A stretch of DNA of 64,000 nucleotides. It comes from an uncultured Bacteroidales bacterium (GTDB lineage Bacteria; Bacteroidota; Bacteroidia; Bacteroidales; Bacteroidaceae). Within the stretch, counting starts at the first letter, position 1. Each line of letters opens with the position of its first letter. The notes under the pieces are model-generated. The model did not search any database. It was not told the DNA's origin and was given only the letters and a program-made list of their open reading frames with translations. The position numbers were made by a program, and so were the translations under genes. The DNA lies in the NCBI GenBank assembly GCA_902775375.1, contig CACYLU010000004.1:16265-80264 (forward strand), in the 5' to 3' direction. Of this stretch, positions 1-64,000 are shown piece by piece.

Positions 1-1
1 C

Positions 2-1687
2 CATCAGGTTGATCAAACCCTGTGGGTCGTGGAATACTGACCAGGTGTAGTGCCAGCTATTGCCCTCGGTGAAAGCATCGCCCCACTTCAGCGGGTTGAA
101 TGGACTCTGGAAAGTGCCATCCTCGTTCTTGCCACGCATCAGTTTGCTTTCCTCATCAAAGAGGTTGCGATAATTCATCGCCCTCTGGGCATAGATGCCA
201 ATTTCGCTCTCAGGTTTACCTAATGCCTTGCCCAACTGATAAATGCACCAGTCATCGTATGCATATTCCAAGGTACGGGCAGCGCTTTCGTTGATACCTA
301 CATTATAAGGAACATAGCCCAGACTGTTGTAATACTCAACACCCTTTCGACCTGTAGATCCGATGGTAGGATGTTCATGATTGGCTCCATGTGTCACTGC
401 CTCCCACAAAGTCTCGATATCATATCCACGTAATCCTTTCAGGTAGGCATCGGCCACTACTGATGCTGAGTTGTTACCTACCATACAATTGCGATGCCCA
501 GGACTAGCCCATTCGGGTAGGAAACCACTCTCTTTATAGGCATTTGCCAAGCCCTCCTGCATCTTGACATTCATACTGGGATACATCAGGTTGAGGAAGG
601 GGAACAGGCAACGGAAGGTATCCCAGAAACCTGTATCGGTAAACATGTAACCTGGCAATACTTCGCCATTATACGGGCTGTAGTGCACAGGTTTGCCTGC
701 AGCATCTATCTCGTAGAGACTGCGGGGGAATAATACCGAACGATACAGACAGCTATAGAAAGTACGAAGGTGGTCTATATTGTTATCATTTATCTCTATC
801 TTGCCCAATGTTTCGTTCCATGTATCACGTGCTGCTGTACAGATAGCGTCAAAACTACGGTCGCCTATCTCCTGCAAGTTGCGCTCAGCCTGTTCGTAGC
901 TGATGAATGAGGAGGCTACTCGAGCTTCCACCACTTCGCCACGATGAGTAGAGAAACCTACAATGGCACCAGCATGATTGCTCTCAGTTTCAGTGGCGCC
1001 ACCCTTGATGTTTTGGTTATCAACCACAGAAACCTGTGAGAATGGTTTACTGAATTCAATCACGAAATAGTTCTTGAAGTTTTCGGGTACTCCTCCGCTA
1101 TTACGGGTGGTATAGCCTATGATTTTCTGCTCATCAGGCAGTATTTTGATAGATGATCCTCGGTCGAATGCATCGACTACAACAGATGAAAACTCATTTT
1201 TAGGGAAGGTGAAGCGGAATACGGCAGCACGTTCTGTAGGCGTGATTTCTGTCGTGATATCATAGTCGGCCAGGTACACCTTATAGTAGTAGGGTGTAGC
1301 AGTCTCGGCCTTGTGTGAGAACCAGCTGGCACGCTCTTCTTCATCAAATACCGTTTTGCCAGTCACTGGCATCAGACTGAACTGTCCGTAGTCGTTGATC
1401 CACGGACTGGGCTGGTGTGTTTGTTTGAAACCACGAATCTTGTCGGCATCATATACATACGCCCATCCGTCACCCATCTTGCCCGTCTGCGGTGTCCAGA
1501 AGTTCATGCCCCAGGGCAGCGCAATAGCGGGGTAGGTATTACCCGTTGAAAGCGTATATTTGGAGTGGGTACCTACTAGCGTACTCACATAATCGACAGG
1601 TGAATGAGACTCAAAAGTTGTTGTTTCCTGTGTTTGCTGGCAAGCTACAACTGCCAACAAAGAAATAAGTGGTAATAATCGTTTCAT
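2..1687 (-). CDS. GH92 alpha-1,2-mannosidase, lipoprotein; partial (C-terminus runs off the left edge)
   Basis: Not in the ORF track. Manual minus-strand translation from ATG at 1687 gives MKRLLPLISLLAVVAC-QQTQE...PVDYVSTLVGTHSKYTLSTGNTYPAIALPWGMNFWTPQTG...IRGFKQTHQPSPWINDYGQ, with later YVGNSNSASVVADAYLKG and MFTDTGFWDTFR. These are typical GH92 motifs. Confidence 0.92.
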   Translation of the reverse strand, partial: MKRLLPLISLLAVVACQQTQETTTFESHSPVDYVSTLVGTHSKYTLSTGNTYPAIALPWGMNFWTPQTGKMGDGWAYVYDADKIRGFKQTHQPSPWINDYGQFSLMPVTGKTVFDEEERASWFSHKAETATPYYYKVYLADYDITTEITPTERAAVFRFTFPKNEFSSVVVDAFDRGSSIKILPDEQKIIGYTTRNSGGVPENFKNYFVIEFSKPFSQVSVVDNQNIKGGATETESNHAGAIVGFSTHRGEVVEARVASSFISYEQAERNLQEIGDRSFDAICTAARDTWNETLGKIEINDNNIDHLRTFYSCLYRSVLFPRSLYEIDAAGKPVHYSPYNGEVLPGYMFTDTGFWDTFRCLFPFLNLMYPSMNVKMQEGLANAYKESGFLPEWASPGHRNCMVGNNSASVVADAYLKGLRGYDIETLWEAVTHGANHEHPTIGSTGRKGVEYYNSLGYVPYNVGINESAARTLEYAYDDWCIYQLGKALGKPESEIGIYAQRAMNYRNLFDEESKLMRGKNEDGTFQSPFNPLKWGDAFTEGNSWHYTWSVFHDPQGLINLM

Positions 1688-1725
1688 GTCTATCGTAATG
1701 GTTGTTTTAAGGTTTATTCAATATT

Positions 1726-2850
1726 TTATTGCCTGTCAATCTTCAGCAAGGCCCCCGTGTTTACGTCAAACAGCACTTGGGTCACCGTATTTCTGTTAAA
1801 CAGCTGGTCTGCCAGGTATTCGCGCGTGCCGAACTGAGTGAGCGACAACTCTGTATTGATGATGTCTTTATGCTGATAGGTCAGCTTCACATCAGCTTTC
1901 CCTGGCACATTGTAGGCAACACCTTCAATGGCCGACTTATTGCCATTGGTCAGTATGCTGATAATTGATCTGCTTGATTTCCCCTCTGGCTCTGCAGGCT
2001 GCTCAGGAATCAGTTGCTTGTTTACGATGCTCAGTTCAACAGGTTCGCCAGCCAGGTCGTCAGCCTCTACAAAACCCAGTTTCTTGGAGAAGCGGAATAC
2101 CACATGATTGCTCATCTCCTCGGGAGTAACTCTCTTCGTAAAATGATGTTTTTCTGTGGTAACCTTTCCCTCAAACATTTGCACCATTGCTTTCTCTTGC
2201 TTGTTCAGGTTGTCCAGCATGATTTGCAGTTGTGCACCATCCTTGGGCAGGTTTTCGGCTTCACCCCTAAGCAGGGCATTCTTGCTCTCACGAATGCTGT
2301 ATATCTCGCGAGCCACCAGCTCTGCCATCTTTGCGGTTGAGTTGGTCATCAATATTTCTTCAGTCAGGAATGTGCGAGGGTCAGGCAAAACCTCATCCTC
2401 TTGCTGTTTTGCTTGGGGCTGTTCAGCTTTTTGGTCCCCAGAGAAAGGCAGGTTGATAGACCGAACAATACCATCGGCAGTGAGTTCCATCAACGGGGCA
2501 GTGGTACGGTCTTTCATCTCTACAAAATAGATATTGGAAGGATCCGGCACACCCACAATATTTACCTTCACCTCATCCAGTGTCCACGAGGTTTCAGCTT
2601 CCTGTTTCACATCCCGCAAACGCAAGTAGCGCTCGGCATACTTGCTGAACTGTCCTGGTTCGTAGTGTTGTCGTGTCGCCTCTGCTTCGATCTTTATTTC
2701 GGTCTGGGGCAGCATGTAGGTCACCCCAAACTTCTTGCCGAAAGTAACACCTTGTGTCACTTCTGTCTGTGCATAGGACAAATTGAAAATAGATAATTGG
2801 CAATTGAAAACTATCAATGCAATTATTGTCTTTTGTATGCTCTTTCTCAT
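1726..2850 (-). CDS. DUF4831-family exported protein
   Basis: ORF 1726..2871, likely start at M8 (2850). Signal peptide ends in SYA-Q. YMLPQTEIKIEAE...Y.PGQFSKYAERYLRL pattern recognised as Bacteroidales DUF4831. Confidence 0.7.
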   Translation of the reverse strand: MRKSIQKTIIALIVFNCQLSIFNLSYAQTEVTQGVTFGKKFGVTYMLPQTEIKIEAEATRQHYEPGQFSKYAERYLRLRDVKQEAETSWTLDEVKVNIVGVPDPSNIYFVEMKDRTTAPLMELTADGIVRSINLPFSGDQKAEQPQAKQQEDEVLPDPRTFLTEEILMTNSTAKMAELVAREIYSIRESKNALLRGEAENLPKDGAQLQIMLDNLNKQEKAMVQMFEGKVTTEKHHFTKRVTPEEMSNHVVFRFSKKLGFVEADDLAGEPVELSIVNKQLIPEQPAEPEGKSSRSIISILTNGNKSAIEGVAYNVPGKADVKLTYQHKDIINTELSLTQFGTREYLADQLFNRNTVTQVLFDVNTGALLKIDRQ

Positions 2851-2860
2851 AATATCTGAC

Positions 2861-3967
2861 TTATTTCGCAAAAACTATACATACTGGCTGACTGAGGTTG
2901 ATATCGCGTTGCGTATTAAGCAGCATGCCTGTTTCTATGACCCTTTCAAATACCTCGATCTTGTTGTCATTCATATCAGCCACCAGCACATACTTGCCAT
3001 TAGGGGTGATGTTGAAATTACGAGGATGCTTGCCAGTTGGCTGATAGCCTACCTTCTCCAGTAATCCGCTTGCTTGATCCACCTTGAAGATGGCCAACCC
3101 ATCATCAGCATTACGCACGCTGGCATAGAGGAACTTGCCATCGGGTGAGAGGTGAATGTCGGCTGCATGACGATCATCCTGTGGATGTGTTTCAATGGTT
3201 TGTATCACCTGCATGTTCCCCTCGTTATAGCTGCAAACAGTCACTGCCTCGCTCAGCTCGCTGATAATATACACAAATCTCCCGTCTTTGCTGAAGATGA
3301 TGTGTCTAGGACCCGAATCTTCATTGATGGGCGTATTGTCTAACTTCAGATAAGGTTTAGTAGGATCGGCTTCCACATCAAAATGCAGGATGCGGTCGGC
3401 ACTGAAATCGGTAGCCAACAACAGCTTCCCATCAGGACTGAAGGCGGTGCAATGCACATGCGGAGTCTGCTGACGACTCATGTCAGGGCCACCTATATTG
3501 CCACAGAAGATGGTATCCACAGGTTCCAGTCCGCCATCATATCGTAGGGGAAACACTGACATACTGCCACCTGTATAGTTAGCTGTAGTAGCGATTTTGC
3601 CATTGGTGGCCACATAGCAGGGATCCTCACCGTAGGTAGGTTGTTGGTTAATCAGTTCAGCCGTACCGTCTTCTTTATTGAACTTAAAGGCAGCCAATGC
3701 TGCAGTTTCATCATTCTTCTCACTTACCACATACATCACCTGTTGGTTGGCAGAGAGGGTGAGGTAGGAGGGGTTGTCCATTTTGATTACCTCCAATGGC
3801 CTTGCTGTACCCTTTTCCTGGTCAAACTTAAAAGTGTAAATACCCTCGCTGCCGGCATTGGTATAAGTGCCCACAATCATGGTTAGTTCGTCTGTCTTCT
3901 GTGCTGTTTCGCAAGCAGTCAGTGCCAGGAGCAAACCACCTATGAAATATTTTCTTAACATAATCAT
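2861..3967 (-). CDS. Lactonase family (6-phosphogluconolactonase-like, 7-bladed beta-propeller) lipoprotein
   Basis: Motifs IVGTYT, NPSYL, ANYTGGS, PHVH, GPRHI.F..DG, AADIHLSPDGKFLYASVR, GKHPRNFNITPNG. Lipobox LLLALTAC. The ORF-track start (4039) overlaps glpF, so the start is placed at M25/M27 (3967/3961). Confidence 0.88.
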   Translation of the reverse strand: MIMLRKYFIGGLLLALTACETAQKTDELTMIVGTYTNAGSEGIYTFKFDQEKGTARPLEVIKMDNPSYLTLSANQQVMYVVSEKNDETAALAAFKFNKEDGTAELINQQPTYGEDPCYVATNGKIATTANYTGGSMSVFPLRYDGGLEPVDTIFCGNIGGPDMSRQQTPHVHCTAFSPDGKLLLATDFSADRILHFDVEADPTKPYLKLDNTPINEDSGPRHIIFSKDGRFVYIISELSEAVTVCSYNEGNMQVIQTIETHPQDDRHAADIHLSPDGKFLYASVRNADDGLAIFKVDQASGLLEKVGYQPTGKHPRNFNITPNGKYVLVADMNDNKIEVFERVIETGMLLNTQRDINLSQPVCIVFAK

Positions 3968-3972
3968 TCTTT

Positions 3973-4692
3973 CTATGCGAGTAAATACAAGCCTGCGGCT
4001 AAAGCACAACCAATGACAGGTCCCAAGCCTGGCACCCATGCATAACTCCAGTCACTGTCGCGCTTGCCCTTGATAGGCAGAATGAAATGAGCGAAACGAG
4101 GAGCCAGGTCACGGGCAGGATTGATAGCATAGCCAGTGGTTCCGCCCAATGACATACCGATGGCAACAATCAGGAAGGTGACAGGGAATGCTCCCAGGCT
4201 GCCCATGCCCATCTCTGGCGTGTTGCCCACGTTACCTATGGCAAGGATGCAATACACCAGTACGAAGGTGCCGATGGCTTCGCTCAGCAGGTTGCGCCAC
4301 TTGTTGCGGATGGCAGGGATGGTGCAGAAAGTACCCAACTTAGTGTCAGCATCAGGCGTTGCATCGTAGTGGTCTTTGAAATAGATATATACCAAAACAG
4401 CACCCACGAAGCCACCCAGCATCTGGGCAATGATATAAGGCACCACAAGGTTCCAGTCGAATGTTCCTGCTAGTGCCAAACCTATGGACACAGCGGGGTT
4501 GAGGTGAGCCCCAGTATATGGGCCAGCTACAAACACACCACACATCACGGCCAAACCCCAGGCGAAGGTTACAACCACCCAGCCGGCACCTTTGGCCTTT
4601 GATTTCTCTAAACTGACATTGGCACAAACGCCATCGCCCATCAGTATCAGAATCATCGTTCCGATGAACTCGAATATCATTTTCTCTATCAT
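3973..4692 (-). CDS. glpF: Glycerol uptake facilitator (MIP/aquaglyceroporin)
   Basis: Two NPA boxes (GAHLNPAVS, GYAINPARDLAPR), hydrophobic helices, adjacent to glpK. Confidence 0.95.
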   Translation of the reverse strand: MIEKMIFEFIGTMILILMGDGVCANVSLEKSKAKGAGWVVVTFAWGLAVMCGVFVAGPYTGAHLNPAVSIGLALAGTFDWNLVVPYIIAQMLGGFVGAVLVYIYFKDHYDATPDADTKLGTFCTIPAIRNKWRNLLSEAIGTFVLVYCILAIGNVGNTPEMGMGSLGAFPVTFLIVAIGMSLGGTTGYAINPARDLAPRFAHFILPIKGKRDSDWSYAWVPGLGPVIGCALAAGLYLLA

Positions 4693-4717
4693 AATAGCTT
4701 GTTGATTATATCAATTG

Positions 4718-6208
4718 TTAATTTTCAATTGTCAAAGTTCGTTGTATAGCCTCACGCCACTTCTTCACCTGTGCCTCCACTCGCTGACGGTCATCAGTAG
4801 GCATGAACATCGAGTCAATCTGCCACTGGTCGCGAATCTCCTCCACACTCTTCCAGAAGCCCACAGCCAAACCTGCCAGATAAGTAGCACCTAAGGCCGT
4901 TGTCTCAGGATTACGAGGACGAATCACCTTGGTGTTCAGTATGTCGGCTTGGAACTGCATCATCAGGTTGTTGCGTGAAGCACCACCATCCACCTTCAGC
5001 TCAGCCAATGGAAGCTCCGCATCACGCTGCATGGCCTGCACGATGTCGAGTGTTTGGAAAGCTATGCCCTCTAAGGCAGCACGAGCTATATGGGCTGCTG
5101 TGGTGCCTCGGCTGATGCCAGTGATGCTGCCACGAGCATATTGGTCCCAATATGGAGCGCCCATACCAGTCAGTGCAGGCACGAAATACACACCACCCGT
5201 ATCGGGCACTGTTGCTGCCAAAGCTTCAATCTCACCCGATGACTTGATTATGCCCAATCCATCACGCAACCATTGAACTACCGAACCACCCACGAAGATA
5301 CTGCCTTCTAGTGCGTAGGTTACTTTATTATTTATTTTCAGTGCTATGGTGGTCAGCAGATTATTCTTCGACATGATAGGTTTCTCGCCACTGTTCATCA
5401 GTAGGAAGCATCCCGTGCCATAGGTGTTCTTCACACTGCCAGGCTCTGTACACAGTTGCCCGAACAGAGCAGCTTGCTGGTCGCCAGCAATACCGCCAAT
5501 AGCAACTGGCTCACTGAAGATGGCCGATTGTGTATAGCCATAAACTTCGCTGCACGACTTCACCTCGGGCATCATTGACAGAGGAATGTCAAACAGCTTC
5601 AGCAGTTCCTCGTCCCATTGCAGGGTATGGATATTGAACAGCATGGTGCGCGATGCGTTGGTCACATCCGTAATGTGCAATGCACCTTTCGTCAGTCGCC
5701 ACACCAGCCATGAGTCAACGGTGCCAAAACGCAGCTTGCCTTGCTGGGCACGAGCCCTTGCACCACTCACGTTGTCGAGTATCCACTTGATTTTCGTGGC
5801 ACTGAAATAGGCATCGATTATCAGACCCGTCTTTTCGTGAATCATCTCAGTCACTCCCTGTGCCTTCAGCTCGTCGCAATATTCAGCCGTGCGGCGGTCT
5901 TGCCACACGATGGCATTATAGATAGGCTCTTCGGTTTCCACATCCCACACAATGGTGGTTTCGCGCTGATTGGTGATACCTATGGCAGCAATGTCACTGC
6001 CGTTTAATCCCATCTTCGCCATAGCCTCGCTGATGACCGATGCCTCCGACGACCATATCTCGTGAGGGTTATGCTCCACCCATCCCGATTTCGGGAAATA
6101 TTGGGTAAACTCCTTCTGCGCTACCGCACAGCTTTCGCCAGCCTTGTTGAAGATGATGGCGCGCGAGCTGCTGGTGCCCTGATCTACTGCTAAAATGTAT
6201 TTTTCCAT
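4718..6208 (-). CDS. glpK: Glycerol kinase
   Basis: Motifs [84 protein letters not shown]. Start placed at MEKYIL (6208). Confidence 0.97.
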
Positions 6209-6255
6209 AGTATTGTATTTAATTGACAATTGATAATTGATAATTAACCAATATG

Positions 6256-7287
6256 TTAAATCCTCAATCGCCTACAGTCTTCAATCAATTCATCCACATG
6301 CGCCTCGTCAGTAGCCCATGACGTTACGAAGCGTATGGCAGAATGGTCTTTATCCATCGGTTGCCACTCTTCAAAAATATATTTCTTTGCCAGAATTGCC
6401 ATTTCCTCTTTGCTGACAATGGGGAACACCTGGTTGGTAGGTGATTCAGCTAGGAATTGGTAGCCAGCTTCCTTCAATGCTGCCGACAGTTTCTTGGCCA
6501 GCACGTTGGCCTGACGGGCAATCTTGAAATACAGGTCGTCCTTGAACAGCTCGCCAAACTGCACACCCAGCAGCCATCCCTTAGCCAGCAAGGCACCACG
6601 CTCTTTGCGCACATAATCGAAGTCAGGATACAAGTCAGGATTGTTGAACACAATAGCCTCGCCCAGCAAAGCCCCATTCTTGGTGCCGCCGATATAGAAA
6701 ACATCCGTCAGCTCCGTCAGGTCATGCAGCGTCAGGTCGTTCTCGTCTGAGGTTAGTGCACTGCCCAGGCGTGCTCCGTCAAGATAAAGCAATAGGTTGT
6801 GCGAGCGGCAGAAGTCACTGATGGCCTGCAACTCAGCTTTCTTATAAATGGTGCCCACCTCGGTGGCGTCAGACACATATACCATAGCTGGTTTCACCAT
6901 GTGCGGACGCATGAAATAGTCGTCGAGCGCTTTTTGAATCCCCTCAGGCGTCAGTTTGCCCTGTATGCCATGCACGGTGATGACACGATGTCCTGTAGCC
7001 TCGATAGCACCCGTCTCATGAGCCCAAATATGACCTCCGTCCACACAAATCACTGCTTCCGGTGTGCGCAGCAAGGCAGAGATCACCGCCATATTGGCCT
7101 GTGTTCCGCCAATTACGAAATAAATGCTTGCTTTTGGGTTACCGATGCGTTGGCGAATCAGCTCTATGGCTTCTTTTGTCACCTCATCCTCGCCATAGCC
7201 CGGATGCTGCATCAAGTTTCTCTCCTGAAGTTTCTTCAGGATATTTGGGTGTGCCCCCTCTGAATAGTCGCATGTAAAACTGTACAT
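6256..7287 (-). CDS. ltaE: Low-specificity L-threonine aldolase (PLP, beta-eliminating lyase family)
   Basis: Motifs [62 protein letters not shown]. Confidence 0.9.
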
Positions 7288-7319
7288 TCTTCTTGTTGGT
7301 TTGATTTAATAATACCTTG

Positions 7320-7327
7320 CGAAGTTA
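7320..7327 (-). promoter_or_regulatory. Bacteroidetes -7 promoter box variant (TAACTTCG) for the ltaE-glpK-glpF operon
   Basis: Plus strand CGAAGTTA, 33 nt upstream of the ltaE start. Confidence 0.55.
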
Positions 7328-7510
7328 CGTATTATTTTTCTATTATAAAAGAATATCAAGTCAAATTGTAGCGTCATACCCTTAACCCAAAGCACGTAGT
7401 AGTGCTGATGGCTGTCAGCGAAGTTAATGTCACACTCAGTCATGAAATCTACGATAACAGTGCCGATAATCAAATAGAAGCACAATAAATAAAAGCCTCA
7501 TGAACAGTCC

Positions 7511-7885
7511 AAAAGTGACAATAGTGACAATAAAAATGCGAAATCCTCATACGCGCGACATTTAGTCGGGGCTTAAATGTCATGTATAGGAAAAATTTGA
7601 TTTCCTTGAGTCATTAAAGTCATAATGTTTGCATTAGCTGCTAAATATCAACGATTTACAATGCTTGCAAAAAAGTGCCTCTTTTTATAGAGAAATCAGC
7701 CTGCTTTTACCATGAATGTAGGGCGCAAAGCCAGCAAAAAGAGCCTGCTTTCGGCAGCAAACTAATATGGCGTGAAATATTTTGCCGAGGCTTTGAGATT
7801 ATATTGTCTGAAGTTCAACTGCCATATGCGAGAAAAAAACGCTGATGTTTGTCATTTCTTGTCATTGTCGGTCAAAGATTGTCAA
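7511..7885. repeat. Structured intergenic repeat module (GTGACAATA x2 ... TTGTCA arrays, internal 22-bp-period units)
   Basis: GTGACAATA tandem at 7515-7532. Inverted TTGTCA(T) copies at 7849-7885. Internal inverted repeat GACATTTA/TAAATGTC at 7557-7581. GCCT(G)CTTT units start near 7676, 7698 and 7742 (22-bp register). Confidence 0.6.
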
Positions 7886-8110
7886 CGGAAGGTGCAGGAA
7901 GCATTACTTTTGCAGTGCCTTCAGGAAAAAGGAAAGCGAGCTGCAAAAGTATCCTGAAGGTAGAAAGTTAATAAATTCACTTATAGCCAAAACGTATGAT
8001 TATTTTCAAAGTAGGATATAACAAAAACTCTTTCACCTCAGCCTTAGGTAAGTGGTATGGTAGTATTATTTCGGTTGAGACCATGAATTCCCAAACTGAC
8101 AAGCTAGTTG

Positions 8111-8145
8111 AAAAAAGGGGAGGTACAATCTTGCACTCCCCCTTT
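8111..8145 (-). terminator. Intrinsic terminator downstream of the aldo/keto reductase operon
   Basis: GGGGAGGTACAA-TC-TTGCACTCCCC imperfect stem preceded on the plus strand by A6, which gives a U-tract on the minus strand. Confidence 0.7.
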
Positions 8146-8164
8146 GCTTCAAGCATTATGTATT

Positions 8165-9589
8165 TTACAGTGTTTCTTGTTTCAACGCTTCCACATACTT
8201 GTCGATACGTTGCATCTGCTGTGGTATGTTGATGCGTTGCGGGCACTCCGGTGAGCATTGGTTGCAGCCGGTACAATGGCTGGCCTGGCGGAGCTTGGGC
8301 ACAGAGCGGTCATAGCCCACCAAGAAGGCCTGACGGGCTTTCTTGTAGTTAGGATCTTGACGGCTCTCCGGCACGTTGCCTTCGTTCACGCATTTGTTGT
8401 AATGCACGAGAATGCCTGGGATATCCAATCCGTAAGGACAAGGCATGCAGTATTGGCAGCTGTTGCACGGGATGGTGGGGTAGGTGACCATCAAGCTGGC
8501 GGTGTCTTCCAGATAGGCCAGGTCGGCCTCTGACAATGGCACTACTGGTGCCAAACTGCGGATGTTATCTTGCAGATGCTCCATATAGGTCATACCGCTC
8601 AACACACTCAGCACCATAGGGAAGGTACCGCAGAAGCGGAAGGCCCATGATGCCACGCTGTTCTCTGGCTCTTGCTGCTTGAGGCGTGCCACAATGTGGT
8701 TAGGTACATTTGACAAACGGCCACCCAACAACGGCTCCATGATGGTGCAAGGGATGTTGCGTTTTGCCAGTTCGCCATACAGATACTCGGCATTGACATT
8801 GCGTGGGTTGGTCTCCTTGGCGTGGGTCCAGTCGAGGTAATTCATCTGAATCTGTACGAAGTCCCACTTGTATTTGCCTTCGTCGTGCAGTTGCAGCATA
8901 TAGTCGAACACTGCCACATCACCGTGGAACGACCAGCCCAGGTTGCGAATCCTGCCTGCTTCTTTCTCCTTTACGAGGAAGTCGAGCATGCCGTTGTCGA
9001 AGAATCGTTCCATCAGCAAAGGTATGCCGCTACCGCCTCCGATAGAGTGCAGCAGATAGTAGTCGATATAGTCAATCTGCAACTCCTTGAACGAGTTGTA
9101 GTACATCTCCTGTGAGCGCTTCAGCAATTCCTGTGGCGAGAGTCCTTGACCAGCAAAGCGTTGGTTGGACATCTTGGTGGCCACGTAGAAACTCTCGCGT
9201 GGATGGCGCTTCAAGGCAATGCCGGTGGCACGCTCAGACTGGCCCTGCACATAAACGGGAGCCGTATCGTAGTAGTTTACACCATGCGCCATTGCATAGT
9301 CAATCAGTTCGTTCACACGCTCTTGGTCGATGATGTTGCCATTAGCATCAGGCTGAGGCAGGGTAGGCCAGCGCATGCAGCCGTAACCCAAGAGCGAAAC
9401 CTTATCGCCTGTAGTGGGGTTGGTGCGATAGGTCATCTGTCCTACAGGCACCTCAGTGGTGTGGTGGCCTGCTGGGTCGTATTGGGCATCTTTCTTGGGG
9501 GCACAACTTGCTACAGCGGCTCCTGCAGCAACTGTTGCACCTGCTCCCATGACCTTCAGGAACCCACGACGGTTGATATTATTAGCCAT
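8165..9589 (-). CDS. Twin-arginine-signal aldo/keto reductase with C-terminal 2x[4Fe-4S] domain (paralog 2)
   Basis: NRRGFLK Tat motif followed by AAVAS-C. AKR tetrad-like YYDTAPVY / ATKM / LLHS. C-terminal CNSCQYCMPC and CTGCNQCSPECP. Confidence 0.9.
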   Translation of the reverse strand: MANNINRRGFLKVMGAGATVAAGAAVASCAPKKDAQYDPAGHHTTEVPVGQMTYRTNPTTGDKVSLLGYGCMRWPTLPQPDANGNIIDQERVNELIDYAMAHGVNYYDTAPVYVQGQSERATGIALKRHPRESFYVATKMSNQRFAGQGLSPQELLKRSQEMYYNSFKELQIDYIDYYLLHSIGGGSGIPLLMERFFDNGMLDFLVKEKEAGRIRNLGWSFHGDVAVFDYMLQLHDEGKYKWDFVQIQMNYLDWTHAKETNPRNVNAEYLYGELAKRNIPCTIMEPLLGGRLSNVPNHIVARLKQQEPENSVASWAFRFCGTFPMVLSVLSGMTYMEHLQDNIRSLAPVVPLSEADLAYLEDTASLMVTYPTIPCNSCQYCMPCPYGLDIPGILVHYNKCVNEGNVPESRQDPNYKKARQAFLVGYDRSVPKLRQASHCTGCNQCSPECPQRINIPQQMQRIDKYVEALKQETL

Positions 9590-9591
9590 AA

Positions 9592-11001
9592 TTAGATAGT
9601 TTCTTGTTTTAATGCTTCAACATATTTGTCTATACGCTGCATTTCACCTGGTATATCTATGCGTTGAGGGCAATGAGGTGAGCATTGGTTACAACCGATA
9701 CAGTGACTTGCCTGACGAAGCTTCGGCACACTGCGGTCGTAGCCCACAAGGAAAGCGCGCCTTGCAGACCTATAGTTGGAGTCACCCTTGCTTGTAGGGA
9801 TGTTCTTCTCGTATGCACATTTATTATAATGTATGAAAATTGCAGGGATGTCGAGTCCGTAAGGACAAGGCATGCAGTATTTGCAATCATTACATTGGAT
9901 AGTAGGTGTGGCGAGAACTCGTAAGGTGGTCTGTTCCAAATATTCCTTGTCATCTTCAGTAAGAGGCACTAATGGAGCCAAGCTGCGCAGATTGTCTTCC
10001 AGATGCTCCATCATAGTCATGCCACTTAGGGCAGTCAGCACTCCTGGCAGTGATGCTACCCATCGGAATGCCCATGATGCCACACTGTCTTCCGGCCTTC
10101 GTTGTTTGAGCATTACCACGGCATCATCAGGAAGTCTGGAAAGGCGACCTCCCAGCAGGGGTTCCATTACCACTACAGGAATGCCCCTGCGGTTCAACTC
10201 TCCATAGAGATATTCTCCATTGGTATTGCGGGCGTTGATCTCTTTTGCATGAAGCCAGTCCATGTAGTTGAGCTGTATCTGTGCGAAATCCCAGTGGTAT
10301 TTGCCCTCGTCGTGCCATTGTAGTAGCAGATCGAACACTTTAATGTCGCCATGATAGGAGAAACCCAGGTTGCGGATGCGTCCAGCTTTCTTCTGTTCGA
10401 CCAACCAGTCAAGTATGCCATTGTCGATAAATCGCTCATTGAACTCTTTCAAACCTTCCCCCATGCCGATGCCATGCAGCAGATAGTAATCTATGTAGTC
10501 AGTCTGCAGCTCCTTCAGTGAATTCTCAAACAAAGCCATGCTGGCTTCGCGTGGGAATTGTGCAGGAGCGAAATTCGACATCTTAGTAGCTATATAGTAG
10601 GAGTCTCTCGGATAACGACTTAGGGCTATGCCCATTGAACGCTCAGAACCACCTCGGCAATAGGCTGGAGATGTGTCGAAATAGTTGATGCCATGAGCCA
10701 GTGCCACATCTGTCAGTTCGTTTACACGCTCTTGGTCAATGTCGGCTGCTGTCTCACGCGCACTGCCTCCGTCAACTGTTGGCAGACGCATAAAACCATA
10801 TCCTAGCACTGACACCTTATCGCCAGTATTGGGATTTTCGCGCATGGTCATTTGTCCTGTTGGCAAAGGCCCAGTATGAGTGCCAGCCACTGAAATTTGC
10901 TGTTTAGGTTGGCAACTTTCCATTGCCGCGCCTGCAGCTACTGTGGCGCCAGCTCCCATCACCTTCAGGAATCCACGGCGACTTATATTGTTATTAGCCA
11001 T
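9592..11001 (-). CDS. Twin-arginine-signal aldo/keto reductase with C-terminal 2x[4Fe-4S] domain (paralog 1)
   Basis: SRRGFLK Tat motif followed by AAMES-C. Motifs YFDTSPAY / ATKM / LLHG, CNDCKYCMPC and CIGCNQCSPHCP. Start placed at MANNNIS (11001). Confidence 0.9.
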   Translation of the reverse strand: MANNNISRRGFLKVMGAGATVAAGAAMESCQPKQQISVAGTHTGPLPTGQMTMRENPNTGDKVSVLGYGFMRLPTVDGGSARETAADIDQERVNELTDVALAHGINYFDTSPAYCRGGSERSMGIALSRYPRDSYYIATKMSNFAPAQFPREASMALFENSLKELQTDYIDYYLLHGIGMGEGLKEFNERFIDNGILDWLVEQKKAGRIRNLGFSYHGDIKVFDLLLQWHDEGKYHWDFAQIQLNYMDWLHAKEINARNTNGEYLYGELNRRGIPVVVMEPLLGGRLSRLPDDAVVMLKQRRPEDSVASWAFRWVASLPGVLTALSGMTMMEHLEDNLRSLAPLVPLTEDDKEYLEQTTLRVLATPTIQCNDCKYCMPCPYGLDIPAIFIHYNKCAYEKNIPTSKGDSNYRSARRAFLVGYDRSVPKLRQASHCIGCNQCSPHCPQRIDIPGEMQRIDKYVEALKQETI

Positions 11002-11013
11002 CGTAATTGTCAA

Positions 11014-12579
11014 TTAGATGGTTCTGTGTACTTCGTGACCTTCCACGTGGATAGCACTCAGCGGACGAGAAGGACAGAGGTTCTCGCAAGCACCGCAACC
11101 GATGCAGAGCTCCTCGTTTACCACAGGAATCTTCAGTGACTTAGGATCGTTGGCATCAAGTGGCACCATCGTGATAGCACCAGAAGGACAGTGACGTGCG
11201 CAGTTGCCACACTCCTGACCATCTTTGATAGGCACACAGAGCTCGCGTGTCCATACGGCATGACCCACCTGGATGGAAGACTTCTCTGCCACATCGATGA
11301 GGCTGATGGCACCAGCAGGGCACACCTCAGAGCAACGCACGCACTCAGGACGGCAATAGCCCACCTCGTAGCTTGCCTCCGGCTGCATGAGTGTCATCAG
11401 GTCGGTACTTGGACGAAGTACGCCATTAGGACAAGCGGAAACGCAGAGCTGGCAGCCAGTACAGTGGCTAGCCATGTTCTTCAGGCTCTTGGCACCTGGA
11501 GGCACAATCTTGGTGGCACGCTTGGGAGCCACCTTGTCGGCTATATCAGCCAATCCACCGTCCACCTTCTTGTCGGTAGCTTCTGGAATGATCTGTGCCT
11601 TAGCTGCAGCTGCTGCACCCACTGCGATGGTGGTGAGGAAAGTGCGCAGGCCCGGGTCTTTCACGTCAGCCTTAGCCTCTGCCTTAGGAGCTGGCTTGGC
11701 AGATTTTTCAACAACTACTGGCTTTGGGAATGCAGTAGCCATAGAAGGCACGGCAAACTTATAGCTCAGTGCACCGAACTTGCATTTCTCCAGACAGTTG
11801 CCACAGGTGACACAACGACTGTAGTCAACAGTGTGTGTCTTATAGTCAATACAAGAAGCCTTGCAGTTGCGTGAGCACATGCTGCAGCTCTTGCACTTCT
11901 CGGCATCGAAGGTTACATGGAAGAACGAGAAGCGTGCGAAGAATCCCAGCACGGTTCCCACAGGGCAGATGGTGTTGCAGTAAGTTCTGCCATTGCGCCA
12001 AGCCAGGATGAAGATAATGACCAGCGTAACGACAGCGATGATGAGTGTAGGCATTGACTTGATCCAAACATCGACGTCATAGATGGCATAGCTGTCATAC
12101 TTCTCAGCGATGGAAGCCAGCAGGTTGTTGCCCCAGCGGTAGATGGGCTGGAAGATGTTGCTGGCGATACGTCCGTAAGAACTATACGGAGCGAGCAGTG
12201 CAACGAATGAGCCCACACCAGCGATGAGTGCCACGATGAACACGCCCAGTACGGAGTAGCGTAGTGCGCTCTTGGCCTTAGAATAGGTGTAAGGGATTTT
12301 GCACTCCTTCTTTGGACGGGCTTTCTTGCCCAGCCATGCGATGATGTCCTGGAACACACCCATAGGGCATATCACCGAGCAGTAGATGCGTCCGAAGATA
12401 AGTGTCAGTGCGATAAGCAGAATGATAACTCCTGCGTTGAGTGCCAGTACGGCAGGCAGGAACTGCAGTTTTGCCATCCATGAGAACCAAGTGTGGGTCA
12501 CTCCAGTAAAGTCCAAGAACATCAGGGTGATGCACACGAAGAAAATGGTGGCCAGCGTCAGTCTAATTTTACGTACCAT
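11014..12579 (-). CDS. Membrane polyferredoxin (NapH/MauN-like N-half fused to NapF/NapG/MauM-like C-half)
   Basis: TM helices with two CX3CP motifs (YCSVICPMG, YCNTICPVG) and six ferredoxin-type Cys motifs (CKSCSMCSRNC, CVTCGNCLEKC, CTGCQLCVSACP, CRPECVRCSEVCP, C..ECGNCARHCP, CIGCGACENLCP). Confidence 0.88.
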   Translation of the reverse strand: MVRKIRLTLATIFFVCITLMFLDFTGVTHTWFSWMAKLQFLPAVLALNAGVIILLIALTLIFGRIYCSVICPMGVFQDIIAWLGKKARPKKECKIPYTYSKAKSALRYSVLGVFIVALIAGVGSFVALLAPYSSYGRIASNIFQPIYRWGNNLLASIAEKYDSYAIYDVDVWIKSMPTLIIAVVTLVIIFILAWRNGRTYCNTICPVGTVLGFFARFSFFHVTFDAEKCKSCSMCSRNCKASCIDYKTHTVDYSRCVTCGNCLEKCKFGALSYKFAVPSMATAFPKPVVVEKSAKPAPKAEAKADVKDPGLRTFLTTIAVGAAAAAKAQIIPEATDKKVDGGLADIADKVAPKRATKIVPPGAKSLKNMASHCTGCQLCVSACPNGVLRPSTDLMTLMQPEASYEVGYCRPECVRCSEVCPAGAISLIDVAEKSSIQVGHAVWTRELCVPIKDGQECGNCARHCPSGAITMVPLDANDPKSLKIPVVNEELCIGCGACENLCPSRPLSAIHVEGHEVHRTI

Positions 12580-12698
12580 AATAAAATAATTTGTCAGATT
12601 TTAATTTAATGGGCGTAAATATAGTCATTTTCCTTTAAATATAAAAGTTGTGTATAGCAAAAACGAAAAATAATGACTAAAAACGAAACAAAAAGTGA

Positions 12699-14633
12699 TT
12701 ATTCAATAACTGCAGCCCATCCACCGTTTTTAGCTAAATGGATATTCAACTGGGTAGCAGCATTCACATTTTGTATCACCTTATTGTAATGCATGGCCTG
12801 ATAGTCAGCATTCTTTCCGTCTTTATAGGCAGTGAGCTGATGCTGGCCTGCTGACAGGAAATTCAAGTTGAGAGTCAGGTCGCGTGACGTTCCGTTGGTG
12901 ATAGCACCTATAAACCATTTTGCCCCCTTTCGCTTAGCCACCACCACGTATTCTCCTGCTTGTGCAGCCAGGCAGCGTGTCTCGTCCCATGTGGTAGGCA
13001 CACTGGCAATGTAGCGAGTACAGTCGTCTGCCTCATAGTAGCGTGTAGGATTGTCAGCTAACATCTGCACACCACTTTCCAATATTACATAAAGTGCCAT
13101 CTGGAATGCGCGTGTACCCATAGCACCGCTGTTAGGGCGAGTGGCACGATAGCGCTCAGGCTGCATGTTATACATACCACCAGGGGTAAAGTCTGCAGGA
13201 CCTACAGCATTACGTATGAAAGGAATGAAGAGGGTGTTGTCGGTAGTACACCTTGCCATTTGTTCCAGACCTAGCACGCCTTCATAGCTCAGCAGGTTAG
13301 GATATTCCTGCTCCAAACCTGCAGGGGTGAATGCCCCGTGCCAGTCGATGATGATGTGGTATTTGGCAGCTTCGGCAGTAACCTTCTTGTAGAAGTTCAC
13401 CATCCATTGGTCGGCATGATCCATAAAGTCTATCTTTACAGCTGTGATGCCCCAGTCTGCATAGGTCTTGAAGATAGTGTCGAAGTTGTTATACACTGCT
13501 AGCCAAGGGAGCCAAAGCACAATCTTCACGCCTTTGGCATTACAATATTTAATCAGCTCTGGCAAACGCAGCTCGTCGTTACCGTTGAAGGGGTCGGTAG
13601 TGCTTTTAGCCCATCCCTCATCAAGCAATATGTATTTAACGCCATACTTGGCAGCAAAATCGGCAAAGTAGCAATAGGTATCATAGTTACACCCAGCCTT
13701 GAAATCTACGTCAGGACCATAGGGTGTGGCTCCGTTCCACCATTCCCAAGAGAATTGTCCAGGCTTTATCCAACTGGTATCAGCCAGCACATTACGGCGA
13801 GCCAATTGCACGGGAACAGTTTGTTCAATGATTCCTTTTGAGTCAGTCACCACCACCCAGCGCCAAGGTAATGCTCTTTGTCCATTGGTCTTGGCGATAT
13901 AATCAGCTTCTTGAGTGATAGTCTCGCCTCGATCACCACGAGGTTCCCAACTGATCGGTGCTTTAGGGAAAGTAGTTGTGATAGCACCGTCTTTTGTGAG
14001 GAGGAACATATGAGGATAATCGTCTACATCGCTTTCACCTATTAATAGTTGCGTATCATCTGGGGCAGATAACAGCAATGGGGCAGTGGCCATCTTGTCG
14101 TCCTGTTGCCATTCGGACAAACTCTTGTGCTGGTAAGGTTCTTCGTAGGAAGTATTAAAAGAACCAGCTGTCTGGTAATGTGCAGTAAAGTCATTGGCAG
14201 GGCACAAGTTGAATCGCTCGTCCATGATTTCTACATTGCCCTTCTGGTTTAGTACAAAACGGTGAGCCACAGCGTTGTCCATCACACGTAGCAGCACTTG
14301 GTAGGCGCCGTAGTTGATAGTAGCTTCGTTGTAGTTATCGCGAATCTCTGAAAATTTGAGAGGTACAATAGGGTGGATGATTTGATTACCAGGCTTCTGC
14401 TTGATGCTTTTTACTTTGGCTTTATCGCCCAAGGTTTTACCTCCAATGATCAGGGCAATGCCATTTTCGGTATAGACCGTCTTTCCATTACGGCTCACTG
14501 TCCAGGATAGACCGTCAGCAGTATTGATAGTAACTTTGATTTGTCCGTTCGGAGAGGTGACAACTGTATCGGCACCCAAAGCAACTATGCTGAGGCACAG
14601 CAATGCCAACCCAATGCTTAGTATCTTTTTCAT
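12699..14633 (-). CDS. Glycoside hydrolase family 97, probably retaining subgroup, secreted
   Basis: Signal peptide followed by VVTSPNGQIKV. Motifs WIKPG.FSWEWW, YILLDEGW, AVKIDF, DWHGAF.PAGL...YPNL.SYEGV.GLE, R..VGPADFTPG, VPTTWDETR. Confidence 0.92.
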   Translation of the reverse strand: MKKILSIGLALLCLSIVALGADTVVTSPNGQIKVTINTADGLSWTVSRNGKTVYTENGIALIIGGKTLGDKAKVKSIKQKPGNQIIHPIVPLKFSEIRDNYNEATINYGAYQVLLRVMDNAVAHRFVLNQKGNVEIMDERFNLCPANDFTAHYQTAGSFNTSYEEPYQHKSLSEWQQDDKMATAPLLLSAPDDTQLLIGESDVDDYPHMFLLTKDGAITTTFPKAPISWEPRGDRGETITQEADYIAKTNGQRALPWRWVVVTDSKGIIEQTVPVQLARRNVLADTSWIKPGQFSWEWWNGATPYGPDVDFKAGCNYDTYCYFADFAAKYGVKYILLDEGWAKSTTDPFNGNDELRLPELIKYCNAKGVKIVLWLPWLAVYNNFDTIFKTYADWGITAVKIDFMDHADQWMVNFYKKVTAEAAKYHIIIDWHGAFTPAGLEQEYPNLLSYEGVLGLEQMARCTTDNTLFIPFIRNAVGPADFTPGGMYNMQPERYRATRPNSGAMGTRAFQMALYVILESGVQMLADNPTRYYEADDCTRYIASVPTTWDETRCLAAQAGEYVVVAKRKGAKWFIGAITNGTSRDLTLNLNFLSAGQHQLTAYKDGKNADYQAMHYNKVIQNVNAATQLNIHLAKNGGWAAVIE

Positions 14634-14660
14634 GGTAATTAGTAATAATGGTTTATATTA

Positions 14661-14668
14661 CAAAGATA
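14661..14668 (-). promoter_or_regulatory. -7 promoter box (TATCTTTG) for GH97
   Basis: Plus strand CAAAGATA, 28 nt upstream of the start. Confidence 0.6.
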
Positions 14669-14707
14669 GTACAAGTTGGCGAAAGAACAAAGAAAGTATG
14701 TCTTTTG

Positions 14708-15334
14708 TTACAGCAAGATAGTGAGAATGACGCTCCAGTGGGCTATGGCACCCAGTAAGACAAAGATGTGCCAGATGGCATGATAGTGTGGTTGCTTGTC
14801 GTGGGCATAGAAGTAGGTGCCAGCCGTGTAGAGAATACCTTCGGCAATGAGGAAGGTCAACGAGAGAGGCGAAAGCTTCTCCATTACCTTAGGGAATATA
14901 ATCAAAACACTCCATCCCATGACAAGATACATGGCTAGCGAGAGGCGTGGATGCTTGCCTATCGCCACTATCTTGGCAATGCTGCCTATCAGTGCTACAG
15001 CCCAAAGAAATCCGAAAACCAGCCACCCAAGCCAACCACCGATGACGCCCACGCAGATAGGAGTATAAGAGCAGGCTATCATCACGTAGATGCTGATATG
15101 GTCGCACTTGCGAAGTATATTCTTTGCTACGCCAGGTCGAACCCAGTGGTAGATGGTACTGGATAGGAACATCAAAAACATACCAACGATAAAGAAGAAA
15201 ACACCAAACGCCATCTGCCAACTGGTATTGATGGCAGGCCACACCATCCAAATGGATGAGAGTGCGAAGATCACTCCAATGAGGTGTGTCCAGGTGTTGC
15301 CGAGCTCTTCTTTAGAAGGTAGAAATTGTCTCAT
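14708..15334 (-). CDS. PAQR/hemolysin III family (TrhA/YqfA-like) membrane protein
   Basis: EELGNTWTH, SSTIYH, RKCDHISIY..IACSYTP and HAIWHIFVLLGAIAH metal-binding motifs, about 7 TM helices. ATGA overlap with the upstream gene. Confidence 0.92.
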   Translation of the reverse strand: MRQFLPSKEELGNTWTHLIGVIFALSSIWMVWPAINTSWQMAFGVFFFIVGMFLMFLSSTIYHWVRPGVAKNILRKCDHISIYVMIACSYTPICVGVIGGWLGWLVFGFLWAVALIGSIAKIVAIGKHPRLSLAMYLVMGWSVLIIFPKVMEKLSPLSLTFLIAEGILYTAGTYFYAHDKQPHYHAIWHIFVLLGAIAHWSVILTILL

Positions 15335-17808
15335 GCGTGTAGTCGTTCGTTGATGACTTGTTTTACTTGATTGGCTATTTCCTCGTAGGTAAGGTTGCTG
15401 TCTGGTAGGATAGGAGGCAGGTAGTCTATCACTATCTTATGAGGTGATGGGAAGCGCTTAGAGCGAGGCAGTGCCTCAAAAGCGCCTTTGATACATACGG
15501 GTACCACAGGTACTTGCAGTTCCTTGCTCAAGATGGCGAAAGTCTTTTTGAAATCCCCCAACTCACCTGCGTTTGTACGTCGTCCTTCTGGGAAGATAAC
15601 CAAATTCTTGCCTTGCTTAAGTACCTCACCCAGCTTTTGGATAGAGTCGCGCAAGTTGCTTCGCTCCATCAGGATGATGTTGTTGTTACGGGCGTAAGCT
15701 TTACGCAGTTTTCCTCGCATATGCTCCTCAGTGGCATAGTAAAATGTGTCCTTCATGACGGGAGTAGGTAGGGTACACGATACCAACGGACCATCAAGGA
15801 AACTCTGATGGTTGGGCGCGATAATCATCGGGCCATTGGCTGGTATGTTCTCCACTCCATTGATGCTGAGTCTATTATATGATTTGTAGAATCCACGAAT
15901 GATGGTATTGCCCAGGGTCATGTATCGATTGCCGTGAGGCAACTCCAACTTGGAAGAGTCTGCGTGCAGGAACTGATGCCAATCTTCTCCTTCTACCTCC
16001 ATGCGTGTCTTGTTTTCCTCTAAATATTCTGCCAATGCCTGAATACTCTTATATTTTGGCATATCGGCAGCATTGACTTTCGTGCCGAATGTTTGCTGGA
16101 TGAACCCTTCCATTGCCACCATATCCAATGAATCGAAAGCCAGATCTGTTTCAATATGGTCAGTTGGAAGTATTTTGATACCCTTCTCGCTCTCGATGTA
16201 TTTTTTCAGTATTTGGTATTCTTCGGAGGTAGGCTCTTCAACAGGTTTCTTTTCTTGTGGGACAGGTGGGTTGTCTGCACCTGCCAGTATGTCTTTCAGC
16301 TTAAAGCGCTGCAACTTCTCCAGTTTGGTGCGTGGCAAGTCGTTGTGATATACAAACAGACTCATTAGCTTCTTGTAGTTCGTAACAGTAAGATTATAGG
16401 GCTCGAGTACCTCACGTTTAAGTGTTTCTTCTATTTCAGCATCAGACAAGCCTTTTGCCCACGTCTCGTTTGGCACAATGATGGCTCGCAACATGTCGCC
16501 ATCCTGCACTACGGCAGCTTCTTTCACTCGCTCTGAGTATTTCTCTAACTTGTATTCTATCTCGTTAGGTTGCACATTCTTGCCATTAGAGAGCACAATA
16601 ATTTCCTTGCTACGACCAGTAATGTAGATACGGCCTTTCTCGTCCAAATGCCCCAAGTCGCCTGTATGTAGGAATCCATTGGTGTCGATGACAGCAGCTG
16701 TCTCTTCTGGACGGTTATAGTAGCCCTGCATGACATTGGGTCCTTTGGCGCATATCTCTCCATTAATAATCTTTACTTCTTCTTCCTTTAAAGGCAAACC
16801 CACACAGTTGGGAATCAAGTCTCCTGGACGTGTGAAGGCTATCATCGGAGCGCATTCAGTCATGCCGTAGCCTTCCAAAAGTTCCAAACCTAAGGTTTGC
16901 AAACCCAATGCAATTTCACGATCTAATGCAGCACCACCACTTACTAAATATTGTATGTGCCCACCCATCTTTTCGTGTACGGCCTTGAAGATGATGCGTG
17001 AAAGCTTCTTGTTATTGATTTTGGCACAGAGGTTGAAAAGGCCTCTTGTCAAAGCTGTTGCATCTATCTTCTTCTTAATACCATCATAGAGTGTTTGCCA
17101 TAGACGAGGAACACCAATCATGATAGAAATCTGTCCACGCTGGAGTGTGTCCATGATGTCTGGTCCAGACATCGTAGGGCAAATGGCCACACCACCGCCT
17201 ACATAAAGAGGCATCACAACCGAACCTACCAATGGTAACACATGGTGTAATGGCAGCAAGATCAGGGTACGGCTATTTTCTGTGAAGATAGGCACATCTT
17301 CAGATACAGCTCGTATGTTAACAAGAATATTGCGGAACGATAACATCACTCCCTTTGGCGAACCTGTAGTACCAGATGTATAGATGATAAGTGCGGTATC
17401 TTCTTCATCATAGCTGATGTTGGCTTTTTCAACATGGTCGATAGGGTCAGTTTCATGGTCCTCAATGAGATGAATGTCTGCTTTGTGTCCTGTTTCTTTC
17501 AGAGCTGCTTTCGCAACCTCCAACTTCTTGCGGGTGGTCCATATGCACAGAGGGTGACAGTCGTTGATGATGTATGCAACATCACTCACTGTGGAAGATG
17601 CATCCACAGGCACAGCGACACCATGATTAGCCCAGATTGAATAAAAAGCAAAAATCCAGCCTGCACAATTGTCTGCAAATATAAGCGTCTTTTCTCCTTT
17701 TTCCTTAGGTGAAAACTGGCTATATATAAAAACGCGTTGAAGTAATTCTGAATAGGTTATATTGCGTTCGCCTGCAATAATCGCAATCTTGTTGGAATCT
17801 TTTAACAT
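15331..17808 (-). CDS. Trifunctional acyl-adenylation (FadD-like) / acyl carrier / PlsC-type acyltransferase fusion
   Basis: AMP-binding motifs IIYTSGTTGSPKG, EGYGMTE and LHTGDLG...GRSKE. Phosphopantetheine site DLAFDSLDMV. Acyltransferase NHQSFLD (HX4D) and IFPEGRRT. Confidence 0.9.
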   Translation of the reverse strand: MLKDSNKIAIIAGERNITYSELLQRVFIYSQFSPKEKGEKTLIFADNCAGWIFAFYSIWANHGVAVPVDASSTVSDVAYIINDCHPLCIWTTRKKLEVAKAALKETGHKADIHLIEDHETDPIDHVEKANISYDEEDTALIIYTSGTTGSPKGVMLSFRNILVNIRAVSEDVPIFTENSRTLILLPLHHVLPLVGSVVMPLYVGGGVAICPTMSGPDIMDTLQRGQISIMIGVPRLWQTLYDGIKKKIDATALTRGLFNLCAKINNKKLSRIIFKAVHEKMGGHIQYLVSGGAALDREIALGLQTLGLELLEGYGMTECAPMIAFTRPGDLIPNCVGLPLKEEEVKIINGEICAKGPNVMQGYYNRPEETAAVIDTNGFLHTGDLGHLDEKGRIYITGRSKEIIVLSNGKNVQPNEIEYKLEKYSERVKEAAVVQDGDMLRAIIVPNETWAKGLSDAEIEETLKREVLEPYNLTVTNYKKLMSLFVYHNDLPRTKLEKLQRFKLKDILAGADNPPVPQEKKPVEEPTSEEYQILKKYIESEKGIKILPTDHIETDLAFDSLDMVAMEGFIQQTFGTKVNAADMPKYKSIQALAEYLEENKTRMEVEGEDWHQFLHADSSKLELPHGNRYMTLGNTIIRGFYKSYNRLSINGVENIPANGPMIIAPNHQSFLDGPLVSCTLPTPVMKDTFYYATEEHMRGKLRKAYARNNNIILMERSNLRDSIQKLGEVLKQGKNLVIFPEGRRTNAGELGDFKKTFAILSKELQVPVVPVCIKGAFEALPRSKRFPSPHKIVIDYLPPILPDSNLTYEEIANQVKQVINERLHA

Positions 17809-17849
17809 AATCTTTCTTTTAGTTAGCTAATCATGACGTTGTTAAAAAC

Positions 17850-17894
17850 AAAAAAAGCAATTAACATCTAAGCTTTATTAGATATCAATTGCTT
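17850..17894 (-). terminator. Probable terminator downstream of the tRNA-Tyr/tRNA-Gly pair
   Basis: Nested inverted repeats AAGCAATT/AATTGCTT and ATCTAA/TTAGAT, with an A7 run on the plus strand. Confidence 0.55.
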
Positions 17895-17901
17895 CATTTA
17901 G

Positions 17902-17974
17902 AGCGGAAGACGGGGCTCAAACCCGCGACCCTCAGCTTGGAAGGCTAATGCTCTATCAACTGAGCTACTTCCGC
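17902..17974 (-). tRNA. tRNA-Gly (TCC)
   Basis: Reverse complement GCGGAAGTAGCTCAGTTGATAGAGCATTAGCCTTCCAAGCTGAGGGTCGCGGGTTTGAGCCCCGTCTTCCGCT. Cloverleaf with anticodon loop CTTCCAA. Confidence 0.96.
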
Positions 17975-17996
17975 AAAATTCTTTGAATTTTACGGC

Positions 17997-18062
17997 ATTG
18001 TCAGGCTGCACTCGGCATAATCAAAAACAAGTTTTTGCTTCTGCCCTCGTTGGCACGACAAT
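17997..18062. repeat. Imperfect long hairpin in the tRNA spacer (candidate interspersed REP-like element)
   Basis: Nested inverted repeats ATTGTC/GACAAT, GGCA/TGCC and CAAAAAC/GTTTTTG. Confidence 0.45.
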
Positions 18063-18097
18063 TCCGCGATTTCGAAGAATAAATCTCCATTGTTTTG

Positions 18098-18180
18098 TGG
18101 GCAAAGATGGATTCGAACCACCGAAGGCGTACGCCAGCAGATTTACAGTCTGCCCCATTTGGCCACTCTGGTATTTGCCC
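18098..18180 (-). tRNA. tRNA-Tyr (GTA)
   Basis: Reverse complement GGGCAAATACCAGAGTGGCCAAATGGGGCAGACTGTAAATCTGCTGGCGTACGCCTTCGGTGGTTCGAATCCATCTTTGCCCA. Long variable arm, anticodon GTA. Confidence 0.97.
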
Positions 18181-18219
18181 AAACCGTTATGTATAACTCT
18201 TATGGGAGTTTTGCGTTTG

Positions 18220-18227
18220 CAAAGTTA
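18220..18227 (-). promoter_or_regulatory. -7 promoter box (TAACTTTG) for the tRNA pair
   Basis: Plus strand CAAAGTTA, 40 nt upstream of tRNA-Tyr. Confidence 0.7.
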
Positions 18228-18230
18228 CAA

Positions 18231-18722
18231 CTATTTTTGTAAACTGCAAGCGAAATTAATCATTTTTATTGCAGTCTCCGCACATTCACTGCCTTTATTG
18301 CCCAATTTACCACCAGCTCTTTCTTCTGCTTGCTCCATATTATCAGTGGTTAATACACCGAAAATGACTGGAATGTCCCCCTCGGCATTGAGGTGTGCAA
18401 TGCCTTGTGTGACACCCTGGCAAACATAATCGAAATGTGGTGTGTCGCCACGGACAACGCTACCTAATACGATCACTGCATCAACCTCCCCTTGATTCAT
18501 GAATGCTGCAGCACCAAAAGTCAACTCAAAGCTTCCGGGAACGGTTTTGACAATAATGTCTTCCTCATCAACTCCATGTTGGAGTAGGGTAGCAACAGCC
18601 CCCTCGCAGAGTGCATCAGTAATGTTACTGTTCCACTCAGACACCACAATGGCAAACTTCTTGCCTTCAGCGTAGAGATTTGCCTCATGGTTGTCGTGGA
18701 GAATATGGTATGCGGTAGCCAT
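18231..18722 (-). CDS. ribH: 6,7-dimethyl-8-ribityllumazine synthase
   Basis: Motifs [48 protein letters not shown]. Confidence 0.97.
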
Positions 18723-18726
18723 TGTA

Positions 18727-19416
18727 TTATTTATTGTTCTTCAAGAGTTCAGCAGCCTGAAGGAAACGGTCGATGTCCATAGACTGATAAGAACGGAAAT
18801 ACTTATCCTTGATAGTCTGGTAAGCTTCAATAGCTTCGTCATACTTTCCTTCCTTTACCAGCAACTCGCCTGCTTGCTGCAAGAATACAGGGCTCAATGT
18901 GTTGTTGTCGGCTTCCTTAGCAGCACTCAGTAGCAGTGAAATTGCCTTGTTGATGTCACCCAACTCAACGTAGCAGTTACCCATTGCACCCTTAATGGCA
19001 GGAGCAATCATCTCATCGTTAGCGCTGAACTTGTCGAGCAGTTTTACAGCTTCTTCGTTGTTACCCAAGTGTGCATAGCTTAAACCTGCATAAGCATTAG
19101 CCAGGTTAGCTGCCTTGGTACCGCTGAATTCATCAGCCACCTTCAAGAAACCATTATAGCCGATGCTGTCGCCATTAAGTGCTAAGTCGTATTGCCCAGC
19201 CTCAAAATACTGCTCACCCTTGAACAGAGCTGCATTAGCCTTCTTCTCACGAGGAGCCTTATACAAGTTGTTGTAGGCGAAAATGCCTGCAATGATAACT
19301 ACCAGTGTTACGATGACACCTACAATTGTTTTCTTGTTCTTTAGGATAAATGCCTCTGATGATGAGAGGACTTCTTCTACATTTAAGGCTTCTTCCTTAT
19401 TTTTCTGATTTGCCAT
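18727..19416 (-). CDS. Membrane-anchored TPR protein (YfgM-like)
   Basis: N-terminal single TM helix followed by Ala/Leu-rich TPR-like helices. Adjacent to ribH and divergent from recF. Confidence 0.75.
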
Positions 19417-19465
19417 ATCTATTGAATGTTTTTTATATTTTTACGCATTTATAGTTTTCGACCCG

Positions 19466-19556
19466 CAAAATTACAGCTTTTTGAACTATCTGCGAAATTT
19501 CAAGGCATCTTTTTTTGCTTTAACTACGTAAAACATCAAAATTTTGGCTACTTTTG
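19466..19556. promoter_or_regulatory. Divergent -7 boxes: TAATTTTG (minus, 19466-19473) and TACTTTTG (plus, 19549-19556)
   Basis: Both match TAnnTTTG and face their respective genes. Confidence 0.65.
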
Positions 19557-19575
19557 CCTTGTGAAATGACTTAAT

Positions 19576-20673
19576 ATGATATTAAACCGCATCTCCATAC
19601 TGAATTATAAGAACATTGAGCAGACTGATCTGACTTTTTCTTCCAAACTGAACTGTTTCTTTGGGCAGAACGGTATGGGTAAGACTAATTTGCTGGATGC
19701 CATCTATTATCTTTCGTTTTGTAAAAGTGCAGGTAACCCTATTGACTCTCAGAATATGTTGCATACTGCTGAGTTTTTCATGATACAAGGAGCGTATTCC
19801 ACTGATGACGGTAGGCCGGAAGAGATATTCTGTGGGATGAAACGTCGGCAGAAAAAACAATTTAAGCGCAATAAAAAAGAGTATCATCGGTTATCTGACC
19901 ATATAGGACTTATTCCTTTGGTGATGGTTTCACCCGATGACTCTATCTTGATAGCAGGTGGAAGTGAAGAACGTCGCAAGTTTATGGATGTGGTTATTTC
20001 ACAATATGACAAAGAGTACTTGGAGGCACTGATACGCTATAACAAAGCACTTGCACAACGCAACATCCTTTTAAAGAAAGAAGAGGAAGTGGATGACGAA
20101 ATGCTTGCTATTTGGGAAGAAATGATGGCTCAGGAAGGGGAAGTAGTATTTCGTAAGCGCGAGTCTTTTATTCAGGAATTCATACCGATTTTCCAACAGT
20201 TTTATTCCTACATTTCTGAAGATAAAGAAGTGGTTGGACTTACTTACGAGAGTCATGCCAGGAACAATTCATTGAAAGAGGTGCTCAGACAAAGTCGTGA
20301 GAAAGACCGTATTATGGGTTTCTCATTGCATGGTATTCATAAAGATGATCTTGAAATGCAATTAGGTGGCTATCCTTTGAAACGTGAAGGGTCGCAAGGA
20401 CAAAACAAGACTTACTTGATTGCCCTGAAACTTGCACAATTTGACTTCTTGAGGCGTATTGGCACCGTGCCTTTGTTGCTCCTTGATGATATATTCGACA
20501 AACTGGATGCTCATAGGGTGGAGCAGATTATTAAATTGGTGGGCAGTGACCGTTTCGGACAGATATTCATTACCGATACCAACCGTGAGAACCTTGACAG
20601 AATACTGGAAAAAACACAGGTTGATTATAGTTTGTTCAGTGTGACAGATGGTGTGGTGACACCTATAAACTGA
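19576..20673 (+). CDS. recF: DNA replication/repair protein RecF
   Basis: Walker A GQNGMGKTNLLDAIY, G.EERRKFMD, GSQGQNK, LLLLDDIFDKLD. Confidence 0.97.
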   Translation: MILNRISILNYKNIEQTDLTFSSKLNCFFGQNGMGKTNLLDAIYYLSFCKSAGNPIDSQNMLHTAEFFMIQGAYSTDDGRPEEIFCGMKRRQKKQFKRNKKEYHRLSDHIGLIPLVMVSPDDSILIAGGSEERRKFMDVVISQYDKEYLEALIRYNKALAQRNILLKKEEEVDDEMLAIWEEMMAQEGEVVFRKRESFIQEFIPIFQQFYSYISEDKEVVGLTYESHARNNSLKEVLRQSREKDRIMGFSLHGIHKDDLEMQLGGYPLKREGSQGQNKTYLIALKLAQFDFLRRIGTVPLLLLDDIFDKLDAHRVEQIIKLVGSDRFGQIFITDTNRENLDRILEKTQVDYSLFSVTDGVVTPIN

Positions 20674-20674
20674 T

Positions 20675-20971
20675 GTGGCCATGAAAAGGAATGATGCAGA
20701 ATCGGTGGGAATGTTGATCCGTAGGTTCCTTCGGCAGGAGGGTTTGGAAACACCCCTGAACGAAAAGAGGCTAATTGATGCCTGGGCAGAGGTGATGGGA
20801 CCTGCCATCGCTTCATGGTCTAAGCCACAGTTTATCAAGAATCAGGTTTTATATGTAGAGGTAACATCGGCTCCTTTGCGCCAGCAATTGATGATGGGTC
20901 GTCGACAACTGGTGAACAAATTAAATCAGCACGTAGGAGCACAAGTGATTTCCAATATTATTTTTAGATAA
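20675..20971 (+). CDS. DUF721 / DciA-family protein
   Basis: W...MGP.IA...VLYVEV.SAPLRQQL pattern, canonical position after recF. Confidence 0.85.
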   Translation: MAMKRNDAESVGMLIRRFLRQEGLETPLNEKRLIDAWAEVMGPAIASWSKPQFIKNQVLYVEVTSAPLRQQLMMGRRQLVNKLNQHVGAQVISNIIFR

Positions 20972-21026
20972 TCGAATAATCGCCCTTCGCTCACAGGAGG
21001 CATTTTTTTCCTTGCTATAGTTAAGA

Positions 21027-21557
21027 TTAGATGGTTATGATTCCATCCATCGTTATGTCAGTGGGCTCTACAGGAACTTCATCTACAACCTGATAAGGAA
21101 AACAGATGCCTGCCTTATAGGCGTTGGTAAGTTTGGGTAGCAGACGGTCATAATAACCTTTGCCCCTGCCTAAACGGTGACCGTTCCTGTCGAATGCCAT
21201 ACCTGGGACAGCAACAAAGTCAATCTTTGCATAATCCGTAAATAGAGGGCCTGTAGGTTCTGCTATACCAAAAGAACCAATCTTCAGCTCATTCATGTTT
21301 TGGAAAAGACGCAACTCTAATTCTTCACCTACTACCACAGGTAAGAGGAGTTGCTTTTTCAAGCACCATTCTTCTATAAACTGATGAGTATTGACCTCGT
21401 CACTTAAAGAGTGGTACAACAATACTGTCTTAGCTGCAAGGAAATGCGCATCATCAGCCAGCAACTGCATAATAATTCCGGAGTCAGCAGTTGTCGTGGC
21501 TTGATGTTGCGACTTTAAAAGTTTTATATGTTTCCGAAGTTCGGTCTTATTCATCAC
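21027..21557 (-). CDS. 5-formyltetrahydrofolate cyclo-ligase
   Basis: Motifs KTELRK, G.FGIAEP, VPGMAFDRNGHRLGRGKGYYDR, EPTDITMD. Confidence 0.95.
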   Translation of the reverse strand: MMNKTELRKHIKLLKSQHQATTTADSGIIMQLLADDAHFLAAKTVLLYHSLSDEVNTHQFIEEWCLKKQLLLPVVVGEELELRLFQNMNELKIGSFGIAEPTGPLFTDYAKIDFVAVPGMAFDRNGHRLGRGKGYYDRLLPKLTNAYKAGICFPYQVVDEVPVEPTDITMDGIITI

Positions 21558-21560
21558 TGA

Positions 21561-23213
21561 TTATTCATCTCTATTTTCCGGTGCTTTTGGGAAAGCCTCT
21601 CCCTTTTTCAATACCTCAACAGCTTTCAGTACTGTTTTGTCATCAAGGTTCCAGTACTGGATATAAGGCTGTGTCCCAAGTACATTACTGATGATATTAG
21701 AGCAGAGGTATTTCTCTAGTAACTTGTGCGACTTGTTGATGAGCAGGTTACGACGTTTAACGCCCTTACTGTCGCAATAGCGAATGAACTGGCCCGTGAT
21801 GTCTTGCTTTGACAGATAGTTGGCCACCTTTTCATAGCTTCCCAATGCCAGAAGTTTCTCACGGTTATTGTCGCTGTAAGAGAAACCAAAACGGGAAATC
21901 AATCCCTTGTTGCTTACCTCAATCAGATATGATGTTACACCAATTGTATCTTGAGGTACGAAGATGTCGGGCATGATACCACCACCAGCATAAACAGGTC
22001 GTCCAAGGGTTGTGAAATATTCCTCTTCGGTATTCAGTTTGATGCTGTCTTCTGAGAAGAATTCACCATGCTCGTATCTGTTGATCCAATCTGTGTCATA
22101 CTCAGGATCCTTACCATTCTCGTAAGGACGCTGGATGCATCGGCCAGAAGGTGTATAATACCTGGCAACAGTGAGTCGGATGGAAGAGCCGTCACTAAAT
22201 TCAATGGGTTGCTGAACCAATCCTTTGCCAAACGAACGACGGCCTATGATAGTGCCACGATCGTTGTCTTGGATAGCGCCCGCAAAAATCTCGCTGGCAG
22301 AGGCAGAACTCTCGTTGATCAGCACTACCAATGGCATACGCTGACAGCTGCCTGTTCCATTTGCATATTCTTCCATTCGAGGATATTTGCGACCTTGAGC
22401 GAAGAGCATCAATCGGCCTTCTGGAAGGAATTCATTCACCATACGCAAGGCTGCATCCATATAGCCGCCTGTATTGTCGCGCAGGTCAATGATGAGTCCT
22501 TTGCAGTTTTGGTGACTCAGTTGTGCAATGGCATTCAGCAATTCTACATGTGTGGTACGTGCAAATTTATTGATTTTCACATAGCCGAATTCATCGTTTA
22601 TCATATAGACAGCATTGATGGAGTTTTGGGGAATGTCACCTCTCACCACGATGAAGTCCAGTAAATCTTTCTCTCCAGAGCGCTTAACAGATATTTTTAC
22701 TTCTGTCCCTTTCGGACCTTTCAGGTGTTCTTTGGCAGTACGCTCGTTCACTATTTTGCCAACAAACAGACTATCGTTTACTTTTACGATGCGGTCGCCA
22801 GCCATGATGCCCACCTTCTCAGATGGTCCTCCCTCAATTACGCTATTGATATGTATTGTGTCATCTTGAATCACAAACTGAATACCTATGCCACTGAAGC
22901 TACCCTCCAATTCTGAGTTCACTTCCTCAGCATCCAGTGCGGGAATATAAGTAGAGTGGGGGTCAAGCTGTGCCAGTATTTGAGGTAAAGCGCCTTCCAC
23001 CACATTACTCATATCAATGGTGTCAACATACTGGTCTTCTACAATGCGCATCAAGGCATTGATTTTATTAGACGAACTATTGATGATGCCCAGACGGTTG
23101 CCTCCATAATGCTTGCTGTAGAAAGTCCCAATCAGTATGCCACCAACAATGCTGATGGCAATAATAAATGGTAGAAATCTTGTAGTCTTGTTGTTCGAAG
23201 CCATATCTCTCAA
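21561..23213 (-). CDS. S41 C-terminal processing peptidase (PDZ plus protease)
   Basis: Motifs LDPHS.Y, FSGIGI (PDZ), IIDLRDNTGG, SASASEIFAGAIQDNDRG, SFGKGLVQ, ARYYTPSGR. Confidence 0.95.
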   Translation of the reverse strand: MRDMASNNKTTRFLPFIIAISIVGGILIGTFYSKHYGGNRLGIINSSSNKINALMRIVEDQYVDTIDMSNVVEGALPQILAQLDPHSTYIPALDAEEVNSELEGSFSGIGIQFVIQDDTIHINSVIEGGPSEKVGIMAGDRIVKVNDSLFVGKIVNERTAKEHLKGPKGTEVKISVKRSGEKDLLDFIVVRGDIPQNSINAVYMINDEFGYVKINKFARTTHVELLNAIAQLSHQNCKGLIIDLRDNTGGYMDAALRMVNEFLPEGRLMLFAQGRKYPRMEEYANGTGSCQRMPLVVLINESSASASEIFAGAIQDNDRGTIIGRRSFGKGLVQQPIEFSDGSSIRLTVARYYTPSGRCIQRPYENGKDPEYDTDWINRYEHGEFFSEDSIKLNTEEEYFTTLGRPVYAGGGIMPDIFVPQDTIGVTSYLIEVSNKGLISRFGFSYSDNNREKLLALGSYEKVANYLSKQDITGQFIRYCDSKGVKRRNLLINKSHKLLEKYLCSNIISNVLGTQPYIQYWNLDDKTVLKAVEVLKKGEAFPKAPENRDE

Positions 23214-23235
23214 AATCCTCTATAATCTGTAATCT

Positions 23236-23667
23236 TTATTGTTCAATGTTTAAATACACCACTTCAATCCCAGCTTTCTTCAGCAGTTGCAAACCATCGT
23301 CCAACCTATACTGGCGAGAATACACCACCCGTTTGATACCGGCTTGGATAATCAGTTTAGCACATTCGATGCAGGGAGAATCGGTAACATAAAGTGTAGC
23401 CCCCTCGCTGTTGTTGTTAGAGCGTGCGATCTTGGTAATGGCATTTGCCTCGGCATGTAATACGTAAGGATAAGTCACGTTGTTTTCATCCTCGCATACA
23501 TTCTCAAAACCTGATGGAGTGCCATTATAGCCATCAGAGATAATCATCTTGTCCTTTACAATCAATGCTCCCACCTGACGGCGTTTGCAATAAGAGTTTT
23601 CCGACCAGATACAAGCCATGCGCAAGTATCTTTTGTCCAGTTCGGTTTTTTTATCTGCAGGTTTCAT
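23236..23667 (-). CDS. dCMP deaminase family protein
   Basis: Motifs HAEANAI, SPCIECAK, GYNGTPSG. Confidence 0.92.
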   Translation of the reverse strand: MKPADKKTELDKRYLRMACIWSENSYCKRRQVGALIVKDKMIISDGYNGTPSGFENVCEDENNVTYPYVLHAEANAITKIARSNNNSEGATLYVTDSPCIECAKLIIQAGIKRVVYSRQYRLDDGLQLLKKAGIEVVYLNIEQ

Positions 23668-24188
23668 TATCTGATTTTGGGTAATAAAGCTATTACGTAT
23701 GTCACCTCTCCATCTTTATAATAGATATACAAGGAATTAGAGTCGCCACTGTACTTGAATGCCGTGTTCATGCCTTTTTGAAATTGCTTTGCAAGCACAT
23801 CCGTCTCTTCTCCGCTCCATTTCACGTCGTAGGTACTCATTGCCCTGTTTTTTGCATCAGCCCTCCAAGTACCCGTAAAGGTTGACAGCACGCCTCTTCC
23901 AAGAAATGAACCAGAGAAAGCACCATCAATATTGGCACCGTTAAACTCAACCTCATAGTTGCCGTTAATCTTTTGCAGTTCTATGCTCTTTTTTTCTGCA
24001 TCTCGGTCTTCACCCCAGAAATTTACATAAGCTTTGGGATTTCCTTCACGGAAAATATAACTCATTTTCCATGTCTTCCCTGTAAAGATAACTTTAACGT
24101 CATCATCATTATTGCTGCATCCACCCATTAAGATTGGTAACGACAGGACGAGCATCATTCCTATTATATATATATGTAGTCTTTTCAT
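23667..24188 (-). CDS. Lipoprotein, DUF4847-like
   Basis: Lipobox LMGGC followed by acidic SNNDDD. IFTGKTWK motif. Position between dcp and dCMP deaminase. Confidence 0.65.
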   Translation of the reverse strand: MKRLHIYIIGMMLVLSLPILMGGCSNNDDDVKVIFTGKTWKMSYIFREGNPKAYVNFWGEDRDAEKKSIELQKINGNYEVEFNGANIDGAFSGSFLGRGVLSTFTGTWRADAKNRAMSTYDVKWSGEETDVLAKQFQKGMNTAFKYSGDSNSLYIYYKDGEVTYVIALLPKIR

Positions 24189-26224
24189 CTTTTGATACCA
24201 TTACGGATTAATAATGCGTCAATGGTCGGCTCTTGTCCTCTGAAACGCTTATAAAGCGTCATCGGGTGCTCAGTGCCTCCTTTCGACAAAATATTCTCAC
24301 GGAATGAGGCAGCTGTAGATGAATCGAAGATGCCGTTTTGCTTGAAAAGGGCAAACGCATCTGCATCCAGCACCTCAGCCCATTTGTAGCTGTAGTAACC
24401 AGCTGCATAGCCTCCAGCGAAGATGTGCGAGAACTGCACACTCATACAAGTATTCTCTACTTGAGGCAAAACCTGTGCCTTTTCCCATGCCTTGCGCTCA
24501 TAGGCTTCCACATCGCCATTAAAAGCTTCCTGACGGGTGTACCATGCCATATCCAAAAGGCCAAAGCTTACTTGACGAAGGCAAGCATATGCCACGTTGA
24601 AATTCTGTGAATCAATGATACTTTGCACTAATTCGTCAGGCAGCAATTCGCCAGTCTTGTAATGACGTGCAAAGGTGTGCAGGAATTCTTTTTCAACTGC
24701 ATAGTTCTCCATGAACTGTGAGGGCAGTTCTACAAAATCCCAGAAAACGCTGGTGCCACTGAGACTCTTGTAGGTGGTATTAGCAAACATGCCGTGCAAA
24801 CTATGACCAAACTCGTGTAAGAAAGTATTTACTTCTCCATGAGTCAACAAGGCTGGCTTATCTTTGGTAGGTTTGGTGAAATTCATCACCAGTGAGATAT
24901 GCGGGCGACTGTTCTCTCCTGTCTGTCTGTCAATCCACTGTTCCTTGTAGGAAGTCATCCAAGCTCCTCCTTGTTTGCCTGCACGTGGATGGAAATCAGT
25001 ATAGAGTACCGCTAAGAAACTACCATCTTTATCAAAGACCTCGTAAGCATTAACATCGGGGTGATATACTGGTATATCTTTGTTTTCCTTGAATGTAATG
25101 CCATATAGACGTGTGGCCAAGCCAAACACTCCCTTTTTCACGTTGCTCAACTCAAAATAAGGACGTAGTTTCTCGTTGTCTAAGTTGAACTTACGCTCTT
25201 TCAACTTATGAGAATAGTAGCCCAAATCCCAAGGCATTAGCTTGAAATCATTGCCTTCAAGCTCTTGGGCTAGAGCTTGTACCTCCTCTATCTCCTTATG
25301 GGCAGTAGGAGTGTAAGCATCCAACAAGTCATTCAGCAGTTTATATACATGTGTCTGGTCTAGCGCCATACGTCTTTCCAATGCGTAATCAGCATAGGTC
25401 TTGTAGCCCAGCAATTGAGCCACTTGCATGCGTAGGTTGGCAAGCTGTTTCACCACCTCCATGTTGTTCTGTGCATTGTCGTGTGTACAGCGAGTGTTGT
25501 AGGCCATATAGAGTTGTTGGCGCAACTCCCTGTTGGCAGCATATGTCATAAAAGGCGAGTAAGAGGGAGCTTTCAGCGTGAATACCCATCCTTCCAGCCC
25601 TTTTTCCTCAGCCGTTTCACGGGCAGCTTCTATTGCACTTTCTGGCAAGCCTTTCAAGTCGGCTTTGTCAGTAAGGTGCATCTGGTAGTCGTTGGTTTCC
25701 TTCAGCAAGTTGTTGCTGAATTGCAGGGAAAGCAAACTCAGCTGTTTGGTGATTTCACGGAAGGTAGCTTTCTGCTCATCGTTCAGGTTGGCTCCGTTAC
25801 GAGTAAAACCGATATAGATATCTTCGAGCAATTTCTGCTGCTCAGCATTCAACTGTTCATTTGCCCGATTGTCATATACTTTTTTGATGCGAGCATAGAG
25901 CTGTTCGTTCAGACTAATGTCATTCTCATGTTCGCTGAGCATAGGCATCAGCTTGTTGGCCAGTTCTTGCAGCTCATCACAAGTGTTAGCACTCAGCTGG
26001 TTGCCAAACACTGTGGTGGTGCGTTCAAGCATCTCGCCCGATAACTCATAAGGCTCTACTGTATTGGCAAAGGTAGGTTCGTCAGGATTGTTGATGATGG
26101 CATCAATCTCGGCTTTCTGTCGTGCCATACCTTCCACAATAGCAGGCTCATAATGCTCCAGTTTTATCTGGTCAAATGGCACAGTGCCATGTGGTGTATT
26201 ATATTTGCTGAAAAACGGATTCAT
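24185..26224 (-). CDS. dcp: M3 family peptidyl-dipeptidase Dcp
   Basis: Motifs LHEFGHSLH (HEXXH), DFVELPSQFMEN, FSHIFAGGYAAGYYSYKWAEVLDADAF. Confidence 0.95.
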   Translation of the reverse strand: MNPFFSKYNTPHGTVPFDQIKLEHYEPAIVEGMARQKAEIDAIINNPDEPTFANTVEPYELSGEMLERTTTVFGNQLSANTCDELQELANKLMPMLSEHENDISLNEQLYARIKKVYDNRANEQLNAEQQKLLEDIYIGFTRNGANLNDEQKATFREITKQLSLLSLQFSNNLLKETNDYQMHLTDKADLKGLPESAIEAARETAEEKGLEGWVFTLKAPSYSPFMTYAANRELRQQLYMAYNTRCTHDNAQNNMEVVKQLANLRMQVAQLLGYKTYADYALERRMALDQTHVYKLLNDLLDAYTPTAHKEIEEVQALAQELEGNDFKLMPWDLGYYSHKLKERKFNLDNEKLRPYFELSNVKKGVFGLATRLYGITFKENKDIPVYHPDVNAYEVFDKDGSFLAVLYTDFHPRAGKQGGAWMTSYKEQWIDRQTGENSRPHISLVMNFTKPTKDKPALLTHGEVNTFLHEFGHSLHGMFANTTYKSLSGTSVFWDFVELPSQFMENYAVEKEFLHTFARHYKTGELLPDELVQSIIDSQNFNVAYACLRQVSFGLLDMAWYTRQEAFNGDVEAYERKAWEKAQVLPQVENTCMSVQFSHIFAGGYAAGYYSYKWAEVLDADAFALFKQNGIFDSSTAASFRENILSKGGTEHPMTLYKRFRGQEPTIDALLIRNGIKR

Positions 26225-26330
26225 CTATTTCATTTGCTTTTAGTCTGCAAAGATGATAATTTTTTTGCAAATAAATGACATGTAGAGTCGTAAATAATAT
26301 TAATGAAACGAAACAATCACATTATTTTTA

Positions 26331-26338
26331 TATATTTG
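26331..26338 (+). promoter_or_regulatory. -7 promoter box (TATATTTG) for GH29
   Basis: Exact consensus match 30 nt upstream of the MKKF start. Confidence 0.65.
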
Positions 26339-26368
26339 CACTTAGTAAATCTCAAGAAGTTTAAGACA

Positions 26369-27799
26369 ATGAAAAAGTTTTTGATATTATGTGCTGCAGT
26401 AGGTCTTTTTTCGTGTGCAGACAATACCCCTGAGCCTGCTCCCGTTTATCCTATACCTGCACAGAAGCAGGTGGAGTGGCAGAAGATGGAAACATACGCC
26501 TTTATCCATTTCGGTCTCAACACGTTCAATGATATGGAGTGGGGATTTGGCGATACTGACCCTAAGACATTCAACCCCACCCATTTGGATGCCAGGCAAT
26601 GGGCACGTACGTTAGTAGCAGCTGGCATGAAGGGTGTAATTATTACTGCCAAACATCATGATGGCTTCTGCCTGTGGCCCACGACATTGACCGATTACAA
26701 TATCACCCACTCGTCATACAATGGCGATGTGGTGGGTGAACTGGCATCTGCTTGCCGAGAGTATGGTTTGAAGTTTGGTGTCTATCTTTCGCCTTGGGAC
26801 AGAAACCGTGCCGACTATGGTTCTGCTTCGTATGTAGAGTATTATCATGCGCAGTTGAAAGACTTGCTGACTCGCTATGGCGATATCTTCGAGATATGGT
26901 TTGATGGCGCTAATGGTGGTGATGGCTACTATGGTGGAGCCGTTGAGCATCGTAGCATTGATCGTAGAAACTATTATGACTTCCCTCGTGCATGGGCAAC
27001 GGTTGAAGAACTGCAACCTAATGCCATCTGTTTCTCTGATGCTGGACCTGGGTGTCGATGGGTAGGAAATGAAGATGGCAAAGCAGGCACTACCAACTGG
27101 TCGTTCCTGCGAGCAGCAGAGGTATATCCTGGCTATCCAAATATTGACGAGCTGAACGTAGGACATCCTGACGGTGATGCTTGGCTCCCTGCTGAATGTG
27201 ATGTCTCTATTCGTCCAGGATGGTTCTATCATGAAAGTGAGGATGATGAAGTGAAAACTGCCGATTATCTGGTTGACCTGTATTATCAGAGTGTGGGACG
27301 CAACGGTAATCTGTTACTCAATTTCCCTGTCAACAAGGAAGGACTGATTTCAAAGACCGACTCTATCAATGCTGTGACCTTCCATCAGCGCATTATGCAG
27401 GAATTGAGTCATAACCTGTTGCTAGGTGCCAAGGTGGAGGCATCAGACAAGCGAGGAAGACGCTTTGCTGCCACTCTTGCTAACGACGGTGATTTTGATA
27501 CCTATTGGGCAACGCCTGATGACGTAATTACTGGCTCGCTGACATTCACCTTTAATCAGCCACAATCTGTAACTCGCCTCCTATTGCAGGAATACATCCC
27601 ATTGGGACAACGTGTGAAGAGTTTTAACGTGGAATACCAGCATGAAGGCAACTGGCAATCACTGACATTAGATGAAGAAACCACCACCATTGGCTATAAG
27701 CGTATTCTGCGATTCCCAGAGGTAACGACCAGTGCTATAAGGGTTAACTTTACCGATGCTCGTGGCCCACTGTGCATCAGTGAAGTAGCAGCTTATTAA
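26369..27799 (+). CDS. GH29 alpha-L-fucosidase lipoprotein with C-terminal F5/8-type domain
   Basis: Motifs AFIHFGLNTF, TAKHHDGFCLWP, FGVYLSPWDRN, EIWFDGANGG, ECDVSIRPGWFYH. Lipobox LFSC. Start placed at M23 (26369). Confidence 0.93.
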   Translation: MKKFLILCAAVGLFSCADNTPEPAPVYPIPAQKQVEWQKMETYAFIHFGLNTFNDMEWGFGDTDPKTFNPTHLDARQWARTLVAAGMKGVIITAKHHDGFCLWPTTLTDYNITHSSYNGDVVGELASACREYGLKFGVYLSPWDRNRADYGSASYVEYYHAQLKDLLTRYGDIFEIWFDGANGGDGYYGGAVEHRSIDRRNYYDFPRAWATVEELQPNAICFSDAGPGCRWVGNEDGKAGTTNWSFLRAAEVYPGYPNIDELNVGHPDGDAWLPAECDVSIRPGWFYHESEDDEVKTADYLVDLYYQSVGRNGNLLLNFPVNKEGLISKTDSINAVTFHQRIMQELSHNLLLGAKVEASDKRGRRFAATLANDGDFDTYWATPDDVITGSLTFTFNQPQSVTRLLLQEYIPLGQRVKSFNVEYQHEGNWQSLTLDEETTTIGYKRILRFPEVTTSAIRVNFTDARGPLCISEVAAY

Positions 27800-27836
27800 C
27801 GAGTCAAGAAATATGCCTCGTTGCACAATAAAATAC

Positions 27837-29045
<1,209 letters not shown>

Positions 29046-29066
29046 GAAGTAACGCTATTATAAATT

Positions 29067-29098
29067 AAGAGGATGTGCAAATGCGCATCCTCTTTTTT
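29067..29098 (+). terminator. Intrinsic terminator after the esterase
   Basis: AAGAGGATGTGCA-AA-TGCGCATCCTCTT stem followed by a T-run. Confidence 0.85.
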
Positions 29099-29140
29099 GT
29101 TCCCATAGCTCGTATGGAGCAAGGCGGTAGCTAATGAATG

Positions 29141-29255
29141 GCTTACTTCCGCTAAGCCGTCCTTTTACTTCCGCTAAGCGGGGTGTTTACTTCTTTTTTC
29201 TCCCTCGTTAGGCTTTTATTATTCTCTCGTGAGGGAAAAATATTTTCCTAACGCT
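29141..29255. repeat. 22-bp-period repeats (TTACTTCCGCTAAG units, then CCCTCGTTAGG/CTCTCGTGAGG units)
   Basis: TTAC starts at 29143, 29165 and 29187. Second motif at 29202 and 29224. Inverted repeat CGTTAGG/CCTAACG. Confidence 0.75.
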
Positions 29256-29311
29256 ACGGCAAAACAAGTGGAAATAAAGGACATTCTACTTTAGAAATGA
29301 TACTATGCTCG

Positions 29312-29478
29312 AAAAAACTCTTCACTCTTCACGAATGTAGTGTAATATTCTGATATATAGTGTTATAAATGAGTGAAGTGTTGTGAAGTGTTGTGAAGAG
29401 TTGGTGTGACTCTTCACGCGGTAAATTGATTGTAATACAGTTATTTATACCGTATTTGTGAAGAGTGAAGACTTTTTT
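29312..29478. repeat. 167-bp element with 21-bp terminal inverted repeats (MITE-like / iteron-like)
   Basis: AAAAAACTCTTCACTCTTCAC (29312-29332) versus GTGAAGAGTGAAGACTTTTTT (29458-29478), 20/21 match. Internal GTGAAGTGTT x2 and a GTGAAGAG/CTCTTCAC pair. Confidence 0.75.
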
Positions 29479-29555
29479 ACGATTTTCATTTTTCTCTGCT
29501 CCTATCCCTTAGGAATAAACTAGGAATAATGATGTGATTTGCAATATTGCAACTC

Positions 29556-29710
29556 TATGCTTTGCGCCCTGCATCCTTGTTGTTTGCGGCTTGCCTCCTT
29601 ATGGCTTTCAGCCTGCAAACCTATGGTTTGTGCCCTACATTCATATAGCTTTCAGTCCTCAAACATATTACTAATGTCAAGCCATGCACATTACTTCCTC
29701 AAAAAAATAC
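29556..29710. repeat. Degenerate 22-bp-period tandem array
   Basis: Units start at 29556, 29578, 29600, 29622, 29644 and 29666 (for example TATGCTTTGCGCCCTGCATCCT, TATGGCTTTCAGCCTGCAAACC, TATGGTTTGTGCCCTACATTCA). Confidence 0.6.
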
Positions 29711-29763
29711 TTTTAGACCAAATAATGGTAAAGATAGAACTTTTCATTTTCTAAAATTTGCTG

Positions 29764-29771
29764 TACATTTG
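29764..29771 (+). promoter_or_regulatory. -7 promoter box (TACATTTG) for the 29904 gene, implying a leader of about 125 nt
   Basis: Consensus match. Confidence 0.5.
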
Positions 29772-29903
29772 CCGTCGAAAATGCGGGAAATGGACTTTAT
29801 TTCTTAGATAATAAAATTATGTAGAGGATTTATATAACTGTCGCCCGCAAATATTCCCATAGAAATATTAGAAATAGTTCAGTTATTGTGGTTAACTATT
29901 TAA

Positions 29904-32216
29904 ATGAAAAAGTACATTCTACTTAGCCTCATATTTTTGCCCGTTGCGCTGATGGCTCAACGCTTGCCCGTTGGTATCGTCAGTGTACAGGACTCGGCAA
30001 AGAGCATCCAGTTAGGCGTCATCTCCAATATTGCTACTGATGGCGGAAAAGGCCTTCAACTGTCAGGATTCTCCAATATGTCGGCAACGGCTTTCCGTGG
30101 CATTCAACTGAGTGGCGTGAGTAATATCGCTCGTGGTCTGCCAAAAGGCATTCAGCTCTCAGGTCTGCTAAATGTGTCGAGTGACTACATGCGTGGCCTG
30201 CAACTAGGTAGCGTCAACTATGTTGACTCGCTCAACGGCTCGCAAATAGGGCTTGTCAACGTGGCACGCACACATCCGAAAGGTTGGCAGATAGGGTTGG
30301 TGAATATCACCAACGACACCATTGCACATAAGATTGGTTTGGTTAACATTAACCCAAAAACCGCCATTGACTTTATGATCTATGGGGGAACAGTAACGAC
30401 AACCAACTTGGGCATTCGCTTTCGTAACCGCAGCACTTATAGCATCGTTGGTGTGGGCACCCACTTCATGGGGCTGGACAAGAAATTCTCAGGGGCTGTG
30501 TTCTACCGATTAGGGCAATACTTCACTTTGACTCCTAAATTATCGCTCAGCGGTGATATAGGTTTCTATCATGTGGAGACTTTTCAGCAACATTCCAACG
30601 ATACACCCGAACGGCTATTCTCACTGCAAGCCCGAGTGAACGTCGACTACCGCTTGACCAATCATATTGGCGCCTTTGCCTCTGTGGGTTGGGGTACTAC
30701 GCGTTATTATAAAGGTTTCGCTAACTATCGTAATCGTCCGTTGGCTGAAATAGGTATCACTATCCGACAAAGGCACAGAGATGTACTTGATAATAAGACT
30801 CCCAAACATGATGACCGAGAAGAAACTAGCGATAGTATTATGGCGCTTAGCCCAAAGAAGCATTACTGGCGGGCTGCAGCTGAGGTGTTCGGCATCAATG
30901 CAGGTGTTCATCTTTTCGACCGTTTTCTGCTTAACGAGGATTTTGCTCAGACAACTTTGCATACTATCCGCCACAATTTCAAAACTGGCTTTGTATGGGA
31001 TAACGACAAGTTTGCCACTAACATGTTTGCCCACCCCTATCACGGCAACCTCTATTTTAATGCAGCTCGTACCAATGGGCTATCATTCTGGGAGTCTGCT
31101 CCCTTCAGCCTTGGTGGGTCATTGATGTGGGAGTTTTTCGGTGAAACAGAGCCGCCAGCCATAAACGATGTCATAGCCACTACTATAGGCGGTATCACGT
31201 TAGGTGAGATAACCCATCGCCTAAGTCAATTGCCGCTTAACGATCGCAGTCGTGGCTTCCGTCGTTTCCTGCGTGAGGCAGCTGGTTTCATCATCAATCC
31301 AATACAGGGCATACACCGCATTATAAGTGGAGATGCTTGGCGCATAAGGAACACTAACTACAAATACCATGACTATGAATCCTTGCCCATTGATTTCTCC
31401 ATTACTACTGGTCTGAGATACTTAGCCGACGAGGGCGCCATGTTCCGAGGTGAGTACAGTCCTTATGTGAATATGTATCTTAGCTACGGCTTACCTGTGG
31501 ATGGAAAGAAACATACCACTCCTTATGACTTTTTTGACGTAGACGTTACCTTCGGACTTAGCGGCAATCAACCGCTGGTTAATACGTTAAATGTTCTGGG
31601 TCGCATATGGAGCACACCTATACTGGACAAGAATGAGATGGCTGGTGAGTTCGGCTTTTACCAGCACTTTAACTATTATGACTCCAAACCAGTGAATGAT
31701 GGCTCTGGCCTAACACCCTATCGTATTAGTGAGGCTGCAGCCTTCGGCCCAGGCTTTATTCTTTCTTTTCCACGAGTTGGAGCCATGACCCGACTGGAGC
31801 AGCGCATTTTCCTTAGCGGCATCTTACTTGGCGGTACTAAGAGTGATTATTTCAACGTTATTGATCGTGATTACAACATGGGAAGTGGCTTCTCTATCAA
31901 GTCGAAAACTTTCATGGATTTAGGCCATTTTGGCCGTCTTATCATGCATGCCAAATATTTCCATCTGTTTACATGGAAAGGCTACGAAGGAAAAGACCTA
32001 TCGCAAATCGACGATCTACTCTACTTGAACGTGCAAGGCGACAGGGGTAATGCTGCCCTGCTCGTGGTGAATCCTATCGTAGAGGTTGACTTGAATCATC
32101 AATGGAGTCTTAACTTCTCTGGCAGCTACTTCTACCGCAAGACTCACTATAAAAGTCACACTGATGTAATCGCGAAAACCTATGAGCTAAAAACCAGTTT
32201 GACTTGCCATTTCTAA
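29904..32216 (+). CDS. Large outer-membrane/exported protein: N-terminal G(L/I)QL-G..N repeats (LA_2272-like), central barrel-like segment, C-terminal DUF3943-like region
   Basis: Signal peptide. Repeats GLQLSGFSN / GIQLSGVSN / GIQLSGLLN / GSQIGLVN. WDND.F.TN.FAHPYHG.LYFNAAR.NG..FWES...GSL.WE...E.EPP..ND motif. Terminal aromatic residue (...CHF). Confidence 0.7.
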   Translation: MKKYILLSLIFLPVALMAQRLPVGIVSVQDSAKSIQLGVISNIATDGGKGLQLSGFSNMSATAFRGIQLSGVSNIARGLPKGIQLSGLLNVSSDYMRGLQLGSVNYVDSLNGSQIGLVNVARTHPKGWQIGLVNITNDTIAHKIGLVNINPKTAIDFMIYGGTVTTTNLGIRFRNRSTYSIVGVGTHFMGLDKKFSGAVFYRLGQYFTLTPKLSLSGDIGFYHVETFQQHSNDTPERLFSLQARVNVDYRLTNHIGAFASVGWGTTRYYKGFANYRNRPLAEIGITIRQRHRDVLDNKTPKHDDREETSDSIMALSPKKHYWRAAAEVFGINAGVHLFDRFLLNEDFAQTTLHTIRHNFKTGFVWDNDKFATNMFAHPYHGNLYFNAARTNGLSFWESAPFSLGGSLMWEFFGETEPPAINDVIATTIGGITLGEITHRLSQLPLNDRSRGFRRFLREAAGFIINPIQGIHRIISGDAWRIRNTNYKYHDYESLPIDFSITTGLRYLADEGAMFRGEYSPYVNMYLSYGLPVDGKKHTTPYDFFDVDVTFGLSGNQPLVNTLNVLGRIWSTPILDKNEMAGEFGFYQHFNYYDSKPVNDGSGLTPYRISEAAAFGPGFILSFPRVGAMTRLEQRIFLSGILLGGTKSDYFNVIDRDYNMGSGFSIKSKTFMDLGHFGRLIMHAKYFHLFTWKGYEGKDLSQIDDLLYLNVQGDRGNAALLVVNPIVEVDLNHQWSLNFSGSYFYRKTHYKSHTDVIAKTYELKTSLTCHF

Positions 32217-32324
32217 ATGACAAGTAGGCTAATGCAAAAGATGATAATGAACTGAAATGGGTTTTATATATTGATGAAGGTGAGCCAAAAGACCCACCTC
32301 CAACGATATCTCTTTAAAGAGCTG

Positions 32325-34106
32325 TTAATCCAGCTTCAGCACAGCGAGGAAGGCCTTTTGAGGTACTTCCACATTGCCAATCTGCTTCATGCGCTTCTTG
32401 CCTCGCTTCTGCTTCTCCAACAGTTTGCGCTTACGGCTCACATCACCACCGTAGCACTTGGCGGTAACGTCCTTGCGTACTTGCTTGATAGTCTCACGAG
32501 CAATGATCTTGGCTCCGATGGCTGCCTGTACGGCAATATCGAACTGCTGTCTTGGAATCAGCTCTTTCAGCTTCTCACACATACGGCGTCCCAAATCGTA
32601 GGCATTGCTCTCGTGGGTGAGGGTAGAGAGGGCATCGACAGGCTCACCATTGAGCAGGATGTCGAGCTTGATGAGCTTGGATGGACGGAACCCGTTGGGG
32701 TGGTAGTCGAATGAGGCATAGCCTTTGGAGATGCTCTTGAGCTTGTCGTAGAAGTCAATCACGATTTCACCTAATGGTATGTCGTAGTAAATCTCAACAC
32801 GGTTGCCACTGACATACTCCTGCTTCACCAGTTCGCCACGCTTGCCGAGACAGAGCGTCATGATAGGACCGATATAGTCGGTTGCGGTGATGATGCTGGC
32901 ACGGATATATGGCTCATCAATATGATCGATGGTAGTAGGGTCGGGCATAGAGCCTGGGTTGTGCACCTCAGTCATCACACCATGTTTGTCGTAGATATTA
33001 TAGCTTACGTTAGGCACCGTGGTGATGACGTCCATATCAAACTCACGGTCAAGACGCTCCTGCACAATCTCCATGTGAAGCAGGCCGAGGAAACCACAAC
33101 GGAAACCAAAGCCGAGGGCAACTGATGACTCAGCCTGGAAAGTAAGGGCTGCATCATTTAGCTGCAGTTTCTCCAAGCTGGCACGCAGGTTCTCATAGTC
33201 TTCGGGAGCAATGGGATAAACACCGGCAAACACCATGGGCTTCACCTCTTCGAAACCAGAGATGGCTTCGCTGCAAGGACGGGCAATATGAGTGATGGTG
33301 TCACCCACACGTACCTCAGTAGAGGTCTTGATGCCACTGATGATATAGCCTACATCACCAGTGCGGAGCTCAGGGCGTGGCACCATATCCATCTTCAGTA
33401 CGCCTACTTCGTCGGCATCATACTCCTTTCCTGTATTGAAGAACTTTACCTTGTCGCCTTTTCGAATAACGCCATTCACCACCTTAAAGTATGCGATGAT
33501 GCCTCGGAAAGAATTGAATACGGAATCGAAAATGAGTGCCTGCAATGGGGCGTCTTCGTCACCTTCTGGGTGTGGCACACGTTCCACAATGGCATTCAGA
33601 ATTTCCTCTACACCCAAGCCTGTCTTGGCACTGGCACGGATGATGTCTTTACGATCACATCCCAGCAGTTCCACGATTTCGTCTTCCACCTCGTCAGGCA
33701 TGGCATTGGGCATATCGCACTTGTTGATGATGGGGATGATTTCCAAATCATGCTCCAGTGCCATATAAAGGTTGGAGATGGTTTGTGCCTGCACACCCTG
33801 GCTGGCATCGACCACCAACAAAGCACCCTCGCAGGCAGCGATGCTGCGACTCACTTCGTAGCTGAAATCCACGTGTCCCGGAGTGTCAATGAGGTTGAGG
33901 ATGTAGTTCTCGCCCTTGTATTGATATTCCATCTGGATAGCGTGGCTCTTGATGGTAATGCCTCGCTCTCTCTCCAGCTCCATGTCATCAAGCATCTGCC
34001 CTTCAGTAATCTGAATGGTATTAGTAAACTCCAGCAGACGGTCTGCCAGTGTTGATTTGCCGTGGTCTATATGGGCAATGATGCAGAAGTTTCGTATGTT
34101 CTTCAT
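32325..34106 (-). CDS. lepA: Translation elongation factor 4
   Basis: Motifs [69 protein letters not shown]. Confidence 0.99.
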
Positions 34107-34125
34107 TTAATAAATTGAGAATTAA

Positions 34126-34986
34126 TTACTCACATAATATCTCATTCCCTGTTTCGGTAATCAGTATATGGCTTTCCCACTGAGCTGATGGCAAGCCGTC
34201 TTCAGTGCAGACAGTCCACCCATCATCCTCATCAATGAATACTTGGAATTTACCCATGTTGATCATTGGCTCGATGGTGAATGTCATGCCTGGCACCAGC
34301 ACCATACCCGTGCCTGCCTTGCCGTAATGGTTGACGTTGGGATCTTCGTGAAACTTAACGCCACAGCCATGACCGCACAAGTCGCGTACCACGCTGTAAC
34401 CATTACTTTCGGCATGTTTCTGGATAGCCTCGCCGATATCACCCAGGCGAGCCCAAGGCTTGGCCATCTCCACGCCAATGTCACGGCACTCTTTGGCCAC
34501 ACGTACCAGCTTCTGGTTCTCTTCGCTAACATTGCCAATCATGAACATGCGACTGGCATCAGCAAAATAGCCTTTATAAATTGTGGTTAAGTCAACATTC
34601 ACGATATCACCATCCTTGATTACCTCTTTCGTGCTAGGTATGCCGTGGCACACCACATCGTTGATGCTGATGCAGGAACTCTTGGGGAAACCTTCATATA
34701 AGAAAGGTGCTGGGATAGCATCATGATCGGTAGTGAATGCATATACCGCATGGTCAATCTCTGCTGTGGTAACACCTTCCTTTACCAATGGGGTGATATA
34801 GTCGAGCAGGGCTTTATTGATCTTGCCTGCCTCGCGTATGCCTTCAATCTGTTCTTTGCTGCGAAGCAAGGTGCGCTTGGGCACGTGATACCCCCTGCGG
34901 ATGCAATCTTGTACTTTTTCTTCTACTTCTTTACTATAGCCGTTGGGGGTATATTTGTTGCCCCCAAAAAATTTCTTCATACTCAT
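34126..34986 (-). CDS. map: Type I methionine aminopeptidase
   Basis: Motifs FPKSSCISINDVVCHGIP, GDIVNVD, GYFADASRMF, GHGCG..FHEDP, FTIEPMIN, SAQWESHILIT. Start placed at M14. -7 box TACCTTTG at 35005-35012. Confidence 0.95.
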   Translation of the reverse strand: MSMKKFFGGNKYTPNGYSKEVEEKVQDCIRRGYHVPKRTLLRSKEQIEGIREAGKINKALLDYITPLVKEGVTTAEIDHAVYAFTTDHDAIPAPFLYEGFPKSSCISINDVVCHGIPSTKEVIKDGDIVNVDLTTIYKGYFADASRMFMIGNVSEENQKLVRVAKECRDIGVEMAKPWARLGDIGEAIQKHAESNGYSVVRDLCGHGCGVKFHEDPNVNHYGKAGTGMVLVPGMTFTIEPMINMGKFQVFIDEDDGWTVCTEDGLPSAQWESHILITETGNEILCE

Positions 34987-35054
34987 ATTCGCGAAAATTT
35001 GATGCAAAGGTACAAAGAATCGCATTTATACGCAAAAAAACACTGCAATAAAAG

Positions 35055-38000
35055 TTAATCTCTGTTGACTAGGAAACGCAGGATAGAGGCCATAATATGG
35101 TCGCGTTCAACGACATCGTTGATGGCTTCAAACGGGAATGCCATCGAGAATGTATGGTATTGGTTGCCTTTATAAGCAACAGCAGCGCTCTCGTTGGTGT
35201 CGGTATAGACCATAGCTGTGAACGCATCAGGCGATGCAGTGATGATGTCACTGCTGCTCACGGCATAGCAAGTAGGATTGAGCTTGGAGGGTACTTTCAC
35301 GGTGCGATTCATGCCAAAGACACCAAATTGGTCACCAATGCTGCGATGTGATGCTGCATACTGGTATTTCAGGATGTCTTGCGTGAAGGATGCCTCATTG
35401 GCTCTTTGCATGTCTGAACCGATATAGGCTCCACTGACAAACACATTACCACCAGCTGCAGTAAAGGCACGCATAATGGTCTGTATCTCGGGGCTAAATG
35501 TTTTATAAGTTTGGTTGAATAGTGGACGGGCCTCGGCATCATGGCGCTCCATACCCAAGATATAGTCAATGACAGCATAGCCGTCTGGAGTGACATAGCC
35601 AGCTTCAAGGGCCTCGTCACTAGTGGAAGCAAAGCTATAAGAAACAGCGTGGGAAATGGCTTGCCCATGCAGATAGGGGTAGTTAAAGGTGTTACCGCCA
35701 AAGGTGAGGCCTTCCCATTCTTTGCCACTGTCGCCACGAACACTCTCTCTTGCCTTGCGGTTGAAATTTGTCTGTCGACCTCCAAAAGAGATATCATAAT
35801 GATATGCCACACCAGGATCGGCGTCAAAATCAAAGCCTGCCTCGTCAGCTGTATTGACTAAAGCAGGAGGTGCCAAACGGTCGAAACCATTTACCACCAA
35901 AACCTTGGCTAACTCCTGCGATGACTTATAGGCACTGAGCACCTCGCTGGGCAAGCTCTCGCCACCTTGGTTAATGGCGGTAACCTTGAAAGAATAGAGT
36001 ACATCTGGCTGGAGTTCCAGGTTTAATGATGTGTCGTTTACACGAATGCCGTTGTCGAAATCGCCGTCGCCCGTGCGAGTGTAAATGATGTATGCATCGG
36101 GCTTGGCAGTAGGCTCAAGCGGATCTTCATTGGGCTGCCAACTGATTTGTATGGTTTTGTCGCCGCTGAATTGTGTAGCGAAGTGGGTGACGGGTAGGGG
36201 TTGCACCACATAATCATCACCGTGCTGTGTGGTGACGAATCGCAGAACGGCCTTATAGATGGCACGACCCAAAGTAAACTTGAAGTTGGGATCATGGCCA
36301 AAACGCATGTCTTCAAAATTCTGATGGCTCAGTGTTTCTAAAATGGCCGAAGGCATGGCAGGCAGGCGTGTCTCAGAGTAATTACGGTTCCACATGGCAC
36401 GACGGCGCCAATACTTAGGATAGGTGGCACGGATGTCGTTCACCACTTGAGTATGTAGCAGGTCTGCCAGATCGCGTGAAGCATAACGATCTATGCCTGA
36501 GGCCAGGAGCCCCTCGTTAAAGTCAGTTGTATAAATGGCAAGTGAACCGAAAATACTGTCCTCTTTGGCTATGCCTGCATCACTATGTATGGAGAACAAA
36601 GCTTCGAAAGGAACTTTCATTCCCACTTCGTCAGGGTTGAAGATAGAACCTCCTGAGAGGTAGTTTACTGTTTTTGAACGCACATTAATATCATCGTTAT
36701 AGTCGTTCTTCCCTTCATAGGTGGAATAGATGCTGTCGTGCATACCTGCCCATTGTGCCCAATATCGGGCTCCCTCCAGGTAGCGGGGCATGCCGCTTAA
36801 AGAACCGTCTCTTAGCATGTTGCCCATGCCTCCGCCGAAGCGTACGGCATCAGCTGTGACAATACCTGTCTCCTTGCTCTCGTTACTAAGTGTCACCATA
36901 TTGGCAGGGTTGCGACCTTTCTGGAAATAGTAGGTGCCTAAATATACCCAAGTGCCTCCACCCATCTGCTGATTCACTTGTATCTTGGTGACATTTCCTC
37001 CGTGATAGATATGGTAATGTGCGTCAGATACGCTGCGGGGCAGGGTTTGGTAGCTGACATATACTGCATATTCGCCCGATTCGGGGATGTCAGGTATCCA
37101 TTGGACTCGGGCATCACCTTCTTTCTCTGTGAAAGTGTAACGGGCTGTACCCGTCTTAAACGGGTTCTCTCCATAATTATAATTGCGTTTCCAATAGGCA
37201 AAGCCTGCGCTGTCACTTTGCATCCAACTGGATTTCTTACTTTCTATTTCTTTGTATTCTGAGCGTGAGAACTGCATGCCGTCATTATCTACTACCACCT
37301 CTTGTCTCTGGATGTCTCTCTCACGAGGCGTATAAACTACAGCTCCAGCATTTTCCAGCATAGGAATTACAAAAGGCAAAACAATACTCTGGGTAAACTG
37401 ATCTTCGGTGGTGCCATACAAGCGTGGACGTTGCCATCTCCACTCTTTGCGTTTCACATCATAATAGATGCCGTGACTCTGCCATAGGGCAATGTGGCGG
37501 TTGGTTAACGCTTTTGAGGGGGTAAAAGGGCGAGAGAGGTTCTTGGTCCACGGATTACCCTTGTATTCCAGACGGCTAAACAAGCGTTTACCATCTTTGT
37601 GAGAATTGTAATAGTTGGGTATCAATTGTTCGATGGAACGCTCGCCACTATAAATGGTTAATTGGTAGTCTTTGTATTCACTGGGGATAATGCTCTTGAA
37701 ATCTTGGTAGAGCTGCTGCACGTTGTTTTGACGCATAGGGATATAAGCCAATCGGAGACTGACGTATACATCCAACTTACGTGTCTCATTGTCTATCTTG
37801 ATGCTATCAACCGCTAACTTCTCCAGTTTAACATCAGGATCCTGGTAGCCGCCTAGATAATAGTTCAATCCCTCCAACAGTTCGTCCTGAGGAGTCTGCG
37901 CATTTTGTGCCGATGAGCTGAATATGTTGCTCGTCAATAGTAGTCCTGTCAGTATGAATAGCTTAATTTTCAATTTTCGATTACCATTTCTAAATTGCAA
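35055..38000 (-). CDS. Exported N-acetylmuramoyl-L-alanine amidase-like (Amidase_3) protein with inserted golvesin/xanthan-lyase-CBD-like domain and FN3 domain
   Basis: Zn-amidase-like residues HIALWQSHG, TTEDQF, FSIHSDAG, AILETLSH. Insert GEYAVYVSY...VNQQMGGGTWVYLGTY...TADAVRFGGG. FN3 motif YSFKVTAINQGGESLPSE. Start uncertain (TTG at 38000 or 37973). Confidence 0.72.
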   Translation of the reverse strand: MQFRNGNRKLKIKLFILTGLLLTSNIFSSSAQNAQTPQDELLEGLNYYLGGYQDPDVKLEKLAVDSIKIDNETRKLDVYVSLRLAYIPMRQNNVQQLYQDFKSIIPSEYKDYQLTIYSGERSIEQLIPNYYNSHKDGKRLFSRLEYKGNPWTKNLSRPFTPSKALTNRHIALWQSHGIYYDVKRKEWRWQRPRLYGTTEDQFTQSIVLPFVIPMLENAGAVVYTPRERDIQRQEVVVDNDGMQFSRSEYKEIESKKSSWMQSDSAGFAYWKRNYNYGENPFKTGTARYTFTEKEGDARVQWIPDIPESGEYAVYVSYQTLPRSVSDAHYHIYHGGNVTKIQVNQQMGGGTWVYLGTYYFQKGRNPANMVTLSNESKETGIVTADAVRFGGGMGNMLRDGSLSGMPRYLEGARYWAQWAGMHDSIYSTYEGKNDYNDDINVRSKTVNYLSGGSIFNPDEVGMKVPFEALFSIHSDAGIAKEDSIFGSLAIYTTDFNEGLLASGIDRYASRDLADLLHTQVVNDIRATYPKYWRRRAMWNRNYSETRLPAMPSAILETLSHQNFEDMRFGHDPNFKFTLGRAIYKAVLRFVTTQHGDDYVVQPLPVTHFATQFSGDKTIQISWQPNEDPLEPTAKPDAYIIYTRTGDGDFDNGIRVNDTSLNLELQPDVLYSFKVTAINQGGESLPSEVLSAYKSSQELAKVLVVNGFDRLAPPALVNTADEAGFDFDADPGVAYHYDISFGGRQTNFNRKARESVRGDSGKEWEGLTFGGNTFNYPYLHGQAISHAVSYSFASTSDEALEAGYVTPDGYAVIDYILGMERHDAEARPLFNQTYKTFSPEIQTIMRAFTAAGGNVFVSGAYIGSDMQRANEASFTQDILKYQYAASHRSIGDQFGVFGMNRTVKVPSKLNPTCYAVSSSDIITASPDAFTAMVYTDTNESAAVAYKGNQYHTFSMAFPFEAINDVVERDHIMASILRFLVNRD

Positions 38001-38538
38001 AACTCTCAGGATGCTTTCCTTTGTAATCCTTGAAGTGTTGCTTTATTTCGATTATGTCTTTATCGTAGTCACCTGTAGGAATAAATGTTTTGGTGCATTC
38101 TACGATTTTCCTCTTATAATCAAGACCAAATAACATTATAGGTACATGGGCATTTAGGGCGATATAGTAGAAACCTTTTTTCCACTGCGGGTTAGCTTTT
38201 CGTGTACCTTCTGGTGTGATAGCAAGGTTTAGCTGTTTACGTTGGTTGAAAAGTGTCGCCAATTGTTCTGTCAGAGAAGTCTTCTTACTGCGATCTACAG
38301 GAATCCCTCCCATCCAGCGGAAAAAAATACCCAAAGGAAAGAAGAACCAGTCTTTTTTCATAAGAAAACTGGCTTCTCTTCCCAAAGCCCCCCATAGAAG
38401 TTTGCCAACAAACAAGTCCCAGTTGGATGTATGGGGGACTACACAGATAACACATTTGTCTTCAAGTGGGACGGTAAAGTTTGTGCTCCATCCCAGTAGC
38501 TTGTAATAGATAAAACTGAACAGTTTTTTCTTCATCAA
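37990..38538 (-). CDS. PlsC-family acyltransferase
   Basis: VPHTSNWD (HX4D), GGIPVDRS, ITPEGTR, WKKGFYYIA. Confidence 0.9.
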   Translation of the reverse strand: MMKKKLFSFIYYKLLGWSTNFTVPLEDKCVICVVPHTSNWDLFVGKLLWGALGREASFLMKKDWFFFPLGIFFRWMGGIPVDRSKKTSLTEQLATLFNQRKQLNLAITPEGTRKANPQWKKGFYYIALNAHVPIMLFGLDYKRKIVECTKTFIPTGDYDKDIIEIKQHFKDYKGKHPESFAI

Positions 38539-38813
38539 TCAGCTAAAGTTAATTTGTCGATCGCGTCAATGATTTCAGTGACTTTTTGATCGAACTCAGC
38601 ATGGAATTGCTTATAAAACCCCTTTACGTTACCTGGTTCCGTGTGACTGAGACGATTTACAAAATCATCCTGTGTCTTGAGAATGTCGGTTAGTACTTCG
38701 TCGGCCATATGAGGATTCACCCCCTTAAGGTACAATTTTGCGGCCAGACACTCAGCGAACAATGCGCTTGATACTTCATTGACGAACTGTTTTAAATCTT
38801 TTCTTTTTGCCAT
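38535..38813 (-). CDS. Small hypothetical protein (92 aa, helical)
   Basis: ATG start, plausible composition, ATGA overlap with the downstream plsC-like gene. Confidence 0.75.
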   Translation of the reverse strand: MAKRKDLKQFVNEVSSALFAECLAAKLYLKGVNPHMADEVLTDILKTQDDFVNRLSHTEPGNVKGFYKQFHAEFDQKVTEIIDAIDKLTLAD

Positions 38814-38974
38814 ATTAATTACCTCCTGTAAGTTTATGGATTAGTTTTCACGGGTAAAGATAGTAAAATAATTCTTAATCGCAATGCAACAATCAAATAA
38901 ATATTTGCATTTCTTCGAAAAAAATGCGATATTTGCAGTCCAATTAAGGTTAAACTTTATTTAGAGATAAGAAA

Positions 38975-40618
38975 ATGACAAAAAGTGCATTGCAAATCGC
39001 AAGGGCTGCATATCAGCCCAAACTGCCTAAGGCACTGAGAGGTAATGTTAAGACCGTTGCTGGTGAGCCTACTCAGTCTGTTGCAGACCAAGAAGAGATC
39101 AAGAAGCTGTTTCCTAACACTTATGGAATGCCTCTGATCAAGTTTGAAAATACTGATGAGGCTGCAGACTTCGCTCCTATGAATGTGGGTGTTATCTTGT
39201 CAGGTGGTCAGGCTCCTGGTGGACATAATGTGATCTCAGGTCTGTTTGACGGATTGAAGAAGTTGAACCCAGCTAACCGTCTTTATGGATTTTTGATGGG
39301 TCCTGGTGGTCTGGTGGATCATAAATACATTGAATTGACAGCTGATATTATCGACGAGTATCGTAATACTGGTGGTTTCGATATCATAGGTTCTGGTCGT
39401 ACTAAACTGGAGAAGGTGGATCAGTTTGAGAAGGGTCTGGAAATCCTGAAAAAGCTTGACATTAAGGCTGTAGTTATTATTGGTGGTGATGACTCAAATA
39501 CCAATGCTTGCGTTCTGGCTGAGTATTATGCTGCTAAAAACTATGGTATTCAGGTAATTGGATGTCCTAAGACTATTGACGGTGACCTGAAGAATGATCA
39601 GATTGAGACTTCTTTTGGGTTCGATACTGCTTGCAAGACTTATTCTGAAGTAATAGGTAATATTGAGCGCGACTGCAACTCTGCTCGTAAGTATTGGCAC
39701 TTCATCAAGTTGATGGGTCGTTCTGCATCTCACATTGCTCTGGAGTGTGCTTTGCAAGTACAGCCGAACTACACCATCATTTCTGAGGAAGTAGAAGCTA
39801 AGGATCTGTCACTGGATGATATCGTTACTGATATTGCTAAAACTGTAGCTGATCGTGCAGCTGATGGCAACAACTTCGGTACCGTGCTGATACCTGAAGG
39901 CCTGATTGAGTTTATCCCTGCTATGAAACGTCTGATTGCGGAATTGAACGACTTGCTTGCTGCTAAGGGTGCTGAGTTTGCTGAGGTTCCTGCAAACAAG
40001 CAGCGTCAGTATATCATTGACAATCTTTCTAAGGTGAATGCTGAGATCTATGCTTCTCTGCCAGAGGGTGTGGCTCGCCAGTTGTCACTGGAGCGTGACC
40101 CACATGGAAACGTACAGGTATCTCTGATTGAAACTGAGAAGTTGCTGAGTGAAATGGTGGGTAACAAGTTGGCTGCATGGAAGAAGGAAGGCAAGTATGT
40201 GGGCAAGTTCTCTGCTTTGCACCACTTCTTTGGTTACGAAGGACGTTGTGCTGCTCCTTCTAACTTCGATGCTGACTATTGCTACTCATTAGGTTTCACA
40301 GCTTCTGTATTGATTGCCAATGGCAAGACTGGTTACATGGCTTCTGTAAAGAATCTGACAGCTCCTGCTGAGCAGTGGATTGCTGGTGGTATTCCAATCA
40401 CTATGATGTTCAATATGGAGCGTCGTAACGGTGAGATGAAACCAGTTATTCGCAAGGCATTAGTTGATCTGAATGGTGCTCCTTTCAAGGCTTTGGCAGC
40501 TAACCGTGCTAAGTGGGCTAAGGAAACAGCATTTGTTTATCCTGGTCCTATCCAGTACTTCGGCCCTTCAGAGGTTTGCGACCAGCCGACCAAGACCTTG
40601 CAGCTTGAAAAAGCATAA
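38975..40618 (+). CDS. pfp: Pyrophosphate-dependent phosphofructokinase
   Basis: Motifs [58 protein letters not shown]. Confidence 0.97.
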
Positions 40619-40646
40619 TCATTATTAATGTATAAAAGGTAATCTG

Positions 40647-40681
40647 AGAGACTTCCTGTAGTAGGCAGGAAGTCTCTTTTT
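40647..40681 (+). terminator. Intrinsic terminator after pfp
   Basis: Perfect 12-bp stem AGAGACTTCCTG/CAGGAAGTCTCT followed by a T-run. Confidence 0.85.
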
Positions 40682-40684
40682 CCA

Positions 40685-41536
40685 ATGAAAAAGACGAAAA
40701 ATAACAAGAAGTCTGTAAGAAGGAAGAGCAGCAGAAAGGTTAACGACAATTCTACCTGGAAGCGAAACCTCCTAGCTATTGGCATAGTGCTAGTGCTTGG
40801 GCTGGCTTTTTATTATCTTTTCGTCAATCCATATAGTTATAGGTGGAAACCTTGTTATGGCAACAAAGGCTATGGAGTTTGTATGCCGTTCTCATATAAT
40901 GTTCATGGCATAGATATTTCTCACTATCAGGGAGTAGTGGATTGGGCTATGCTGTCGAATACACAGAATGATGCAGAGTTTCCTCTGCGATTCTTGTTTA
41001 TGAAGGCTACTGAAGGAGGTGATCTTACTGACGATACTTTCCAGCAGAATTTCCAACGTGCCAAAGACTGGGGCTTTCTACGTGGGGCGTATCATTATTT
41101 CATTCCTACCACTGACGCGCGGAAACAGGCTCAGTTCTTTATTAGTCAGGTAAATCTTCAACCTGGTGATTTGCCCCCTGTGCTTGACATAGAAGTCTCA
41201 CCTAAACGCAAGATGCAGCAACAGTTTGTGCAGAATGTCAAGACCTGGCTCGATGTGGTGGAAGCATATTATGGCGTAAAGCCCATATTGTATGCTAGCT
41301 ATAAATTTAAGGAGAAGTACTTAAACGATACTATTTTCGATCGTTATCCTTATTGGATTGCCCATTATTATGTTGACTCTGTGCAATACCAAGGGCACTG
41401 GGATTTTTGGCAACATAACGACGCAGGGGCAGTGCCAGGCATCAAAGAGCAAGTTGACTTGAATATATTCAATGGATCTTTTGAACAGTTACAAAAACTT
41501 ACCTTGCCAGAGCCTCTTGACCTTCAAACCCCCTAA
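40685..41536 (+). CDS. GH25 muramidase (lysozyme) with N-terminal membrane anchor
   Basis: Basic N-terminus and TM helix. Motifs GIDISHYQG, KATEG, GAYHYF, LPPVLDIE, FWQH...G.VPGI...VDLN. Confidence 0.93.
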   Translation: MKKTKNNKKSVRRKSSRKVNDNSTWKRNLLAIGIVLVLGLAFYYLFVNPYSYRWKPCYGNKGYGVCMPFSYNVHGIDISHYQGVVDWAMLSNTQNDAEFPLRFLFMKATEGGDLTDDTFQQNFQRAKDWGFLRGAYHYFIPTTDARKQAQFFISQVNLQPGDLPPVLDIEVSPKRKMQQQFVQNVKTWLDVVEAYYGVKPILYASYKFKEKYLNDTIFDRYPYWIAHYYVDSVQYQGHWDFWQHNDAGAVPGIKEQVDLNIFNGSFEQLQKLTLPEPLDLQTP

Positions 41537-41570
41537 TATCTTTTTTCAGCTATCGTAAAATAATGTTGTG

Positions 41571-41632
41571 GCTTACTAGTAGTAAAGCCTCCTTTTACTA
41601 GTAGTAAAACGGTAGCTTACTAGTAGTAGAAG
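41571..41632. repeat. Three TTACTAGTAGTA units at 22-bp period
   Basis: TTAC starts at 41573, 41595 and 41617. Confidence 0.85.
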
Positions 41633-41752
41633 TTTCATGTGTTGATTGTTGTCACGAATCAACATTAAATGTTAGCATTTATGTTTTCGCTGCTCCAAAA
41701 TTTGTTTCTATCTTTGGATTATATTATCTTTGCGAAAAAAGGAGGCTTGTCA

Positions 41753-42358
41753 ATGAAAAAGATAAATTATGCATTTATTCGTGCCATTTGTGCTTTAGTG
41801 GCAGGAATTGTCCTTGTAATGTTTCCTTCAGAAGCAGGTAACTATTTTGTTATTACCATAGGAGCATTGTTTATGGTGCCATCTTTAATAGGACTGATTA
41901 GCTATTTTGCCCAACGCAAGGAGTATCCTGCATTTTTTCCTGTTGATTCGATAGGTGGTATCTTGTTTGGCTTGTTGTTGATGCTGATGCCAGGTTTCTT
42001 TGCCAATTTCCTGACGTTTGTACTGGGTTTCTTTCTACTGATAGGAGGAATACAGCAACTTTCAACCCTTATTGCTGCACGTCAGTGGTCAAAAGTGCCA
42101 CTCGTTTATTATATAGTGCCATCACTAATATTTTTGGCTGGCATTTATGCAATCACCAATCCGAATGGAACACGTTCTACTGCATTTATTATAATAGGGA
42201 TTACTTGCATCTTTTATGCTGTGTTTGAACTCGTCAACTGGTATATGTTCACACGTCTTCGCCCTAAACTAAATGAAACACAGGATGTGACAAAGTTTGA
42301 CAAGAATGACTCGGATATTGAAGACGCGCAGATTGTAGAAGATGATAGCGCAGAATGA
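41753..42358 (+). CDS. DUF308/HdeD-family membrane protein
   Basis: About six TM helices, G..LLIGGIQQL pattern, acidic tail. Start placed at M29 after the -7 box TATCTTTG (41725-41732). Confidence 0.8.
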   Translation: MKKINYAFIRAICALVAGIVLVMFPSEAGNYFVITIGALFMVPSLIGLISYFAQRKEYPAFFPVDSIGGILFGLLLMLMPGFFANFLTFVLGFFLLIGGIQQLSTLIAARQWSKVPLVYYIVPSLIFLAGIYAITNPNGTRSTAFIIIGITCIFYAVFELVNWYMFTRLRPKLNETQDVTKFDKNDSDIEDAQIVEDDSAE

Positions 42359-43688
42359 GATATTGAAAAACCTTGGGGTTGAAGAACTCAATCCTATGCA
42401 GTTGGCTACCTTGGAAGCATTTGGGGTGGACAAGAACCTTGTGTTACTATCGCCAACAGGCTCTGGAAAGACGTTGGCTTTTCTGTTACCTTTGGTGCAA
42501 CGACTGGATGCTGAAAGCAATGATGTTCAGGCGGTGATTCTGGCTCCATCGCGTGAGTTGGCTCTACAGATAGAAACTGTGTTCAAGCAAATGGGTACAC
42601 CTTTCAAGGTGATGAGTTGCTATGGTGGGCGTCCTGCTATGGATGAGCATCGGACTATGAACGGAATTCATCCTCAGGTGATAGTGGGAACTCCAGGACG
42701 TATGAACGACCATCTGGAGAAACGGAATTTTAATGCTAAGACAGTAACCACTCTTGTTATTGATGAGTTTGACAAATGCTTGGAATTCGGTTTCCAAGAA
42801 GAAATGTCTGAGGTGATAGGGAAACTGCCCTCACTGAAGAAGCGCGTGCTACTTTCAGCAACTAATGCCGATGAGATACCCCAATTCACTGGTGTGGCTA
42901 CAACTGAAGAAGGTAAGTTGTTAAAAAATAAAGTTATTAAACTTGATTTCTCTCAATCGAGTTATGGTGCTACTAATTTGTTGCTCCAAGTGGTAAACTC
43001 CCCAATAAAGGATAAATTAGAAACACTGTATCGTTTGTTGTGCCAGCTTGGCAATCAAACCTCGTTGGTGTTTGTGAACTATCGTGAGAGTGTTGAACGT
43101 GTGACGGGTTATTTGCAGGCTAAACGATTTCCTTGTGATATGTTTCATGGTGGCATGGAACAGGATGATCGAGAACGTTCACTTTACAAATTCCGCAATG
43201 GCACTTGTCCAGTATTAATATCGACCGATTTGGCTGCTCGAGGATTAGATATTCCAGGCATTGACAACGTGATTCACTATCATTTGCCTGTCAATGAAGA
43301 ATCTTTCACACATCGCAACGGACGTACTGCACGCTGGGATGCTACGGGGCAGTCTTTCATGATTCTTGGGCCTGAGGAACAATTGCCTGGCTATGTGGAT
43401 GCAAATGTATCCGTATTTGACTTGCCTGAAAATACGCCTATGCCTCCAAAGCAGGAATGGGCTACTGTCTATATTGGTAGGGGTAAGAAAGATAAACTGA
43501 ACAAGGTGGATGTAGTGGGTTTCTTTTATAAGAAAGGATGTCTTGATAGGAATGATATAGGACAGGTGGATGTAAAAGACCATTATGCTTTTGTGGCTGT
43601 CAAACGGTCGAAAGTCAATCAGTTGCTTAAGTTGGTGGCGGGAGAAAAGATAAAAGGAATGCGCACCATTATAGAAGAAGCAATATAA
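42342..43688 (+). CDS. DEAD-box RNA helicase with DbpA-type C-terminal RNA-binding domain
   Basis: Motifs SPTGSGKT, LAPSRELALQ, GTPGR, DEFD, LLSAT, HRNGRTAR. C-terminal YIGRGKKDKLNKVDVVG. Confidence 0.93.
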   Translation: MIAQNEILKNLGVEELNPMQLATLEAFGVDKNLVLLSPTGSGKTLAFLLPLVQRLDAESNDVQAVILAPSRELALQIETVFKQMGTPFKVMSCYGGRPAMDEHRTMNGIHPQVIVGTPGRMNDHLEKRNFNAKTVTTLVIDEFDKCLEFGFQEEMSEVIGKLPSLKKRVLLSATNADEIPQFTGVATTEEGKLLKNKVIKLDFSQSSYGATNLLLQVVNSPIKDKLETLYRLLCQLGNQTSLVFVNYRESVERVTGYLQAKRFPCDMFHGGMEQDDRERSLYKFRNGTCPVLISTDLAARGLDIPGIDNVIHYHLPVNEESFTHRNGRTARWDATGQSFMILGPEEQLPGYVDANVSVFDLPENTPMPPKQEWATVYIGRGKKDKLNKVDVVGFFYKKGCLDRNDIGQVDVKDHYAFVAVKRSKVNQLLKLVAGEKIKGMRTIIEEAI

Positions 43689-43703
43689 AAAAGTTCGCGT
43701 TTC

Positions 43704-43734
43704 TTTGCCATAAACAAATAAATTGCTAACTTCG
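43704..43734 (+). promoter_or_regulatory. serC promoter (-33 TTTG, 19 nt, -7 TAACTTCG)
   Basis: Canonical Bacteroidetes spacing. Confidence 0.65.
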
Positions 43735-43791
43735 CATCATATTTATTGAAAAAAGGAAACAAAATAGTTTTATTTAATAAACAAATGCTTT

Positions 43792-44859
43792 ATGAAGAAG
43801 TATAATTTCAATGCAGGTCCATCAATCCTCCCTCGTGAGGTGATTGAGGCTACTGCCCAACAGATTCTTGATTTCAATGGTTCAGGTTTGTCTTTGATGG
43901 AAATCAGCCATCGTGCAAAAGATTTTCAGCCTGTAGTAGATGAGGCTGTTGCTCTTATTAAAGAAATCCTCGACATTCCAGAGGGCTATTCAGTTATCTT
44001 CCTTGGAGGTGGTGCAAGTCTGGAGTTCTGCATGGTTCCTTATAATTTCCTTGAAAAGAAAGCTGCCTATCTGAATACAGGCGTTTGGGCAAAAAAGGCA
44101 CTTAAAGAGGCTAAGGGCTTTGGTGAGGTAGTAGAAGTCGCTTCTTCTGCAGACAAGAATTTTACCTATATTCCTAAGGGCTGGACCTGTCCTACCGATG
44201 TTGATTATCTGCATATTACCACTAATAATACTATCTATGGTACAGAAATTCGCAAGGACTTGGATGTGCCTGTACCAATGATTGCCGATATGTCTTCAGA
44301 TATCTTTAGTCGTCCAATCGATGTGAAGAAATATAAATGTATTTATGCAGGTGCACAGAAGAACTTGGCAATGGCTGGTGTTACATTGGTGATTGTGAAA
44401 GACGACGAGCTGGGCAAGGTGAGTCGTTATATTCCTACGATGCTTGATTACCGCACTCATGTAGCTAAAGGATCTATGTTCAATACCCCTCCAGTAGTGC
44501 CAATTTATTCAGCATTGGAGAACCTGCGCTGGATTAAGAAGTCTGGTGGTGTTGAGGAAATGGACCGTCGTGCAAAAGAACGTGCAGAGATGTTGTATAA
44601 TGAGATTGATCGTAACAAGATGTTCCGTGGAACCGTTGTTCCTGAGGATCGTTCTTTGATGAACCTTTGCTTTGTGATGGCTGATGAGTACAAAGATCTG
44701 GAGAAAGATTTCTTAGACTTTGCAGTAGCAAATGGTATGGTGGGCGTGAAAGGACATCGTGATGTAGGTGGTTTCCGCGCTTCTTGCTATAATGCACAGC
44801 CTCTGGAAGGTGTGAAGGCATTGGTGGCATGCATGCAATTGTTCGAATCTAAACATTAA
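43792..44859 (+). CDS. serC: Phosphoserine aminotransferase
   Basis: Motifs [65 protein letters not shown]. Confidence 0.97.
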
Positions 44860-44863
44860 TGAG

Positions 44864-45784
44864 ATGAAAGTATTAATTGCTACAGAAAAACCGTTCGCCA
44901 AAGTGGCTGTTGACGGTATCCGTCAGGAAATAGAAGCTGCTGGTTATGAACTGGCATTGTTGGAGAAATATACTGAGAAGGCACAGCTACTGCAGGCTGT
45001 GAAAGATGCTGACGCCGTGATAATCCGAAGTGATATCATAGATAATGAAGTGCTCGACGCTGCAAAGCAATTAAAGATTGTTGTCCGTGCTGGAGCAGGC
45101 TACGACAATGTGGACTTGGCTGCAGCAACTGCTCACAATGTGGTTGTGATGAACACACCGGGTCAGAATTCTAATGCTGTGGCCGAACTGGTATTTGGAT
45201 TATTGGTGTATGCTGTTCGCAACTTCTATAATGGTAAAGCAGGAACTGAGTTGAAAGGTAAGAAACTTGGTATTCTTGCATTTGGTAATGTTGGCCGAAA
45301 CGTGGCTCGCATCGCCGCAGGTTTTGGTATGGACATTTATGCTTACGATGCATTTTGCCCTAAAGAAGTTATTGAAGCTGCTGGTGTTCATGCTGTTGAT
45401 TCTACCGAAGCTTTGTTCGATACTTGTGACATCGTTTCATTGCATATACCTGCCACCCCTGAGACAAAGAACTCTATCAATTATGAAATGGTGAATCGTC
45501 TACCAAAGGGTGGTATCTTGATTAATACTGCTCGCAAGGAAGTGATTGATGAGGCTGGCTTGATTAAGTTGATGGAGGAGCGTGAAGACTTGAAATATGT
45601 ATCTGATATCGCTCCTGCAGCTGCTGAAGAATTTGCAGCAAAATTTGCCGGGCGGTATTTTGCTACACCTAAGAAGATGGGTGCCCAAACTGCTGAGGCA
45701 AATATCAATGCTGGCATTGCTGCTGCCAAGCAGATTGTTGGATTCTTGCGTGATGGTATCACAAAATTCCAAGTCAATAAATAA
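44864..45784 (+). CDS. serA: D-3-phosphoglycerate dehydrogenase, short type III (Lys at the catalytic His position)
   Basis: Motifs RAGAGYDNVD, VMNTPGQNSNAVAE, LINTARKEV. ATPKKMGAQT replaces the usual TPHIG. No ACT domain. Follows serC. Confidence 0.88.
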   Translation: MKVLIATEKPFAKVAVDGIRQEIEAAGYELALLEKYTEKAQLLQAVKDADAVIIRSDIIDNEVLDAAKQLKIVVRAGAGYDNVDLAAATAHNVVVMNTPGQNSNAVAELVFGLLVYAVRNFYNGKAGTELKGKKLGILAFGNVGRNVARIAAGFGMDIYAYDAFCPKEVIEAAGVHAVDSTEALFDTCDIVSLHIPATPETKNSINYEMVNRLPKGGILINTARKEVIDEAGLIKLMEEREDLKYVSDIAPAAAEEFAAKFAGRYFATPKKMGAQTAEANINAGIAAAKQIVGFLRDGITKFQVNK

Positions 45785-45786
45785 CA

Positions 45787-46383
45787 TTGAGCGATACCTA
45801 TAAAACTATAGAAAAATTAGCAGAAGGAACTTATTCCGAGAAACGGAGTAAGTTCCTTGCATTTGCTATACCAGTGCATTCACTTGACGAGGTAAAGGAG
45901 CATCTGAAGTACTATGAAAAGAAGTATTTCGATGCACGTCATGTATGTTATGCCTATATGTTGGGTACTGATCGTACTAATTTCCGTGCCAATGACAATG
46001 GCGAGCCTAGTGGAACGGCAGGACGCCCAATTCTAGGACAGATAAACTCTTTTGGTCTTACTGACATCTTGTTGTTGGTGGTGCGCTATTTTGGTGGCAT
46101 CAAATTGGGAACAAGTGGCTTGATTGTTGCCTATAAGGCAGCTGCTCAAGAAGCGCTTAATGCTGCTGTAATCATAGAAAAGACGGTGGATGCTGAGGTT
46201 ACTTTTATTTTTGAATATTCCTTCATGAATGATGTGATGAGAATTGTAAAAGAAGAAAGTCCTGAGATTATCTCCCAGGACTTTGATAATAATTGCCGAA
46301 TGACCTTACGTATTAGAAAAAGTCAATTTGATAGACTAAAAGAACGGTTGCAGAAAGTAGAGACCTTGCGTATCATTGAGTGA
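45787..46383 (+). CDS. YigZ/IMPACT family protein (TTG start)
   Basis: Motifs EKRSKFLA, DARHVCYAY, NDNGEPSGTAGRPIL, VVRYFGGIKLGTSGLI.AY. Confidence 0.93.
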   Translation: MSDTYKTIEKLAEGTYSEKRSKFLAFAIPVHSLDEVKEHLKYYEKKYFDARHVCYAYMLGTDRTNFRANDNGEPSGTAGRPILGQINSFGLTDILLLVVRYFGGIKLGTSGLIVAYKAAAQEALNAAVIIEKTVDAEVTFIFEYSFMNDVMRIVKEESPEIISQDFDNNCRMTLRIRKSQFDRLKERLQKVETLRIIE

Positions 46384-46413
46384 TCCTTACTCCCTGTCAT
46401 CTTTTGCCTTCTT

Positions 46414-49266
46414 TTATTCTTCAAATGTTTGATAGCGCGTGGTTAGCAGTTTACGGTCTCCCAATGTGTCATTTACACGGGCTACATTTACCCAGAATTT
46501 ATTTTCTTTCACACTTTCAATAGGATAAGCAGCTTTTTCGCGACTATAGCTGTGAGTCCATTCGTTTGCCACCAATTCATACTCAGGGTGAGGCGCATTC
46601 ACCAATACATTGTCTACTTTGTCTGCAGAACCGTTTCTTACTTCCTCAATTTCCTTCCAAATAGTCTGCATCACTACAATGAAGTTGTCGAGCTCAGTCA
46701 GACTCTCACTCTCGGTTGGTTCTACCATCAATGTTCCATGAACTGGGAATGAAAGGGTAGGTGCATGATAACCATAGTCCATCAAGCGCTTAGCAATATC
46801 AGCCTCACTAATACCTACTTCTTCGTGTAGTTTCCTGCAATCCAGGATCATCTCATGACCAACAAAACCGTTGACGCCACGATAAACTATGCCATAGGTA
46901 TCTTGTAGACATTTAGCCAGGTAGTTAGCACTTAAAATGGCTATTTTTGTCGCACGAGTTAGCCCCTCTGTACCCATCATGCGGATATAACCATAAGCAA
47001 TAGGCAAGATGCCTGCACTTCCAAATGGAGCTGCAGAAACTTCATTAGCTGCATTACCAAACAATGGATGGCCAGGTAAGAAGGGAACCAAGTGTTGTTT
47101 CACGCATACGGGACCAACACCAGGACCTCCTCCACCGTGTGGAGAAGAGAATGTTTTATGTAAATTCAGATGACAAACATCAGCTCCGATGGTACCTGGG
47201 TTTGTAAGGCCAACCTGAGCATTCATGTTAGCACCATCCATATAAACTTGTGCGCCATTAGAATGAATGATATTGCATATTTCCTTTATTTCTACCTCGA
47301 AAATTCCATGGGTAGAAGGGTAGGTAATCATCAATGCAGCCAAAACATCTTTGTTGGCTACTGCTTTTTCTCGCAGGTCATTCAAATCAACATTACCTTT
47401 CTCGTCGCAAGCTACAGTAACGGGAGTAAAACCTGCTTGTACAGCTGAGGCTGGGTTTGTACCATGGGCAGAGGCAGGAATTAACACAATGTTCCTTTGG
47501 CTTTGTCCGATGCTCTCCAAATAAGAGCGGATGATGCGTAGCCCAGTGTATTCTCCAGCTGCACCCGAATTTGGTTGCAATGTAACGCCGTCGAAGCCTG
47601 TGATGATTTGCAGTTCTTCGCAGAGATTGTTTATCAACTTACGATAGCCTTGAGCTTGTTCAGCAGGCACTAATGGATGAAGATTGGTAAATCCAGACAA
47701 GCTTAGAGGAAGCATTTCTGAAGCAGGATTCATCTTCATGGTACATGATCCTAAAGAAATCATGGAATGGGTAAGAGAGATGTCCTTGCGGTCAAGACGC
47801 TTGATATAGCGCATCATCTCCATCTCAGTATGGTATTTCTGAAATACTTCATGTGTTAAGTAAGAGGATGTGCGTAACAATACCTTATTTATACTATTAA
47901 TATAAGGTACGTCATCAACCGCTTCAAACTCATGCTGAGCTGCAGTAGCGAAAATGCGTAACAGTTCGTTAAGAGCAGAAATGTCTGTGGTCTCGTCGAT
48001 GCTCAATCCTACATGTCCGTTGCTGAAGTAGTGGAGATTGACTTTGTGCTCAAGTGCCACCGCTTTCAACTGCTCAATAGTTGTACCCTTAGGTAATCCA
48101 AGATGAAGAGTATCGAAAAACTGTTCATTATATTGCTTATAGCCGTAAGAATCTAATTTCTCTGCTAAAAGTGAAGTAATGCTGTGAATACGTTCAGCAA
48201 TAGTTCGGATGCCTTCTTGTCCGTGGTAAACAGCATAGAAACCTGCCATGCTTGCCAATAACGCCTGTGATGTGCAGATGTTTGAAGTGGCTTTCTCACG
48301 TTTGATATGCTGCTCACGTGTTTGCAAGGCCATGCGGAAACATGTCTTTCCATATTTATCTTTTGACAAGCCGATAATGCGTCCTGGCATTTGGCGTTTA
48401 TATTCATCACGTGTGGCGAAATAAGCAGCAGAAGGACCTCCATAAAACATAGGAGTACCTAAACGCTGAGAACTACCAAAAACAATATCCGCACCCCATT
48501 CTCCAGGAGGTGTGAGCAGAGCTAAACTTAAAATGTCGGCGGCTACAGCAACCTTGCAATCTGACGCATGTGCCTTTTCGACAAATTCATGGTAGTCTTC
48601 TACATTACCGTCGGCATTAGGATACTGTATGATGCAAGCGAATACTTCAGGCGTAAGAACAGTAGTCTTGTAGTTACCTGTCTTGATGATAATTCCTTGC
48701 GGAACAGCACGGGTTTTCATTACGGCCAAGGTCTGTGGGAAAATACTATCGTCAACGAATACAACATTAGCTCCAGCTTTCTGCTGAGAACGAGAGCGTA
48801 GGTTGTACATCATTGTAACAGCTTCAGCTGCTGCTGTTGCTTCGTCCAGCAGAGAACAGTTAGCTAGAGGCATACCTGTGAGGTCAGAAATGGCTGTCTG
48901 GAAATTCATGAGTGCCTCTAAACGACCTTGTGATACCTCTGACTGATAAGGTGTATAAGAAGTGTACCATACAGGGTTCTCGAATACGTTGCGCTGGATA
49001 ACAGCTGGTGTAATGGTGTTATACCATCCCATGCCAATATATGTGGTATATTGCTTGTTCATAGCCGCTAATTCTGCAATATGTTTGCTATACTGATATT
49101 CAGTCATAGCTTCTGGCAAGTCTAATGGCTCTTTTAGACGGATGTCACCAGGGATTGTTCTATTAATCAATTCGTCAAGGTTCTTAACACCTATTTTCTG
49201 TAACATCAACTGTTCGTCGGCTTCTGTGATGCCGACATGACGATTTACTAAGAGGTCAGTTTTCAT
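46414..49266 (-). CDS. gcvP: Glycine dehydrogenase (decarboxylating), glycine cleavage P protein
   Basis: Motifs YTSYTPYQSEVSQGRLE, REQHIKREKATSNICT, SLGSCTMKMN, HLNLHKTF..PHGGGGPG, LMVEPTESES. Confidence 0.98.
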   Translation of the reverse strand: MKTDLLVNRHVGITEADEQLMLQKIGVKNLDELINRTIPGDIRLKEPLDLPEAMTEYQYSKHIAELAAMNKQYTTYIGMGWYNTITPAVIQRNVFENPVWYTSYTPYQSEVSQGRLEALMNFQTAISDLTGMPLANCSLLDEATAAAEAVTMMYNLRSRSQQKAGANVVFVDDSIFPQTLAVMKTRAVPQGIIIKTGNYKTTVLTPEVFACIIQYPNADGNVEDYHEFVEKAHASDCKVAVAADILSLALLTPPGEWGADIVFGSSQRLGTPMFYGGPSAAYFATRDEYKRQMPGRIIGLSKDKYGKTCFRMALQTREQHIKREKATSNICTSQALLASMAGFYAVYHGQEGIRTIAERIHSITSLLAEKLDSYGYKQYNEQFFDTLHLGLPKGTTIEQLKAVALEHKVNLHYFSNGHVGLSIDETTDISALNELLRIFATAAQHEFEAVDDVPYINSINKVLLRTSSYLTHEVFQKYHTEMEMMRYIKRLDRKDISLTHSMISLGSCTMKMNPASEMLPLSLSGFTNLHPLVPAEQAQGYRKLINNLCEELQIITGFDGVTLQPNSGAAGEYTGLRIIRSYLESIGQSQRNIVLIPASAHGTNPASAVQAGFTPVTVACDEKGNVDLNDLREKAVANKDVLAALMITYPSTHGIFEVEIKEICNIIHSNGAQVYMDGANMNAQVGLTNPGTIGADVCHLNLHKTFSSPHGGGGPGVGPVCVKQHLVPFLPGHPLFGNAANEVSAAPFGSAGILPIAYGYIRMMGTEGLTRATKIAILSANYLAKCLQDTYGIVYRGVNGFVGHEMILDCRKLHEEVGISEADIAKRLMDYGYHAPTLSFPVHGTLMVEPTESESLTELDNFIVVMQTIWKEIEEVRNGSADKVDNVLVNAPHPEYELVANEWTHSYSREKAAYPIESVKENKFWVNVARVNDTLGDRKLLTTRYQTFEE

Positions 49267-49316
49267 TTAGTTTTTAGGTTATTATGTATTATACTATCTT
49301 ATTATCGAGAATGAAG

Positions 49317-49958
49317 TTAAATCCTGAAAAAAGGATTCTCTGTCTTTTCTATACCAATAGATGTAGGTGCTCCATGCCCTGGGTAAACAATAGTTTCATC
49401 TGGCAAAACAAACAATTTCTCGCAAATGCCTTCTATCAAGGTATCAAAATTGCCACCGGCTAAGTCGGCACGTCCAATGCTACCTTGAAAAAGGACATCA
49501 CCAGAAAACAAACAGTTGTCTGCTGCACAATAGAAAACAATACTACCAGGCGAATGGCCAGGCACATGAATAACTTCCAATTTAGTGTTGCCAAAGGTGA
49601 CAAAATTCCCCTCATGTAAATGAATCGATGGTGGTGCAGGCTCTTGTTCCAACTTTACTCCAAACATTCTACTCTGTTTTGGAGCTTCTTCTATCCAGAA
49701 AAGGTCTGCTTCATGCGCCTCACTTTTAATACCAAAGGTTTTCTCGCAGAAAGGATTGCCACATATATGGTCTATGTGCAGGTGTGTATTAAGAAGATGC
49801 TTAACCACTAACTCATTGCTGGTAATGTAATCCTTTAGAGCAGTCTTTTCTTCCTCGTAATAACACCCAGGGTCTATCAGTACTGCTTCGTGGGTATCAT
49901 CCCATAATACATAGCAGTTCACAGGGAACATGTTAAATTCAAATCTCTTAATCTTCAT
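49317..49958 (-). CDS. MBL-fold metallo-hydrolase (glyoxalase II-like)
   Basis: Motifs THLHIDHICG, PGHSPGS, FSGDVLF.GSIGRADL, YPGHG. Confidence 0.92.
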   Translation of the reverse strand: MKIKRFEFNMFPVNCYVLWDDTHEAVLIDPGCYYEEEKTALKDYITSNELVVKHLLNTHLHIDHICGNPFCEKTFGIKSEAHEADLFWIEEAPKQSRMFGVKLEQEPAPPSIHLHEGNFVTFGNTKLEVIHVPGHSPGSIVFYCAADNCLFSGDVLFQGSIGRADLAGGNFDTLIEGICEKLFVLPDETIVYPGHGAPTSIGIEKTENPFFRI

Positions 49959-50593
49959 ATAGCTGTAAATACTACTTTCTTTGTTTCAAAATAGGCTTCT
50001 TCAAAAAACTCAGAAAGGTCCCAAGTTAGACTTCTGTTTCTAAAATGTGAAATTTCTTGTTCTAATTCTCCTCCTTTCAGACAAATAATGCCATTAGGAA
50101 GAGCATTTTGCTGTTGTTTCTTTATGTTTTTCTTGACTATTTTTACTAAATCACCCATAGGCATAACCGCACGACTAACAACAAAGTCGAATTTAGCTTT
50201 TTCTTCCTCTGCTCTTTCATGTGAAAAAGATATATTGTTCAACCCAATACTTTGGCTAATTTCTGTAGCTACTCGTATTTTCTTGCCTATGCTATCAATG
50301 AGGTGAAACTTGACTTCTGGGAAGTAAATGGCTAATGGAATGCCAGGGAAACCACCTCCAGATCCCAAATCCATAACAGTAGTACCAGGCTTGAAGTTAA
50401 TGACTTTGGCGATGCCTAAAGAATGTAGTACGTGATGTTCATATAGATTGTCAATATCCTTACGAGATATCACATTGATTTTAGCATTCCAATCTTCATA
50501 TAAGTCTCCCAATGCTTTAAACTGTCTTTGTTGTTCCAAAGACAGTCCATCGAAATACTTGTTAATTATTTCCCATCGACTATTATCCATCAA
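49955..50593 (-). CDS. rsmG: 16S rRNA m7G527 methyltransferase
   Basis: Motifs WNAKINVISR, HVLHSL, DLGSGGGFPGIPLAI, DSIGKK, VVSRAV. Confidence 0.96.
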   Translation of the reverse strand: MMDNSRWEIINKYFDGLSLEQQRQFKALGDLYEDWNAKINVISRKDIDNLYEHHVLHSLGIAKVINFKPGTTVMDLGSGGGFPGIPLAIYFPEVKFHLIDSIGKKIRVATEISQSIGLNNISFSHERAEEEKAKFDFVVSRAVMPMGDLVKIVKKNIKKQQQNALPNGIICLKGGELEQEISHFRNRSLTWDLSEFFEEAYFETKKVVFTAI

Positions 50594-50616
50594 TTAAAAT
50601 AAATAAGATGTAAACT

Positions 50617-51465
50617 CTAATTCCTTAACTCTTTAACAATCATATATTCTGTATTCAGAATAGGCTCAAGCTGCTTAAAGCTTAAATCGATTTCTATAGG
50701 CCCTATTACATATGGGGCGATTTCATAAATATTATATAGGAATGATATACCTCCAGGCGTCAACTTGAAATTCTCTGTCGGGATGATGTCTGCAGTAGTG
50801 CCATATCCTAACTCCTCTAATTCTTCTTTTGTTGATGCCCCTGTGTCTTCCATTAGCTGCGAGACGAGCATCTCAGTTAATTCTTCATCATATTCACCTA
50901 TGAGTAAATCATTCAGTTCGATCTGCTTTAGAGAGCGTAAATCAATGTTTAAGAAATAGGTATAATACACTGGATGGGCACCTCCTGTAAACTCTTCCAT
51001 ATAAAATCTATAGGTGAGAAGATGCTTATCATAGTATTCCACTTTAGTCTCTGTTTCATGTTCGTAAGAGTACCATGCTTTGTTGGGTTCATCTCCTATC
51101 TCAGCAGACTCATCACGATACATTGGCTCTAGATCTTTACGATAACTGGAAAAGTAATTATCTGCATACAGCCTCATGGCTTGTTCTGGATTATTCATAG
51201 AATACTTGTTTCCAAATACAAACCCTTGTAACATGTGATTAATACTGTCTCTCATCGTTTCATCCGAAGATTCCTTGATGAATGAAAAATTAATTTTCAG
51301 ATTTGCCTGAGGCTTGTTTTCATCAGCAAATAAATGCTGACTTTCCTTCAGTGTTATATTGTCAAACTTTAGGTGTCCTACCAACCTGCTATCTTGTTTG
51401 CATCCATAGAAAAAGATGCTGAAAGAAAGTATTATAAAGAATGTACTGACAAATTGTCTTTTCAT
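50617..51465 (-). CDS. DUF4163/DUF3298 (PdaC/RsiV-like) lipoprotein
   Basis: Lipobox FFYGC, FTGGAHP motif, F.YNIYEIAPY..G motif. Confidence 0.8.
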   Translation of the reverse strand: MKRQFVSTFFIILSFSIFFYGCKQDSRLVGHLKFDNITLKESQHLFADENKPQANLKINFSFIKESSDETMRDSINHMLQGFVFGNKYSMNNPEQAMRLYADNYFSSYRKDLEPMYRDESAEIGDEPNKAWYSYEHETETKVEYYDKHLLTYRFYMEEFTGGAHPVYYTYFLNIDLRSLKQIELNDLLIGEYDEELTEMLVSQLMEDTGASTKEELEELGYGTTADIIPTENFKLTPGGISFLYNIYEIAPYVIGPIEIDLSFKQLEPILNTEYMIVKELRN

Positions 51466-51503
51466 GCCTATGGCTGTTAATATGAATAATCGAATTCAGA
51501 TAG

Positions 51504-51533
51504 CGAAGATACGAATTATTTTTCTTATCTTTG
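51504..51533. promoter_or_regulatory. Divergent -7 boxes: TATCTTCG (minus, 51504-51511) and TATCTTTG (plus, 51526-51533)
   Basis: Consensus matches between divergent genes. Confidence 0.6.
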
Positions 51534-51552
51534 TAAACATAATGAAAAAAAC

Positions 51553-52236
51553 ATGGGAAATCTGATTACGGAAGACTGGGGACTTGTTGATTATGCTGAA
51601 GCATGGGAAAGACAAGAGTTTCTATTCCATCAAAAGATAGAACAAAAACAAAGAGGAGAATCAGCAACTGTTGACCGTATTGTTTTTTGTGAACACCCTC
51701 ATGTCTATACGCTGGGGCGTAGTGGGAAAACTGCTAATTTATTAGTTTCTGAACAGCAATTACAACAATTAAAAGCGTCTTTCTATAAAATCGACAGGGG
51801 AGGAGATATTACCTATCATGGCCCTGGACAGTTGGTTTGTTACCCCATTCTTGATCTGGAACATTTTCATCTTGGGCTAAAAGAATATGTTCATTTGATA
51901 GAAGAAGCTGTAATTCATGTTTGCTTTTCCTACGGCATTCAAGCAATGCGTATGGAGAAAGCGACAGGTGTGTGGTTGGAAGCTTATACGTCTCGTGCTC
52001 GTAAAATATGTGCCATCGGAGTGAGAAGTAGTAGGTATATTACTATGCATGGGCTGGCACTAAATGTAAATACAGATCTCCGTTATTTTAGTTACATTAA
52101 CCCTTGTGGCTTTATTGATAAGGGTGTGACTTCAATAGCCAAAGAATTGAAGACTGATGTACCCATGGATGAAGTCAAAAATCGTTTGGCTGAGTATATG
52201 ATTAAATTATTGAATAAGAACAATGAAGATAACTAG
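51553..52236 (+). CDS. lipB: Lipoyl(octanoyl) transferase
   Basis: Motifs [49 protein letters not shown]. Confidence 0.96.
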
Positions 52237-52828
52237 TGCAGAGTTTGTTATTAGCAACACGGATGTGAATAAATGTCCCAAGACAGGTTTCCCTGAATAT
52301 GCTTTTATTGGAAGAAGTAATGTGGGCAAGTCTAGTCTTATCAATATGCTTACAGGCAATAAGAAGTTGGCTATGACGTCTTCAACTCCAGGCAAAACTC
52401 TTCTAATTAATCACTTTTTAATTAATAAGCAATGGTATCTGGTTGATTTGCCTGGTTATGGGTATGCCAATCGTAGTAAAAAAAGCGTAGCAGATATTCA
52501 GCGAGTTATTGGTTCTTATCTTGAGAATCGTATGGAGATGACTTGCTTGTTTGTGTTGATTGACAGCCGTTTAGAACCACAAGCTATTGACATGAATTTT
52601 ATGAACTGGCTTGGCGAGAACCAAGTGCCTTTTGCTATAGTCTTTACAAAAGCTGATAAGCAGTCTAAGTCAAGAACTGAAAGCAATATTAGAGGATATA
52701 TAGAAAAAATGAAAGAACAGTGGGAAGAGTTGCCTCCTTATTTTATAACATCCTCTCTTACAGGAGTTGGTAAAGATGATGTATTGTCATATATAGAATC
52801 TATAAATATTTCTTTGAATAAAAAATGA
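52223..52828 (+). CDS. yihA: Ribosome biogenesis GTPase YihA/YsxC/EngB
   Basis: Motifs [32 protein letters not shown]. Confidence 0.96.
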
Positions 52829-52925
52829 TATGATTATTCACTTTTTTATAAAAAGTGTGCAATGATACAAACTATTTTTTGTAAATTTGCAGCCTTGTTT
52901 AAACGATAATAAAATTTTTTTAAAA

Positions 52926-54113
52926 ATGAGTTTACTATCAGAGAAGTTAGGTAAATACCAAGAACCTCAGTATTACAAGGCTAAAGGCGTCTACCCCTAT
53001 TTCCGAGAAATTGACAGTCACCAGGGCACCGAAGTCATGATGAGCGGTAAAAAAGTCCTAATGTTTGGATCTAACGCTTATACGGGCTTAACTTATGACC
53101 AAAGAATTATTGATGCTTCAATCGAAGCAACAAAAAAATATGGTACAGGATGTGCTGGCTCACGTTTGTTAAATGGAACACTTGATATACACGTTCAACT
53201 TGAAAAAGAACTTGCAGCGTTCTTAGGTAAAGACGAAGCATTGTGCTTCTCAACAGGTTTCACTGTAAATGAGGGTGTTATCCCCCAATTGGTAGGACGT
53301 GGTGACTATATTATATGCGACGACCGTGATCATGCTTCGATTGTTGATGGCCGTCGTCTTTCTTTTGCTACCCAACTTAAATACAAGCATAATGATATGG
53401 AAGCATTGGAGAAGGAACTCAAGAAGTGCGAACCCAATGCGATTAAATTGATTGTGGTTGATGGCGTTTTCTCTATGGAAGGCGATTTGGCCAATCTGCC
53501 TGAAATCATTCGATTGAAAAAGAAATATAATGCTTGTGTATATGTAGATGAGGCTCATGGCATTGGCGTGTTTGGTAAGCAAGGACGTGGTGTGTGCGAT
53601 TATTTTGGTGTGACAGATGAAGTGGATCTTATAATGGGTACATTTAGTAAGTCACTTGCTTCCCTTGGAGGTTTTGTCGCTTCTGAATCTGCTATTATTA
53701 ATGCTTTACGTCATAGTGCACGTTCATATATTTTCCAGGCAAGTAGTACTCCTGCAGCTACTGCCGCCACTCTTGAAGCTCTGCATATTATTCAGAATGA
53801 GCCTGAGCGTCAAGAAAAACTTTGGGAAATCACTAACTATGCTTTAGAGAAGTTCCGTGATGCAGGCTTTGAGATTGGCGATACCCAGTCACCTATTATA
53901 CCTTTGTATGTTCGTGATACTTACAAAACCTTTGCTGTTACAAAATTGGCTTTTGATGAGGGTATCTTCATTAATCCTGTAATACCACCTGCTTGTGCTC
54001 CACAAGACACTTTGGTGCGTGTTGCACTAATGGCTACTCATACAAAGGAACAGATAGACTTTGCGGTGGATCATTTATTGAAATGTTTCCGCTCATTAGA
54101 CATCATTCAGTAA
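52926..54113 (+). CDS. spt: Serine palmitoyltransferase (alpha-oxoamine synthase family), sphingolipid synthesis
   Basis: KAKGVYPYFR, MFGSN.Y.GLT, GTGCAGSRLLNGT, DHASIVDG, DEAHG, GTFSKSLA. N-terminus resembles Bacteroides SPT rather than BioF. Start placed at M14 after the -7 box TAAATTTG (52882-52889). Confidence 0.85.
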   Translation: MSLLSEKLGKYQEPQYYKAKGVYPYFREIDSHQGTEVMMSGKKVLMFGSNAYTGLTYDQRIIDASIEATKKYGTGCAGSRLLNGTLDIHVQLEKELAAFLGKDEALCFSTGFTVNEGVIPQLVGRGDYIICDDRDHASIVDGRRLSFATQLKYKHNDMEALEKELKKCEPNAIKLIVVDGVFSMEGDLANLPEIIRLKKKYNACVYVDEAHGIGVFGKQGRGVCDYFGVTDEVDLIMGTFSKSLASLGGFVASESAIINALRHSARSYIFQASSTPAATAATLEALHIIQNEPERQEKLWEITNYALEKFRDAGFEIGDTQSPIIPLYVRDTYKTFAVTKLAFDEGIFINPVIPPACAPQDTLVRVALMATHTKEQIDFAVDHLLKCFRSLDIIQ

Positions 54114-54185
54114 AAAATGTGTGATATATATAAATTTTTTTGATTTTTTTTGTTTAATAAAAAATCTTATTTATATTTGCATCGG

Positions 54186-54289
54186 ATAATAACAGACAAA
54201 ACATATTAAATCTCTCTGTAAGTTTTTGAATTAGATGTTGTAGTGAATGGGGGAAAGGGGATGTGAATTTCTTTTCCCTCAGTTTTTTT
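54186..54289 (+). ncRNA. Candidate small RNA of about 100 nt with its own promoter and terminator
   Basis: -33 TTTG (54149-54152), 19 nt, -7 TATATTTG (54172-54179). 15-bp G-U-rich stem with GTGA (GNRA) loop at 54248-54281 followed by T7. No ORF inside. Confidence 0.5.
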
Positions 54290-54332
54290 GAAAAAAAGTG
54301 AAAGATTATTTGCACGATTGAAAATAATGTCT

Positions 54333-54340
54333 TACCTTTG
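54333..54340 (+). promoter_or_regulatory. -7 promoter box (TACCTTTG) for tRNA-Pro
   Basis: Consensus match 24 nt upstream of the tRNA. Confidence 0.75.
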
Positions 54341-54363
54341 CATCGCTTTTGAAAGAAAGCCTT

Positions 54364-54438
54364 CGGGGTGTAGCGCAGTCCGGTTAGCGCACCTGCTTTG
54401 GGAGCAGGGGGTCCCAAGTTCGAATCTTGGTACCCCGA
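54364..54438 (+). tRNA. tRNA-Pro (TGG)
   Basis: CGGGGTGTAGCGCAGTCCGGTTAGCGCACCTGCTTTGGGAGCAGGGGGTCCCAAGTTCGAATCTTGGTACCCCGA. Anticodon arm CCTGC-TTTGGGA-GCAGG. Confidence 0.97.
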
Positions 54439-54468
54439 CAATATAAGGTTGGTATTAACAAAGGAAAT

Positions 54469-54503
54469 TAGGCGATTACGTGTAAACGTAGTCGCTTATT
54501 TTT
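54469..54503 (+). terminator. Intrinsic terminator after tRNA-Pro
   Basis: 13-bp stem TAGGCGATTACGT-GTAA-ACGTAGTCGCTTA (2 G-U pairs) followed by T5. Confidence 0.8.
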
Positions 54504-54588
54504 ATACTACTTCAATATTGCCTGAAGCGGATTTGAATAATGCCAATGTGGAGGCGTTGATACCGTTCCGGCTAAAGAACTGGGAATT

Positions 54589-54780
54589 TCTTACAATCTT
54601 ACAATCTTACAATCTTACAATCTTACAATAAGGATGTTCCACACCATCCCATGATAGTATAAGAAGTATAATATAACATATAATTATATATTATATTATA
54701 CTTCTTAATCCATTCAGGTTATTCACACCATATATGCTAGGGCCTTAATGTAAGAATGTTGGAATGTTAGAATGTAAGAA
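54589..54780. repeat. 192-bp symmetric element: (TCTTACAA)5 - 48-bp palindrome - inverted octamer array
   Basis: Five octamers at 54589-54628. Palindrome at 54660-54707 with one mismatched pair. TGTAAGAA/TGTTGGAA/TGTTAGAA/TGTAAGAA at 54749-54780. Confidence 0.85.
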
Positions 54781-54785
54781 CGCCA

Positions 54786-54858
54786 CCTGCTTACTAGAAC
54801 TAAACCTCCTGTTTACTAGAACTAAACCTCCTGTTTACTAGAACTAAGCCGCCTGTTT
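54786..54858. repeat. 22-bp tandem repeat, 3 copies plus partial (CCTG(C/T)TTACTAGAACTAA(A/G)CC)
   Basis: TTAC starts at 54791, 54813 and 54835. Confidence 0.9.
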
Positions 54859-54891
54859 GTTTTAAATGCTTTTTTATTCTTGAGGACTTAA

Positions 54892-55051
54892 AAGGCAAAG
54901 GCAGAGGTTAAAAAGGTTAGCAAAGAGGAGGTGAAAGCAAGGATTGAGAAATTGCTTAGTCGTAAATTTGATGAGTACCTGACACAATGCTGATTACATT
55001 GAGATAAGTGATTTTGTAATCAAATGCCAAGCGAGAGACCAGGAAACTTAA
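54892..55051 (+). pseudogene. Possible frameshifted gene remnant
   Basis: Start-less, protein-like frame KAKAEVKKVSKEEVKARIEKLLSRKFDEYLTQC*. An overlapping shifted frame continues NADYIEISDFVIKCQARDQET*. Family not recognised. Confidence 0.25.
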
Positions 55052-55150
55052 AAAATAATCCGTATCGCAGATAATTTGTTTTTACAATAATTCCAGAATA
55101 ATATAATCCAAAAAAGGAGGGGAAACTTAGGATGGAAGAAAAAAACATCT

Positions 55151-55158
55151 TATCTTTG
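55151..55158 (+). promoter_or_regulatory. -7 promoter box (TATCTTTG) for glpD
   Basis: Consensus match 45 nt upstream of the start. Confidence 0.65.
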
Positions 55159-55202
55159 CATTAGAAAGTCGAAGTGCTGACAAGAGAATATATCACTTTA
55201 CT

Positions 55203-56771
55203 ATGAAAAGAGAAGAACAAATTAATAAGATCCAAGATTGCAATAAAATATGGGATTTTGTAGTCGTTGGCGGTGGAGCTACAGGCTTAGGTTGTGCTGT
55301 CGATGCAGCTTCTCGAGGTTATCAGGTGGTTCTGCTTGAACAAGATGACTTTGCCAAATGTACATCTAGTCGCAGTACCAAATTAGTTCATGGCGGTGTG
55401 CGATATCTCCAAAAAGGAGATGTTATGTTGGTGTTAGAGGCATTACATGAAAGAGGGCGAATGAAGGCAAATGCTCCTCATCTAGTTAAAAACCAGTCAT
55501 TCGTAATAGCCAATTATACCTGGTGGGAAAACTTTCTGTATTTTTGTGGTCTCACTTTTTATGACTTGCTATCTGCAGGATTCGGCTATGGCCATTCCAA
55601 ATTTATCAGTAAAAAGAGTGTATTGCAAAGACTGCCTGCTATTAAACAACAAGGTTTAAAAGGAGGTGTTGTTTACCATGATGGACAGTTTGATGATTCT
55701 CGTATGGCAGTCAATCTGGCAGAAACCTGCATAGAGCATGGTGGTGTAGCGATTAACCATTTTAAAGTTGTTGAGCTAATGCATAATGCTCAAGGCAAAA
55801 TATGTGGTGTAAAAGCTATTGATAATGAAACTGGCAATCTTTACGAACTACGAGCTAAATCAGTTATTAATGCTGCAGGAATATTTGTGGATGAAGTGAT
55901 GAAACTGGATGAGGTGGGGCATAAACCAATGGTTAAACCAAGTCAGGGTACTCATCTTGTGTTGGATATGAAATTTCTTCAAAGCGACGATGCCTTGATG
56001 GTGCCTAAGACAAGTGATGGTAGGGTGTTGTTTGCTGTTCCTTGGCATAATAGGGTGGTGGTAGGAACTACCGATGTGCTGCGTGACCATCCAGAGAGTG
56101 AGCCTCATGCTTTGGAAGAAGAAATTGACTTTATTCTAAAAACGGCAGGGCTATATATGGTTCCTGCACCTACTCGTAAGGATATCGTGGGTGTATATGC
56201 AGGTCAAAGGCCTTTGGCTGCGCCTAAAAAGGAAGGGAAAAGTGCCAAAGAAATATCACGCAGCCATAAAATTATTGTTTCAGATAATGGATTGATTACT
56301 ATTACAGGTGGTAAATGGACAAGTTATAGATTGATGGCGGAGGATACCATTGACAGAGCGATTGCTTTAAAACTTGTTGAGAATCGCAAGTGCATAACTA
56401 AGACATTGAAGATTCATGGTTGGCGACCTAATCCCGATCTTGCCAGTCATTATTATATATATGGTAGTGATGAACCAGCTCTTCATCAACTGGAGCAAGA
56501 GAATTCTAAGTATCAAGAAAAAATATCATCGCATTTTGACTATACTTACGGTGAGGTAGCTTGGGCGGTAAGATATGAGATGGCCCGTACTTTGGATGAT
56601 GTGTTAGCTCGTAGAGTCCGCCTGTTGTATATTGATGCAAAAGAAGCGTTGAGAGTTGCACCTGCTGTAGCCCAGTTTATGGCGTCAGAGTTGAATAAGC
56701 CCAACTCATGGGTTGAAGAGCAAGTCGCTACATTTACGGCTATTGCCAAGAATTATATTGTTGAAGCATAA
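55203..56771 (+). CDS. glpD: FAD-dependent glycerol-3-phosphate dehydrogenase/oxidase (GlpD/GlpA family)
   Basis: Motifs VVVGGGATGLG.A.DAASRG, TSSRSTKLVHGGVRYL, YHDGQFDDSR, GTTD, YAGQRPL, ITGGKWTSYRLMAED, EMARTLDDVLARR. Confidence 0.9.
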   Translation: MKREEQINKIQDCNKIWDFVVVGGGATGLGCAVDAASRGYQVVLLEQDDFAKCTSSRSTKLVHGGVRYLQKGDVMLVLEALHERGRMKANAPHLVKNQSFVIANYTWWENFLYFCGLTFYDLLSAGFGYGHSKFISKKSVLQRLPAIKQQGLKGGVVYHDGQFDDSRMAVNLAETCIEHGGVAINHFKVVELMHNAQGKICGVKAIDNETGNLYELRAKSVINAAGIFVDEVMKLDEVGHKPMVKPSQGTHLVLDMKFLQSDDALMVPKTSDGRVLFAVPWHNRVVVGTTDVLRDHPESEPHALEEEIDFILKTAGLYMVPAPTRKDIVGVYAGQRPLAAPKKEGKSAKEISRSHKIIVSDNGLITITGGKWTSYRLMAEDTIDRAIALKLVENRKCITKTLKIHGWRPNPDLASHYYIYGSDEPALHQLEQENSKYQEKISSHFDYTYGEVAWAVRYEMARTLDDVLARRVRLLYIDAKEALRVAPAVAQFMASELNKPNSWVEEQVATFTAIAKNYIVEA

Positions 56772-56796
56772 ATAGGCTCTTTACAAAAGAGCTTAT
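56772..56796 (+). terminator. Hairpin after glpD (weak, no clear U-tract)
   Basis: ATAGGCTCTTT-ACA-AAAGAGCTTAT. Confidence 0.4.
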
Positions 56797-56821
56797 ATTC
56801 ATTATTAATAATTATAAACAG

Positions 56822-58876
56822 ATGAAAGAAAAAGTTTTACAGTCAAGAAAGATTGTGCGTTTCCGCCAATTCCAGAATGACTCGTATTCGGCTTTCCGCA
56901 GTCTGAAAGTAGAAGTGACCATCGGTGTGTTGTCTGTGGCAATGCTTACATTCGCAACACCTGACTCGGCAACAGCACAGGTTGTTACTTCTCCCCAGAG
57001 CCAGGAAAAACTTTACGAGTTAGAGGAAGTGGAAGTGACAAGCAGTCGTGCGCCACTGACGTTAGGTCAGTCAGCGCGAATGGTAACTGTGCTGGATCGT
57101 GAGGCAATAGCTGCCGCCCCTGCGCAAAGTGTTAACGACTTACTAAAAATCGCTGCAGGCGTGGATGTCCGCCAGCGAGGCCCTATTGGAGCTCAGACCG
57201 ACATCAGTGTTCGTGGAGGTACCAACGAACAAATTACCATCCTTCTCAACGGCATAAACATTAACGACCCTCAGACTGGTCACAATGCAGCCGATTTCCC
57301 AGTTGATATTTCTGAAATTGAACGTATCGAGGTTCTCGAAGGACCTGCAGGGCGCGTGTATGGCACCTCTTCTTTGGTTGGTGCCATCAATATAGTAACC
57401 CGAAAAGCAGATAAAACCAGTGCTGATGTGCATTTAGAGGCTGGATCTTTTGGATATGTCTCTGGTGGTGGAAGGGTTAATCTCCTACGTGGCAAATTGA
57501 ACAACCAGCTATCAGCTTCTTATACGCGAAGTGATGGCTATAGCCGAACTCAGTCTGGATCCCTCAATAGCGATTTCAAGACGCTGAAAATGTTTTATCA
57601 AGGACAGTATGACACAGATGATTTGTCTCTGTCATGGCATGCAGGACTTAGCAATAAGAATTTTGGTTCAAATACTTTCTACAGTGCCAAGTTCGATGAC
57701 CAGTTTGAACATACTTTCAAACTTTTTACAGCTATTCAGGCAGAAACGAAAGGTTTGTTCCACTTTAAACCCACCATTTATTGGAACCGCAGCCACGACA
57801 GGTTTGAACTCTTCCGTGGTAGTGAAGATAAAGTACCTTTTAACTATCATCGGACTGATGTATTTGGTATTAACCTGAATAGTTATATCGATTGGTCGTT
57901 GGGTAAGACTGCTTTCGGTGCTGAGTTTCGCAACGAAGACCTTGTAAGTGGTAACTTAGGAGAACCTCTTAACCGACCTTTGTCTATTCATGGCACTGAT
58001 AGGCAATATACGTTGGGCTTGAACCGAAGCAATTTGAGTTTCCATTTGGAACATAATATATTGTTGAGAAATTTCACTCTAAGTGCTGGGGTTATTGCCG
58101 TGAAGAACACTTGGAATGAGATGCCTTTCAGACTTTATCCAGGGGTGGATGCTAGCTGGAAGTTTGCGCGACACTTTAAAGCTTATGTTTCGTTTAATAC
58201 ATCTTTGCGTATGCCGTCATTTACAGAGCTCTACTACTCTGTAGGTGGGCACAAAGCGGATAAATACCTGAAGCCAGAAGAAATGCAAGCTTATGAGGTA
58301 GGACTTAAGTACTTGTCTGGTGGTATACGAGGAAGTGTAAGTGTCTATCATCATCATGGCAAGAATATGATTGATTGGATACGTGATACGCGCATGGGTG
58401 ATGAGGCTGTGTGGGAGTCTGTAAACCATACCAAAGTAAACTCCATTGGGGTGGAGGCAAGTCTCTATTTCGACTTCCTTACTATGTTACCCGAACAACG
58501 TTTCTTGCGCAATATAAACTTAGCATATAGTTATATTGACCAGGATAAAGATTTGGAGAGTTATATGCAGTCGCAGTATGCATTGGAGTACCTCAAGCAT
58601 AAGTTCACGGCGCAAGCTGATTTCAACCTATACTCCCATCTGTTTTTGAATCTATCTTATCGTCTTCAGGAGCGTAAAGGTAACTACCAATTGCTCAGTG
58701 GTGAGGTGAAGCCATACGGGGCTTATTCTTTACTTGATGCACGTCTCTCATGGAATGCAGATAAGTATAAGCTATACGTTGAGGCAAACAACCTTTTTGA
58801 TAAGACGTATTATGATTATGGCAATGTGCCACAACCCGGGAGATGGATAATGGCAGGAGCAAGCTATTCATTCTAA
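56822..58876 (+). CDS. TonB-dependent receptor (BtuB-like, not SusC)
   Basis: TonB box-like LEEVEVTSSR, plug SIRGG-like SVRGGTNEQ..ILLNG, IERIEVLEGP...YG...GAINIVT, C-terminal NLFDKTY...PQPGRW...G.SYSF. Confidence 0.92.
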   Translation: MKEKVLQSRKIVRFRQFQNDSYSAFRSLKVEVTIGVLSVAMLTFATPDSATAQVVTSPQSQEKLYELEEVEVTSSRAPLTLGQSARMVTVLDREAIAAAPAQSVNDLLKIAAGVDVRQRGPIGAQTDISVRGGTNEQITILLNGININDPQTGHNAADFPVDISEIERIEVLEGPAGRVYGTSSLVGAINIVTRKADKTSADVHLEAGSFGYVSGGGRVNLLRGKLNNQLSASYTRSDGYSRTQSGSLNSDFKTLKMFYQGQYDTDDLSLSWHAGLSNKNFGSNTFYSAKFDDQFEHTFKLFTAIQAETKGLFHFKPTIYWNRSHDRFELFRGSEDKVPFNYHRTDVFGINLNSYIDWSLGKTAFGAEFRNEDLVSGNLGEPLNRPLSIHGTDRQYTLGLNRSNLSFHLEHNILLRNFTLSAGVIAVKNTWNEMPFRLYPGVDASWKFARHFKAYVSFNTSLRMPSFTELYYSVGGHKADKYLKPEEMQAYEVGLKYLSGGIRGSVSVYHHHGKNMIDWIRDTRMGDEAVWESVNHTKVNSIGVEASLYFDFLTMLPEQRFLRNINLAYSYIDQDKDLESYMQSQYALEYLKHKFTAQADFNLYSHLFLNLSYRLQERKGNYQLLSGEVKPYGAYSLLDARLSWNADKYKLYVEANNLFDKTYYDYGNVPQPGRWIMAGASYSF

Positions 58877-58977
58877 GCTTGTCGTATATTTAGACTTTTT
58901 TGCATAAAAATCTACTTGCATTTCATTAATTTAAGGATTATCCTTATATTTGTAAGATGAATTGTAGAAGATATTGC

Positions 58978-60639
58978 ATGAAGAAACTATATTTGACAGG
59001 CTTGTTAGTATTGCTTAGCCTTGTGGCAATGGCACAAGGGGGAACAGATGTTTATCTGTCCCCCTTCGATTTCCCAATGGTCTTCTCTGGTAACTATGGT
59101 GAAATCCGTGCTAACCATTTTCATGGAGGACTTGATATAAAGACACAAGGTACAACTGGTAAGCCTATCAGGGCACAGGCAAACGGTTATATTTCCCGTA
59201 TCCGTGTTAACACAGGATCTGGCTATGTATTGAATGTAACCTATGACAATGGCTATTATTTGATATATCGTCATCTAAGTAAGTTTACTCCTGCAATAGA
59301 TGAACGAGTGAAGCAAATTCAATATGAACAGGAGCAGTGGGAGGTAGATATTATTCCTGAAACTAGCGAGTATCTTGTAAAGGCAGGAGATATTATTGCT
59401 TATAGTGGCAATACAGGTTATTCTTTCGGCCCTCATCTTCATTTGGATGCAGTTGAGGTGAAAACTGATGAGTTTGTTGATCCTCTTCCTTTTTTCCGTC
59501 AAGTAGTGAAAGACCATATAGCACCAGAGGTTGAGGGCTTCATGGTGTCCCCTGTGCGAGGCAAGGGAGTTGTTGACGGGCAGACTAAGATCAAAACATA
59601 TGCTATTAATGCTAAAACTCCACTGAAACCTATCACAGCTTGGGGAATTATTGGTGTTGGCCTCAAAGCCTATGATCACATGGAAACAGTCAGCAACCGT
59701 TATGGTGTCAAGTTTTTGGTTTTGGAGGTTGATGGAGAGGAAGTCTTCCGTAGTGAGGTGTCACGATTTGCAGAGAGTGAGCATCGTTATATAAATTCAT
59801 GGACTGCAGGTCAATACATGAAATCTTTTATTGAGCCGGGCAACAAATTACGTATGCTAAAGGCAAGTAATGGAAATCGAGGTTTACTAACCATCGATGA
59901 AGAAAGGCCATATCATTTAGTTTATACTTTGTCTGACGGACTTGGTAATACATCAAAGGCAGAGTTCACTATTATAGGAAAGCAACAGGATATTTCAGAG
60001 GCGAATGATGAAAACCAAATTATATTCCATTGGGATGAAGTAAATATACTTCAGCAACCAGGCATTGATATGGTGGTGCCACGAGGAAGATTGTATGACG
60101 ATCTTTATTTAGATTATAAAGTTTCCAAAAACAGCCAAGACGTAGCGTTTACCTATCAACTGAGTGAGCAAACTATAGCATTGCATGATTATGCCGATAT
60201 TAGTTTAGGTCTTACACAGGTGCCTGTTGAAGATATGGGTAAGTATTATGTGGCAGGTATTGACAGTAAAGGGAAGCGATATAGCTTAGGTGGAAAGTAT
60301 GAAGACGGGTATATGAAGGCAAAGGTACGGGAGATAGGAACTTTTACCATCGGTGTTGATACTATCCCGCCAGTAGTGAAACCCTTGAATCCTCAACAGT
60401 GGGGCAGAAATGGTGTTGTAACCCTTCAGGTCAAAGATGAACATACAGATATCAGCAGTTATCGTGGTACGATAGATGGACAATATGCTTTATTCGGTAA
60501 ATATAATTCTGTGAACAACCATATAGTTTGTTATCTTGATCCAGATCATGTGCAGAAAGGTAGGAAACATGAACTGGTATTCACAGCAACAGATGATTGT
60601 GGCAATGAGGTAACTGAAATATATAATTTTACATGGTAA
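58978..60639 (+). CDS. M23 family metallopeptidase, exported
   Basis: HFHGGLD (HXXXD) and GPHLH (HXH). Signal peptide. Start placed at M8 after the -7 box TATATTTG (58945-58952). Confidence 0.9.
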   Translation: MKKLYLTGLLVLLSLVAMAQGGTDVYLSPFDFPMVFSGNYGEIRANHFHGGLDIKTQGTTGKPIRAQANGYISRIRVNTGSGYVLNVTYDNGYYLIYRHLSKFTPAIDERVKQIQYEQEQWEVDIIPETSEYLVKAGDIIAYSGNTGYSFGPHLHLDAVEVKTDEFVDPLPFFRQVVKDHIAPEVEGFMVSPVRGKGVVDGQTKIKTYAINAKTPLKPITAWGIIGVGLKAYDHMETVSNRYGVKFLVLEVDGEEVFRSEVSRFAESEHRYINSWTAGQYMKSFIEPGNKLRMLKASNGNRGLLTIDEERPYHLVYTLSDGLGNTSKAEFTIIGKQQDISEANDENQIIFHWDEVNILQQPGIDMVVPRGRLYDDLYLDYKVSKNSQDVAFTYQLSEQTIALHDYADISLGLTQVPVEDMGKYYVAGIDSKGKRYSLGGKYEDGYMKAKVREIGTFTIGVDTIPPVVKPLNPQQWGRNGVVTLQVKDEHTDISSYRGTIDGQYALFGKYNSVNNHIVCYLDPDHVQKGRKHELVFTATDDCGNEVTEIYNFTW

Positions 60640-60678
60640 GTTGCTATAATAAGGATAATACATTGAAGATTATAAAAT

Positions 60679-62322
60679 ATGAAGAAATTATTACTTTCCC
60701 TATTTGCTATTGTGGTAGCAAATGTTAACGCTTTTGCGTGCACCAATTTGATTGTGGGCAAGAATGCTTCTGCCGATGGATCTGTTATGATTTCATATTC
60801 AGCAGACTCATATGGTATGTTTGGATATTTATATCATTCTCCTGCTGGAACACATGAGAAAGGAGAGATGATTGATATCTATGATTGGGATGATGGTACA
60901 TATCATGGACAGATTGCCCAAGTAGCGCAAACTTACAATGTAGTTGGTAATATTAATGAATTTCAAGTATCTATAGGTGAAACAACTTTTGGAGGCCGTG
61001 AAGAGCTGGTAGATAAAAATGGTATCATTGATTATGGTTCACTTATTTATATAGCATTACAACGCTCACGTACAGCTCGTGAGGCAATACGTGTCATGAC
61101 TGACTTGGTACAGCAATATGGTTATGCTAGCAGTGGTGAATCGTTCTCTATTGCCGATCCTAACGAGGCATGGATTATGGAGATGATCGGAAAGGGTACA
61201 GGAAATCGTGGAGCTGTATGGGTAGCTGTGAGGATACCAGATGATTGCATTGCTGCTCATGCAAATCAGAGCCGCATCCATAAGTTTAATATGGATGACA
61301 AGGAGAATGTGATGTACGCATCTGATGTTATCTCGTTTGCACGCGAGAAAGGCTATTTTAGTGGTGTGAATAAGGATTTTGATTTCGCAGCAACTTATAA
61401 TCCTTTAGATTTTGGAGGTTTACGCTATTGTGAAGCACGTGTGTGGAGCTTTTATAACCGTTATACAGATCGTGGTGAAGAGTTCCTGCCATATATTTTA
61501 GGTACATCCTCCGACCCTATGCCATTGTATGTTAAACCCAACAAGAAACTTACCTTGCAGGATGTGCAGAATATGATGCGCGACCACTATGAAGGTACAG
61601 CTTTGGATATCACACATGATGTTGGTGCTGGTGCATATCATACACCTTATCGTCTGTCTCCTCTGTCATTTGAGGTGGATGGGAAGCAATACTTTAACGA
61701 GCGTCCTATTTCTACACAACAATCAGCATGGGTTTTTGTATCTCAGTTGCGTTCCAATATGGTTGACCCTATAGGTGGTGTGTTCTGGTTTGGTTGCGAC
61801 GATGCCAATATGACTGTCTTTACTCCTGTTTATTGCTGCACGGACGTAGTGCCTGCATGTTATAAAGATGGCATTGATGGTGCTAACGATGTTACTTTTT
61901 CATTTAACTCAGCCTTTTGGGTGATGAACTGGGTCGCTAATATGGTGTATCCTCGATATGACCTTATGATAGAGGACGTGAAAGCAATACAAAGTGACTT
62001 GGAGACCACATTCTTCCAGGCACAGGATGCCATTGAGGCTACGGCATTGGCTCTTTATCAGCAGGATCCCCATAAAGCGAAGGCTTATCTTACCAATTAT
62101 AGCAATATGATGGCTATGAATACAATCGATGTGTGGAAGAAGTTGGGAGAGTACCTTGTAGTTAAATATAATGATGGTGTAGTTAAGCAAATGCCTACTA
62201 CTAATTATATAGGAAAGAATACTAAGCAGATTGACCGCAAATTAGTGCGACCAGGATTTCCTGATGACTTGAAGAAAGAAATTGCACGTCAGACAGGAGA
62301 TCGTTATGTTATGCCAAAATAA
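60679..62322 (+). CDS. C69 family dipeptidase (Ntn hydrolase)
   Basis: Signal peptide ending AFA-CTNLIVGK with N-terminal Cys nucleophile. INEFQVSIGETT, GESFSIADPNEAWIME. Confidence 0.93.
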   Translation: MKKLLLSLFAIVVANVNAFACTNLIVGKNASADGSVMISYSADSYGMFGYLYHSPAGTHEKGEMIDIYDWDDGTYHGQIAQVAQTYNVVGNINEFQVSIGETTFGGREELVDKNGIIDYGSLIYIALQRSRTAREAIRVMTDLVQQYGYASSGESFSIADPNEAWIMEMIGKGTGNRGAVWVAVRIPDDCIAAHANQSRIHKFNMDDKENVMYASDVISFAREKGYFSGVNKDFDFAATYNPLDFGGLRYCEARVWSFYNRYTDRGEEFLPYILGTSSDPMPLYVKPNKKLTLQDVQNMMRDHYEGTALDITHDVGAGAYHTPYRLSPLSFEVDGKQYFNERPISTQQSAWVFVSQLRSNMVDPIGGVFWFGCDDANMTVFTPVYCCTDVVPACYKDGIDGANDVTFSFNSAFWVMNWVANMVYPRYDLMIEDVKAIQSDLETTFFQAQDAIEATALALYQQDPHKAKAYLTNYSNMMAMNTIDVWKKLGEYLVVKYNDGVVKQMPTTNYIGKNTKQIDRKLVRPGFPDDLKKEIARQTGDRYVMPK

Positions 62323-62343
62323 TTATTAAAATATAAATGTATC

Positions 62344-64000
62344 ATGGAAAACCAGAAATTAATCAAGCAGGTTACTGAGAGGGCCCAGCAGTGGCTTACC
62401 CCGGCGTATGATGCCGAAACTCAGGCTGAAGTGAAACGAATGCTGGATAACCCTGACAAAACAGAGTTGATAGAGTGTTTCTATCGTGATTTAGAATTTG
62501 GTACGGGTGGTCTACGTGGCATTATGGGCGCTGGTACTAACCGTATGAATATCTATGTTGTGGGAGCAGCTACTCAGGGGTTTGCCAACTACCTGAAGAA
62601 AAACTTCAAGAATAGAGAGCAAATTTCTGTAGCCATTGGCTATGACTGCCGTAACAATAGCGACCTATTTGCGAAGAAGTCTGCAGATATCTTCTCTGCC
62701 AACGGCATCAAGGTATATCTCTTCGACGATATGCGTCCTACACCAGAGATGAGCTTTGCCATCCGTTACTTGGGATGTCAGGCTGGTATTAATATCACTG
62801 CTTCCCACAACCCTCGTGAATATAATGGCTATAAGGCTTATTGGGAAGATGGTGCCCAGGTGCTGGCTCCTCACGATAAGGGAATCATTGACGAAGTAGG
62901 CAAGGTTAAGGTGGAGGATATCAAGTTTGAAGGCAATCCTGAATTGATAGAGATTATAGGTGCTGAAATAGATAAAATCTATTGGGATCAGGTGCATACT
63001 ATCTGCATTGACCCTGATGTCATTAAGCGTCAGAAAGACTTAAGCATCGTTTATACTCCATTGCATGGTACAGGTATGAACGGCATTCCTCAGTCTCTTA
63101 AGTTGTGGGGATTCGAGAATGTTCATTGCGTACCAGAACAGATGGTTAAGAGTGGAGATTTCCCAACAGTAGTTAGTCCAAACCCTGAGAATGCTGAGGC
63201 TTTGACTTTGGCTATCAAGTTGGCCAAGGAAATTGATGCCGATATAGTGATGGCAAGCGACCCTGATGCAGATCGTGTAGGTATGGCTTGCAAAAACGAC
63301 AAGGGCGAATGGGTGCTTATTAATGGTAATCAAACATGCCTGCTCTTCCTCTATTACATCATTACTAATCGTAAGAAGTTAGGTAAGATGGTAGGCAACG
63401 AGTTCGTGGTGAAGACCATCGTAACCACCGAGGTAATCCGTCAGATAGCTGAGAAGAATAATATTGAGATGCGTGACTGCTATACAGGCTTTAAGTGGAT
63501 TGCCCGTGAGATTCGCCTATCAGAGGGAGTAAAGCAGTATATCGGTGGTGGTGAGGAAAGCTATGGCTTCTTGGCAGAAGATTTTGTGCGTGACAAGGAT
63601 GCTGTTTCTGCATGCTCATTGTTGGCTGAAATCTGCGCATGGGCAAAAGACCAGGGTAAGACACTATATGAAGTGCTAATGGATATCTACCTTGAATATG
63701 GATTCTCCAAGGAATATACCGTTAATGTAGTAAAACCAGGCAAGAGCGGTGCTGAAGAAATTCAGCAGATGATGGTCAACCTACGTGAAAATAGTCCGAA
63801 GGAATTGGCAGGCTCTAAGGTAACAATTGTAAAAGACTATAAGACTTTGAAGCAGACCGATGCAGATGGTAATGTGACCGATATGGACATGCCTGACACA
63901 TCCAATGTACTGCAGTTCTATACAGAGGATAATACTAAAGTAAGCGTTCGTCCTTCAGGAACAGAACCTAAGATTAAATTCTACATAGAGGTAAAGGGCA
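62344..64000 (+). CDS. pgm: Phosphoglucomutase/phosphomannomutase family; partial (runs off the right edge)
   Basis: Not in the ORF track. Manual translation MENQKLIKQV...LEFGTGGLRGIMGAGTNRMN...NITASHNP...ASDPDADRVG...GGEESYG...VRPSGTEPKIKFYIEVK. Confidence 0.93.
   Translation, partial: MENQKLIKQVTERAQQWLTPAYDAETQAEVKRMLDNPDKTELIECFYRDLEFGTGGLRGIMGAGTNRMNIYVVGAATQGFANYLKKNFKNREQISVAIGYDCRNNSDLFAKKSADIFSANGIKVYLFDDMRPTPEMSFAIRYLGCQAGINITASHNPREYNGYKAYWEDGAQVLAPHDKGIIDEVGKVKVEDIKFEGNPELIEIIGAEIDKIYWDQVHTICIDPDVIKRQKDLSIVYTPLHGTGMNGIPQSLKLWGFENVHCVPEQMVKSGDFPTVVSPNPENAEALTLAIKLAKEIDADIVMASDPDADRVGMACKNDKGEWVLINGNQTCLLFLYYIITNRKKLGKMVGNEFVVKTIVTTEVIRQIAEKNNIEMRDCYTGFKWIAREIRLSEGVKQYIGGGEESYGFLAEDFVRDKDAVSACSLLAEICAWAKDQGKTLYEVLMDIYLEYGFSKEYTVNVVKPGKSGAEEIQQMMVNLRENSPKELAGSKVTIVKDYKTLKQTDADGNVTDMDMPDTSNVLQFYTEDNTKVSVRPSGTEPKIKFYIEVKG

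Follow-up and report, generated by a model that had tools for sequence, protein, structure and literature searches.

Modular repeat arrays between housekeeping genes of a Bacteroidales genome, possibly orphan copies of an origin-like island site

Short tandem and inverted repeats lie between the genes of the 64-kb stretch of chromosome from a rumen member of the Bacteroidaceae (Bacteroidales) analysed here (the window, 64,000 nucleotides), raising the question of what these repeats are and where they come from. The open reading frames (ORFs) scanned in the window are all housekeeping genes, with no transposase, integrase or Rep among them, as a sequence-only reading had stated; nor is any helicase, primase or HU-HIG protein encoded within the 64 kb.

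Repeat arrays in the window

Inverted arrays of short units (7-9 bp) are present in three gaps: g1 (7515-7886), g2 (29143-29715) and g4 (54589-54858). A purpose-built detector picks out exactly these three loci in the 64 kb, whereas 20 shuffles give a mean of 0.05 per window, the module detectors having been built after the window had been inspected; g1 and g2 do not satisfy the strict criterion for the AT centre. A 22-bp period occurs at four places (twice in g2, once in g4 and at 41573-41638). A lag-22 scan returns segments 29132-29210, 29539-29652, 41557-41644 and 54761-54880, while lags 20, 21, 23 and 24 give 0-1, and the motif TTACT-N5-TAA-N9-TTACT-N5-TAA matches three loci versus 0.00 expected. 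The features outside g4 are as follows:

7515-7532, + strand: g1 left array, GTGACAATA x2 (TRF and sequence reading)
7849-7886, - strand: g1 right array, TGTCAT/TGTCAA x4, inverted relative to the left array (sequence reading and inverted-array detector)
29143-29193, + strand: g2 22-bp repeats x2.3, TTACTTCCGCTAAGCC... (TRF and repeat search)
29200-29253, no strand assigned: g2 conserved segment, two CCCTCGTGAGG-type palindromes (inverted-repeat pair; kept in the homologous L124 module)
29312-29478, no strand assigned: g2 core, nested inverted CTCTTCA(C)/GTGAAG(AG) arrays around AT-rich spacers (34-nt arms, 82% complementary)
29539-29715, + strand: g2 degenerate 22-bp-phased tract (lag-22 segment 29539-29652; approximately 85% conserved in L124)
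41573-41638, + strand: lone 22-bp array, three copies of TTACTAGTAGTAAAGCCTCCTT, flanked by GH25 and DUF308 genes (lag-22 scan and motif match)

In the g2 core, CTCTTCA(C) is found at 29317-29333 and 29410-29417, with opposing GTGAAG(AG) at 29371-29403 and 29459-29473; a third TTACTTCC copy lies at 29691-29715. A distance of 316 bp separates the g1 arms, and 24 A+T is the maximum for any 30-bp window; an AT-rich or palindromic centre, an AT palindrome and 22-bp units are all absent from g1, which is a degenerate or atypical module.

The sequence-only reading had described a repeat system occupying every long intergenic gap, with 22-bp-phased units in all four and inverted arrays around an AT-rich or palindromic centre in three. 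The inverted arrays of g1, g2 and g4 stand, but g1 is without such a centre, and the 22-bp units are borne out in g2 and g4 but not in g1 (z = -0.3) or gap 3 (z = 0.7). A 92-aa ORF (38535-38813, minus strand) covers most of gap 3 (38539-38974), which therefore does not count as a long non-coding gap. With two good modules (g4 and g2), one degenerate module (g1) and one lone 22-bp array in the window, "every long gap" overstates the case. The array at 41573-41638 is a fourth 22-bp array that the earlier list had missed.

The g4 insertion

The distance from the tRNA end to the ATG of the glpD-like gene is 763 bp in the window versus approximately 70 bp in L001 and L002: g4 is an insertion of approximately 0.69 kb in this species, missing from two sister species. 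Its features are as follows:

54510-55193, + strand: g4 block, approximately 0.69 kb, from the tRNA-Pro terminator to the glpD-like start codon (comparison with sister species)
54589-54629, + strand: left iteron array, TCTTACAA x5.1 (TRF score 82, 100% matches)
54660-54707, no strand assigned: 48-bp AT-rich palindrome, 24+24 nt, 96% complementary and termed perfect (inverted-repeat pair)
54747-54781, - strand: right iteron array, inverted and degenerate, x4, TGTAAGAA TGTTGGAA TGTTAGAA TGTAAGAA (TRF and repeat search)
54783-54858, + strand: gene-proximal 22-bp direct repeats, 3.3 copies of CCTGTTTACTAGAACTAAACCT (TRF score 125)
55151-55158, + strand: TATCTTTG, presumed Bacteroides-type -7 promoter motif in the inserted tail (read from sequence)

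The last of these, a Bacteroides-type -7 motif, is probably the promoter of the glpD-like gene; a metatranscriptome contig (depth 36) starts at 55159. The cores of both g4 and g2 have strong cruciform or hairpin potential, with z = -6.7 for the single-stranded DNA fold of 54585-54785 and z = -5.3 for that of the g2 core.

The module family in Bacteroidales

The full order of parts is short iterons, AT-rich palindrome, inverted iterons and 22-bp direct repeats. A complete module has 2-5 tandem iterons of 7-9 bp, an AT-rich and often palindromic centre, and 2-4 of the 22-bp repeats, which are on one side only. This grammar recurs in rumen and gut Bacteroidales, with a code that differs at most loci. 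The modules form one family with a common grammar and mostly locus-specific repeat codes, much as the sequence-only reading had proposed, the exception being the g2 code, which is conserved across four genomes rather than locus-specific. Three paralogous modules in one metagenome-assembled genome (MAG) have the units ACATTAC, ACATCAC and ACATAAC; they differ at one position, and every unit of both arms shows the difference. A single-nucleotide change spread through all units of both arms is the behaviour of a specificity group.

Iteron codes and BT4734/DUF3987 helicases

In three lineages of BT4734/DUF3987 helicase, the 3' end of the gene carries an array, each lineage with its own code, and in two of the three the same code is repeated in an inverted module upstream. 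L097-type primases (53-98% identical, L215-L222) are all directly followed by three AGTAAC-type 8-mers and TTGTGGACAGGAA; this array duplicates the left arm of an inverted module located approximately 2 kb upstream in L097, L215 and L217. A more distant primase, L262, has ATATTGCA x3 directly after it, and only this 3'-end array is seen. The gene of the L303 DUF3987 helicase (primase HMM E = 2e-18) ends in a TTGTAAGA-type array, and upstream of its operon there is an inverted module that has four copies of the g4 code TCTTACAA and shares 85% identity with g4 in its AT centre; the degenerate pattern of the g4 right array is also found at the 3' end of this helicase gene. Helicase lineage and iteron code go together in these three lineages, which upholds the analogy to iteron/Rep specificity groups drawn from the window.

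The layout agrees with that published for the origins of staphylococcal pathogenicity islands (SaPIs). In these, 6-12 short iterons are divided equally between the two flanks of an AT-rich centre, and each flank has two or more, oppositely oriented; such an origin is specific for the Rep of its own island and directly follows the rep gene (PMC9371898). The module shares with the SaPI/PICI ori (Pri-Rep) the element-specific iterons in two opposed sets of at least two flanking an AT-rich centre and the iterons directly after the helicase gene, and both belong to chromosomal islands with a primase gene (PMC9371898). The module differs in its longer units (7-9 bp versus 5-6 bp), its often perfectly palindromic centre, the added polar block of 22-bp direct repeats, and the placement of the full inverted module upstream of the operon with a single arm after the helicase gene. 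Its helicase is of the BT4734/DUF3987 family, its commonest neighbour is an HU-HIG gene, many of its copies are gene-less, it belongs to a different phylum, and no helper phage or integrase is known for it.

The modules in the window could well be, though we hold this tentatively, orphan copies of an origin-like, helicase-loading site from a family of chromosomal islands in Bacteroidales. Complete islands encode an SF3-type BT4734/DUF3987 primase-helicase nearby and have an extra array at the 3' end of its gene, and then come an HU-HIG and a "smalltalk" gene. If the parallel with SaPIs applies, the iteron code would be recognised by the helicase, which would load as a pair of opposed rings with the AT-rich centre, where the duplex would melt, between them; the AT palindrome of g4 is the putative unwinding centre. 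A second factor, more conserved than the helicase, would bind to the 22-bp repeats.

Association with HU-HIG genes

The sequence-only reading had looked to a partner protein family, and the modules are indeed linked to HU-HIG and, through the islands, to primase-helicases. A module lies upstream of HU-HIG (HU_rel) genes in 25/58 cases; the strict detector gives 4.8 matches per 100 kb at HU-HIG loci, all of them upstream, versus 0 in 681 kb of control loci, an enrichment of more than 20-fold upstream of this family, many of these loci being paralogues or orthologues, such that the counts are not independent events. Of 31 modules, 12 have a 22-bp period on the side nearest the gene, and no other lag in the range 16-28 gives a match in any of the 31.

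The module might instead be a cis-acting architectural or regulatory site of an HU-HIG cassette, in which HU-HIG or a host factor coats the 22-bp repeats and arrays and so controls or insulates expression of HU-HIG and smalltalk, solo copies being cassettes minus the gene. We consider this unlikely. In its favour, the polar association just described is strong, with the 22-bp repeats invariably gene-proximal; in two paralogues from one genome the module is 98% identical versus 82% for the HU-HIG coding sequence; and the HU-HIG proteins, a DNA-binding family that diversifies rapidly, are not known to have a partner (PMC5499826). However, some HU-HIG proteins have been argued to be unable to clasp DNA (Burroughs et al., PMC5499826), promoter-like TTTG motifs lie approximately 100 bp from the HU-HIG ATG while the module is 250-900 bp upstream, HU-HIG proteins that are 94% identical follow different codes, and modules occur alone or beside helicase/methylase operons that have no HU-HIG gene.

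The origin-like reading has its own constraints. A primase is found within 3 kb in only 6/80 HU-HIG loci, so that most modules are not beside a candidate initiator, and the HU-HIG-linked modules of Prevotella sp. ne3005, numbering at least six, use at least four codes, so that several initiators would be needed. Because no integrase is seen in the available island parts and no HU-HIG turned up in phage or IMG/VR records (a plasmid search gave one weak match only), the island is only a putative autonomous replicon.

Dispersal and strain variation

The modules are dispersed. The L124 module, beside alaS and an island methylase, has the g2 code and the g2 order of parts, and the g2 22-bp units are 87.5% identical to units inside the L098 island. 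A 1.4-kb unit of module, HU-HIG and smalltalk has unrelated flanks in L234 and L244, g4 is an insertion, and g1 sits at a strain-variable island site: other strains have islands of more than 10 kb at this position, adjoining the stop codon of the aldo/keto reductase (AKR) gene. The Prevotellaceae MAG RUG12386 has dozens of 22-bp arrays with conserved flanks, and its units (GTTACTGACAGTAACCACGTGG) are two palindromes each.

Presence/absence polymorphism among strains, which the sequence-only reading had suggested checking, is not seen for g2 or g4. Both are present in all strain contigs examined, with differences limited to repeat number, and thus there is no sign of current mobility. The g4 left array has 5 or 4 copies and the 22-bp repeats 3.3 or 2.3 copies depending on the strain; one strain has a 5-bp indel in the g4 palindrome.

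That the modules are self-spreading, non-autonomous MITE/foldback elements or "mobile promoters", with the repeats as transposase-binding sites, seems to us rather improbable. Homologous copies in unrelated contexts, the promoter brought to the glpD-like gene by g4 and the RUG12386 arrays would all fit, and BrickBuilt of P. gingivalis, a 23-nt minisatellite in a MITE, offers a precedent: it too has strictly intergenic, head-to-tail 22-23-nt repeats in a member of the Bacteroidales, non-repeat "leader" and "tail" flanks, strain-variable copy number and promoter activity on neighbouring genes (PMC4596501). But BrickBuilt has IS5-like terminal inverted repeats, is reported as species-restricted, is without inverted iteron arrays or an AT palindrome, and has an unrelated unit sequence (AGAYCATARTATCCTCTCRTRTG) (PMC4596501). 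Neither terminal inverted repeats nor target-site duplications were seen on reading the ends of the g4 block, the g4 arrays are internal rather than terminal, no transposase is associated with the modules, and the presence of g2 and g4 in every strain contig also argues against this explanation.

It is less probable still that the modules are functionless by-products, with AT palindromes serving as bidirectional terminators or being neutral, and arms that lengthen and homogenise through replication slippage and template switching. Such a process would account for the repeat number variation and hairpin potential, and by forcing the arms to stay complementary could alone yield a "locus-specific" code; moreover, every copy in the window lies between a terminator and the next promoter. 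It leaves unexplained the constant four-part order, the exact one-sided 22-bp period, the enrichment upstream of HU-HIG genes and the reuse of codes at helicase gene ends, and the upstream genes already have their own terminators. An invertible phase-variable switch, in which the arrays are recombination sites that flip the centre, is very improbable even though the hallmark of Bacteroides invertons is a segment of 100-300 bp upstream of a gene, bounded by inverted repeats: inversion would have no effect on a centre that is itself palindromic and has no TAnnTTTG promoter motif, codes that differ at nearly every locus do not fit a shared recombinase, and no strand-switch joints are seen in the assembled contigs.

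Other systems with similar repeats

Iteron theta plasmid origins (pPS10, R6K, pSC101) have direct repeats of approximately 22 bp by an AT-rich unwinding region, followed by a DNA-binding-protein gene, and their repeat sequence sets specificity groups. The module resembles them in all of these respects; however, it is chromosomal and multi-copy, no Rep (winged-helix) gene or DnaA boxes are seen with it, and nothing in these plasmids corresponds to its short inverted arrays on both sides of the AT centre. Plasmid centromeres (parC of R1, pSM19035 heptads) likewise place a central region between two groups of short tandem repeats, ahead of the gene for a small DNA-binding protein, but the module is without a ParM/ParA-type partition ATPase or ribbon-helix-helix gene, its arms are inverted, and its centre is an AT palindrome and not a promoter. 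REP/BIME and REPIN sequences of Proteobacteria, like the modules, are short, partly palindromic units that are scattered through intergenic DNA and grouped in tandem or inverted clusters (compare the two-palindrome units of RUG12386). Unlike these, the module has a composite structure with strict 22-bp head-to-tail phasing, and no RAYT/TnpA(Y1) partner is seen for it. The module is widespread and apparently an undescribed repeat type.

If the modules are orphan copies of an origin-like island site, they would be sites of protein binding and origin activity, and may form a decay series that runs from the island to a module with HU-HIG, then to a solo module and lastly to a 22-bp array alone. 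The window would then hold only the last two stages of this decay, as solo modules and a lone 22-bp array.

Genomic setting

The window comes from the chromosome of a rumen Bacteroidaceae species whose closest species representatives are the MAGs RGIG9675 and RGIG3355 (approximately 82% DNA identity); a bovine metagenome scaffold (ERZ919294 scaffold_74) matches it at 100% over the stretches compared. Every sizeable ORF scanned is a housekeeping gene, including those for aldo/keto reductases (AKR), GH97, LepA, PFK, GcvP, a serine palmitoyltransferase-like enzyme (SPT), a glpD-like dehydrogenase and TonB receptors, among others. As the sequence-only reading had stated, these ORF scans give no transposase, integrase or Rep in the 64 kb, and no helicase, primase or HU-HIG (HU_rel DNA-binding family) homologue was found there by HMM or tblastn. 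Pfam scans around all window modules show housekeeping genes only, with no adjacent winged-helix initiator rep gene, and the Y1 transposase (RAYT) is absent from every Pfam scan made in this analysis. No TTATCCACA-type DnaA boxes were seen when the window gaps were read by eye, and Rfam at gathering thresholds returned tRNAs and no other known RNA. An ARAGORN tRNA-Val call inside an esterase ORF (28149-28238, minus strand) has no Rfam support and is probably a false positive. Two tandem paralogous AKR plus 4Fe-4S genes (9592-11013 and 8165-9589, minus strand) share approximately 66% DNA identity and have similar 3' ends.

Modules in the window

Four long gaps had been described as non-coding. 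This description holds for three of them (g1, g2 and g4); the fourth, gap 3 (38539-38974), is mostly occupied by a 92-aa ORF and is not truly non-coding.

Gaps and repeat features of the window
7288-8164: non-coding gap g1
29046-29903: non-coding gap g2
29143-29193: g2, left 22-bp unit, 2.3 copies
29312-29478: g2, nested inverted arrays, CTCTTCA(C)/GTGAAG(AG)
29539-29715: g2, right 22-bp-phased tract, degenerate
38535-38813, minus strand: 92-aa ORF of gap 3, good start context, no Pfam family
41573-41638: lone 22-bp array
54114-55202: non-coding gap g4
54589-54629: g4, left iterons, TCTTACAA x5.1
54660-54707: g4, AT palindrome, perfect, 24+24 nt
54747-54781: g4, right array, inverted and degenerate, TGTAAGAA TGTTGGAA TGTTAGAA TGTAAGAA
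54783-54858: g4, 22-bp direct repeats, 3.3 copies

The clearest module is g4, in which all four parts (iterons, AT palindrome, inverted iterons and 22-bp repeats) follow tRNA-Pro and its terminator in the same order as in loci L299, L231, L292 and L114 from other genomes. Five and four iteron units lie on opposite sides of a centre in which 29/30 positions are A+T. All module parts are also present in g2, which has 22-bp tracts on both sides and a weaker AT centre (25/30 A+T). In g1 there are arrays only: GTGACAATA x2 opposite four TGTCAT/TGTCAA units, 316 bp apart, with neither an AT palindrome nor a 22-bp period found.

A detector for tandem 6-mers that face a tandem array of their reverse complement 40-450 bp away picks out g1, g2 and g4 and nothing else in 64 kb, compared to 0.05 per shuffle; this and the other detectors were written after the window had been seen. 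Lag-22 self-similarity marks four window segments versus 0-1 at neighbouring lags. The motif TTACT-N5-TAA is common to the three good 22-bp units, and its two-unit pattern matches three loci (expected 0.00). Single-strand folding is far better than that of shuffles for the cores of both g4 (z = -6.7) and g2 (z = -5.3). The earlier observation is thus partly confirmed: inverted short-repeat arrays are present in all three gaps for which they were claimed, while the 22-bp units and the AT-rich or palindromic centre hold for g2 and g4 but fail for g1, and the 22-bp units fail for gap 3 too.

Distribution of the module family

An island in another strain contig, L098, carries the full grammar internally (ACAGATT x3, AT palindrome, CTGTAAT x2, and TTACTTC(C/T)GCTAAAC 22-bp units that are 87.5% identical to those of g2). 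More than 113 stretches with the three-unit TTACT-N5-TAA pattern occur in species-representative genomes, overwhelmingly in rumen and gut Prevotellaceae and Bacteroidaceae; IMG/VR yielded two stretches only. The rest of the grammar, with other iteron sequences (hereafter codes), recurs near many 22-bp arrays: the L114 module has ACGCGGTT x3, TTATAATATA x5.5, AACCGCGT x3 and then a 22-bp array, and further examples are L166, L182, L144, L188, L119, L159 and L165.

Homologous copies are found in different contexts. L124 contains a true homologue of g2, with the same order of parts, the same CTCTTCAC code and unique segments approximately 85% identical, yet it adjoins alaS, upstream of an island-type methylase; the CTCTTCAC code is also present in L120 and L144. 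A homologue of the g4 module occurs in the metagenome contig L303, and loose ends of metatranscriptome contigs provide another case. A 30-mer from these loose ends was not found in the JGI metagenomes. No description of the module was found in the literature on 22-bp repeats or iterons in Bacteroides, the smalltalk protein, or DUF4248/DUF3987.

Several related repeats were observed alongside. In a rumen Bacteroidaceae MAG, a complete module composed of 22-bp repeats, ACTCAAC x3, an AT repeat and TGTTGAG x4 lies directly upstream of dnaN (L166:1503-1890). In further Bacteroides species there are inverted-array palindromes that use different codes (L012:5989-6126, CACAGAT; L054:5292-5454, GGAGTTA; L043:443-516, CACAGAG), those of L012 and L054 downstream of an orthologous SPT gene and that of L043 elsewhere in its locus, which suggests either a recurrent site or independent origins. 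The Prevotellaceae MAG RUG12386 (L102-L214, contigs CACYYG01...) has dozens of 22-bp arrays whose unit, GTTACTGACAGTAACCACGTGG, consists of two palindromes; these arrays have two conserved flank types, a pattern of dispersal resembling that of REP or MITE elements. In primase islands, modules can be flanked or neighboured by very long arrays whose units measure 9-10 bp (CCTAGGAAA x10 and then approximately x20 at L217:700-770 and 1040-1250; GAGATTTGAGAATT-type repeats opposite CTCAAA units at L220:11283-11435). Finally, a conserved leader of approximately 300 nt separates a TTTG promoter from the start of an EcoRI-like adenine methylase (L097:17560-17875; L124:144-422, minus strand). Between these two unrelated contigs the leader is 77% identical. 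It has paired segments such as AAGTCGCAAGCG...CGTGACTTATC as well as a terminal hairpin (CATGGAT...ATCCATGC), and may act as a regulatory RNA with a defined structure.

Association with HU-HIG genes

HU-HIG genes were repeatedly found beside modules, and 80 HU-HIG loci (defined by PF18291; TIGR01201 HU_rel) were therefore collected. A module lies within 1.5 kb upstream, mostly at -250 to -900, in 25 of the 58 loci having at least 1.5 kb of upstream sequence; the loci include many paralogues and orthologues from related MAGs, such that counts are not independent events. Under a strict definition (AT centre at least 27/30 and at least 2 supporting k-mers), module density per 100 kb is 4.8 in HU-HIG loci and 0.5 in 22-bp-array loci, with 0 in 681 kb of controls, and all strict matches in full-length HU-HIG loci are upstream of the gene. 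The 22-bp period is similarly polar: it is present in 12/31 modules over the 300 bp from the right arm towards the gene and in 1/31 on the distal side, whereas other lags from 16 to 28 between right arm and gene occur in 0/31. Unit length in these modules is 7-9 bp (most commonly 8 bp), and the code is different in almost every one.

The module can be part of a larger cassette. A unit of approximately 1.4 kb comprising module, HU-HIG, 41-bp repeats and smalltalk (NF033879) is 85% identical between L234 and L244, with unrelated flanks. As a second repeat system of this cassette, two to three copies of the approximately 41-bp repeat (GCTGGGGTCAGGCCCCAAAGTAAAGTCG...) and an inverted counterpart directly follow HU-HIG (L234:3606-3780; L244:3606-4010), and the 33-aa smalltalk gene comes after them. 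In paralogous cassettes of Prevotella sp. ne3005, module identity (98% for L289 versus L293; 91% for L292 versus L302) is above that of the HU-HIG coding sequence (82% and 83%, respectively).

The paper that defined the HU-HIG family (Burroughs et al., PMC5499826) describes it as rapidly diversifying and multi-copy, without conserved gene linkage and of unknown function; within the searchable literature, a conserved DNA partner for it is thus without precedent. The polar association would fit a cis-regulatory or architectural site of HU-HIG, but the module is distant from the promoter, and copies without HU-HIG exist: on the downstream side of g4 there is no HU-HIG within approximately 1 kb, the next gene being the glpD-like dehydrogenase. 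The code also switches behind near-identical proteins. One MAG has three homologous modules with units ACATTAC, ACATCAC and ACATAAC, the single change being shared by every unit of both arms, and two HU-HIG proteins downstream of these ACATNAC-type modules are 94% identical despite their different codes. HU-HIG is thus unlikely to be the code reader.

Iteron codes and primase-helicases

The code instead appears, from sequence comparison, to track helicases of the BT4734/DUF3987 (primase-helicase) family, with three lineages and three codes: AGTAAC, ATATTGCA and TCTTACAA. All L097-type primase-helicases (53-98% identical) have three AGTAAC-type 8-mers plus TTGTGGACAGGAA directly after the stop codon, and this array duplicates the left arm of an inverted module approximately 2 kb upstream (L097, L215, L217). 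A more distant primase, in L262, has ATATTGCA x3 after the gene. In L303, an operon for a HIRAN protein, a 428-aa protein and a DUF3987 helicase (primase HMM E = 2e-18) is preceded by TCTTACAA x4, TAAGG and an AT palindrome that shares 85% identity with the g4 palindrome. The helicase gene itself closes with an array (TTGTAAGA TTGTTGGA TTGTTAGA TTGTAAGG), which makes up its final 12 codons and repeats the degenerate pattern of the g4 right arm.

The protein families linked to modules are HU-HIG, through the loci described, and the primase-helicases, through islands. With the code apparently following helicase lineage in three lineages, the earlier analogy to iteron/Rep specificity groups is apt, and the interpretation that includes it, of non-autonomous elements with locus-specific codes, is partly supported.

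Strains, sister species and islands

The g4 module is present in 6/6 same-species contigs, among which the 8-bp unit occurs 5 or 4 times, the 22-bp unit occurs 3.3 or 2.3 times, and the palindrome shows a 5-bp indel; g2 is present in every same-species contig examined and identical in the two compared. In both sister species, the end of tRNA-Pro is approximately 70 bp from the glpD-like ATG, and 54510-55193 is therefore a 0.69-kb insertion in the window lineage. On inspection, neither terminal inverted repeats nor a target-site duplication could be seen at its ends, which were placed by comparison with L001 and L002. The insertion tail bears a TATCTTTG promoter-like motif, and a metatranscriptome contig of the glpD-like gene begins at 55159. 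The idea that this tail preserves part of an HU-HIG gene or its leader was rejected, as no similarity between the tail and any HU-HIG locus was found.

At the g1 position most strains resemble the window. In six contigs (L090, L092, L093, L097-L099), homology ends at the AKR stop codon, g1 is absent beside AKR, and islands of more than 10 kb follow. Presence/absence polymorphism, expected of a MITE, may hold for g1, as judged from the AKR side of these islands; g2 and g4 vary in repeat number alone in the same-species contigs examined. One island type has HU-HIG, a BT4734-like primase-helicase, an EcoRI-like methylase, GmrSD and HicAB, and another has an M15 peptidase, HigBA and HU-HIG; the AKR 3' site holds two different islands in different strains. 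One strain has a second copy of the final 46 bp of the AKR gene (window 8164-8209) 37 bp past the stop, just before the >10-kb island (L092:3925-4007; L098), which looks like the footprint of integration into the 3' end of the gene.

A MITE or mobile promoter would account for the dispersal of modules and for the glpD-like promoter, but no defined ends and no transposase accompany them, and none of the strain contigs examined lacks g2 or g4. The four-part order, the exact 22-bp polarity and the enrichment at HU-HIG loci are left unexplained by neutral growth of palindromes or by a terminator. An inverton (Bacteroides invertible promoter) is opposed by a centre that is palindromic and lacks a promoter (no TAnnTTTG motif), and no strand-switch joints were seen in assembled contigs; two raw-read runs (X23 and X24) contained no reads of this organism. 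A phage origin was rejected because the 22-bp pattern has only two matches in IMG/VR and because HU-HIG, with a single weak match in plasmids, was found neither in IMG/VR nor among GenBank phages; homology to BrickBuilt was rejected since the unit sequence is unrelated.

Comparison with known origins and proposed mechanism

In the origins of staphylococcal pathogenicity islands (SaPIs), 6-12 short iterons are split equally between the two flanks of an AT-rich centre, with at least two per side in opposite orientation; these origins are Rep-specific and immediately downstream of rep, and a pair of helicase hexamers is proposed to load across their AT region (PMC9371898). Like SaPI/PICI origins, g4 clearly, and g2 with a weaker AT centre, have at least two opposed iterons per side. 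The window copies differ in having no adjacent cognate helicase (Rep) and primase, which stand beside the array in the related islands L097/L215-L217, L262 and L303. Iteron plasmid oriVs offer a second likeness, tandem repeats of approximately 17-22 bp beside an AT-rich region: g4 and g2 have such repeats of 22 bp, specific to that lag, but no adjacent winged-helix rep.

By this analogy, the modules are best filed as putative SaPI-like helicase origins that also have 22-bp repeats and HU-HIG as a partner, in a phylum from which no such origin is known to have been reported. From their anatomy, statistics and gene associations, all directly observed, we infer that they would be helicase-loading, origin-like sites of a Bacteroidales island family, with the 22-bp repeats binding a second, more conserved factor. 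Decay would run from island to module plus HU-HIG, to solo module, to 22-bp array alone. The window holds orphan copies only, which would stand at the end of this series, and g4 may still be recognisable in trans by an L303-type helicase. Against the origin reading, only 6/80 HU-HIG loci have a primase within 3 kb, so that most HU-HIG-linked modules are without one; neither integrase nor helper phage is known for the islands; HU-HIG is missing from the phage and virus collections searched; and the link between helicase and code rests on three lineages. A broader proposal, which we regard as rather doubtful, is that the lineage-specific HU-HIG expansions trace a large family of replicative, satellite-like islands, so far undescribed, with helicase-specific origins, whose orphans (such as g4) would still be competent and could be fired in trans.

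Implications

Few DNA-binding families of Bacteroidetes are as expanded, or evolve as fast, as HU-HIG/HU_rel; this family now has a conserved DNA partner and is tied to BT4734/DUF3987 primase-helicase islands with defence-type cargo (methylase, GmrSD and toxin-antitoxin pairs). Orphan copies put promoters beside core genes, here the glpD-like gene. Their palindromes break metagenome assemblies, and the variation of their repeat number between strains makes the copies potential typing markers. Should the modules be origins, Bacteroidales own SaPI-like replicating islands that are missed by current satellite and mobile-element finders, and the iteron code would be a simple sequence handle for island compatibility groups. 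If orphan origins fire in trans, driven by a helicase of matching code as in L303, the result would be local over-replication or mobilisation of neighbouring genes; alternatively, orphan origins may act as decoys that titrate the helicase.

What the first reader, a model, noticed from the sequence alone, without database searches (positions are those of the whole stretch)
14708..17808. Self-contained acyl-capture enzyme (adenylation-ACP-PlsC) coupled to a PAQR/HlyIII protein
Seen: one 825-aa chain carries A-domain motifs, a DSL phosphopantetheine site and an HX4D acyltransferase. Its stop overlaps (ATGA) the start of a PAQR gene with intact His/Asp metal motifs. Established: E. coli Aas has the reverse order and no covalent carrier domain. 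PAQRs belong to the CREST superfamily with alkaline ceramidases and are linked to membrane fluidity control. This organism encodes SPT, and GlpF/GlpK supply G3P. Inference: a lipid-remodelling pair in which the PAQR senses or hydrolyses an amide lipid and the fusion reactivates the free fatty acid and transfers it to a lysolipid, sphingoid base or amino-lipid acceptor, bypassing CoA.
Basis: partly seen in the sequence, partly recalled or inferred. Interest (0 to 1): 0.6.

Follow-up and report, generated by a model that had tools for sequence, protein, structure and literature searches.

The report
Fatty-acid ligase–carrier–acyltransferase fusion beside PAQR
A rumen Bacteroidales bacterium encodes one protein that should activate a free fatty acid, hold it on its own carrier domain and pass it to a lipid; it belongs to a fairly common, uncharacterised family related to myxobacterial ElbD, and its tight link to a PAQR/TrhA membrane gene holds only in one small lineage.

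Summary
Window 15331-17808 (-) encodes an 825-aa AMP-binding / PP-binding / PlsC-type acyltransferase protein, and its stop overlaps (ATGA) the start of a 208-aa HlyIII/TrhA gene at 14708-15334.

All catalytic residues are invariant in 41 homologues that are 40-61% identical. These are the P-loop Lys152, A10 Lys498, the carrier Asp-Ser-Leu 559-561, His667/Asp672 and FPEG-R.

The protein is not a rearranged Aas. It aligns collinearly (30% identity, E 1e-90) with a protein of ElbD architecture and lacks only the N-terminal reductase domain. The literature already notes such reductase-less ElbD-like homologues in anaerobes, without any biochemistry.

The fusion is patchy:
- 31 of 250 order-level genomes
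- 15 of 200 family genomes
- 0 of 9 same-genus genomes

The PAQR pairing is narrow:
- It occurs in 10 of about 128 loci, all within one subclade.
- 11 of 15 fusion-bearing family genomes show no TrhA at all.
- TrhA is nevertheless the only recurrent neighbour, and one locus carries a non-orthologous TrhA in the same slot.

There is no link to sphingolipid synthesis: SPT is present in 186 of 200 family genomes. This scan has flagged the same fusion at least 8 times on other DNA.

Verdict: an uncharacterised variant of a known kind. It is probably a CoA-independent fatty-acid salvage and lysolipid reacylation enzyme. The functional coupling to the PAQR is unproven.

The parts
15331..17808 (-). 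Gene for the 825-aa tri-domain protein (ligase, carrier, acyltransferase), stop codon included
   Evidence: ORF, translation, Pfam domains. AlphaFold2 model has mean pLDDT 85.5.
16279..17808 (-). ANL adenylate-forming (fatty-acid ligase) domain, residues 1-510. P-loop 143-153, TGD 382-384, A10 Lys498.
   Evidence: Pfam AMP-binding plus AMP-binding_C_3. [quoted passage not shown] The fold matches 4CL, MenE, MatB and EntE-EntB.
16009..16236 (-). Carrier (ACP-like) domain, residues about 525-600. The phosphopantetheine serine Ser560 is the codon at 16129-16131.
   Evidence: PF00550 at 23.0 bits against a cut-off of 20.8. It aligns to solved ACPs with DSLD on the NSLD motif. D559, S560 and L561 are invariant in 41 homologues. 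The model shows four helices with Ser560 at the N-terminus of helix II.
15334..15891 (-). PlsC/LPLAT-type acyltransferase domain, residues 640-825. His667-x4-Asp672, FPEG-R 739-744.
   Evidence: PF01553 at 90 bits. Thermotoga PlsC 5KYM matches at E 4e-19 over chain residues 56-236. H667, D672, F739, P740, E741, G742 and R744 are invariant.
15331..15334 (-). ATGA stop/start overlap between the fusion gene and trhA
   Evidence: Read directly. Other paired loci have overlaps of 4-17 bp or gaps of 15-27 bp. RNA-library contigs bridge it in two studies.
14708..15334 (-). trhA: 208-aa PAQR/HlyIII seven-helix membrane protein ('type I' TrhA of this family)
   Evidence: Pfam HlyIII at 129 bits and NCBIfam TrhA at 193 bits over a cut-off of 80. 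46 hydrophobic 19-residue windows. Metal motifs are intact.

Best explanation
The 825-aa protein is a soluble or peripheral, self-contained fatty-acid salvage enzyme of the ElbD-like (reductase-less) family. It works like E. coli Aas with the carrier hard-wired into the chain.

Proposed steps:
1. The ANL domain adenylates a free long-chain fatty acid.
2. It thioesterifies the acyl group onto the phosphopantetheine arm of its own carrier domain (Ser560). The genome's single Sfp-type transferase would install that arm.
3. The PlsC-type domain (His667/Asp672) transfers the acyl group in cis to a hydroxyl of a lysolipid acceptor. The acceptor is most likely a lysophospholipid.
4. The result is incorporation of free fatty acid, abundant in the rumen, without CoA or free ACP.

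It is an accessory gene that is patchily distributed in Bacteroidales. In this lineage it is co-transcribed with trhA, but it does not depend on TrhA.

Shown: domain set, intact and invariant catalytic residues, carrier fold, homology, distribution and operon junction.
Inferred: fatty-acid substrate, in-cis transfer and the identity of the acceptor.
For: - Domains and motifs.
- All three active sites and the carrier serine are invariant in 41 homologues at 40-61% identity.
- The confident model has a four-helix carrier with Ser560 at helix II.
- The A-domain scores best with long-chain fatty-acid ligase families. It carries a FadD-like signature around TGD (read; the comparison with FadD is from memory).
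- The acyltransferase part scores best with the Aas-type acyl-ACP--phospholipid O-acyltransferase and AGPAT models and with Thermotoga PlsC.
- It aligns collinearly over 806 residues, E 1e-90, with a protein of FAR-ACS-ACP-AT architecture, including the DLAFDSL site. For ElbD, the ACS and ACP activities were confirmed in vitro (PMC9131029).
- One Sfp/AcpT-like phosphopantetheinyl transferase is present in the genome.
- There is no transmembrane segment outside the buried ANL core.
- The gene stands alone in variable contexts, as expected for a self-sufficient enzyme.
- It occurs without TrhA in most lineages.
- Bacteroidetes are known to activate exogenous fatty acids to acyl-ACP (AfAas1 and AfAas2; PMC10522932).
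- RNA-library contigs cover both genes.
Against: - There is no biochemical datum for any reductase-less member.
- For ElbD itself, no acyltransferase activity could be shown in vitro (PMC9131029).
- The acceptor cannot be read from the sequence, and the acyltransferase domain reaches no curated NCBIfam cut-off.
- The PP-binding score is marginal (23.0 against 20.8).
- The two-helix membrane motif that precedes the core in Thermotoga PlsC is only partly present. The alignment starts at chain residue 56, and the model has one helix, 629-644. Access to membrane lysolipids is therefore unproven.
- The patchy distribution shows that the function is dispensable.
Confidence: 0.6

Rival explanations
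1. Functional pair. TrhA, a PAQR/CREST-type zinc hydrolase, cleaves a membrane lipid (amide or ester). The fusion then re-activates the released fatty acid, or re-acylates the lysolipid. Together they would form a Lands-cycle-like remodelling operon.
For: - The junctions are tight (4-17 bp overlaps or gaps of 27 bp or less) in all 10 paired loci.
- The pair persists while the outer flanks change.
- TrhA is the only recurrent neighbour among 128 loci in 54 lineages, and it is always at +1 on the same strand.
- Locus L083 has a TrhA of the other clade (34% identical to the window's, 48-59% to type II) in the same slot.
- RNA-library contigs bridge the junction in two studies.
- The E. coli and B. 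subtilis trhA mutants show small fatty-acid changes (PMC9017321).
Against: - All paired loci lie in one 32-row clade, and 19 rows of that clade are unpaired.
- No pairing was found in the roughly 96 loci outside that clade.
- 11 of 15 fusion-bearing family genomes have no TrhA hit, against 70 of 185 genomes without the fusion that do, so there is no genome-level co-occurrence.
- Type I trhA stands alone beside a flavin reductase, a C-N hydrolase and RibF in kin.
- No hydrolase activity has been shown for any bacterial TrhA (PMC9017321).
- SPT is nearly universal in the family while the fusion is rare.
Confidence: 0.15
2. ElbD-like role in ether-lipid or plasmalogen precursor synthesis. The acyltransferase domain would act like GNPAT/AGPAT on DHAP or alkyl-glycerol-phosphate, feeding an ether-lipid route.
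For: - It is collinear with an ElbD-architecture protein.
- ElbD is required for alkyl and vinyl ether lipids in Myxococcus (PMC9131029).
- Many anaerobes make plasmalogens (general knowledge).
Against: - The FAR/NAD_binding_4 reductase domain is absent (compare).
- No elb-type neighbours were found.
- Pontiella carries elbD homologues, and no ether lipids were detected there (PMC11868695).
- The known anaerobic plasmalogen route does not use such an enzyme (from memory).
Confidence: 0.08
3. The enzyme builds a non-phospholipid product. The acyl-S-carrier would be delivered to an amino-lipid, sphingoid base, glycolipid or lipid A-type acceptor. Alternatively it is mainly an acyl-CoA synthetase whose downstream domains are accessory.
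For: - The acyltransferase domain also gives a weak match to the OlsF ornithine-lipid synthase model (E 7e-7).
- Bacteroidales make glycine lipids and sphingolipids (general knowledge; SPT).
- The acceptor specificity cannot be read from the sequence.
Against: - The best acyltransferase matches are phospholipid O-acyltransferases.
- There is no biosynthetic cluster around the gene in any lineage.
- Its distribution is unrelated to SPT.
- The invariant carrier serine argues against a plain CoA ligase.
Confidence: 0.12

Closest known systems
ElbD of Myxococcus xanthus (multidomain ether-lipid enzyme; Lorenzen et al. 2014, reviewed in PMC9131029)
   Same: The order acyl-CoA-synthetase-like ligase, ACP, then AGPAT-like acyltransferase is the same in one chain. 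The window protein aligns collinearly with a protein of this architecture (30% identity over 806 residues, E 1e-90, with an identical DLAFDSL carrier site). The review states that reductase-less ElbD-like homologues exist in anaerobes and pathogens.
   Different: It has no N-terminal FAR/NAD_binding_4 reductase domain, no elb operon partners and no evidence for ether lipids.
E. coli Aas (bifunctional 2-acyl-GPE acyltransferase / acyl-ACP synthetase; NCBIfam NF005959) and the LplT-Aas fusions (NF006386)
   Same: It combines an ANL fatty-acid ligase with a PlsC-type HX4D acyltransferase. An acyl-carrier thioester is the presumed intermediate. The acyltransferase part scores best with the Aas-type model.
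   Different: The domain order is reversed. It has a covalent carrier domain instead of bound free ACP. Its scores are far below the curated cut-offs (138 against 886, and 199 against 1221). The ligase part is nearer to FadD-type families than to the Aas ligase (231 against 126 bits). It has no membrane segment.
Soluble acyl-ACP synthetases AasS, AasC, AasN and AfAas1/2 (PMC10522932, PMC12086093)
   Same: They activate exogenous fatty acid onto a phosphopantetheine thiol without CoA. AfAas1/2 show that this route exists in Bacteroidetes.
   Different: Those enzymes are single-domain and load free ACP in trans. Here the carrier and the consuming acyltransferase are fused.
TrhA (YqfA/YplQ), the bacterial PAQR (PMC9017321), and eukaryotic AdipoR/PAQR
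   Same: The downstream gene passes the TrhA equivalog cut-off and keeps the His/Asp/His-x3-His metal site.
   Different: The reported bacterial phenotype is disturbed membrane potential with only subtle fatty-acid changes, and no change in fluidity. No enzymatic activity is known. The window's TrhA belongs to a minority clade (type I), 29-39% identical to the TrhA of the other same-genus genomes.

Membership tests
Aas (NF005959, bifunctional acyl-ACP--phospholipid O-acyltransferase / long-chain-fatty-acid--ACP ligase) | Acyltransferase N-terminal, ligase C-terminal | tested here: not met
   The acyltransferase of the window protein (residues 640-779) aligns to model positions 5-142, and the ligase to 481-649. 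The order is reversed.
Aas (NF005959, bifunctional acyl-ACP--phospholipid O-acyltransferase / long-chain-fatty-acid--ACP ligase) | Whole-protein score over the curated cut-off | tested here: not met
   138 bits against a cut-off of 886.
Aas (NF005959, bifunctional acyl-ACP--phospholipid O-acyltransferase / long-chain-fatty-acid--ACP ligase) | Uses non-covalently bound free ACP and acylates 2-acyl-lyso-PE | not testable with these tools
   The protein has its own PP-binding domain. The acceptor is unknown.
ElbD-type multidomain enzyme | Collinear ligase, ACP and AGPAT-like acyltransferase in one chain | tested here: met
   BLASTP gives 30% identity over 806 residues, E 1e-90, to a 1600-aa protein with NAD_binding_4 + AMP-binding + PP-binding + Acyltransferase.
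ElbD-type multidomain enzyme | N-terminal FAR-like reductase domain (PF07993) | tested here: not met
   There is no such domain. The protein starts directly with the ligase.
ElbD-type multidomain enzyme | elb operon context (elbB, elbC, elbE) | tested here: not met
   The neighbours are tRNAs, ribH, trhA and GH97. No conserved neighbour other than trhA occurs in 128 loci.
ElbD-type multidomain enzyme | Required for alkyl/vinyl ether lipid formation | not testable with these tools
   This needs lipidomics of a mutant.
ANL adenylate-forming enzymes (PF00501) | P-loop (T/S)SGTTGxPKG, TGD and the A10 lysine | tested here: met
   206 bits against a cut-off of 29.9. Y143-G149, K152, G153, G383, D384 and K498 are invariant, and T382 is present in at least 90% of the 41 homologues.
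Fatty acyl-AMP ligases (FAAL) | Insertion of about 20 residues in the N-terminal domain that blocks CoA use (feature recalled from the literature) | tested here: not met
   Residues 5-364 align to profile positions 9-384 of PF00501 with no room for an extra insertion. The FAAL model NF006624 scores 125 bits against 231 for a FadD-type model.
Carrier proteins (PF00550, PP-binding) | Four-helix bundle with the (D/N)S(L) serine at the start of helix II | tested here: met
   23.0 bits against 20.8. It aligns to solved ACPs. D559, S560 and L561 are invariant. The model has helices 529-542, 560-574, 580-585 and 589-599. The modification itself is not testable here.
PlsC/LPLAT acyltransferases (PF01553) | HX4D catalytic dyad and the FPEGTR block | tested here: met
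   90 bits against 23. H667, D672 and F739-G742, R744 are invariant. Homology to Thermotoga PlsC 5KYM, E 4e-19.
TrhA / PAQR (NF011669, PF03006) | Score over the equivalog cut-off, seven hydrophobic helices, His/Asp/HxxxH metal site | tested here: met
   193 bits against 80. H17, S59, H63 and H185 are near-invariant.

The most novel reading that the evidence does not exclude
In one Prevotella-type lineage, the ElbD-like ligase-carrier-acyltransferase and a PAQR/TrhA form a genuine two-gene deacylation-reacylation (Lands-cycle-like) module. TrhA would be a zinc-dependent lipid hydrolase that produces the lysolipid, or the free fatty acid, that the fusion re-uses. The capture of two non-orthologous TrhA types in the same slot would then reflect selection. 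The operon would give the first biochemical handle on what bacterial PAQRs do.
Probability: 0.15. Interest if true: 0.65.

Novelty: new variant of a known kind. Interest (0 to 1): 0.38.

Why it matters
Rumen and gut Bacteroidales live among abundant free fatty acids. A single-chain enzyme that puts them into membrane lipids without CoA or free ACP would be a distinct salvage route beside the AasS-type enzymes known in Bacteroidetes.

Fatty-acid salvage can bypass inhibitors of fatty-acid synthesis (PMC12086093). The route also bears on how diet shapes bacterial membranes.

The family is sizeable: about 150 clusters at 50% identity carry the carrier-acyltransferase part. It is annotated only as 'AMP-binding protein' and has no biochemistry. 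Metagenome surveys count ElbD homologues as ether-lipid markers (PMC11868695), which reductase-less members like this one may not be.

The limited but non-random association with TrhA offers a concrete, testable entry point to the unknown molecular function of bacterial PAQRs.

Tried and rejected
The context of the 70-79% identical database proteins was taken from a metagenome scan instead.
Only about six fused loci with organism names came back, so the taxonomic range outside Bacteroidota rests on thin evidence: one Nitrosomonas MAG locus (L088) and an ESM-Atlas cluster labelled Fusobacteriota.
- **Literature searches** for a characterised reductase-less member found nothing.
- **Radka et al. 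2020** (PMC7176543) is not held.
- **A second 'recurrent neighbour' cluster** turned out to be sigma-54 response regulators at +2/-2. This is a large paralogous family, and I read the recurrence as chance.
- **Rearranged Aas** was rejected on scores and on the ligase's affinity to FadD-type models.
- **Sphingolipid link** was rejected on distribution.
- **Horizontal transfer by composition** was not supported. The GC content of the pair is like that of its surroundings.
- **RNA-library coverage is partial and contig-based.** Uncovered parts and depths were not used. The bridging contigs are only weak support for co-transcription, because DNA can be present in such libraries.
Full report
**1. 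The observation**

The sequence ...CGC ATG A GA... shows that the TGA stop of the first overlaps the ATG of the second.

Pfam places four domains on the long protein, all over their gathering scores:
- AMP-binding, residues 5-364
- AMP-binding_C_3, residues 402-498
- PP-binding, residues 546-596
- Acyltransferase PF01553, residues 648-774

The short protein is HlyIII. It passes the NCBIfam equivalog cut-off for the 'PAQR family membrane homeostasis protein TrhA' (193 bits against 80). Its PAQR metal motifs are intact.

**2. Integrity of the three modules**

I aligned 41 full-length homologues taken from genomes of the same family and order, at 40-61% identity to the window protein. The following are invariant:
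- the P-loop (Y143-G149, K152, G153)
- G383 and D384 of the TGD motif (T382 is conserved in at least 90%)
- the A10 lysine K498
- the carrier D559-S560-L561
- the HX4D dyad H667/D672
- the FPEG-R block

AlphaFold2 on this alignment gives mean pLDDT 85.5. Between the ligase and the acyltransferase it models a four-helix bundle with Ser560 at the N-terminus of helix II, as in canonical ACPs.

By sequence, the carrier segment aligns to solved ACPs with DSLD on their NSLD motif. The C-terminal domain aligns to Thermotoga PlsC 5KYM at E 4e-19. Foldseek finds ANL enzymes and adenylation-carrier didomains (EntE-EntB, McyG A-PCP), but no solved protein has all three parts.

The only strongly hydrophobic windows lie in the buried ANL core, so the protein is soluble or peripheral. 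The genome has a single phosphopantetheinyl transferase. It is of the Sfp/AcpT/HetI type (185 aa), the kind that serves carrier domains in multidomain proteins.

**3. What it is related to**

No curated NCBIfam model is reached, and public records call the protein just 'AMP-binding protein'.

Against the E. coli Aas model, the acyltransferase part maps to the N-terminus and the ligase to the C-terminus. However, the scores are far below cut-off, and the ligase part scores higher with FadD-type long-chain ligase models (231 bits) than with the Aas ligase (126 bits) or the FAAL model (125 bits). It is therefore not a permuted Aas.

A search for longer relatives of the carrier-acyltransferase part returned a 1600-aa protein with NAD_binding_4 (FAR-like), AMP-binding, PP-binding and Acyltransferase domains. 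This is the domain set that the review PMC9131029 describes for Myxococcus ElbD. The window protein aligns with it collinearly over 806 residues (30% identity, E 1e-90), including an identical DLAFDSL carrier site.

The same review reports three relevant points:
- ElbD's ligase and ACP activities were confirmed in vitro.
- Its acyltransferase activity could not be shown.
- 'ElbD-like homologues' lacking the FAR domain occur in anaerobes, animal pathogens and extremophiles, with little or no lipid analysis.

The window protein is thus a member of this noted but uncharacterised reductase-less group.

HMMER with the carrier-acyltransferase part alone, against 1.84 billion representatives, finds 154 clusters at E<=1e-30. 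Most are 810-850 aa with the match at about 520-820, so this is a well-defined tri-domain family. An ESM-Atlas neighbour cluster is labelled Fusobacteriota, and one Nitrosomonas MAG carries a 25%-identical full-length relative.

**4. Distribution**

| Sample | Genomes with the full-length fusion |
|---|---|
| Phylum | about 10 of 300 |
| Order | 31 of 250 (E<=1e-100) |
| Family | 15 of 200 |
| Same genus | 0 of 9 |

The exact protein was nevertheless seen on 206 contigs of bovine and other gut metagenomes. It is an accessory gene.

**5. The pairing with TrhA**

I checked 128 loci that encode the fusion: 45 from genomes, 4 named MAG loci and 79 metagenome loci. Flanks were 1.5-3 kb. I scanned them with an HMM built from 31 TrhA sequences of both clades.

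- TrhA lies immediately downstream on the same strand in 10 loci: the window, L163-L166 (fusion 78-79% identical), L083 (67%) and L037-L040 (59-61%).
- It is absent from 10 loci at 71-75% identity, from L220 (59%), and from every locus at 56% or less.
- On a maximum-likelihood tree, all paired loci fall in one clade of 32 rows (SH-aLRT 99). That clade also holds 19 unpaired rows.
- In the family genomes, TrhA is found in 74 of 200, but in only 4 of the 15 that carry the fusion, and those 4 are exactly the genomes with adjacency.
- The same TrhA type occurs without the fusion in kin, next to a flavin reductase, a C-N hydrolase or RibF.

So the fusion does not need TrhA, and TrhA does not need the fusion.

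**6. What speaks for a real, local coupling**

- Junctions in all paired loci are overlaps of 4-17 bp or gaps of 15-27 bp.
- The outer flanks differ even among 78-79% relatives, while the pair stays together.
- When the 128 loci are collapsed to 54 lineages at 65% identity, TrhA is the only neighbour family that recurs in more than three lineages, and it is always at +1.
- The family has two TrhA clades. The window's (type I) is only 29-39% identical to the TrhA of the other same-genus genomes (type II). In L083, the gene after the fusion is a type II TrhA, 34% identical to the window's and 48-59% to other type II sequences. This is either a second origin of the adjacency or an in-place replacement. 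Either reading hints at selection, but it is a single case.
- Contigs from two metatranscriptome studies bridge the junction: 15091-15532, and 15191-15477 with no mismatch. This fits co-transcription but does not prove it.

I rate a true functional module at about 0.15.

**7. No sphingolipid link**

The organism does encode SPT: window 52887-54113, 670 bits against a cut-off of 640. SPT is present in 186 of 200 family genomes, against 15 of 200 for the fusion. The fusion is therefore not part of the core sphingolipid pathway.

In E. coli and B. subtilis, TrhA loss disturbs membrane potential with only subtle fatty-acid changes and no effect on fluidity, and the mechanism is unknown (PMC9017321).

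**8. Most likely mechanism**

The proposed path is:
1. free fatty acid plus ATP gives acyl-AMP;
2. the acyl group moves to a thioester on the Ser560 arm;
3. the PlsC-type domain transfers it in cis to a lysolipid hydroxyl.

This is Aas-like chemistry with the carrier built in, independent of CoA and free ACP. The steps are inferred from domain identities and invariant residues. The fatty-acid substrate is inferred from family affinities. The acceptor is unknown.

Bacteroidetes are known to activate exogenous fatty acids onto ACP with soluble AfAas1 and AfAas2 (PMC10522932). The window genome has four further stand-alone ANL paralogues, so the fusion would be an additional dedicated route. Confidence is 0.6.

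**9. Novelty and score**

The architecture and the existence of reductase-less homologues are in the literature. The biochemistry, the acceptor and the physiological role are not. This scan has noted the same fusion at least eight times in other genomes, once also overlapping a PAQR gene.

I class it as a new variant of a known kind and give it interest 0.38. Most of that rests on the limited but non-random TrhA association as a possible handle on bacterial PAQR function.

Noticed in passing
window 17901-18180 (-): tRNA-Gly(tcc) and tRNA-Tyr(gta) lie on the same strand, 92 bp upstream of the fusion start. RNA-library contigs run from inside the fusion gene into tRNA-Gly (17475-17939) and on into tRNA-Tyr (16437-18164). 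In other contigs the 120-nt spacer between the two tRNAs is replaced by 2-26 other letters, so the hairpin-bearing spacer varies between strains.
   Followed up: partly
window 14636-14707: A TATCTTTG box, matching the Bacteroidetes -7 consensus TAnnTTTG as I recall it, sits about 30 bp before the GH97 start. GH97 therefore probably has its own promoter, and the fusion-trhA unit ends at 14708.
   Followed up: no
family genomes, loci L052-L081 and L083: There are two clearly separate TrhA clades in this bacterial family. Type I (the window's, 45-70% identical to it) is in a minority of genera. Type II (29-39% identical) is the one in the other same-genus genomes. The window genome has only type I.
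   Followed up: partly
window 38134-38457 (-): A second, small PlsC-type acyltransferase (PF01553, 52 bits, 182-aa frame) lies in the window. A third weak hit is on contig 8. One of these is presumably the housekeeping PlsC.
   Followed up: no
window 52887-54113 (+): Serine palmitoyltransferase of the Bacteroidota type (NF047600, 670 bits against a cut-off of 640). It is present in 186 of 200 family genomes.
   Followed up: yes
protein P0123 (metagenome, 1628 aa): A predicted protein joins alpha-N-acetylglucosaminidase (NAGLU) domains to a fusion-type ligase and acyltransferase (48% identical over the C-terminal part). It is probably a merged gene call rather than a real fusion.
   Followed up: no
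L088 (Nitrosomonas MAG) and L087 (uncultured bacterium): L088 holds a full-length but only 25%-identical relative in a betaproteobacterial MAG. L087 holds a relative that matches only the ligase plus carrier part (residues 15-602).
   Followed up: no
paired loci L163 and L165: TrhA is more conserved than the fusion among the nearest relatives: 91-93% against 78-79% identity to the window's proteins.
   Followed up: no

Follow-up and report, generated by a model that had tools for sequence, protein, structure and literature searches.

A probable family of dyad-symmetric 22-bp hairpin minisatellites dispersed between the genes of rumen Prevotellaceae and other Bacteroidales

Closest described repeats and the three arrays of the window

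On our best reading, the arrays described here are closest in kind to two known classes of bacterial repeats, the REP/BIME elements and the BrickBuilt elements of P. gingivalis. BrickBuilt is a minisatellite of 23-nt dyad units, arranged in direct tandem without spacers inside a MITE (Klein et al. 2015, PMC4596501). Its roughly 19 dispersed copies are always intergenic and vary between strains in unit number, reaching up to 22.8 units; they lie after the natural terminator of the upstream gene, carry a leader and a tail in some cases, have IS5-like terminal inverted repeats, give no Rfam match and are restricted to P. gingivalis and P. gulae (PMC4596501). REP/BIME elements are short extragenic hairpins composed of a foot, a stem and a loop of 3 to 4 nt, which show compensatory variation in their stems, occur as tandem or alternating units and reach tens of copies per genome (PMC6006769; Di Nocera et al. 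2013, PMC3733652). In the RAYT subclass 2.6 (group 5), which is specific to Bacteroidetes, the gene has atypical, weak hairpins of 21 to 28 nt at its sides; these recur at other places in the genome, and the REPs of this subclass have no conserved foot tetranucleotide (Quentin et al. 2018, PMC6006769).

The window analyzed here, a stretch of 64,000 nucleotides, comes from a Prevotella-type chromosome and carries housekeeping genes as well as four tRNAs called by ARAGORN, three of them confirmed by Rfam. Identical sequence is present in the rumen MAGs GCA_017471635.1 and GCA_017941185.1 and in many rumen metagenomes; the sampled part of the raw-read DNA runs yielded no reads of the window organism. 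Three intergenic arrays with a 22-bp unit and two neighboring modules were delineated:

Array 1, 29140-29193, + strand: intergenic, 40-50 nt past the strong terminator hairpin of an esterase gene (29067-29094); unit 1 is GGCTTACTTCCGCTAAGCC (6-bp arms, 7-nt loop), unit 2 is CTTTTACTTCCGCTAAGCGGGG and unit 3, truncated, is GTTTACTTC; the whole reads GGCTTACTTCCGCTAAGCC-GTC-CTTTTACTTCCGCTAAGCGGGG-TGTTTACTTC.
Tail module beside array 1, 29199-29237, no strand assigned: CTCCCTCGTTAGG, followed by the palindrome TTCTCTCGTGAGGGAA (29222-29237).
Second 22-bp array, degenerate, 29558-29667, + strand: five units of TGGCTTTCAGCCTGCAAACCTA, unlike array 1 and in the same intergenic region.
Array 2, 41570-41631, + strand: three units with TTACT at 41573, 41595 and 41617 and the near-perfect palindrome TTTACTA-G-TAGTAAA; the whole reads GGCTTACTAGTAGTAAAGCC-TCC-TTTTACTAGTAGTAAAACGG-TAGCTTACTAGTAGTAG.
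Array 3, 54786-54858, + strand: 3.3 units of CCTGTTTACTAGAACTAAACCT, three of them full, between tRNA-Pro and a glpD-like gene.

All three arrays lie on the same strand as their flanking genes, in one common orientation, about 12 kb apart and without an inverted partner. Array 2 starts 34 nt past the stop codon of a GH25 gene (41536), and about 100 nt downstream of it lies the TAnnTTTG-type promoter element of a DUF308-dbpA operon. A preliminary description of this DNA had proposed a family of phased arrays in exact 22-bp register, and this part of the proposal stands: the two-unit pattern at 22-bp spacing matches five times in the window, compared with 0.00 matches in 100 shuffles, and TRF reports period 22 at 29143-29193 (2.3 copies) and at 54786-54858 (3.3 copies). 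The single motif TTACT-N5-TAA occurs 10 times against 2.55 expected, with 8 of the 10 occurrences inside the three arrays; outside them, a strict-motif match at 63362 and a relaxed-motif match at 38819 each stand alone, within coding sequence or next to it. As had been stated, the 5-nt core is constant within each array (TCCGC in array 1, AGTAG in array 2 and AGAAC in array 3), and arrays 1 and 2 do share a scaffold, GGCTTACT..TAA.GCC.TCCTTTTACT, with about 30 matching positions outside the cores. The second motif noticed beside array 1 is equally real and consists of a two-copy direct repeat, CTCCCTCGTTAGG / CTCTCGTGAGGG, with the copies about 22 bp apart and the second one, CTCTCGTGAGGG, forming part of the palindrome TTCTCTCGTGAGGGAA. 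No flanks in common were seen at arrays 2 and 3, and no relation between the core sequence and neighboring short-word repeats was apparent from the sequences.

We interpret the three arrays as copies of a dispersed, dyad-symmetric, hairpin-type minisatellite family of rumen Prevotellaceae and other Bacteroidales, a reading to which we assign a probability of about 0.55. A literature search on 22-bp repeats in Prevotella and Bacteroides found no published description of the array family, which, as far as this search shows, is undescribed. In Rfam 15, only tRNAs pass the gathering threshold in the window, and the two long intergenic regions have no match at E values up to 1. The arrays are also unlike CRISPRs, in which unique spacers alternate with repeats of 24-48 bp and are about as long as these: their units are contiguous, and the sole variable part is a loop of 3 to 5 nt that is identical within each window array. 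Mimicry of tRNAs or anticodon loops, for which the apparent 7-nt loops of the form CU-NNN-RN were considered, was rejected, as the anticodons would be implausible, ARAGORN and Rfam find nothing at these places, and the loop is really 3 nt long once the dyad is recognized.

BrickBuilt is the nearest described element of the same order, and the array family likewise consists of tandem direct repeats of dyads (about 22-23 nt) that are intergenic, variable in unit number between strains and without an Rfam match; array 1 lies past a terminator, and the copies in the MAG RUG12386 also carry a conserved leader and tail. However, the unit measures 22 bp and not 23, no sequence likeness was seen, the arrays are shorter (2-4 units), their loops vary between copies, and the family extends over many genera and species. 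For the window copies, no TIRs or TSDs were identified, and no pair of an empty and a filled site was found. With REP/BIME, which in mechanism come nearest, the family shares a short extragenic palindromic unit in many copies per genome, compensatory variation of the arms and reiteration in tandem or in alternating orientation, and a RAYT-like HUH/Y1 ORF is present in array-bearing Prevotella. It differs from REP/BIME in that the units have no GTAG/GTGG or CGTC foot (the linker being CCTCC-like or ACGYG), the stems are shorter and AT-rich (5-7 bp), and the RAYT-like gene has no directly flanking units.

Two further systems invite comparison. The BOX elements of Streptococcus pneumoniae are modular, dispersed and intergenic, with the structure boxA-(boxB)n-boxC, in which boxB measures about 45 bp, is variably reiterated and can form stem-loops. 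The array family, too, has a tandemly reiterated, variable-number intergenic module capable of forming stem-loops, but the host phylum is unrelated, boxB with its roughly 45 bp is of another length, and the two are not known to be related in sequence. Plasmid iterons and phage tripartite operators repeat a site of about 17-22 bp three or four times, with a phase of about two helical turns; they sit beside their own rep or repressor gene and are few per replicon. In contrast, the array family has many chromosomal copies, no cognate gene, a variable unit number and covarying arms. The earlier comparison with replication iterons is not supported for the window, whose 26-kb span of three sets contains housekeeping genes and has no replication gene next to any array.

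Dyad and loop of the repeat unit

In each unit, a linker of about 9 nt, often pyrimidine-rich (CCTCC-like), comes after a dyad that is best described as xxTTAC-T-NNN-A-G-TAAx'x'. In the arms of this dyad, TTAC(T) pairs with (A)GTAA and is extended outward by 2-3 variable base pairs; the arms enclose a loop of about 3 nt. This delimitation rests on the composition of the core in 155 arrays: base 5 is G in 70% and base 4 is A in 55%, which completes the TTACT/AGTAA dyad, and because these two bases are mostly A and G, only about three loop bases are free. The variable 5-nt region to which the preliminary description had drawn attention thus exists, but it is effectively a 3-nt loop plus the top of the stem.

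In the family statistics, the invariance of TTAC and TAA is a consequence of the search pattern. At the outer positions, Watson-Crick pairing was found at frequencies of 0.68 compared with 0.35 expected for positions (-1,13), and of 0.65 compared with 0.42 expected for positions (-2,14). Across 150 distinct units, the covariation score was 0.197, a value reached by none of the 500 shuffles, compared with 0.128 after shuffling and 0.075-0.131 for slid controls. The arm variants found comprise GGTTAC/GTAACC, GTTTAC/GTAAAC, CTTTAC/GTAAAG, GCTTAC/GTAAGC and ACTTAC/GTAAGT, several of which coexist within one genome. Taken together, these patterns suggest that dyad symmetry, rather than the sequence of one half-site, is what is kept. 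On the duplex, GTTTAC/GTAAAC-type hexamers follow one another in steps of 11 bp and switch orientation each time, as in GGTTAC-N5-GTAACC-N5 (RUG12386) and GTTTAC-tagaa-CTAAAC-ctcct (window). Neighboring units can also be reverse complements of each other in their palindromic part, or can carry compensatory changes in the inner stem (loci L219, L226 and L228), as would fit template switching within quasi-palindromes. The hairpins of the window arrays are predicted to be weak, with -4.9 to -11.8 kcal/mol as single-stranded DNA and z-scores of -0.9 to -2.7.

Copies across genomes, species and strains

The preliminary description had looked to copies elsewhere, and these exist: more than 100 loci lie beyond the window. 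The scan, which covered one genome per species and required three TTACT motifs in 22-bp register, returned at least 113 loci, which among the matches listed belong mostly to rumen Prevotellaceae and to other Bacteroidales. A single MAG, RUG12386, contributes more than 30 loci among the matches listed, other Prevotella genomes contribute several each, and related genomes hold hundreds of repeat copies. Carriers of the family include the isolates Prevotella sp. ne3005 and khp7. Placement is almost exclusively intergenic (118 of 119 arrays), with 31 of the 119 between divergent, 43 between tandem and 21 between convergent gene pairs and the remainder at contig edges; divergent regions, which contain only promoters, thus hold about a third of the classifiable arrays (31/95). 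By our own tally of the tandem contexts, 20 arrays are co-oriented with the flanking genes and 19 opposed, and the arrays lie somewhat closer to 3' than to 5' ends. The arrays are tens to hundreds of bp away from the next start codon downstream and keep no fixed spacing to promoters or gene ends. Nor did tabulating the flanking genes bring out a common partner, as all-against-all clustering of 649 ORFs from the 113 listed loci revealed no recurrent neighbor. An origin from phages or mobile elements was also considered and rejected: the same pattern has 2 matches in 2.9 million viral contigs, and the flanks are syntenic housekeeping genes.

The idea that the core is a locus-specific code, kept uniform by homogenization within the locus, was not supported by the tabulation of cores. 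Family-wide, 96 of 238 adjacent unit pairs (40%) have the same core and 35 of 238 the same linker, and the cores of the window are not private to their loci: AGTAG or ACTAG recurs in 5-7 loci, AGAAC in 3 and TCCGC in L092, all in other genomes and at non-orthologous sites. It is true that units within one array resemble each other more than units of different arrays do, and local tandem duplication is the simpler account of this than homogenization of a code.

Whole modules recur together with the units. The unit TTTACTTCCGCTAAGCG, 17 identical bases including the TCCGC core, is found with the palindrome TTCTCTCG.GAG also at a non-orthologous locus of RUG828. A palindrome of the form (A)TTCTC-N1-3-GAGAA(T) adjoins TTAC-type arrays in L023, L043, L058, L081 and L112, all from other Prevotellaceae, so that the palindromic tail module is common to six loci of different genomes, array 1 included. 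Units akin to TGGCTTTCAGCCTGCAAACCTA, the unit of the degenerate array, occur in L023 and, with a TTTGC-CT-GCAAA dyad, in L149. In RUG12386, dozens of copies have about 140 bp of conserved "leader" and "tail" flanks in common. As judged from sequence comparison, the shared unit with its adjacent palindrome and the conserved flanks are marks of a dispersed modular element.

Variation between strains concerns whole units. Array 3 consists of three units in the window and in L208, L210 and L213 but of two in L209, L211 and L212, an exact 22-bp indel; nearby, a (TCTTACAA)n repeat counts 5 copies in some strains of the window species and 4 in others. At array 2, the only difference between strains is a TAG slip. 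Between species, the orthologous site between GH25 and DUF308-dbpA keeps a three-unit array in RUG12436 and RUG828 (DbpA 91-94% identical), and the array is absent from this site in RUI513, RGIG6796 and RGIG9776. In RUG12436 and RUG828, the site shows the same (C)TAGTAG palindrome with diverged linkers. Conservation of palindrome and core across three species despite linker drift hints at a constraint beyond that on neutral repeat DNA.

Such variation has practical consequences. Prevotellaceae dominate the rumen and many human gut microbiomes, and their noncoding DNA is almost unannotated; a strain-variable repeat family would provide VNTR markers for strain typing. The arrays also break short-read assemblies, and several contigs end at them; in addition, they can mislead searches for motifs and regulons.

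Explanations for the arrays and for their period

The dispersed minisatellite would combine two processes. Locally, unit number may grow and shrink by slippage, since whole 22-bp changes between strains fit slipped-strand mispairing. Cores would then be identical within a locus because of recent tandem duplication of one founder unit, and scaffolds would be common to different loci because their founders share descent. Between loci, the family would spread as a non-autonomous element, REP/BIME-like or MITE-like. The dyad may be kept as a hairpin in single-stranded DNA or RNA, or through self-templated correction of quasi-palindromes, rather than as a code read by a protein. If the arrays affect the host at all, the effect would probably be modest and structural, exerted in the dead zone between an upstream terminator and a downstream promoter. 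If the arrays are plain repeat DNA of this kind, a false lead toward "coded" regulatory arrays is removed.

A candidate for the mobilizing enzyme comes from two RAYT-like ORFs of about 360 aa, which a profile built from relatives of RayT detected in L034 (RUG12386; positions 2846-3988 of the locus) and L007 (positions 6537-7712), two of the 113 listed loci, within 3-6 kb of the arrays. They show the HUH (PDH[IF]HG) and Y (Y..DNP) motifs and match NCBIfam NF047646, "REP-associated tyrosine transposase," with E values of about 1e-11 and scores below the curated cutoff; the protein has a C-terminal extension of about 150-200 aa. In these Prevotella, the gene is conserved, single-copy and syntenic, beside mdh. 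On either side of it, RUG12386 has a copy of the array element, the two being inverted, 157 nt long and 92% complementary, and inverted repeat copies bracket it, 1-4 kb to either side, in 3 of 13 loci (RUG12386, RGIG8062 and RUG367). The other ten loci have no bracketing, none of the 13 has repeats immediately beside the gene, and no RAYT gene was found in the window. Starting from E. coli RayT, word-indexed and full HMMER searches returned only relatives at least 41% identical to it, with HUH/Y motifs of the subclass 2.2 type, and tblastn against the array loci was negative; the profile that detected the two ORFs was made from these relatives. We treat the RAYT-like HUH/Y1 protein as a weak candidate, a lead and not a finding. 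If such an enzyme is involved, Bacteroidota would have in the array family an atypical form of the REP/RAYT system.

Foremost among the rival explanations, and in our view unlikely, is that of a phased operator array, in which a dimeric or filament-forming protein binds TTAC/GTAA half-sites one helical turn apart, cooperatively and on one face of the DNA, so that the arrays would be regulatory or architectural sites. In its favor, the unit of 22 bp, about two turns, is exact, as are the 11-bp steps at which inverted hexamers alternate; phage tripartite operators have a similar geometry, and 31 of 95 classifiable arrays lie in divergent promoter-only regions. The conserved palindrome between drifting linkers at the orthologous array 2 site points the same way, and so do unrelated palindromic units that also adopt a period of 21-22 bp, as a cooperative one-face binder would need. 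However, a fixed binding array, as the preliminary description had it, is hard to reconcile with a unit number that differs between strains of one species, or with covarying arm variants that coexist in one genome, unlike the half-site of one protein. The unrelated palindromes that form arrays of the same period also argue against a fixed site, as does the variable distance to promoters, gene ends and start codons. Moreover, there is no adjacent regulator gene and no regulon-like set of neighbors, the array is missing from orthologous sites of related species, and the RUG12386 copies have conserved flanks, as would be expected of a mobile element.

We give still less weight to an RNA-level element, in which tandem hairpins transcribed in 3' or 5' UTRs would act as terminators, 3'-end protectors or decoys, possibly via their CCUCC-like linkers. 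Arrays 1 and 2 do lie directly 3' of same-strand genes, and the tandem-context arrays of our own tally tend toward 3' ends. A simple scan places two weak terminator-like hairpins within array 1, and in L223, a related array, the repeated unit forms the left arm of a strong terminator hairpin at the array's end. The real terminator of the esterase gene, at 29067-29094, lies upstream of the two weak calls. Against a role in RNA stand the random orientation in tandem contexts (20 co-oriented versus 19 opposed), the third of classifiable arrays that fall between divergent genes, the weakness of the hairpins and the empty Rfam search at E values up to 1. In addition, contigs of a random-primed rumen metatranscriptome end short of arrays 1 and 2 and begin again in the following gene, a weak indication at low depth.

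Alternatively, each array could be an independent slippage product, a local palindrome such as an old terminator that was duplicated in place without any dispersal, with the likeness between arrays being convergent or compositional. Changes in unit number are seen directly, many 22-bp arrays of Bacteroidales have unique units, and equivalent positions hold unrelated units in different species: several genera have such an array upstream of dbpA, and in two Prevotella species one follows the Na/Ca exchanger gene next to mdh. Yet convergence would have to produce the roughly 30 scaffold positions common to arrays 1 and 2 outside the cores, the identical 17-nt units with the same adjacent palindrome at non-orthologous loci of two species and the 140-bp flanks common to dozens of RUG12386 copies. 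It would also have to concentrate the pattern, among the matches listed, in one bacterial order far above chance, and we find this explanation more doubtful than the two before it. Finally, we consider it highly improbable that the arrays are replication iterons or Tn7/Mu-type 22-bp end sites and so mark an origin or a mobile-element end. Their 3-4 units of 22 bp do resemble plasmid iterons and the TnsB/MuA end sites, and array 3 is close to a tRNA-Pro gene, a frequent target of integration. However, the flanking genes are all housekeeping genes whose synteny is conserved, and none for a Rep protein, transposase or integrase lies nearby; the three arrays share one orientation, about 12 kb apart and without an inverted partner, and the pattern is nearly absent from the viral contigs.

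While a dispersed minisatellite remains our preferred reading, a selfish-repeat model leaves unexplained the 22-bp period that is common to unrelated repeats of Bacteroidales. In two sets of Bacteroidales loci picked without regard to repeats, 80 dbpA loci (475 kb) and 17 loci of the RAYT-like gene (187 kb), tandem repeats with a period of 21-22 and 3-4 copies are the dominant long-period class, and each of these arrays has its own unit and usually its own palindrome. It is tempting to speculate, as a tentative possibility against which the odds still lie, that a sequence-independent process or selection in Bacteroidales makes or retains arrays of 3-4 dyads at particular intergenic positions, with a period of about 22 bp (two helical turns) and a sequence that turns over completely between species. 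The TTAC/GTAA arrays would then be its most prolific lineage, and the reader would be a factor specific for structure or phase; a RAYT-like HUH enzyme that has been domesticated and acts on hairpins in single strands would be one example, an architectural protein bound to one DNA face another. If true, such a process would amount to an unrecognized layer of genome organization in a dominant phylum of gut and rumen; and if the preference for 22 bp reflects a protein or a replication-linked mechanism, it would point to an unknown feature of Bacteroidales chromosome biology. The preference is also seen in 1.57 Mb of sequence after removal of the pattern-matching arrays, where 22 bp is the mode with 17 of 59 noncoding repeats, followed by 14 bp with 8.

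Further 22-bp repeats

The intergenic region that holds array 1, the 22-bp TTAC/GTAA dyad repeats following the esterase gene, also contains a second array:

29558-29667: degenerate 22-bp array of five TGGCTTTCAGCCTGCAAACCTA-like units

Its unit type differs from that of array 1, and related units are found in L023 (586-705), a TTAC-array locus from another genome, and in L149, one of 80 Bacteroidales dbpA loci (L126-L205). Throughout these dbpA loci and 17 loci around a RAYT-like gene (L216-L232), the non-coding tandem repeats display a strong preference for 3-4 copies at a period of 22 bp. The unit, often palindromic, is peculiar to each repeat, and several repeats occupy equivalent positions across species with unrelated sequences.

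Inverted repeats and hairpins beside the arrays

Further structured segments accompany the three arrays of the window:

29316-29332 and 29468-29482: inverted repeat pair ACTCTTCACTCTTCAC / GTGAAGAGTGAAGA, near array 1
41646-41670: hairpin TGTTGATT-N9-AATCAACA, between array 2 and the promoter
54589-54780: long imperfect palindrome adjoining tRNA-Pro, beside array 3

The first pair encloses a 135-bp AT-rich stretch, which contains three copies of the decamer GTGAAGTGTT and a hairpin, GTGAAGAG-N9-CTCTTCAC; the folding z-score of the region is -5.2. When aligned with L023, the inner segment matches in reverse relative to the flank, an arrangement like that of an invertible segment. Metagenome contigs display alternative junctions at 29332 and 29456, a pattern that a simple inversion would not fit. 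Similarly laid-out GTGAAG/GTGAGG word repeats adjoin the arrays in L018, L023, and L043.

In the relatives RUG12436 and RUG828 (L126, L127), which keep array 2, promoter-proximal sequence of ~37 bp (AAATGT.AACATT.ATGTTTTCGCTGTTCCAAAATTT) is directly duplicated, and the two copies flank the counterpart of the 41646-41670 hairpin.

The palindrome sets (TCTTACAA)5 opposite (AATGTAAG-like)4, and the core between them contains an AT-rich inner inverted repeat, AAGAAGTATAATATAA / TTATATTATACTTCTT (roughly 54662-54708). Its RNA fold has a z-score of -4.4, and its octamer copies vary among strains (5 or 4). Comparable modules, in which a word repeat and its inverted counterpart are separated by ~50-150 bp, lie upstream of dbpA in Phocaeicola (L173, L175).

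A tRNA call within the esterase gene

28149-28238 (-): tRNA-Val of 90 nt called by ARAGORN, inside the esterase ORF (27912-29045)

Since Rfam does not support this call, it is probably a false positive.

The RAYT-like gene and hairpin families around it

L034:2846-3988 (-), L007:6537-7712 (-), and L216-L232: RAYT-like gene

This single-copy gene is conserved in Prevotella, where it adjoins the malate dehydrogenase gene, and encodes a RAYT-like HUH/Y1 protein of ~360 aa, which is extended at its C terminus and contains an internal low-complexity repeat. The protein matches NCBIfam REP_Tyr_transpos with an E value of about 1e-11, under the cutoff, and Pfam Y1_Tnp weakly. In rumen Prevotella, the gene is surrounded by additional families of GC-rich hairpin repeats with several copies each (L219, L223, L224, L225, L227), for example, AGCCCCCCCCTCCGCCCCCGAGGGGGCT and CCCCTCCCTGTGAGGGAGGGG.
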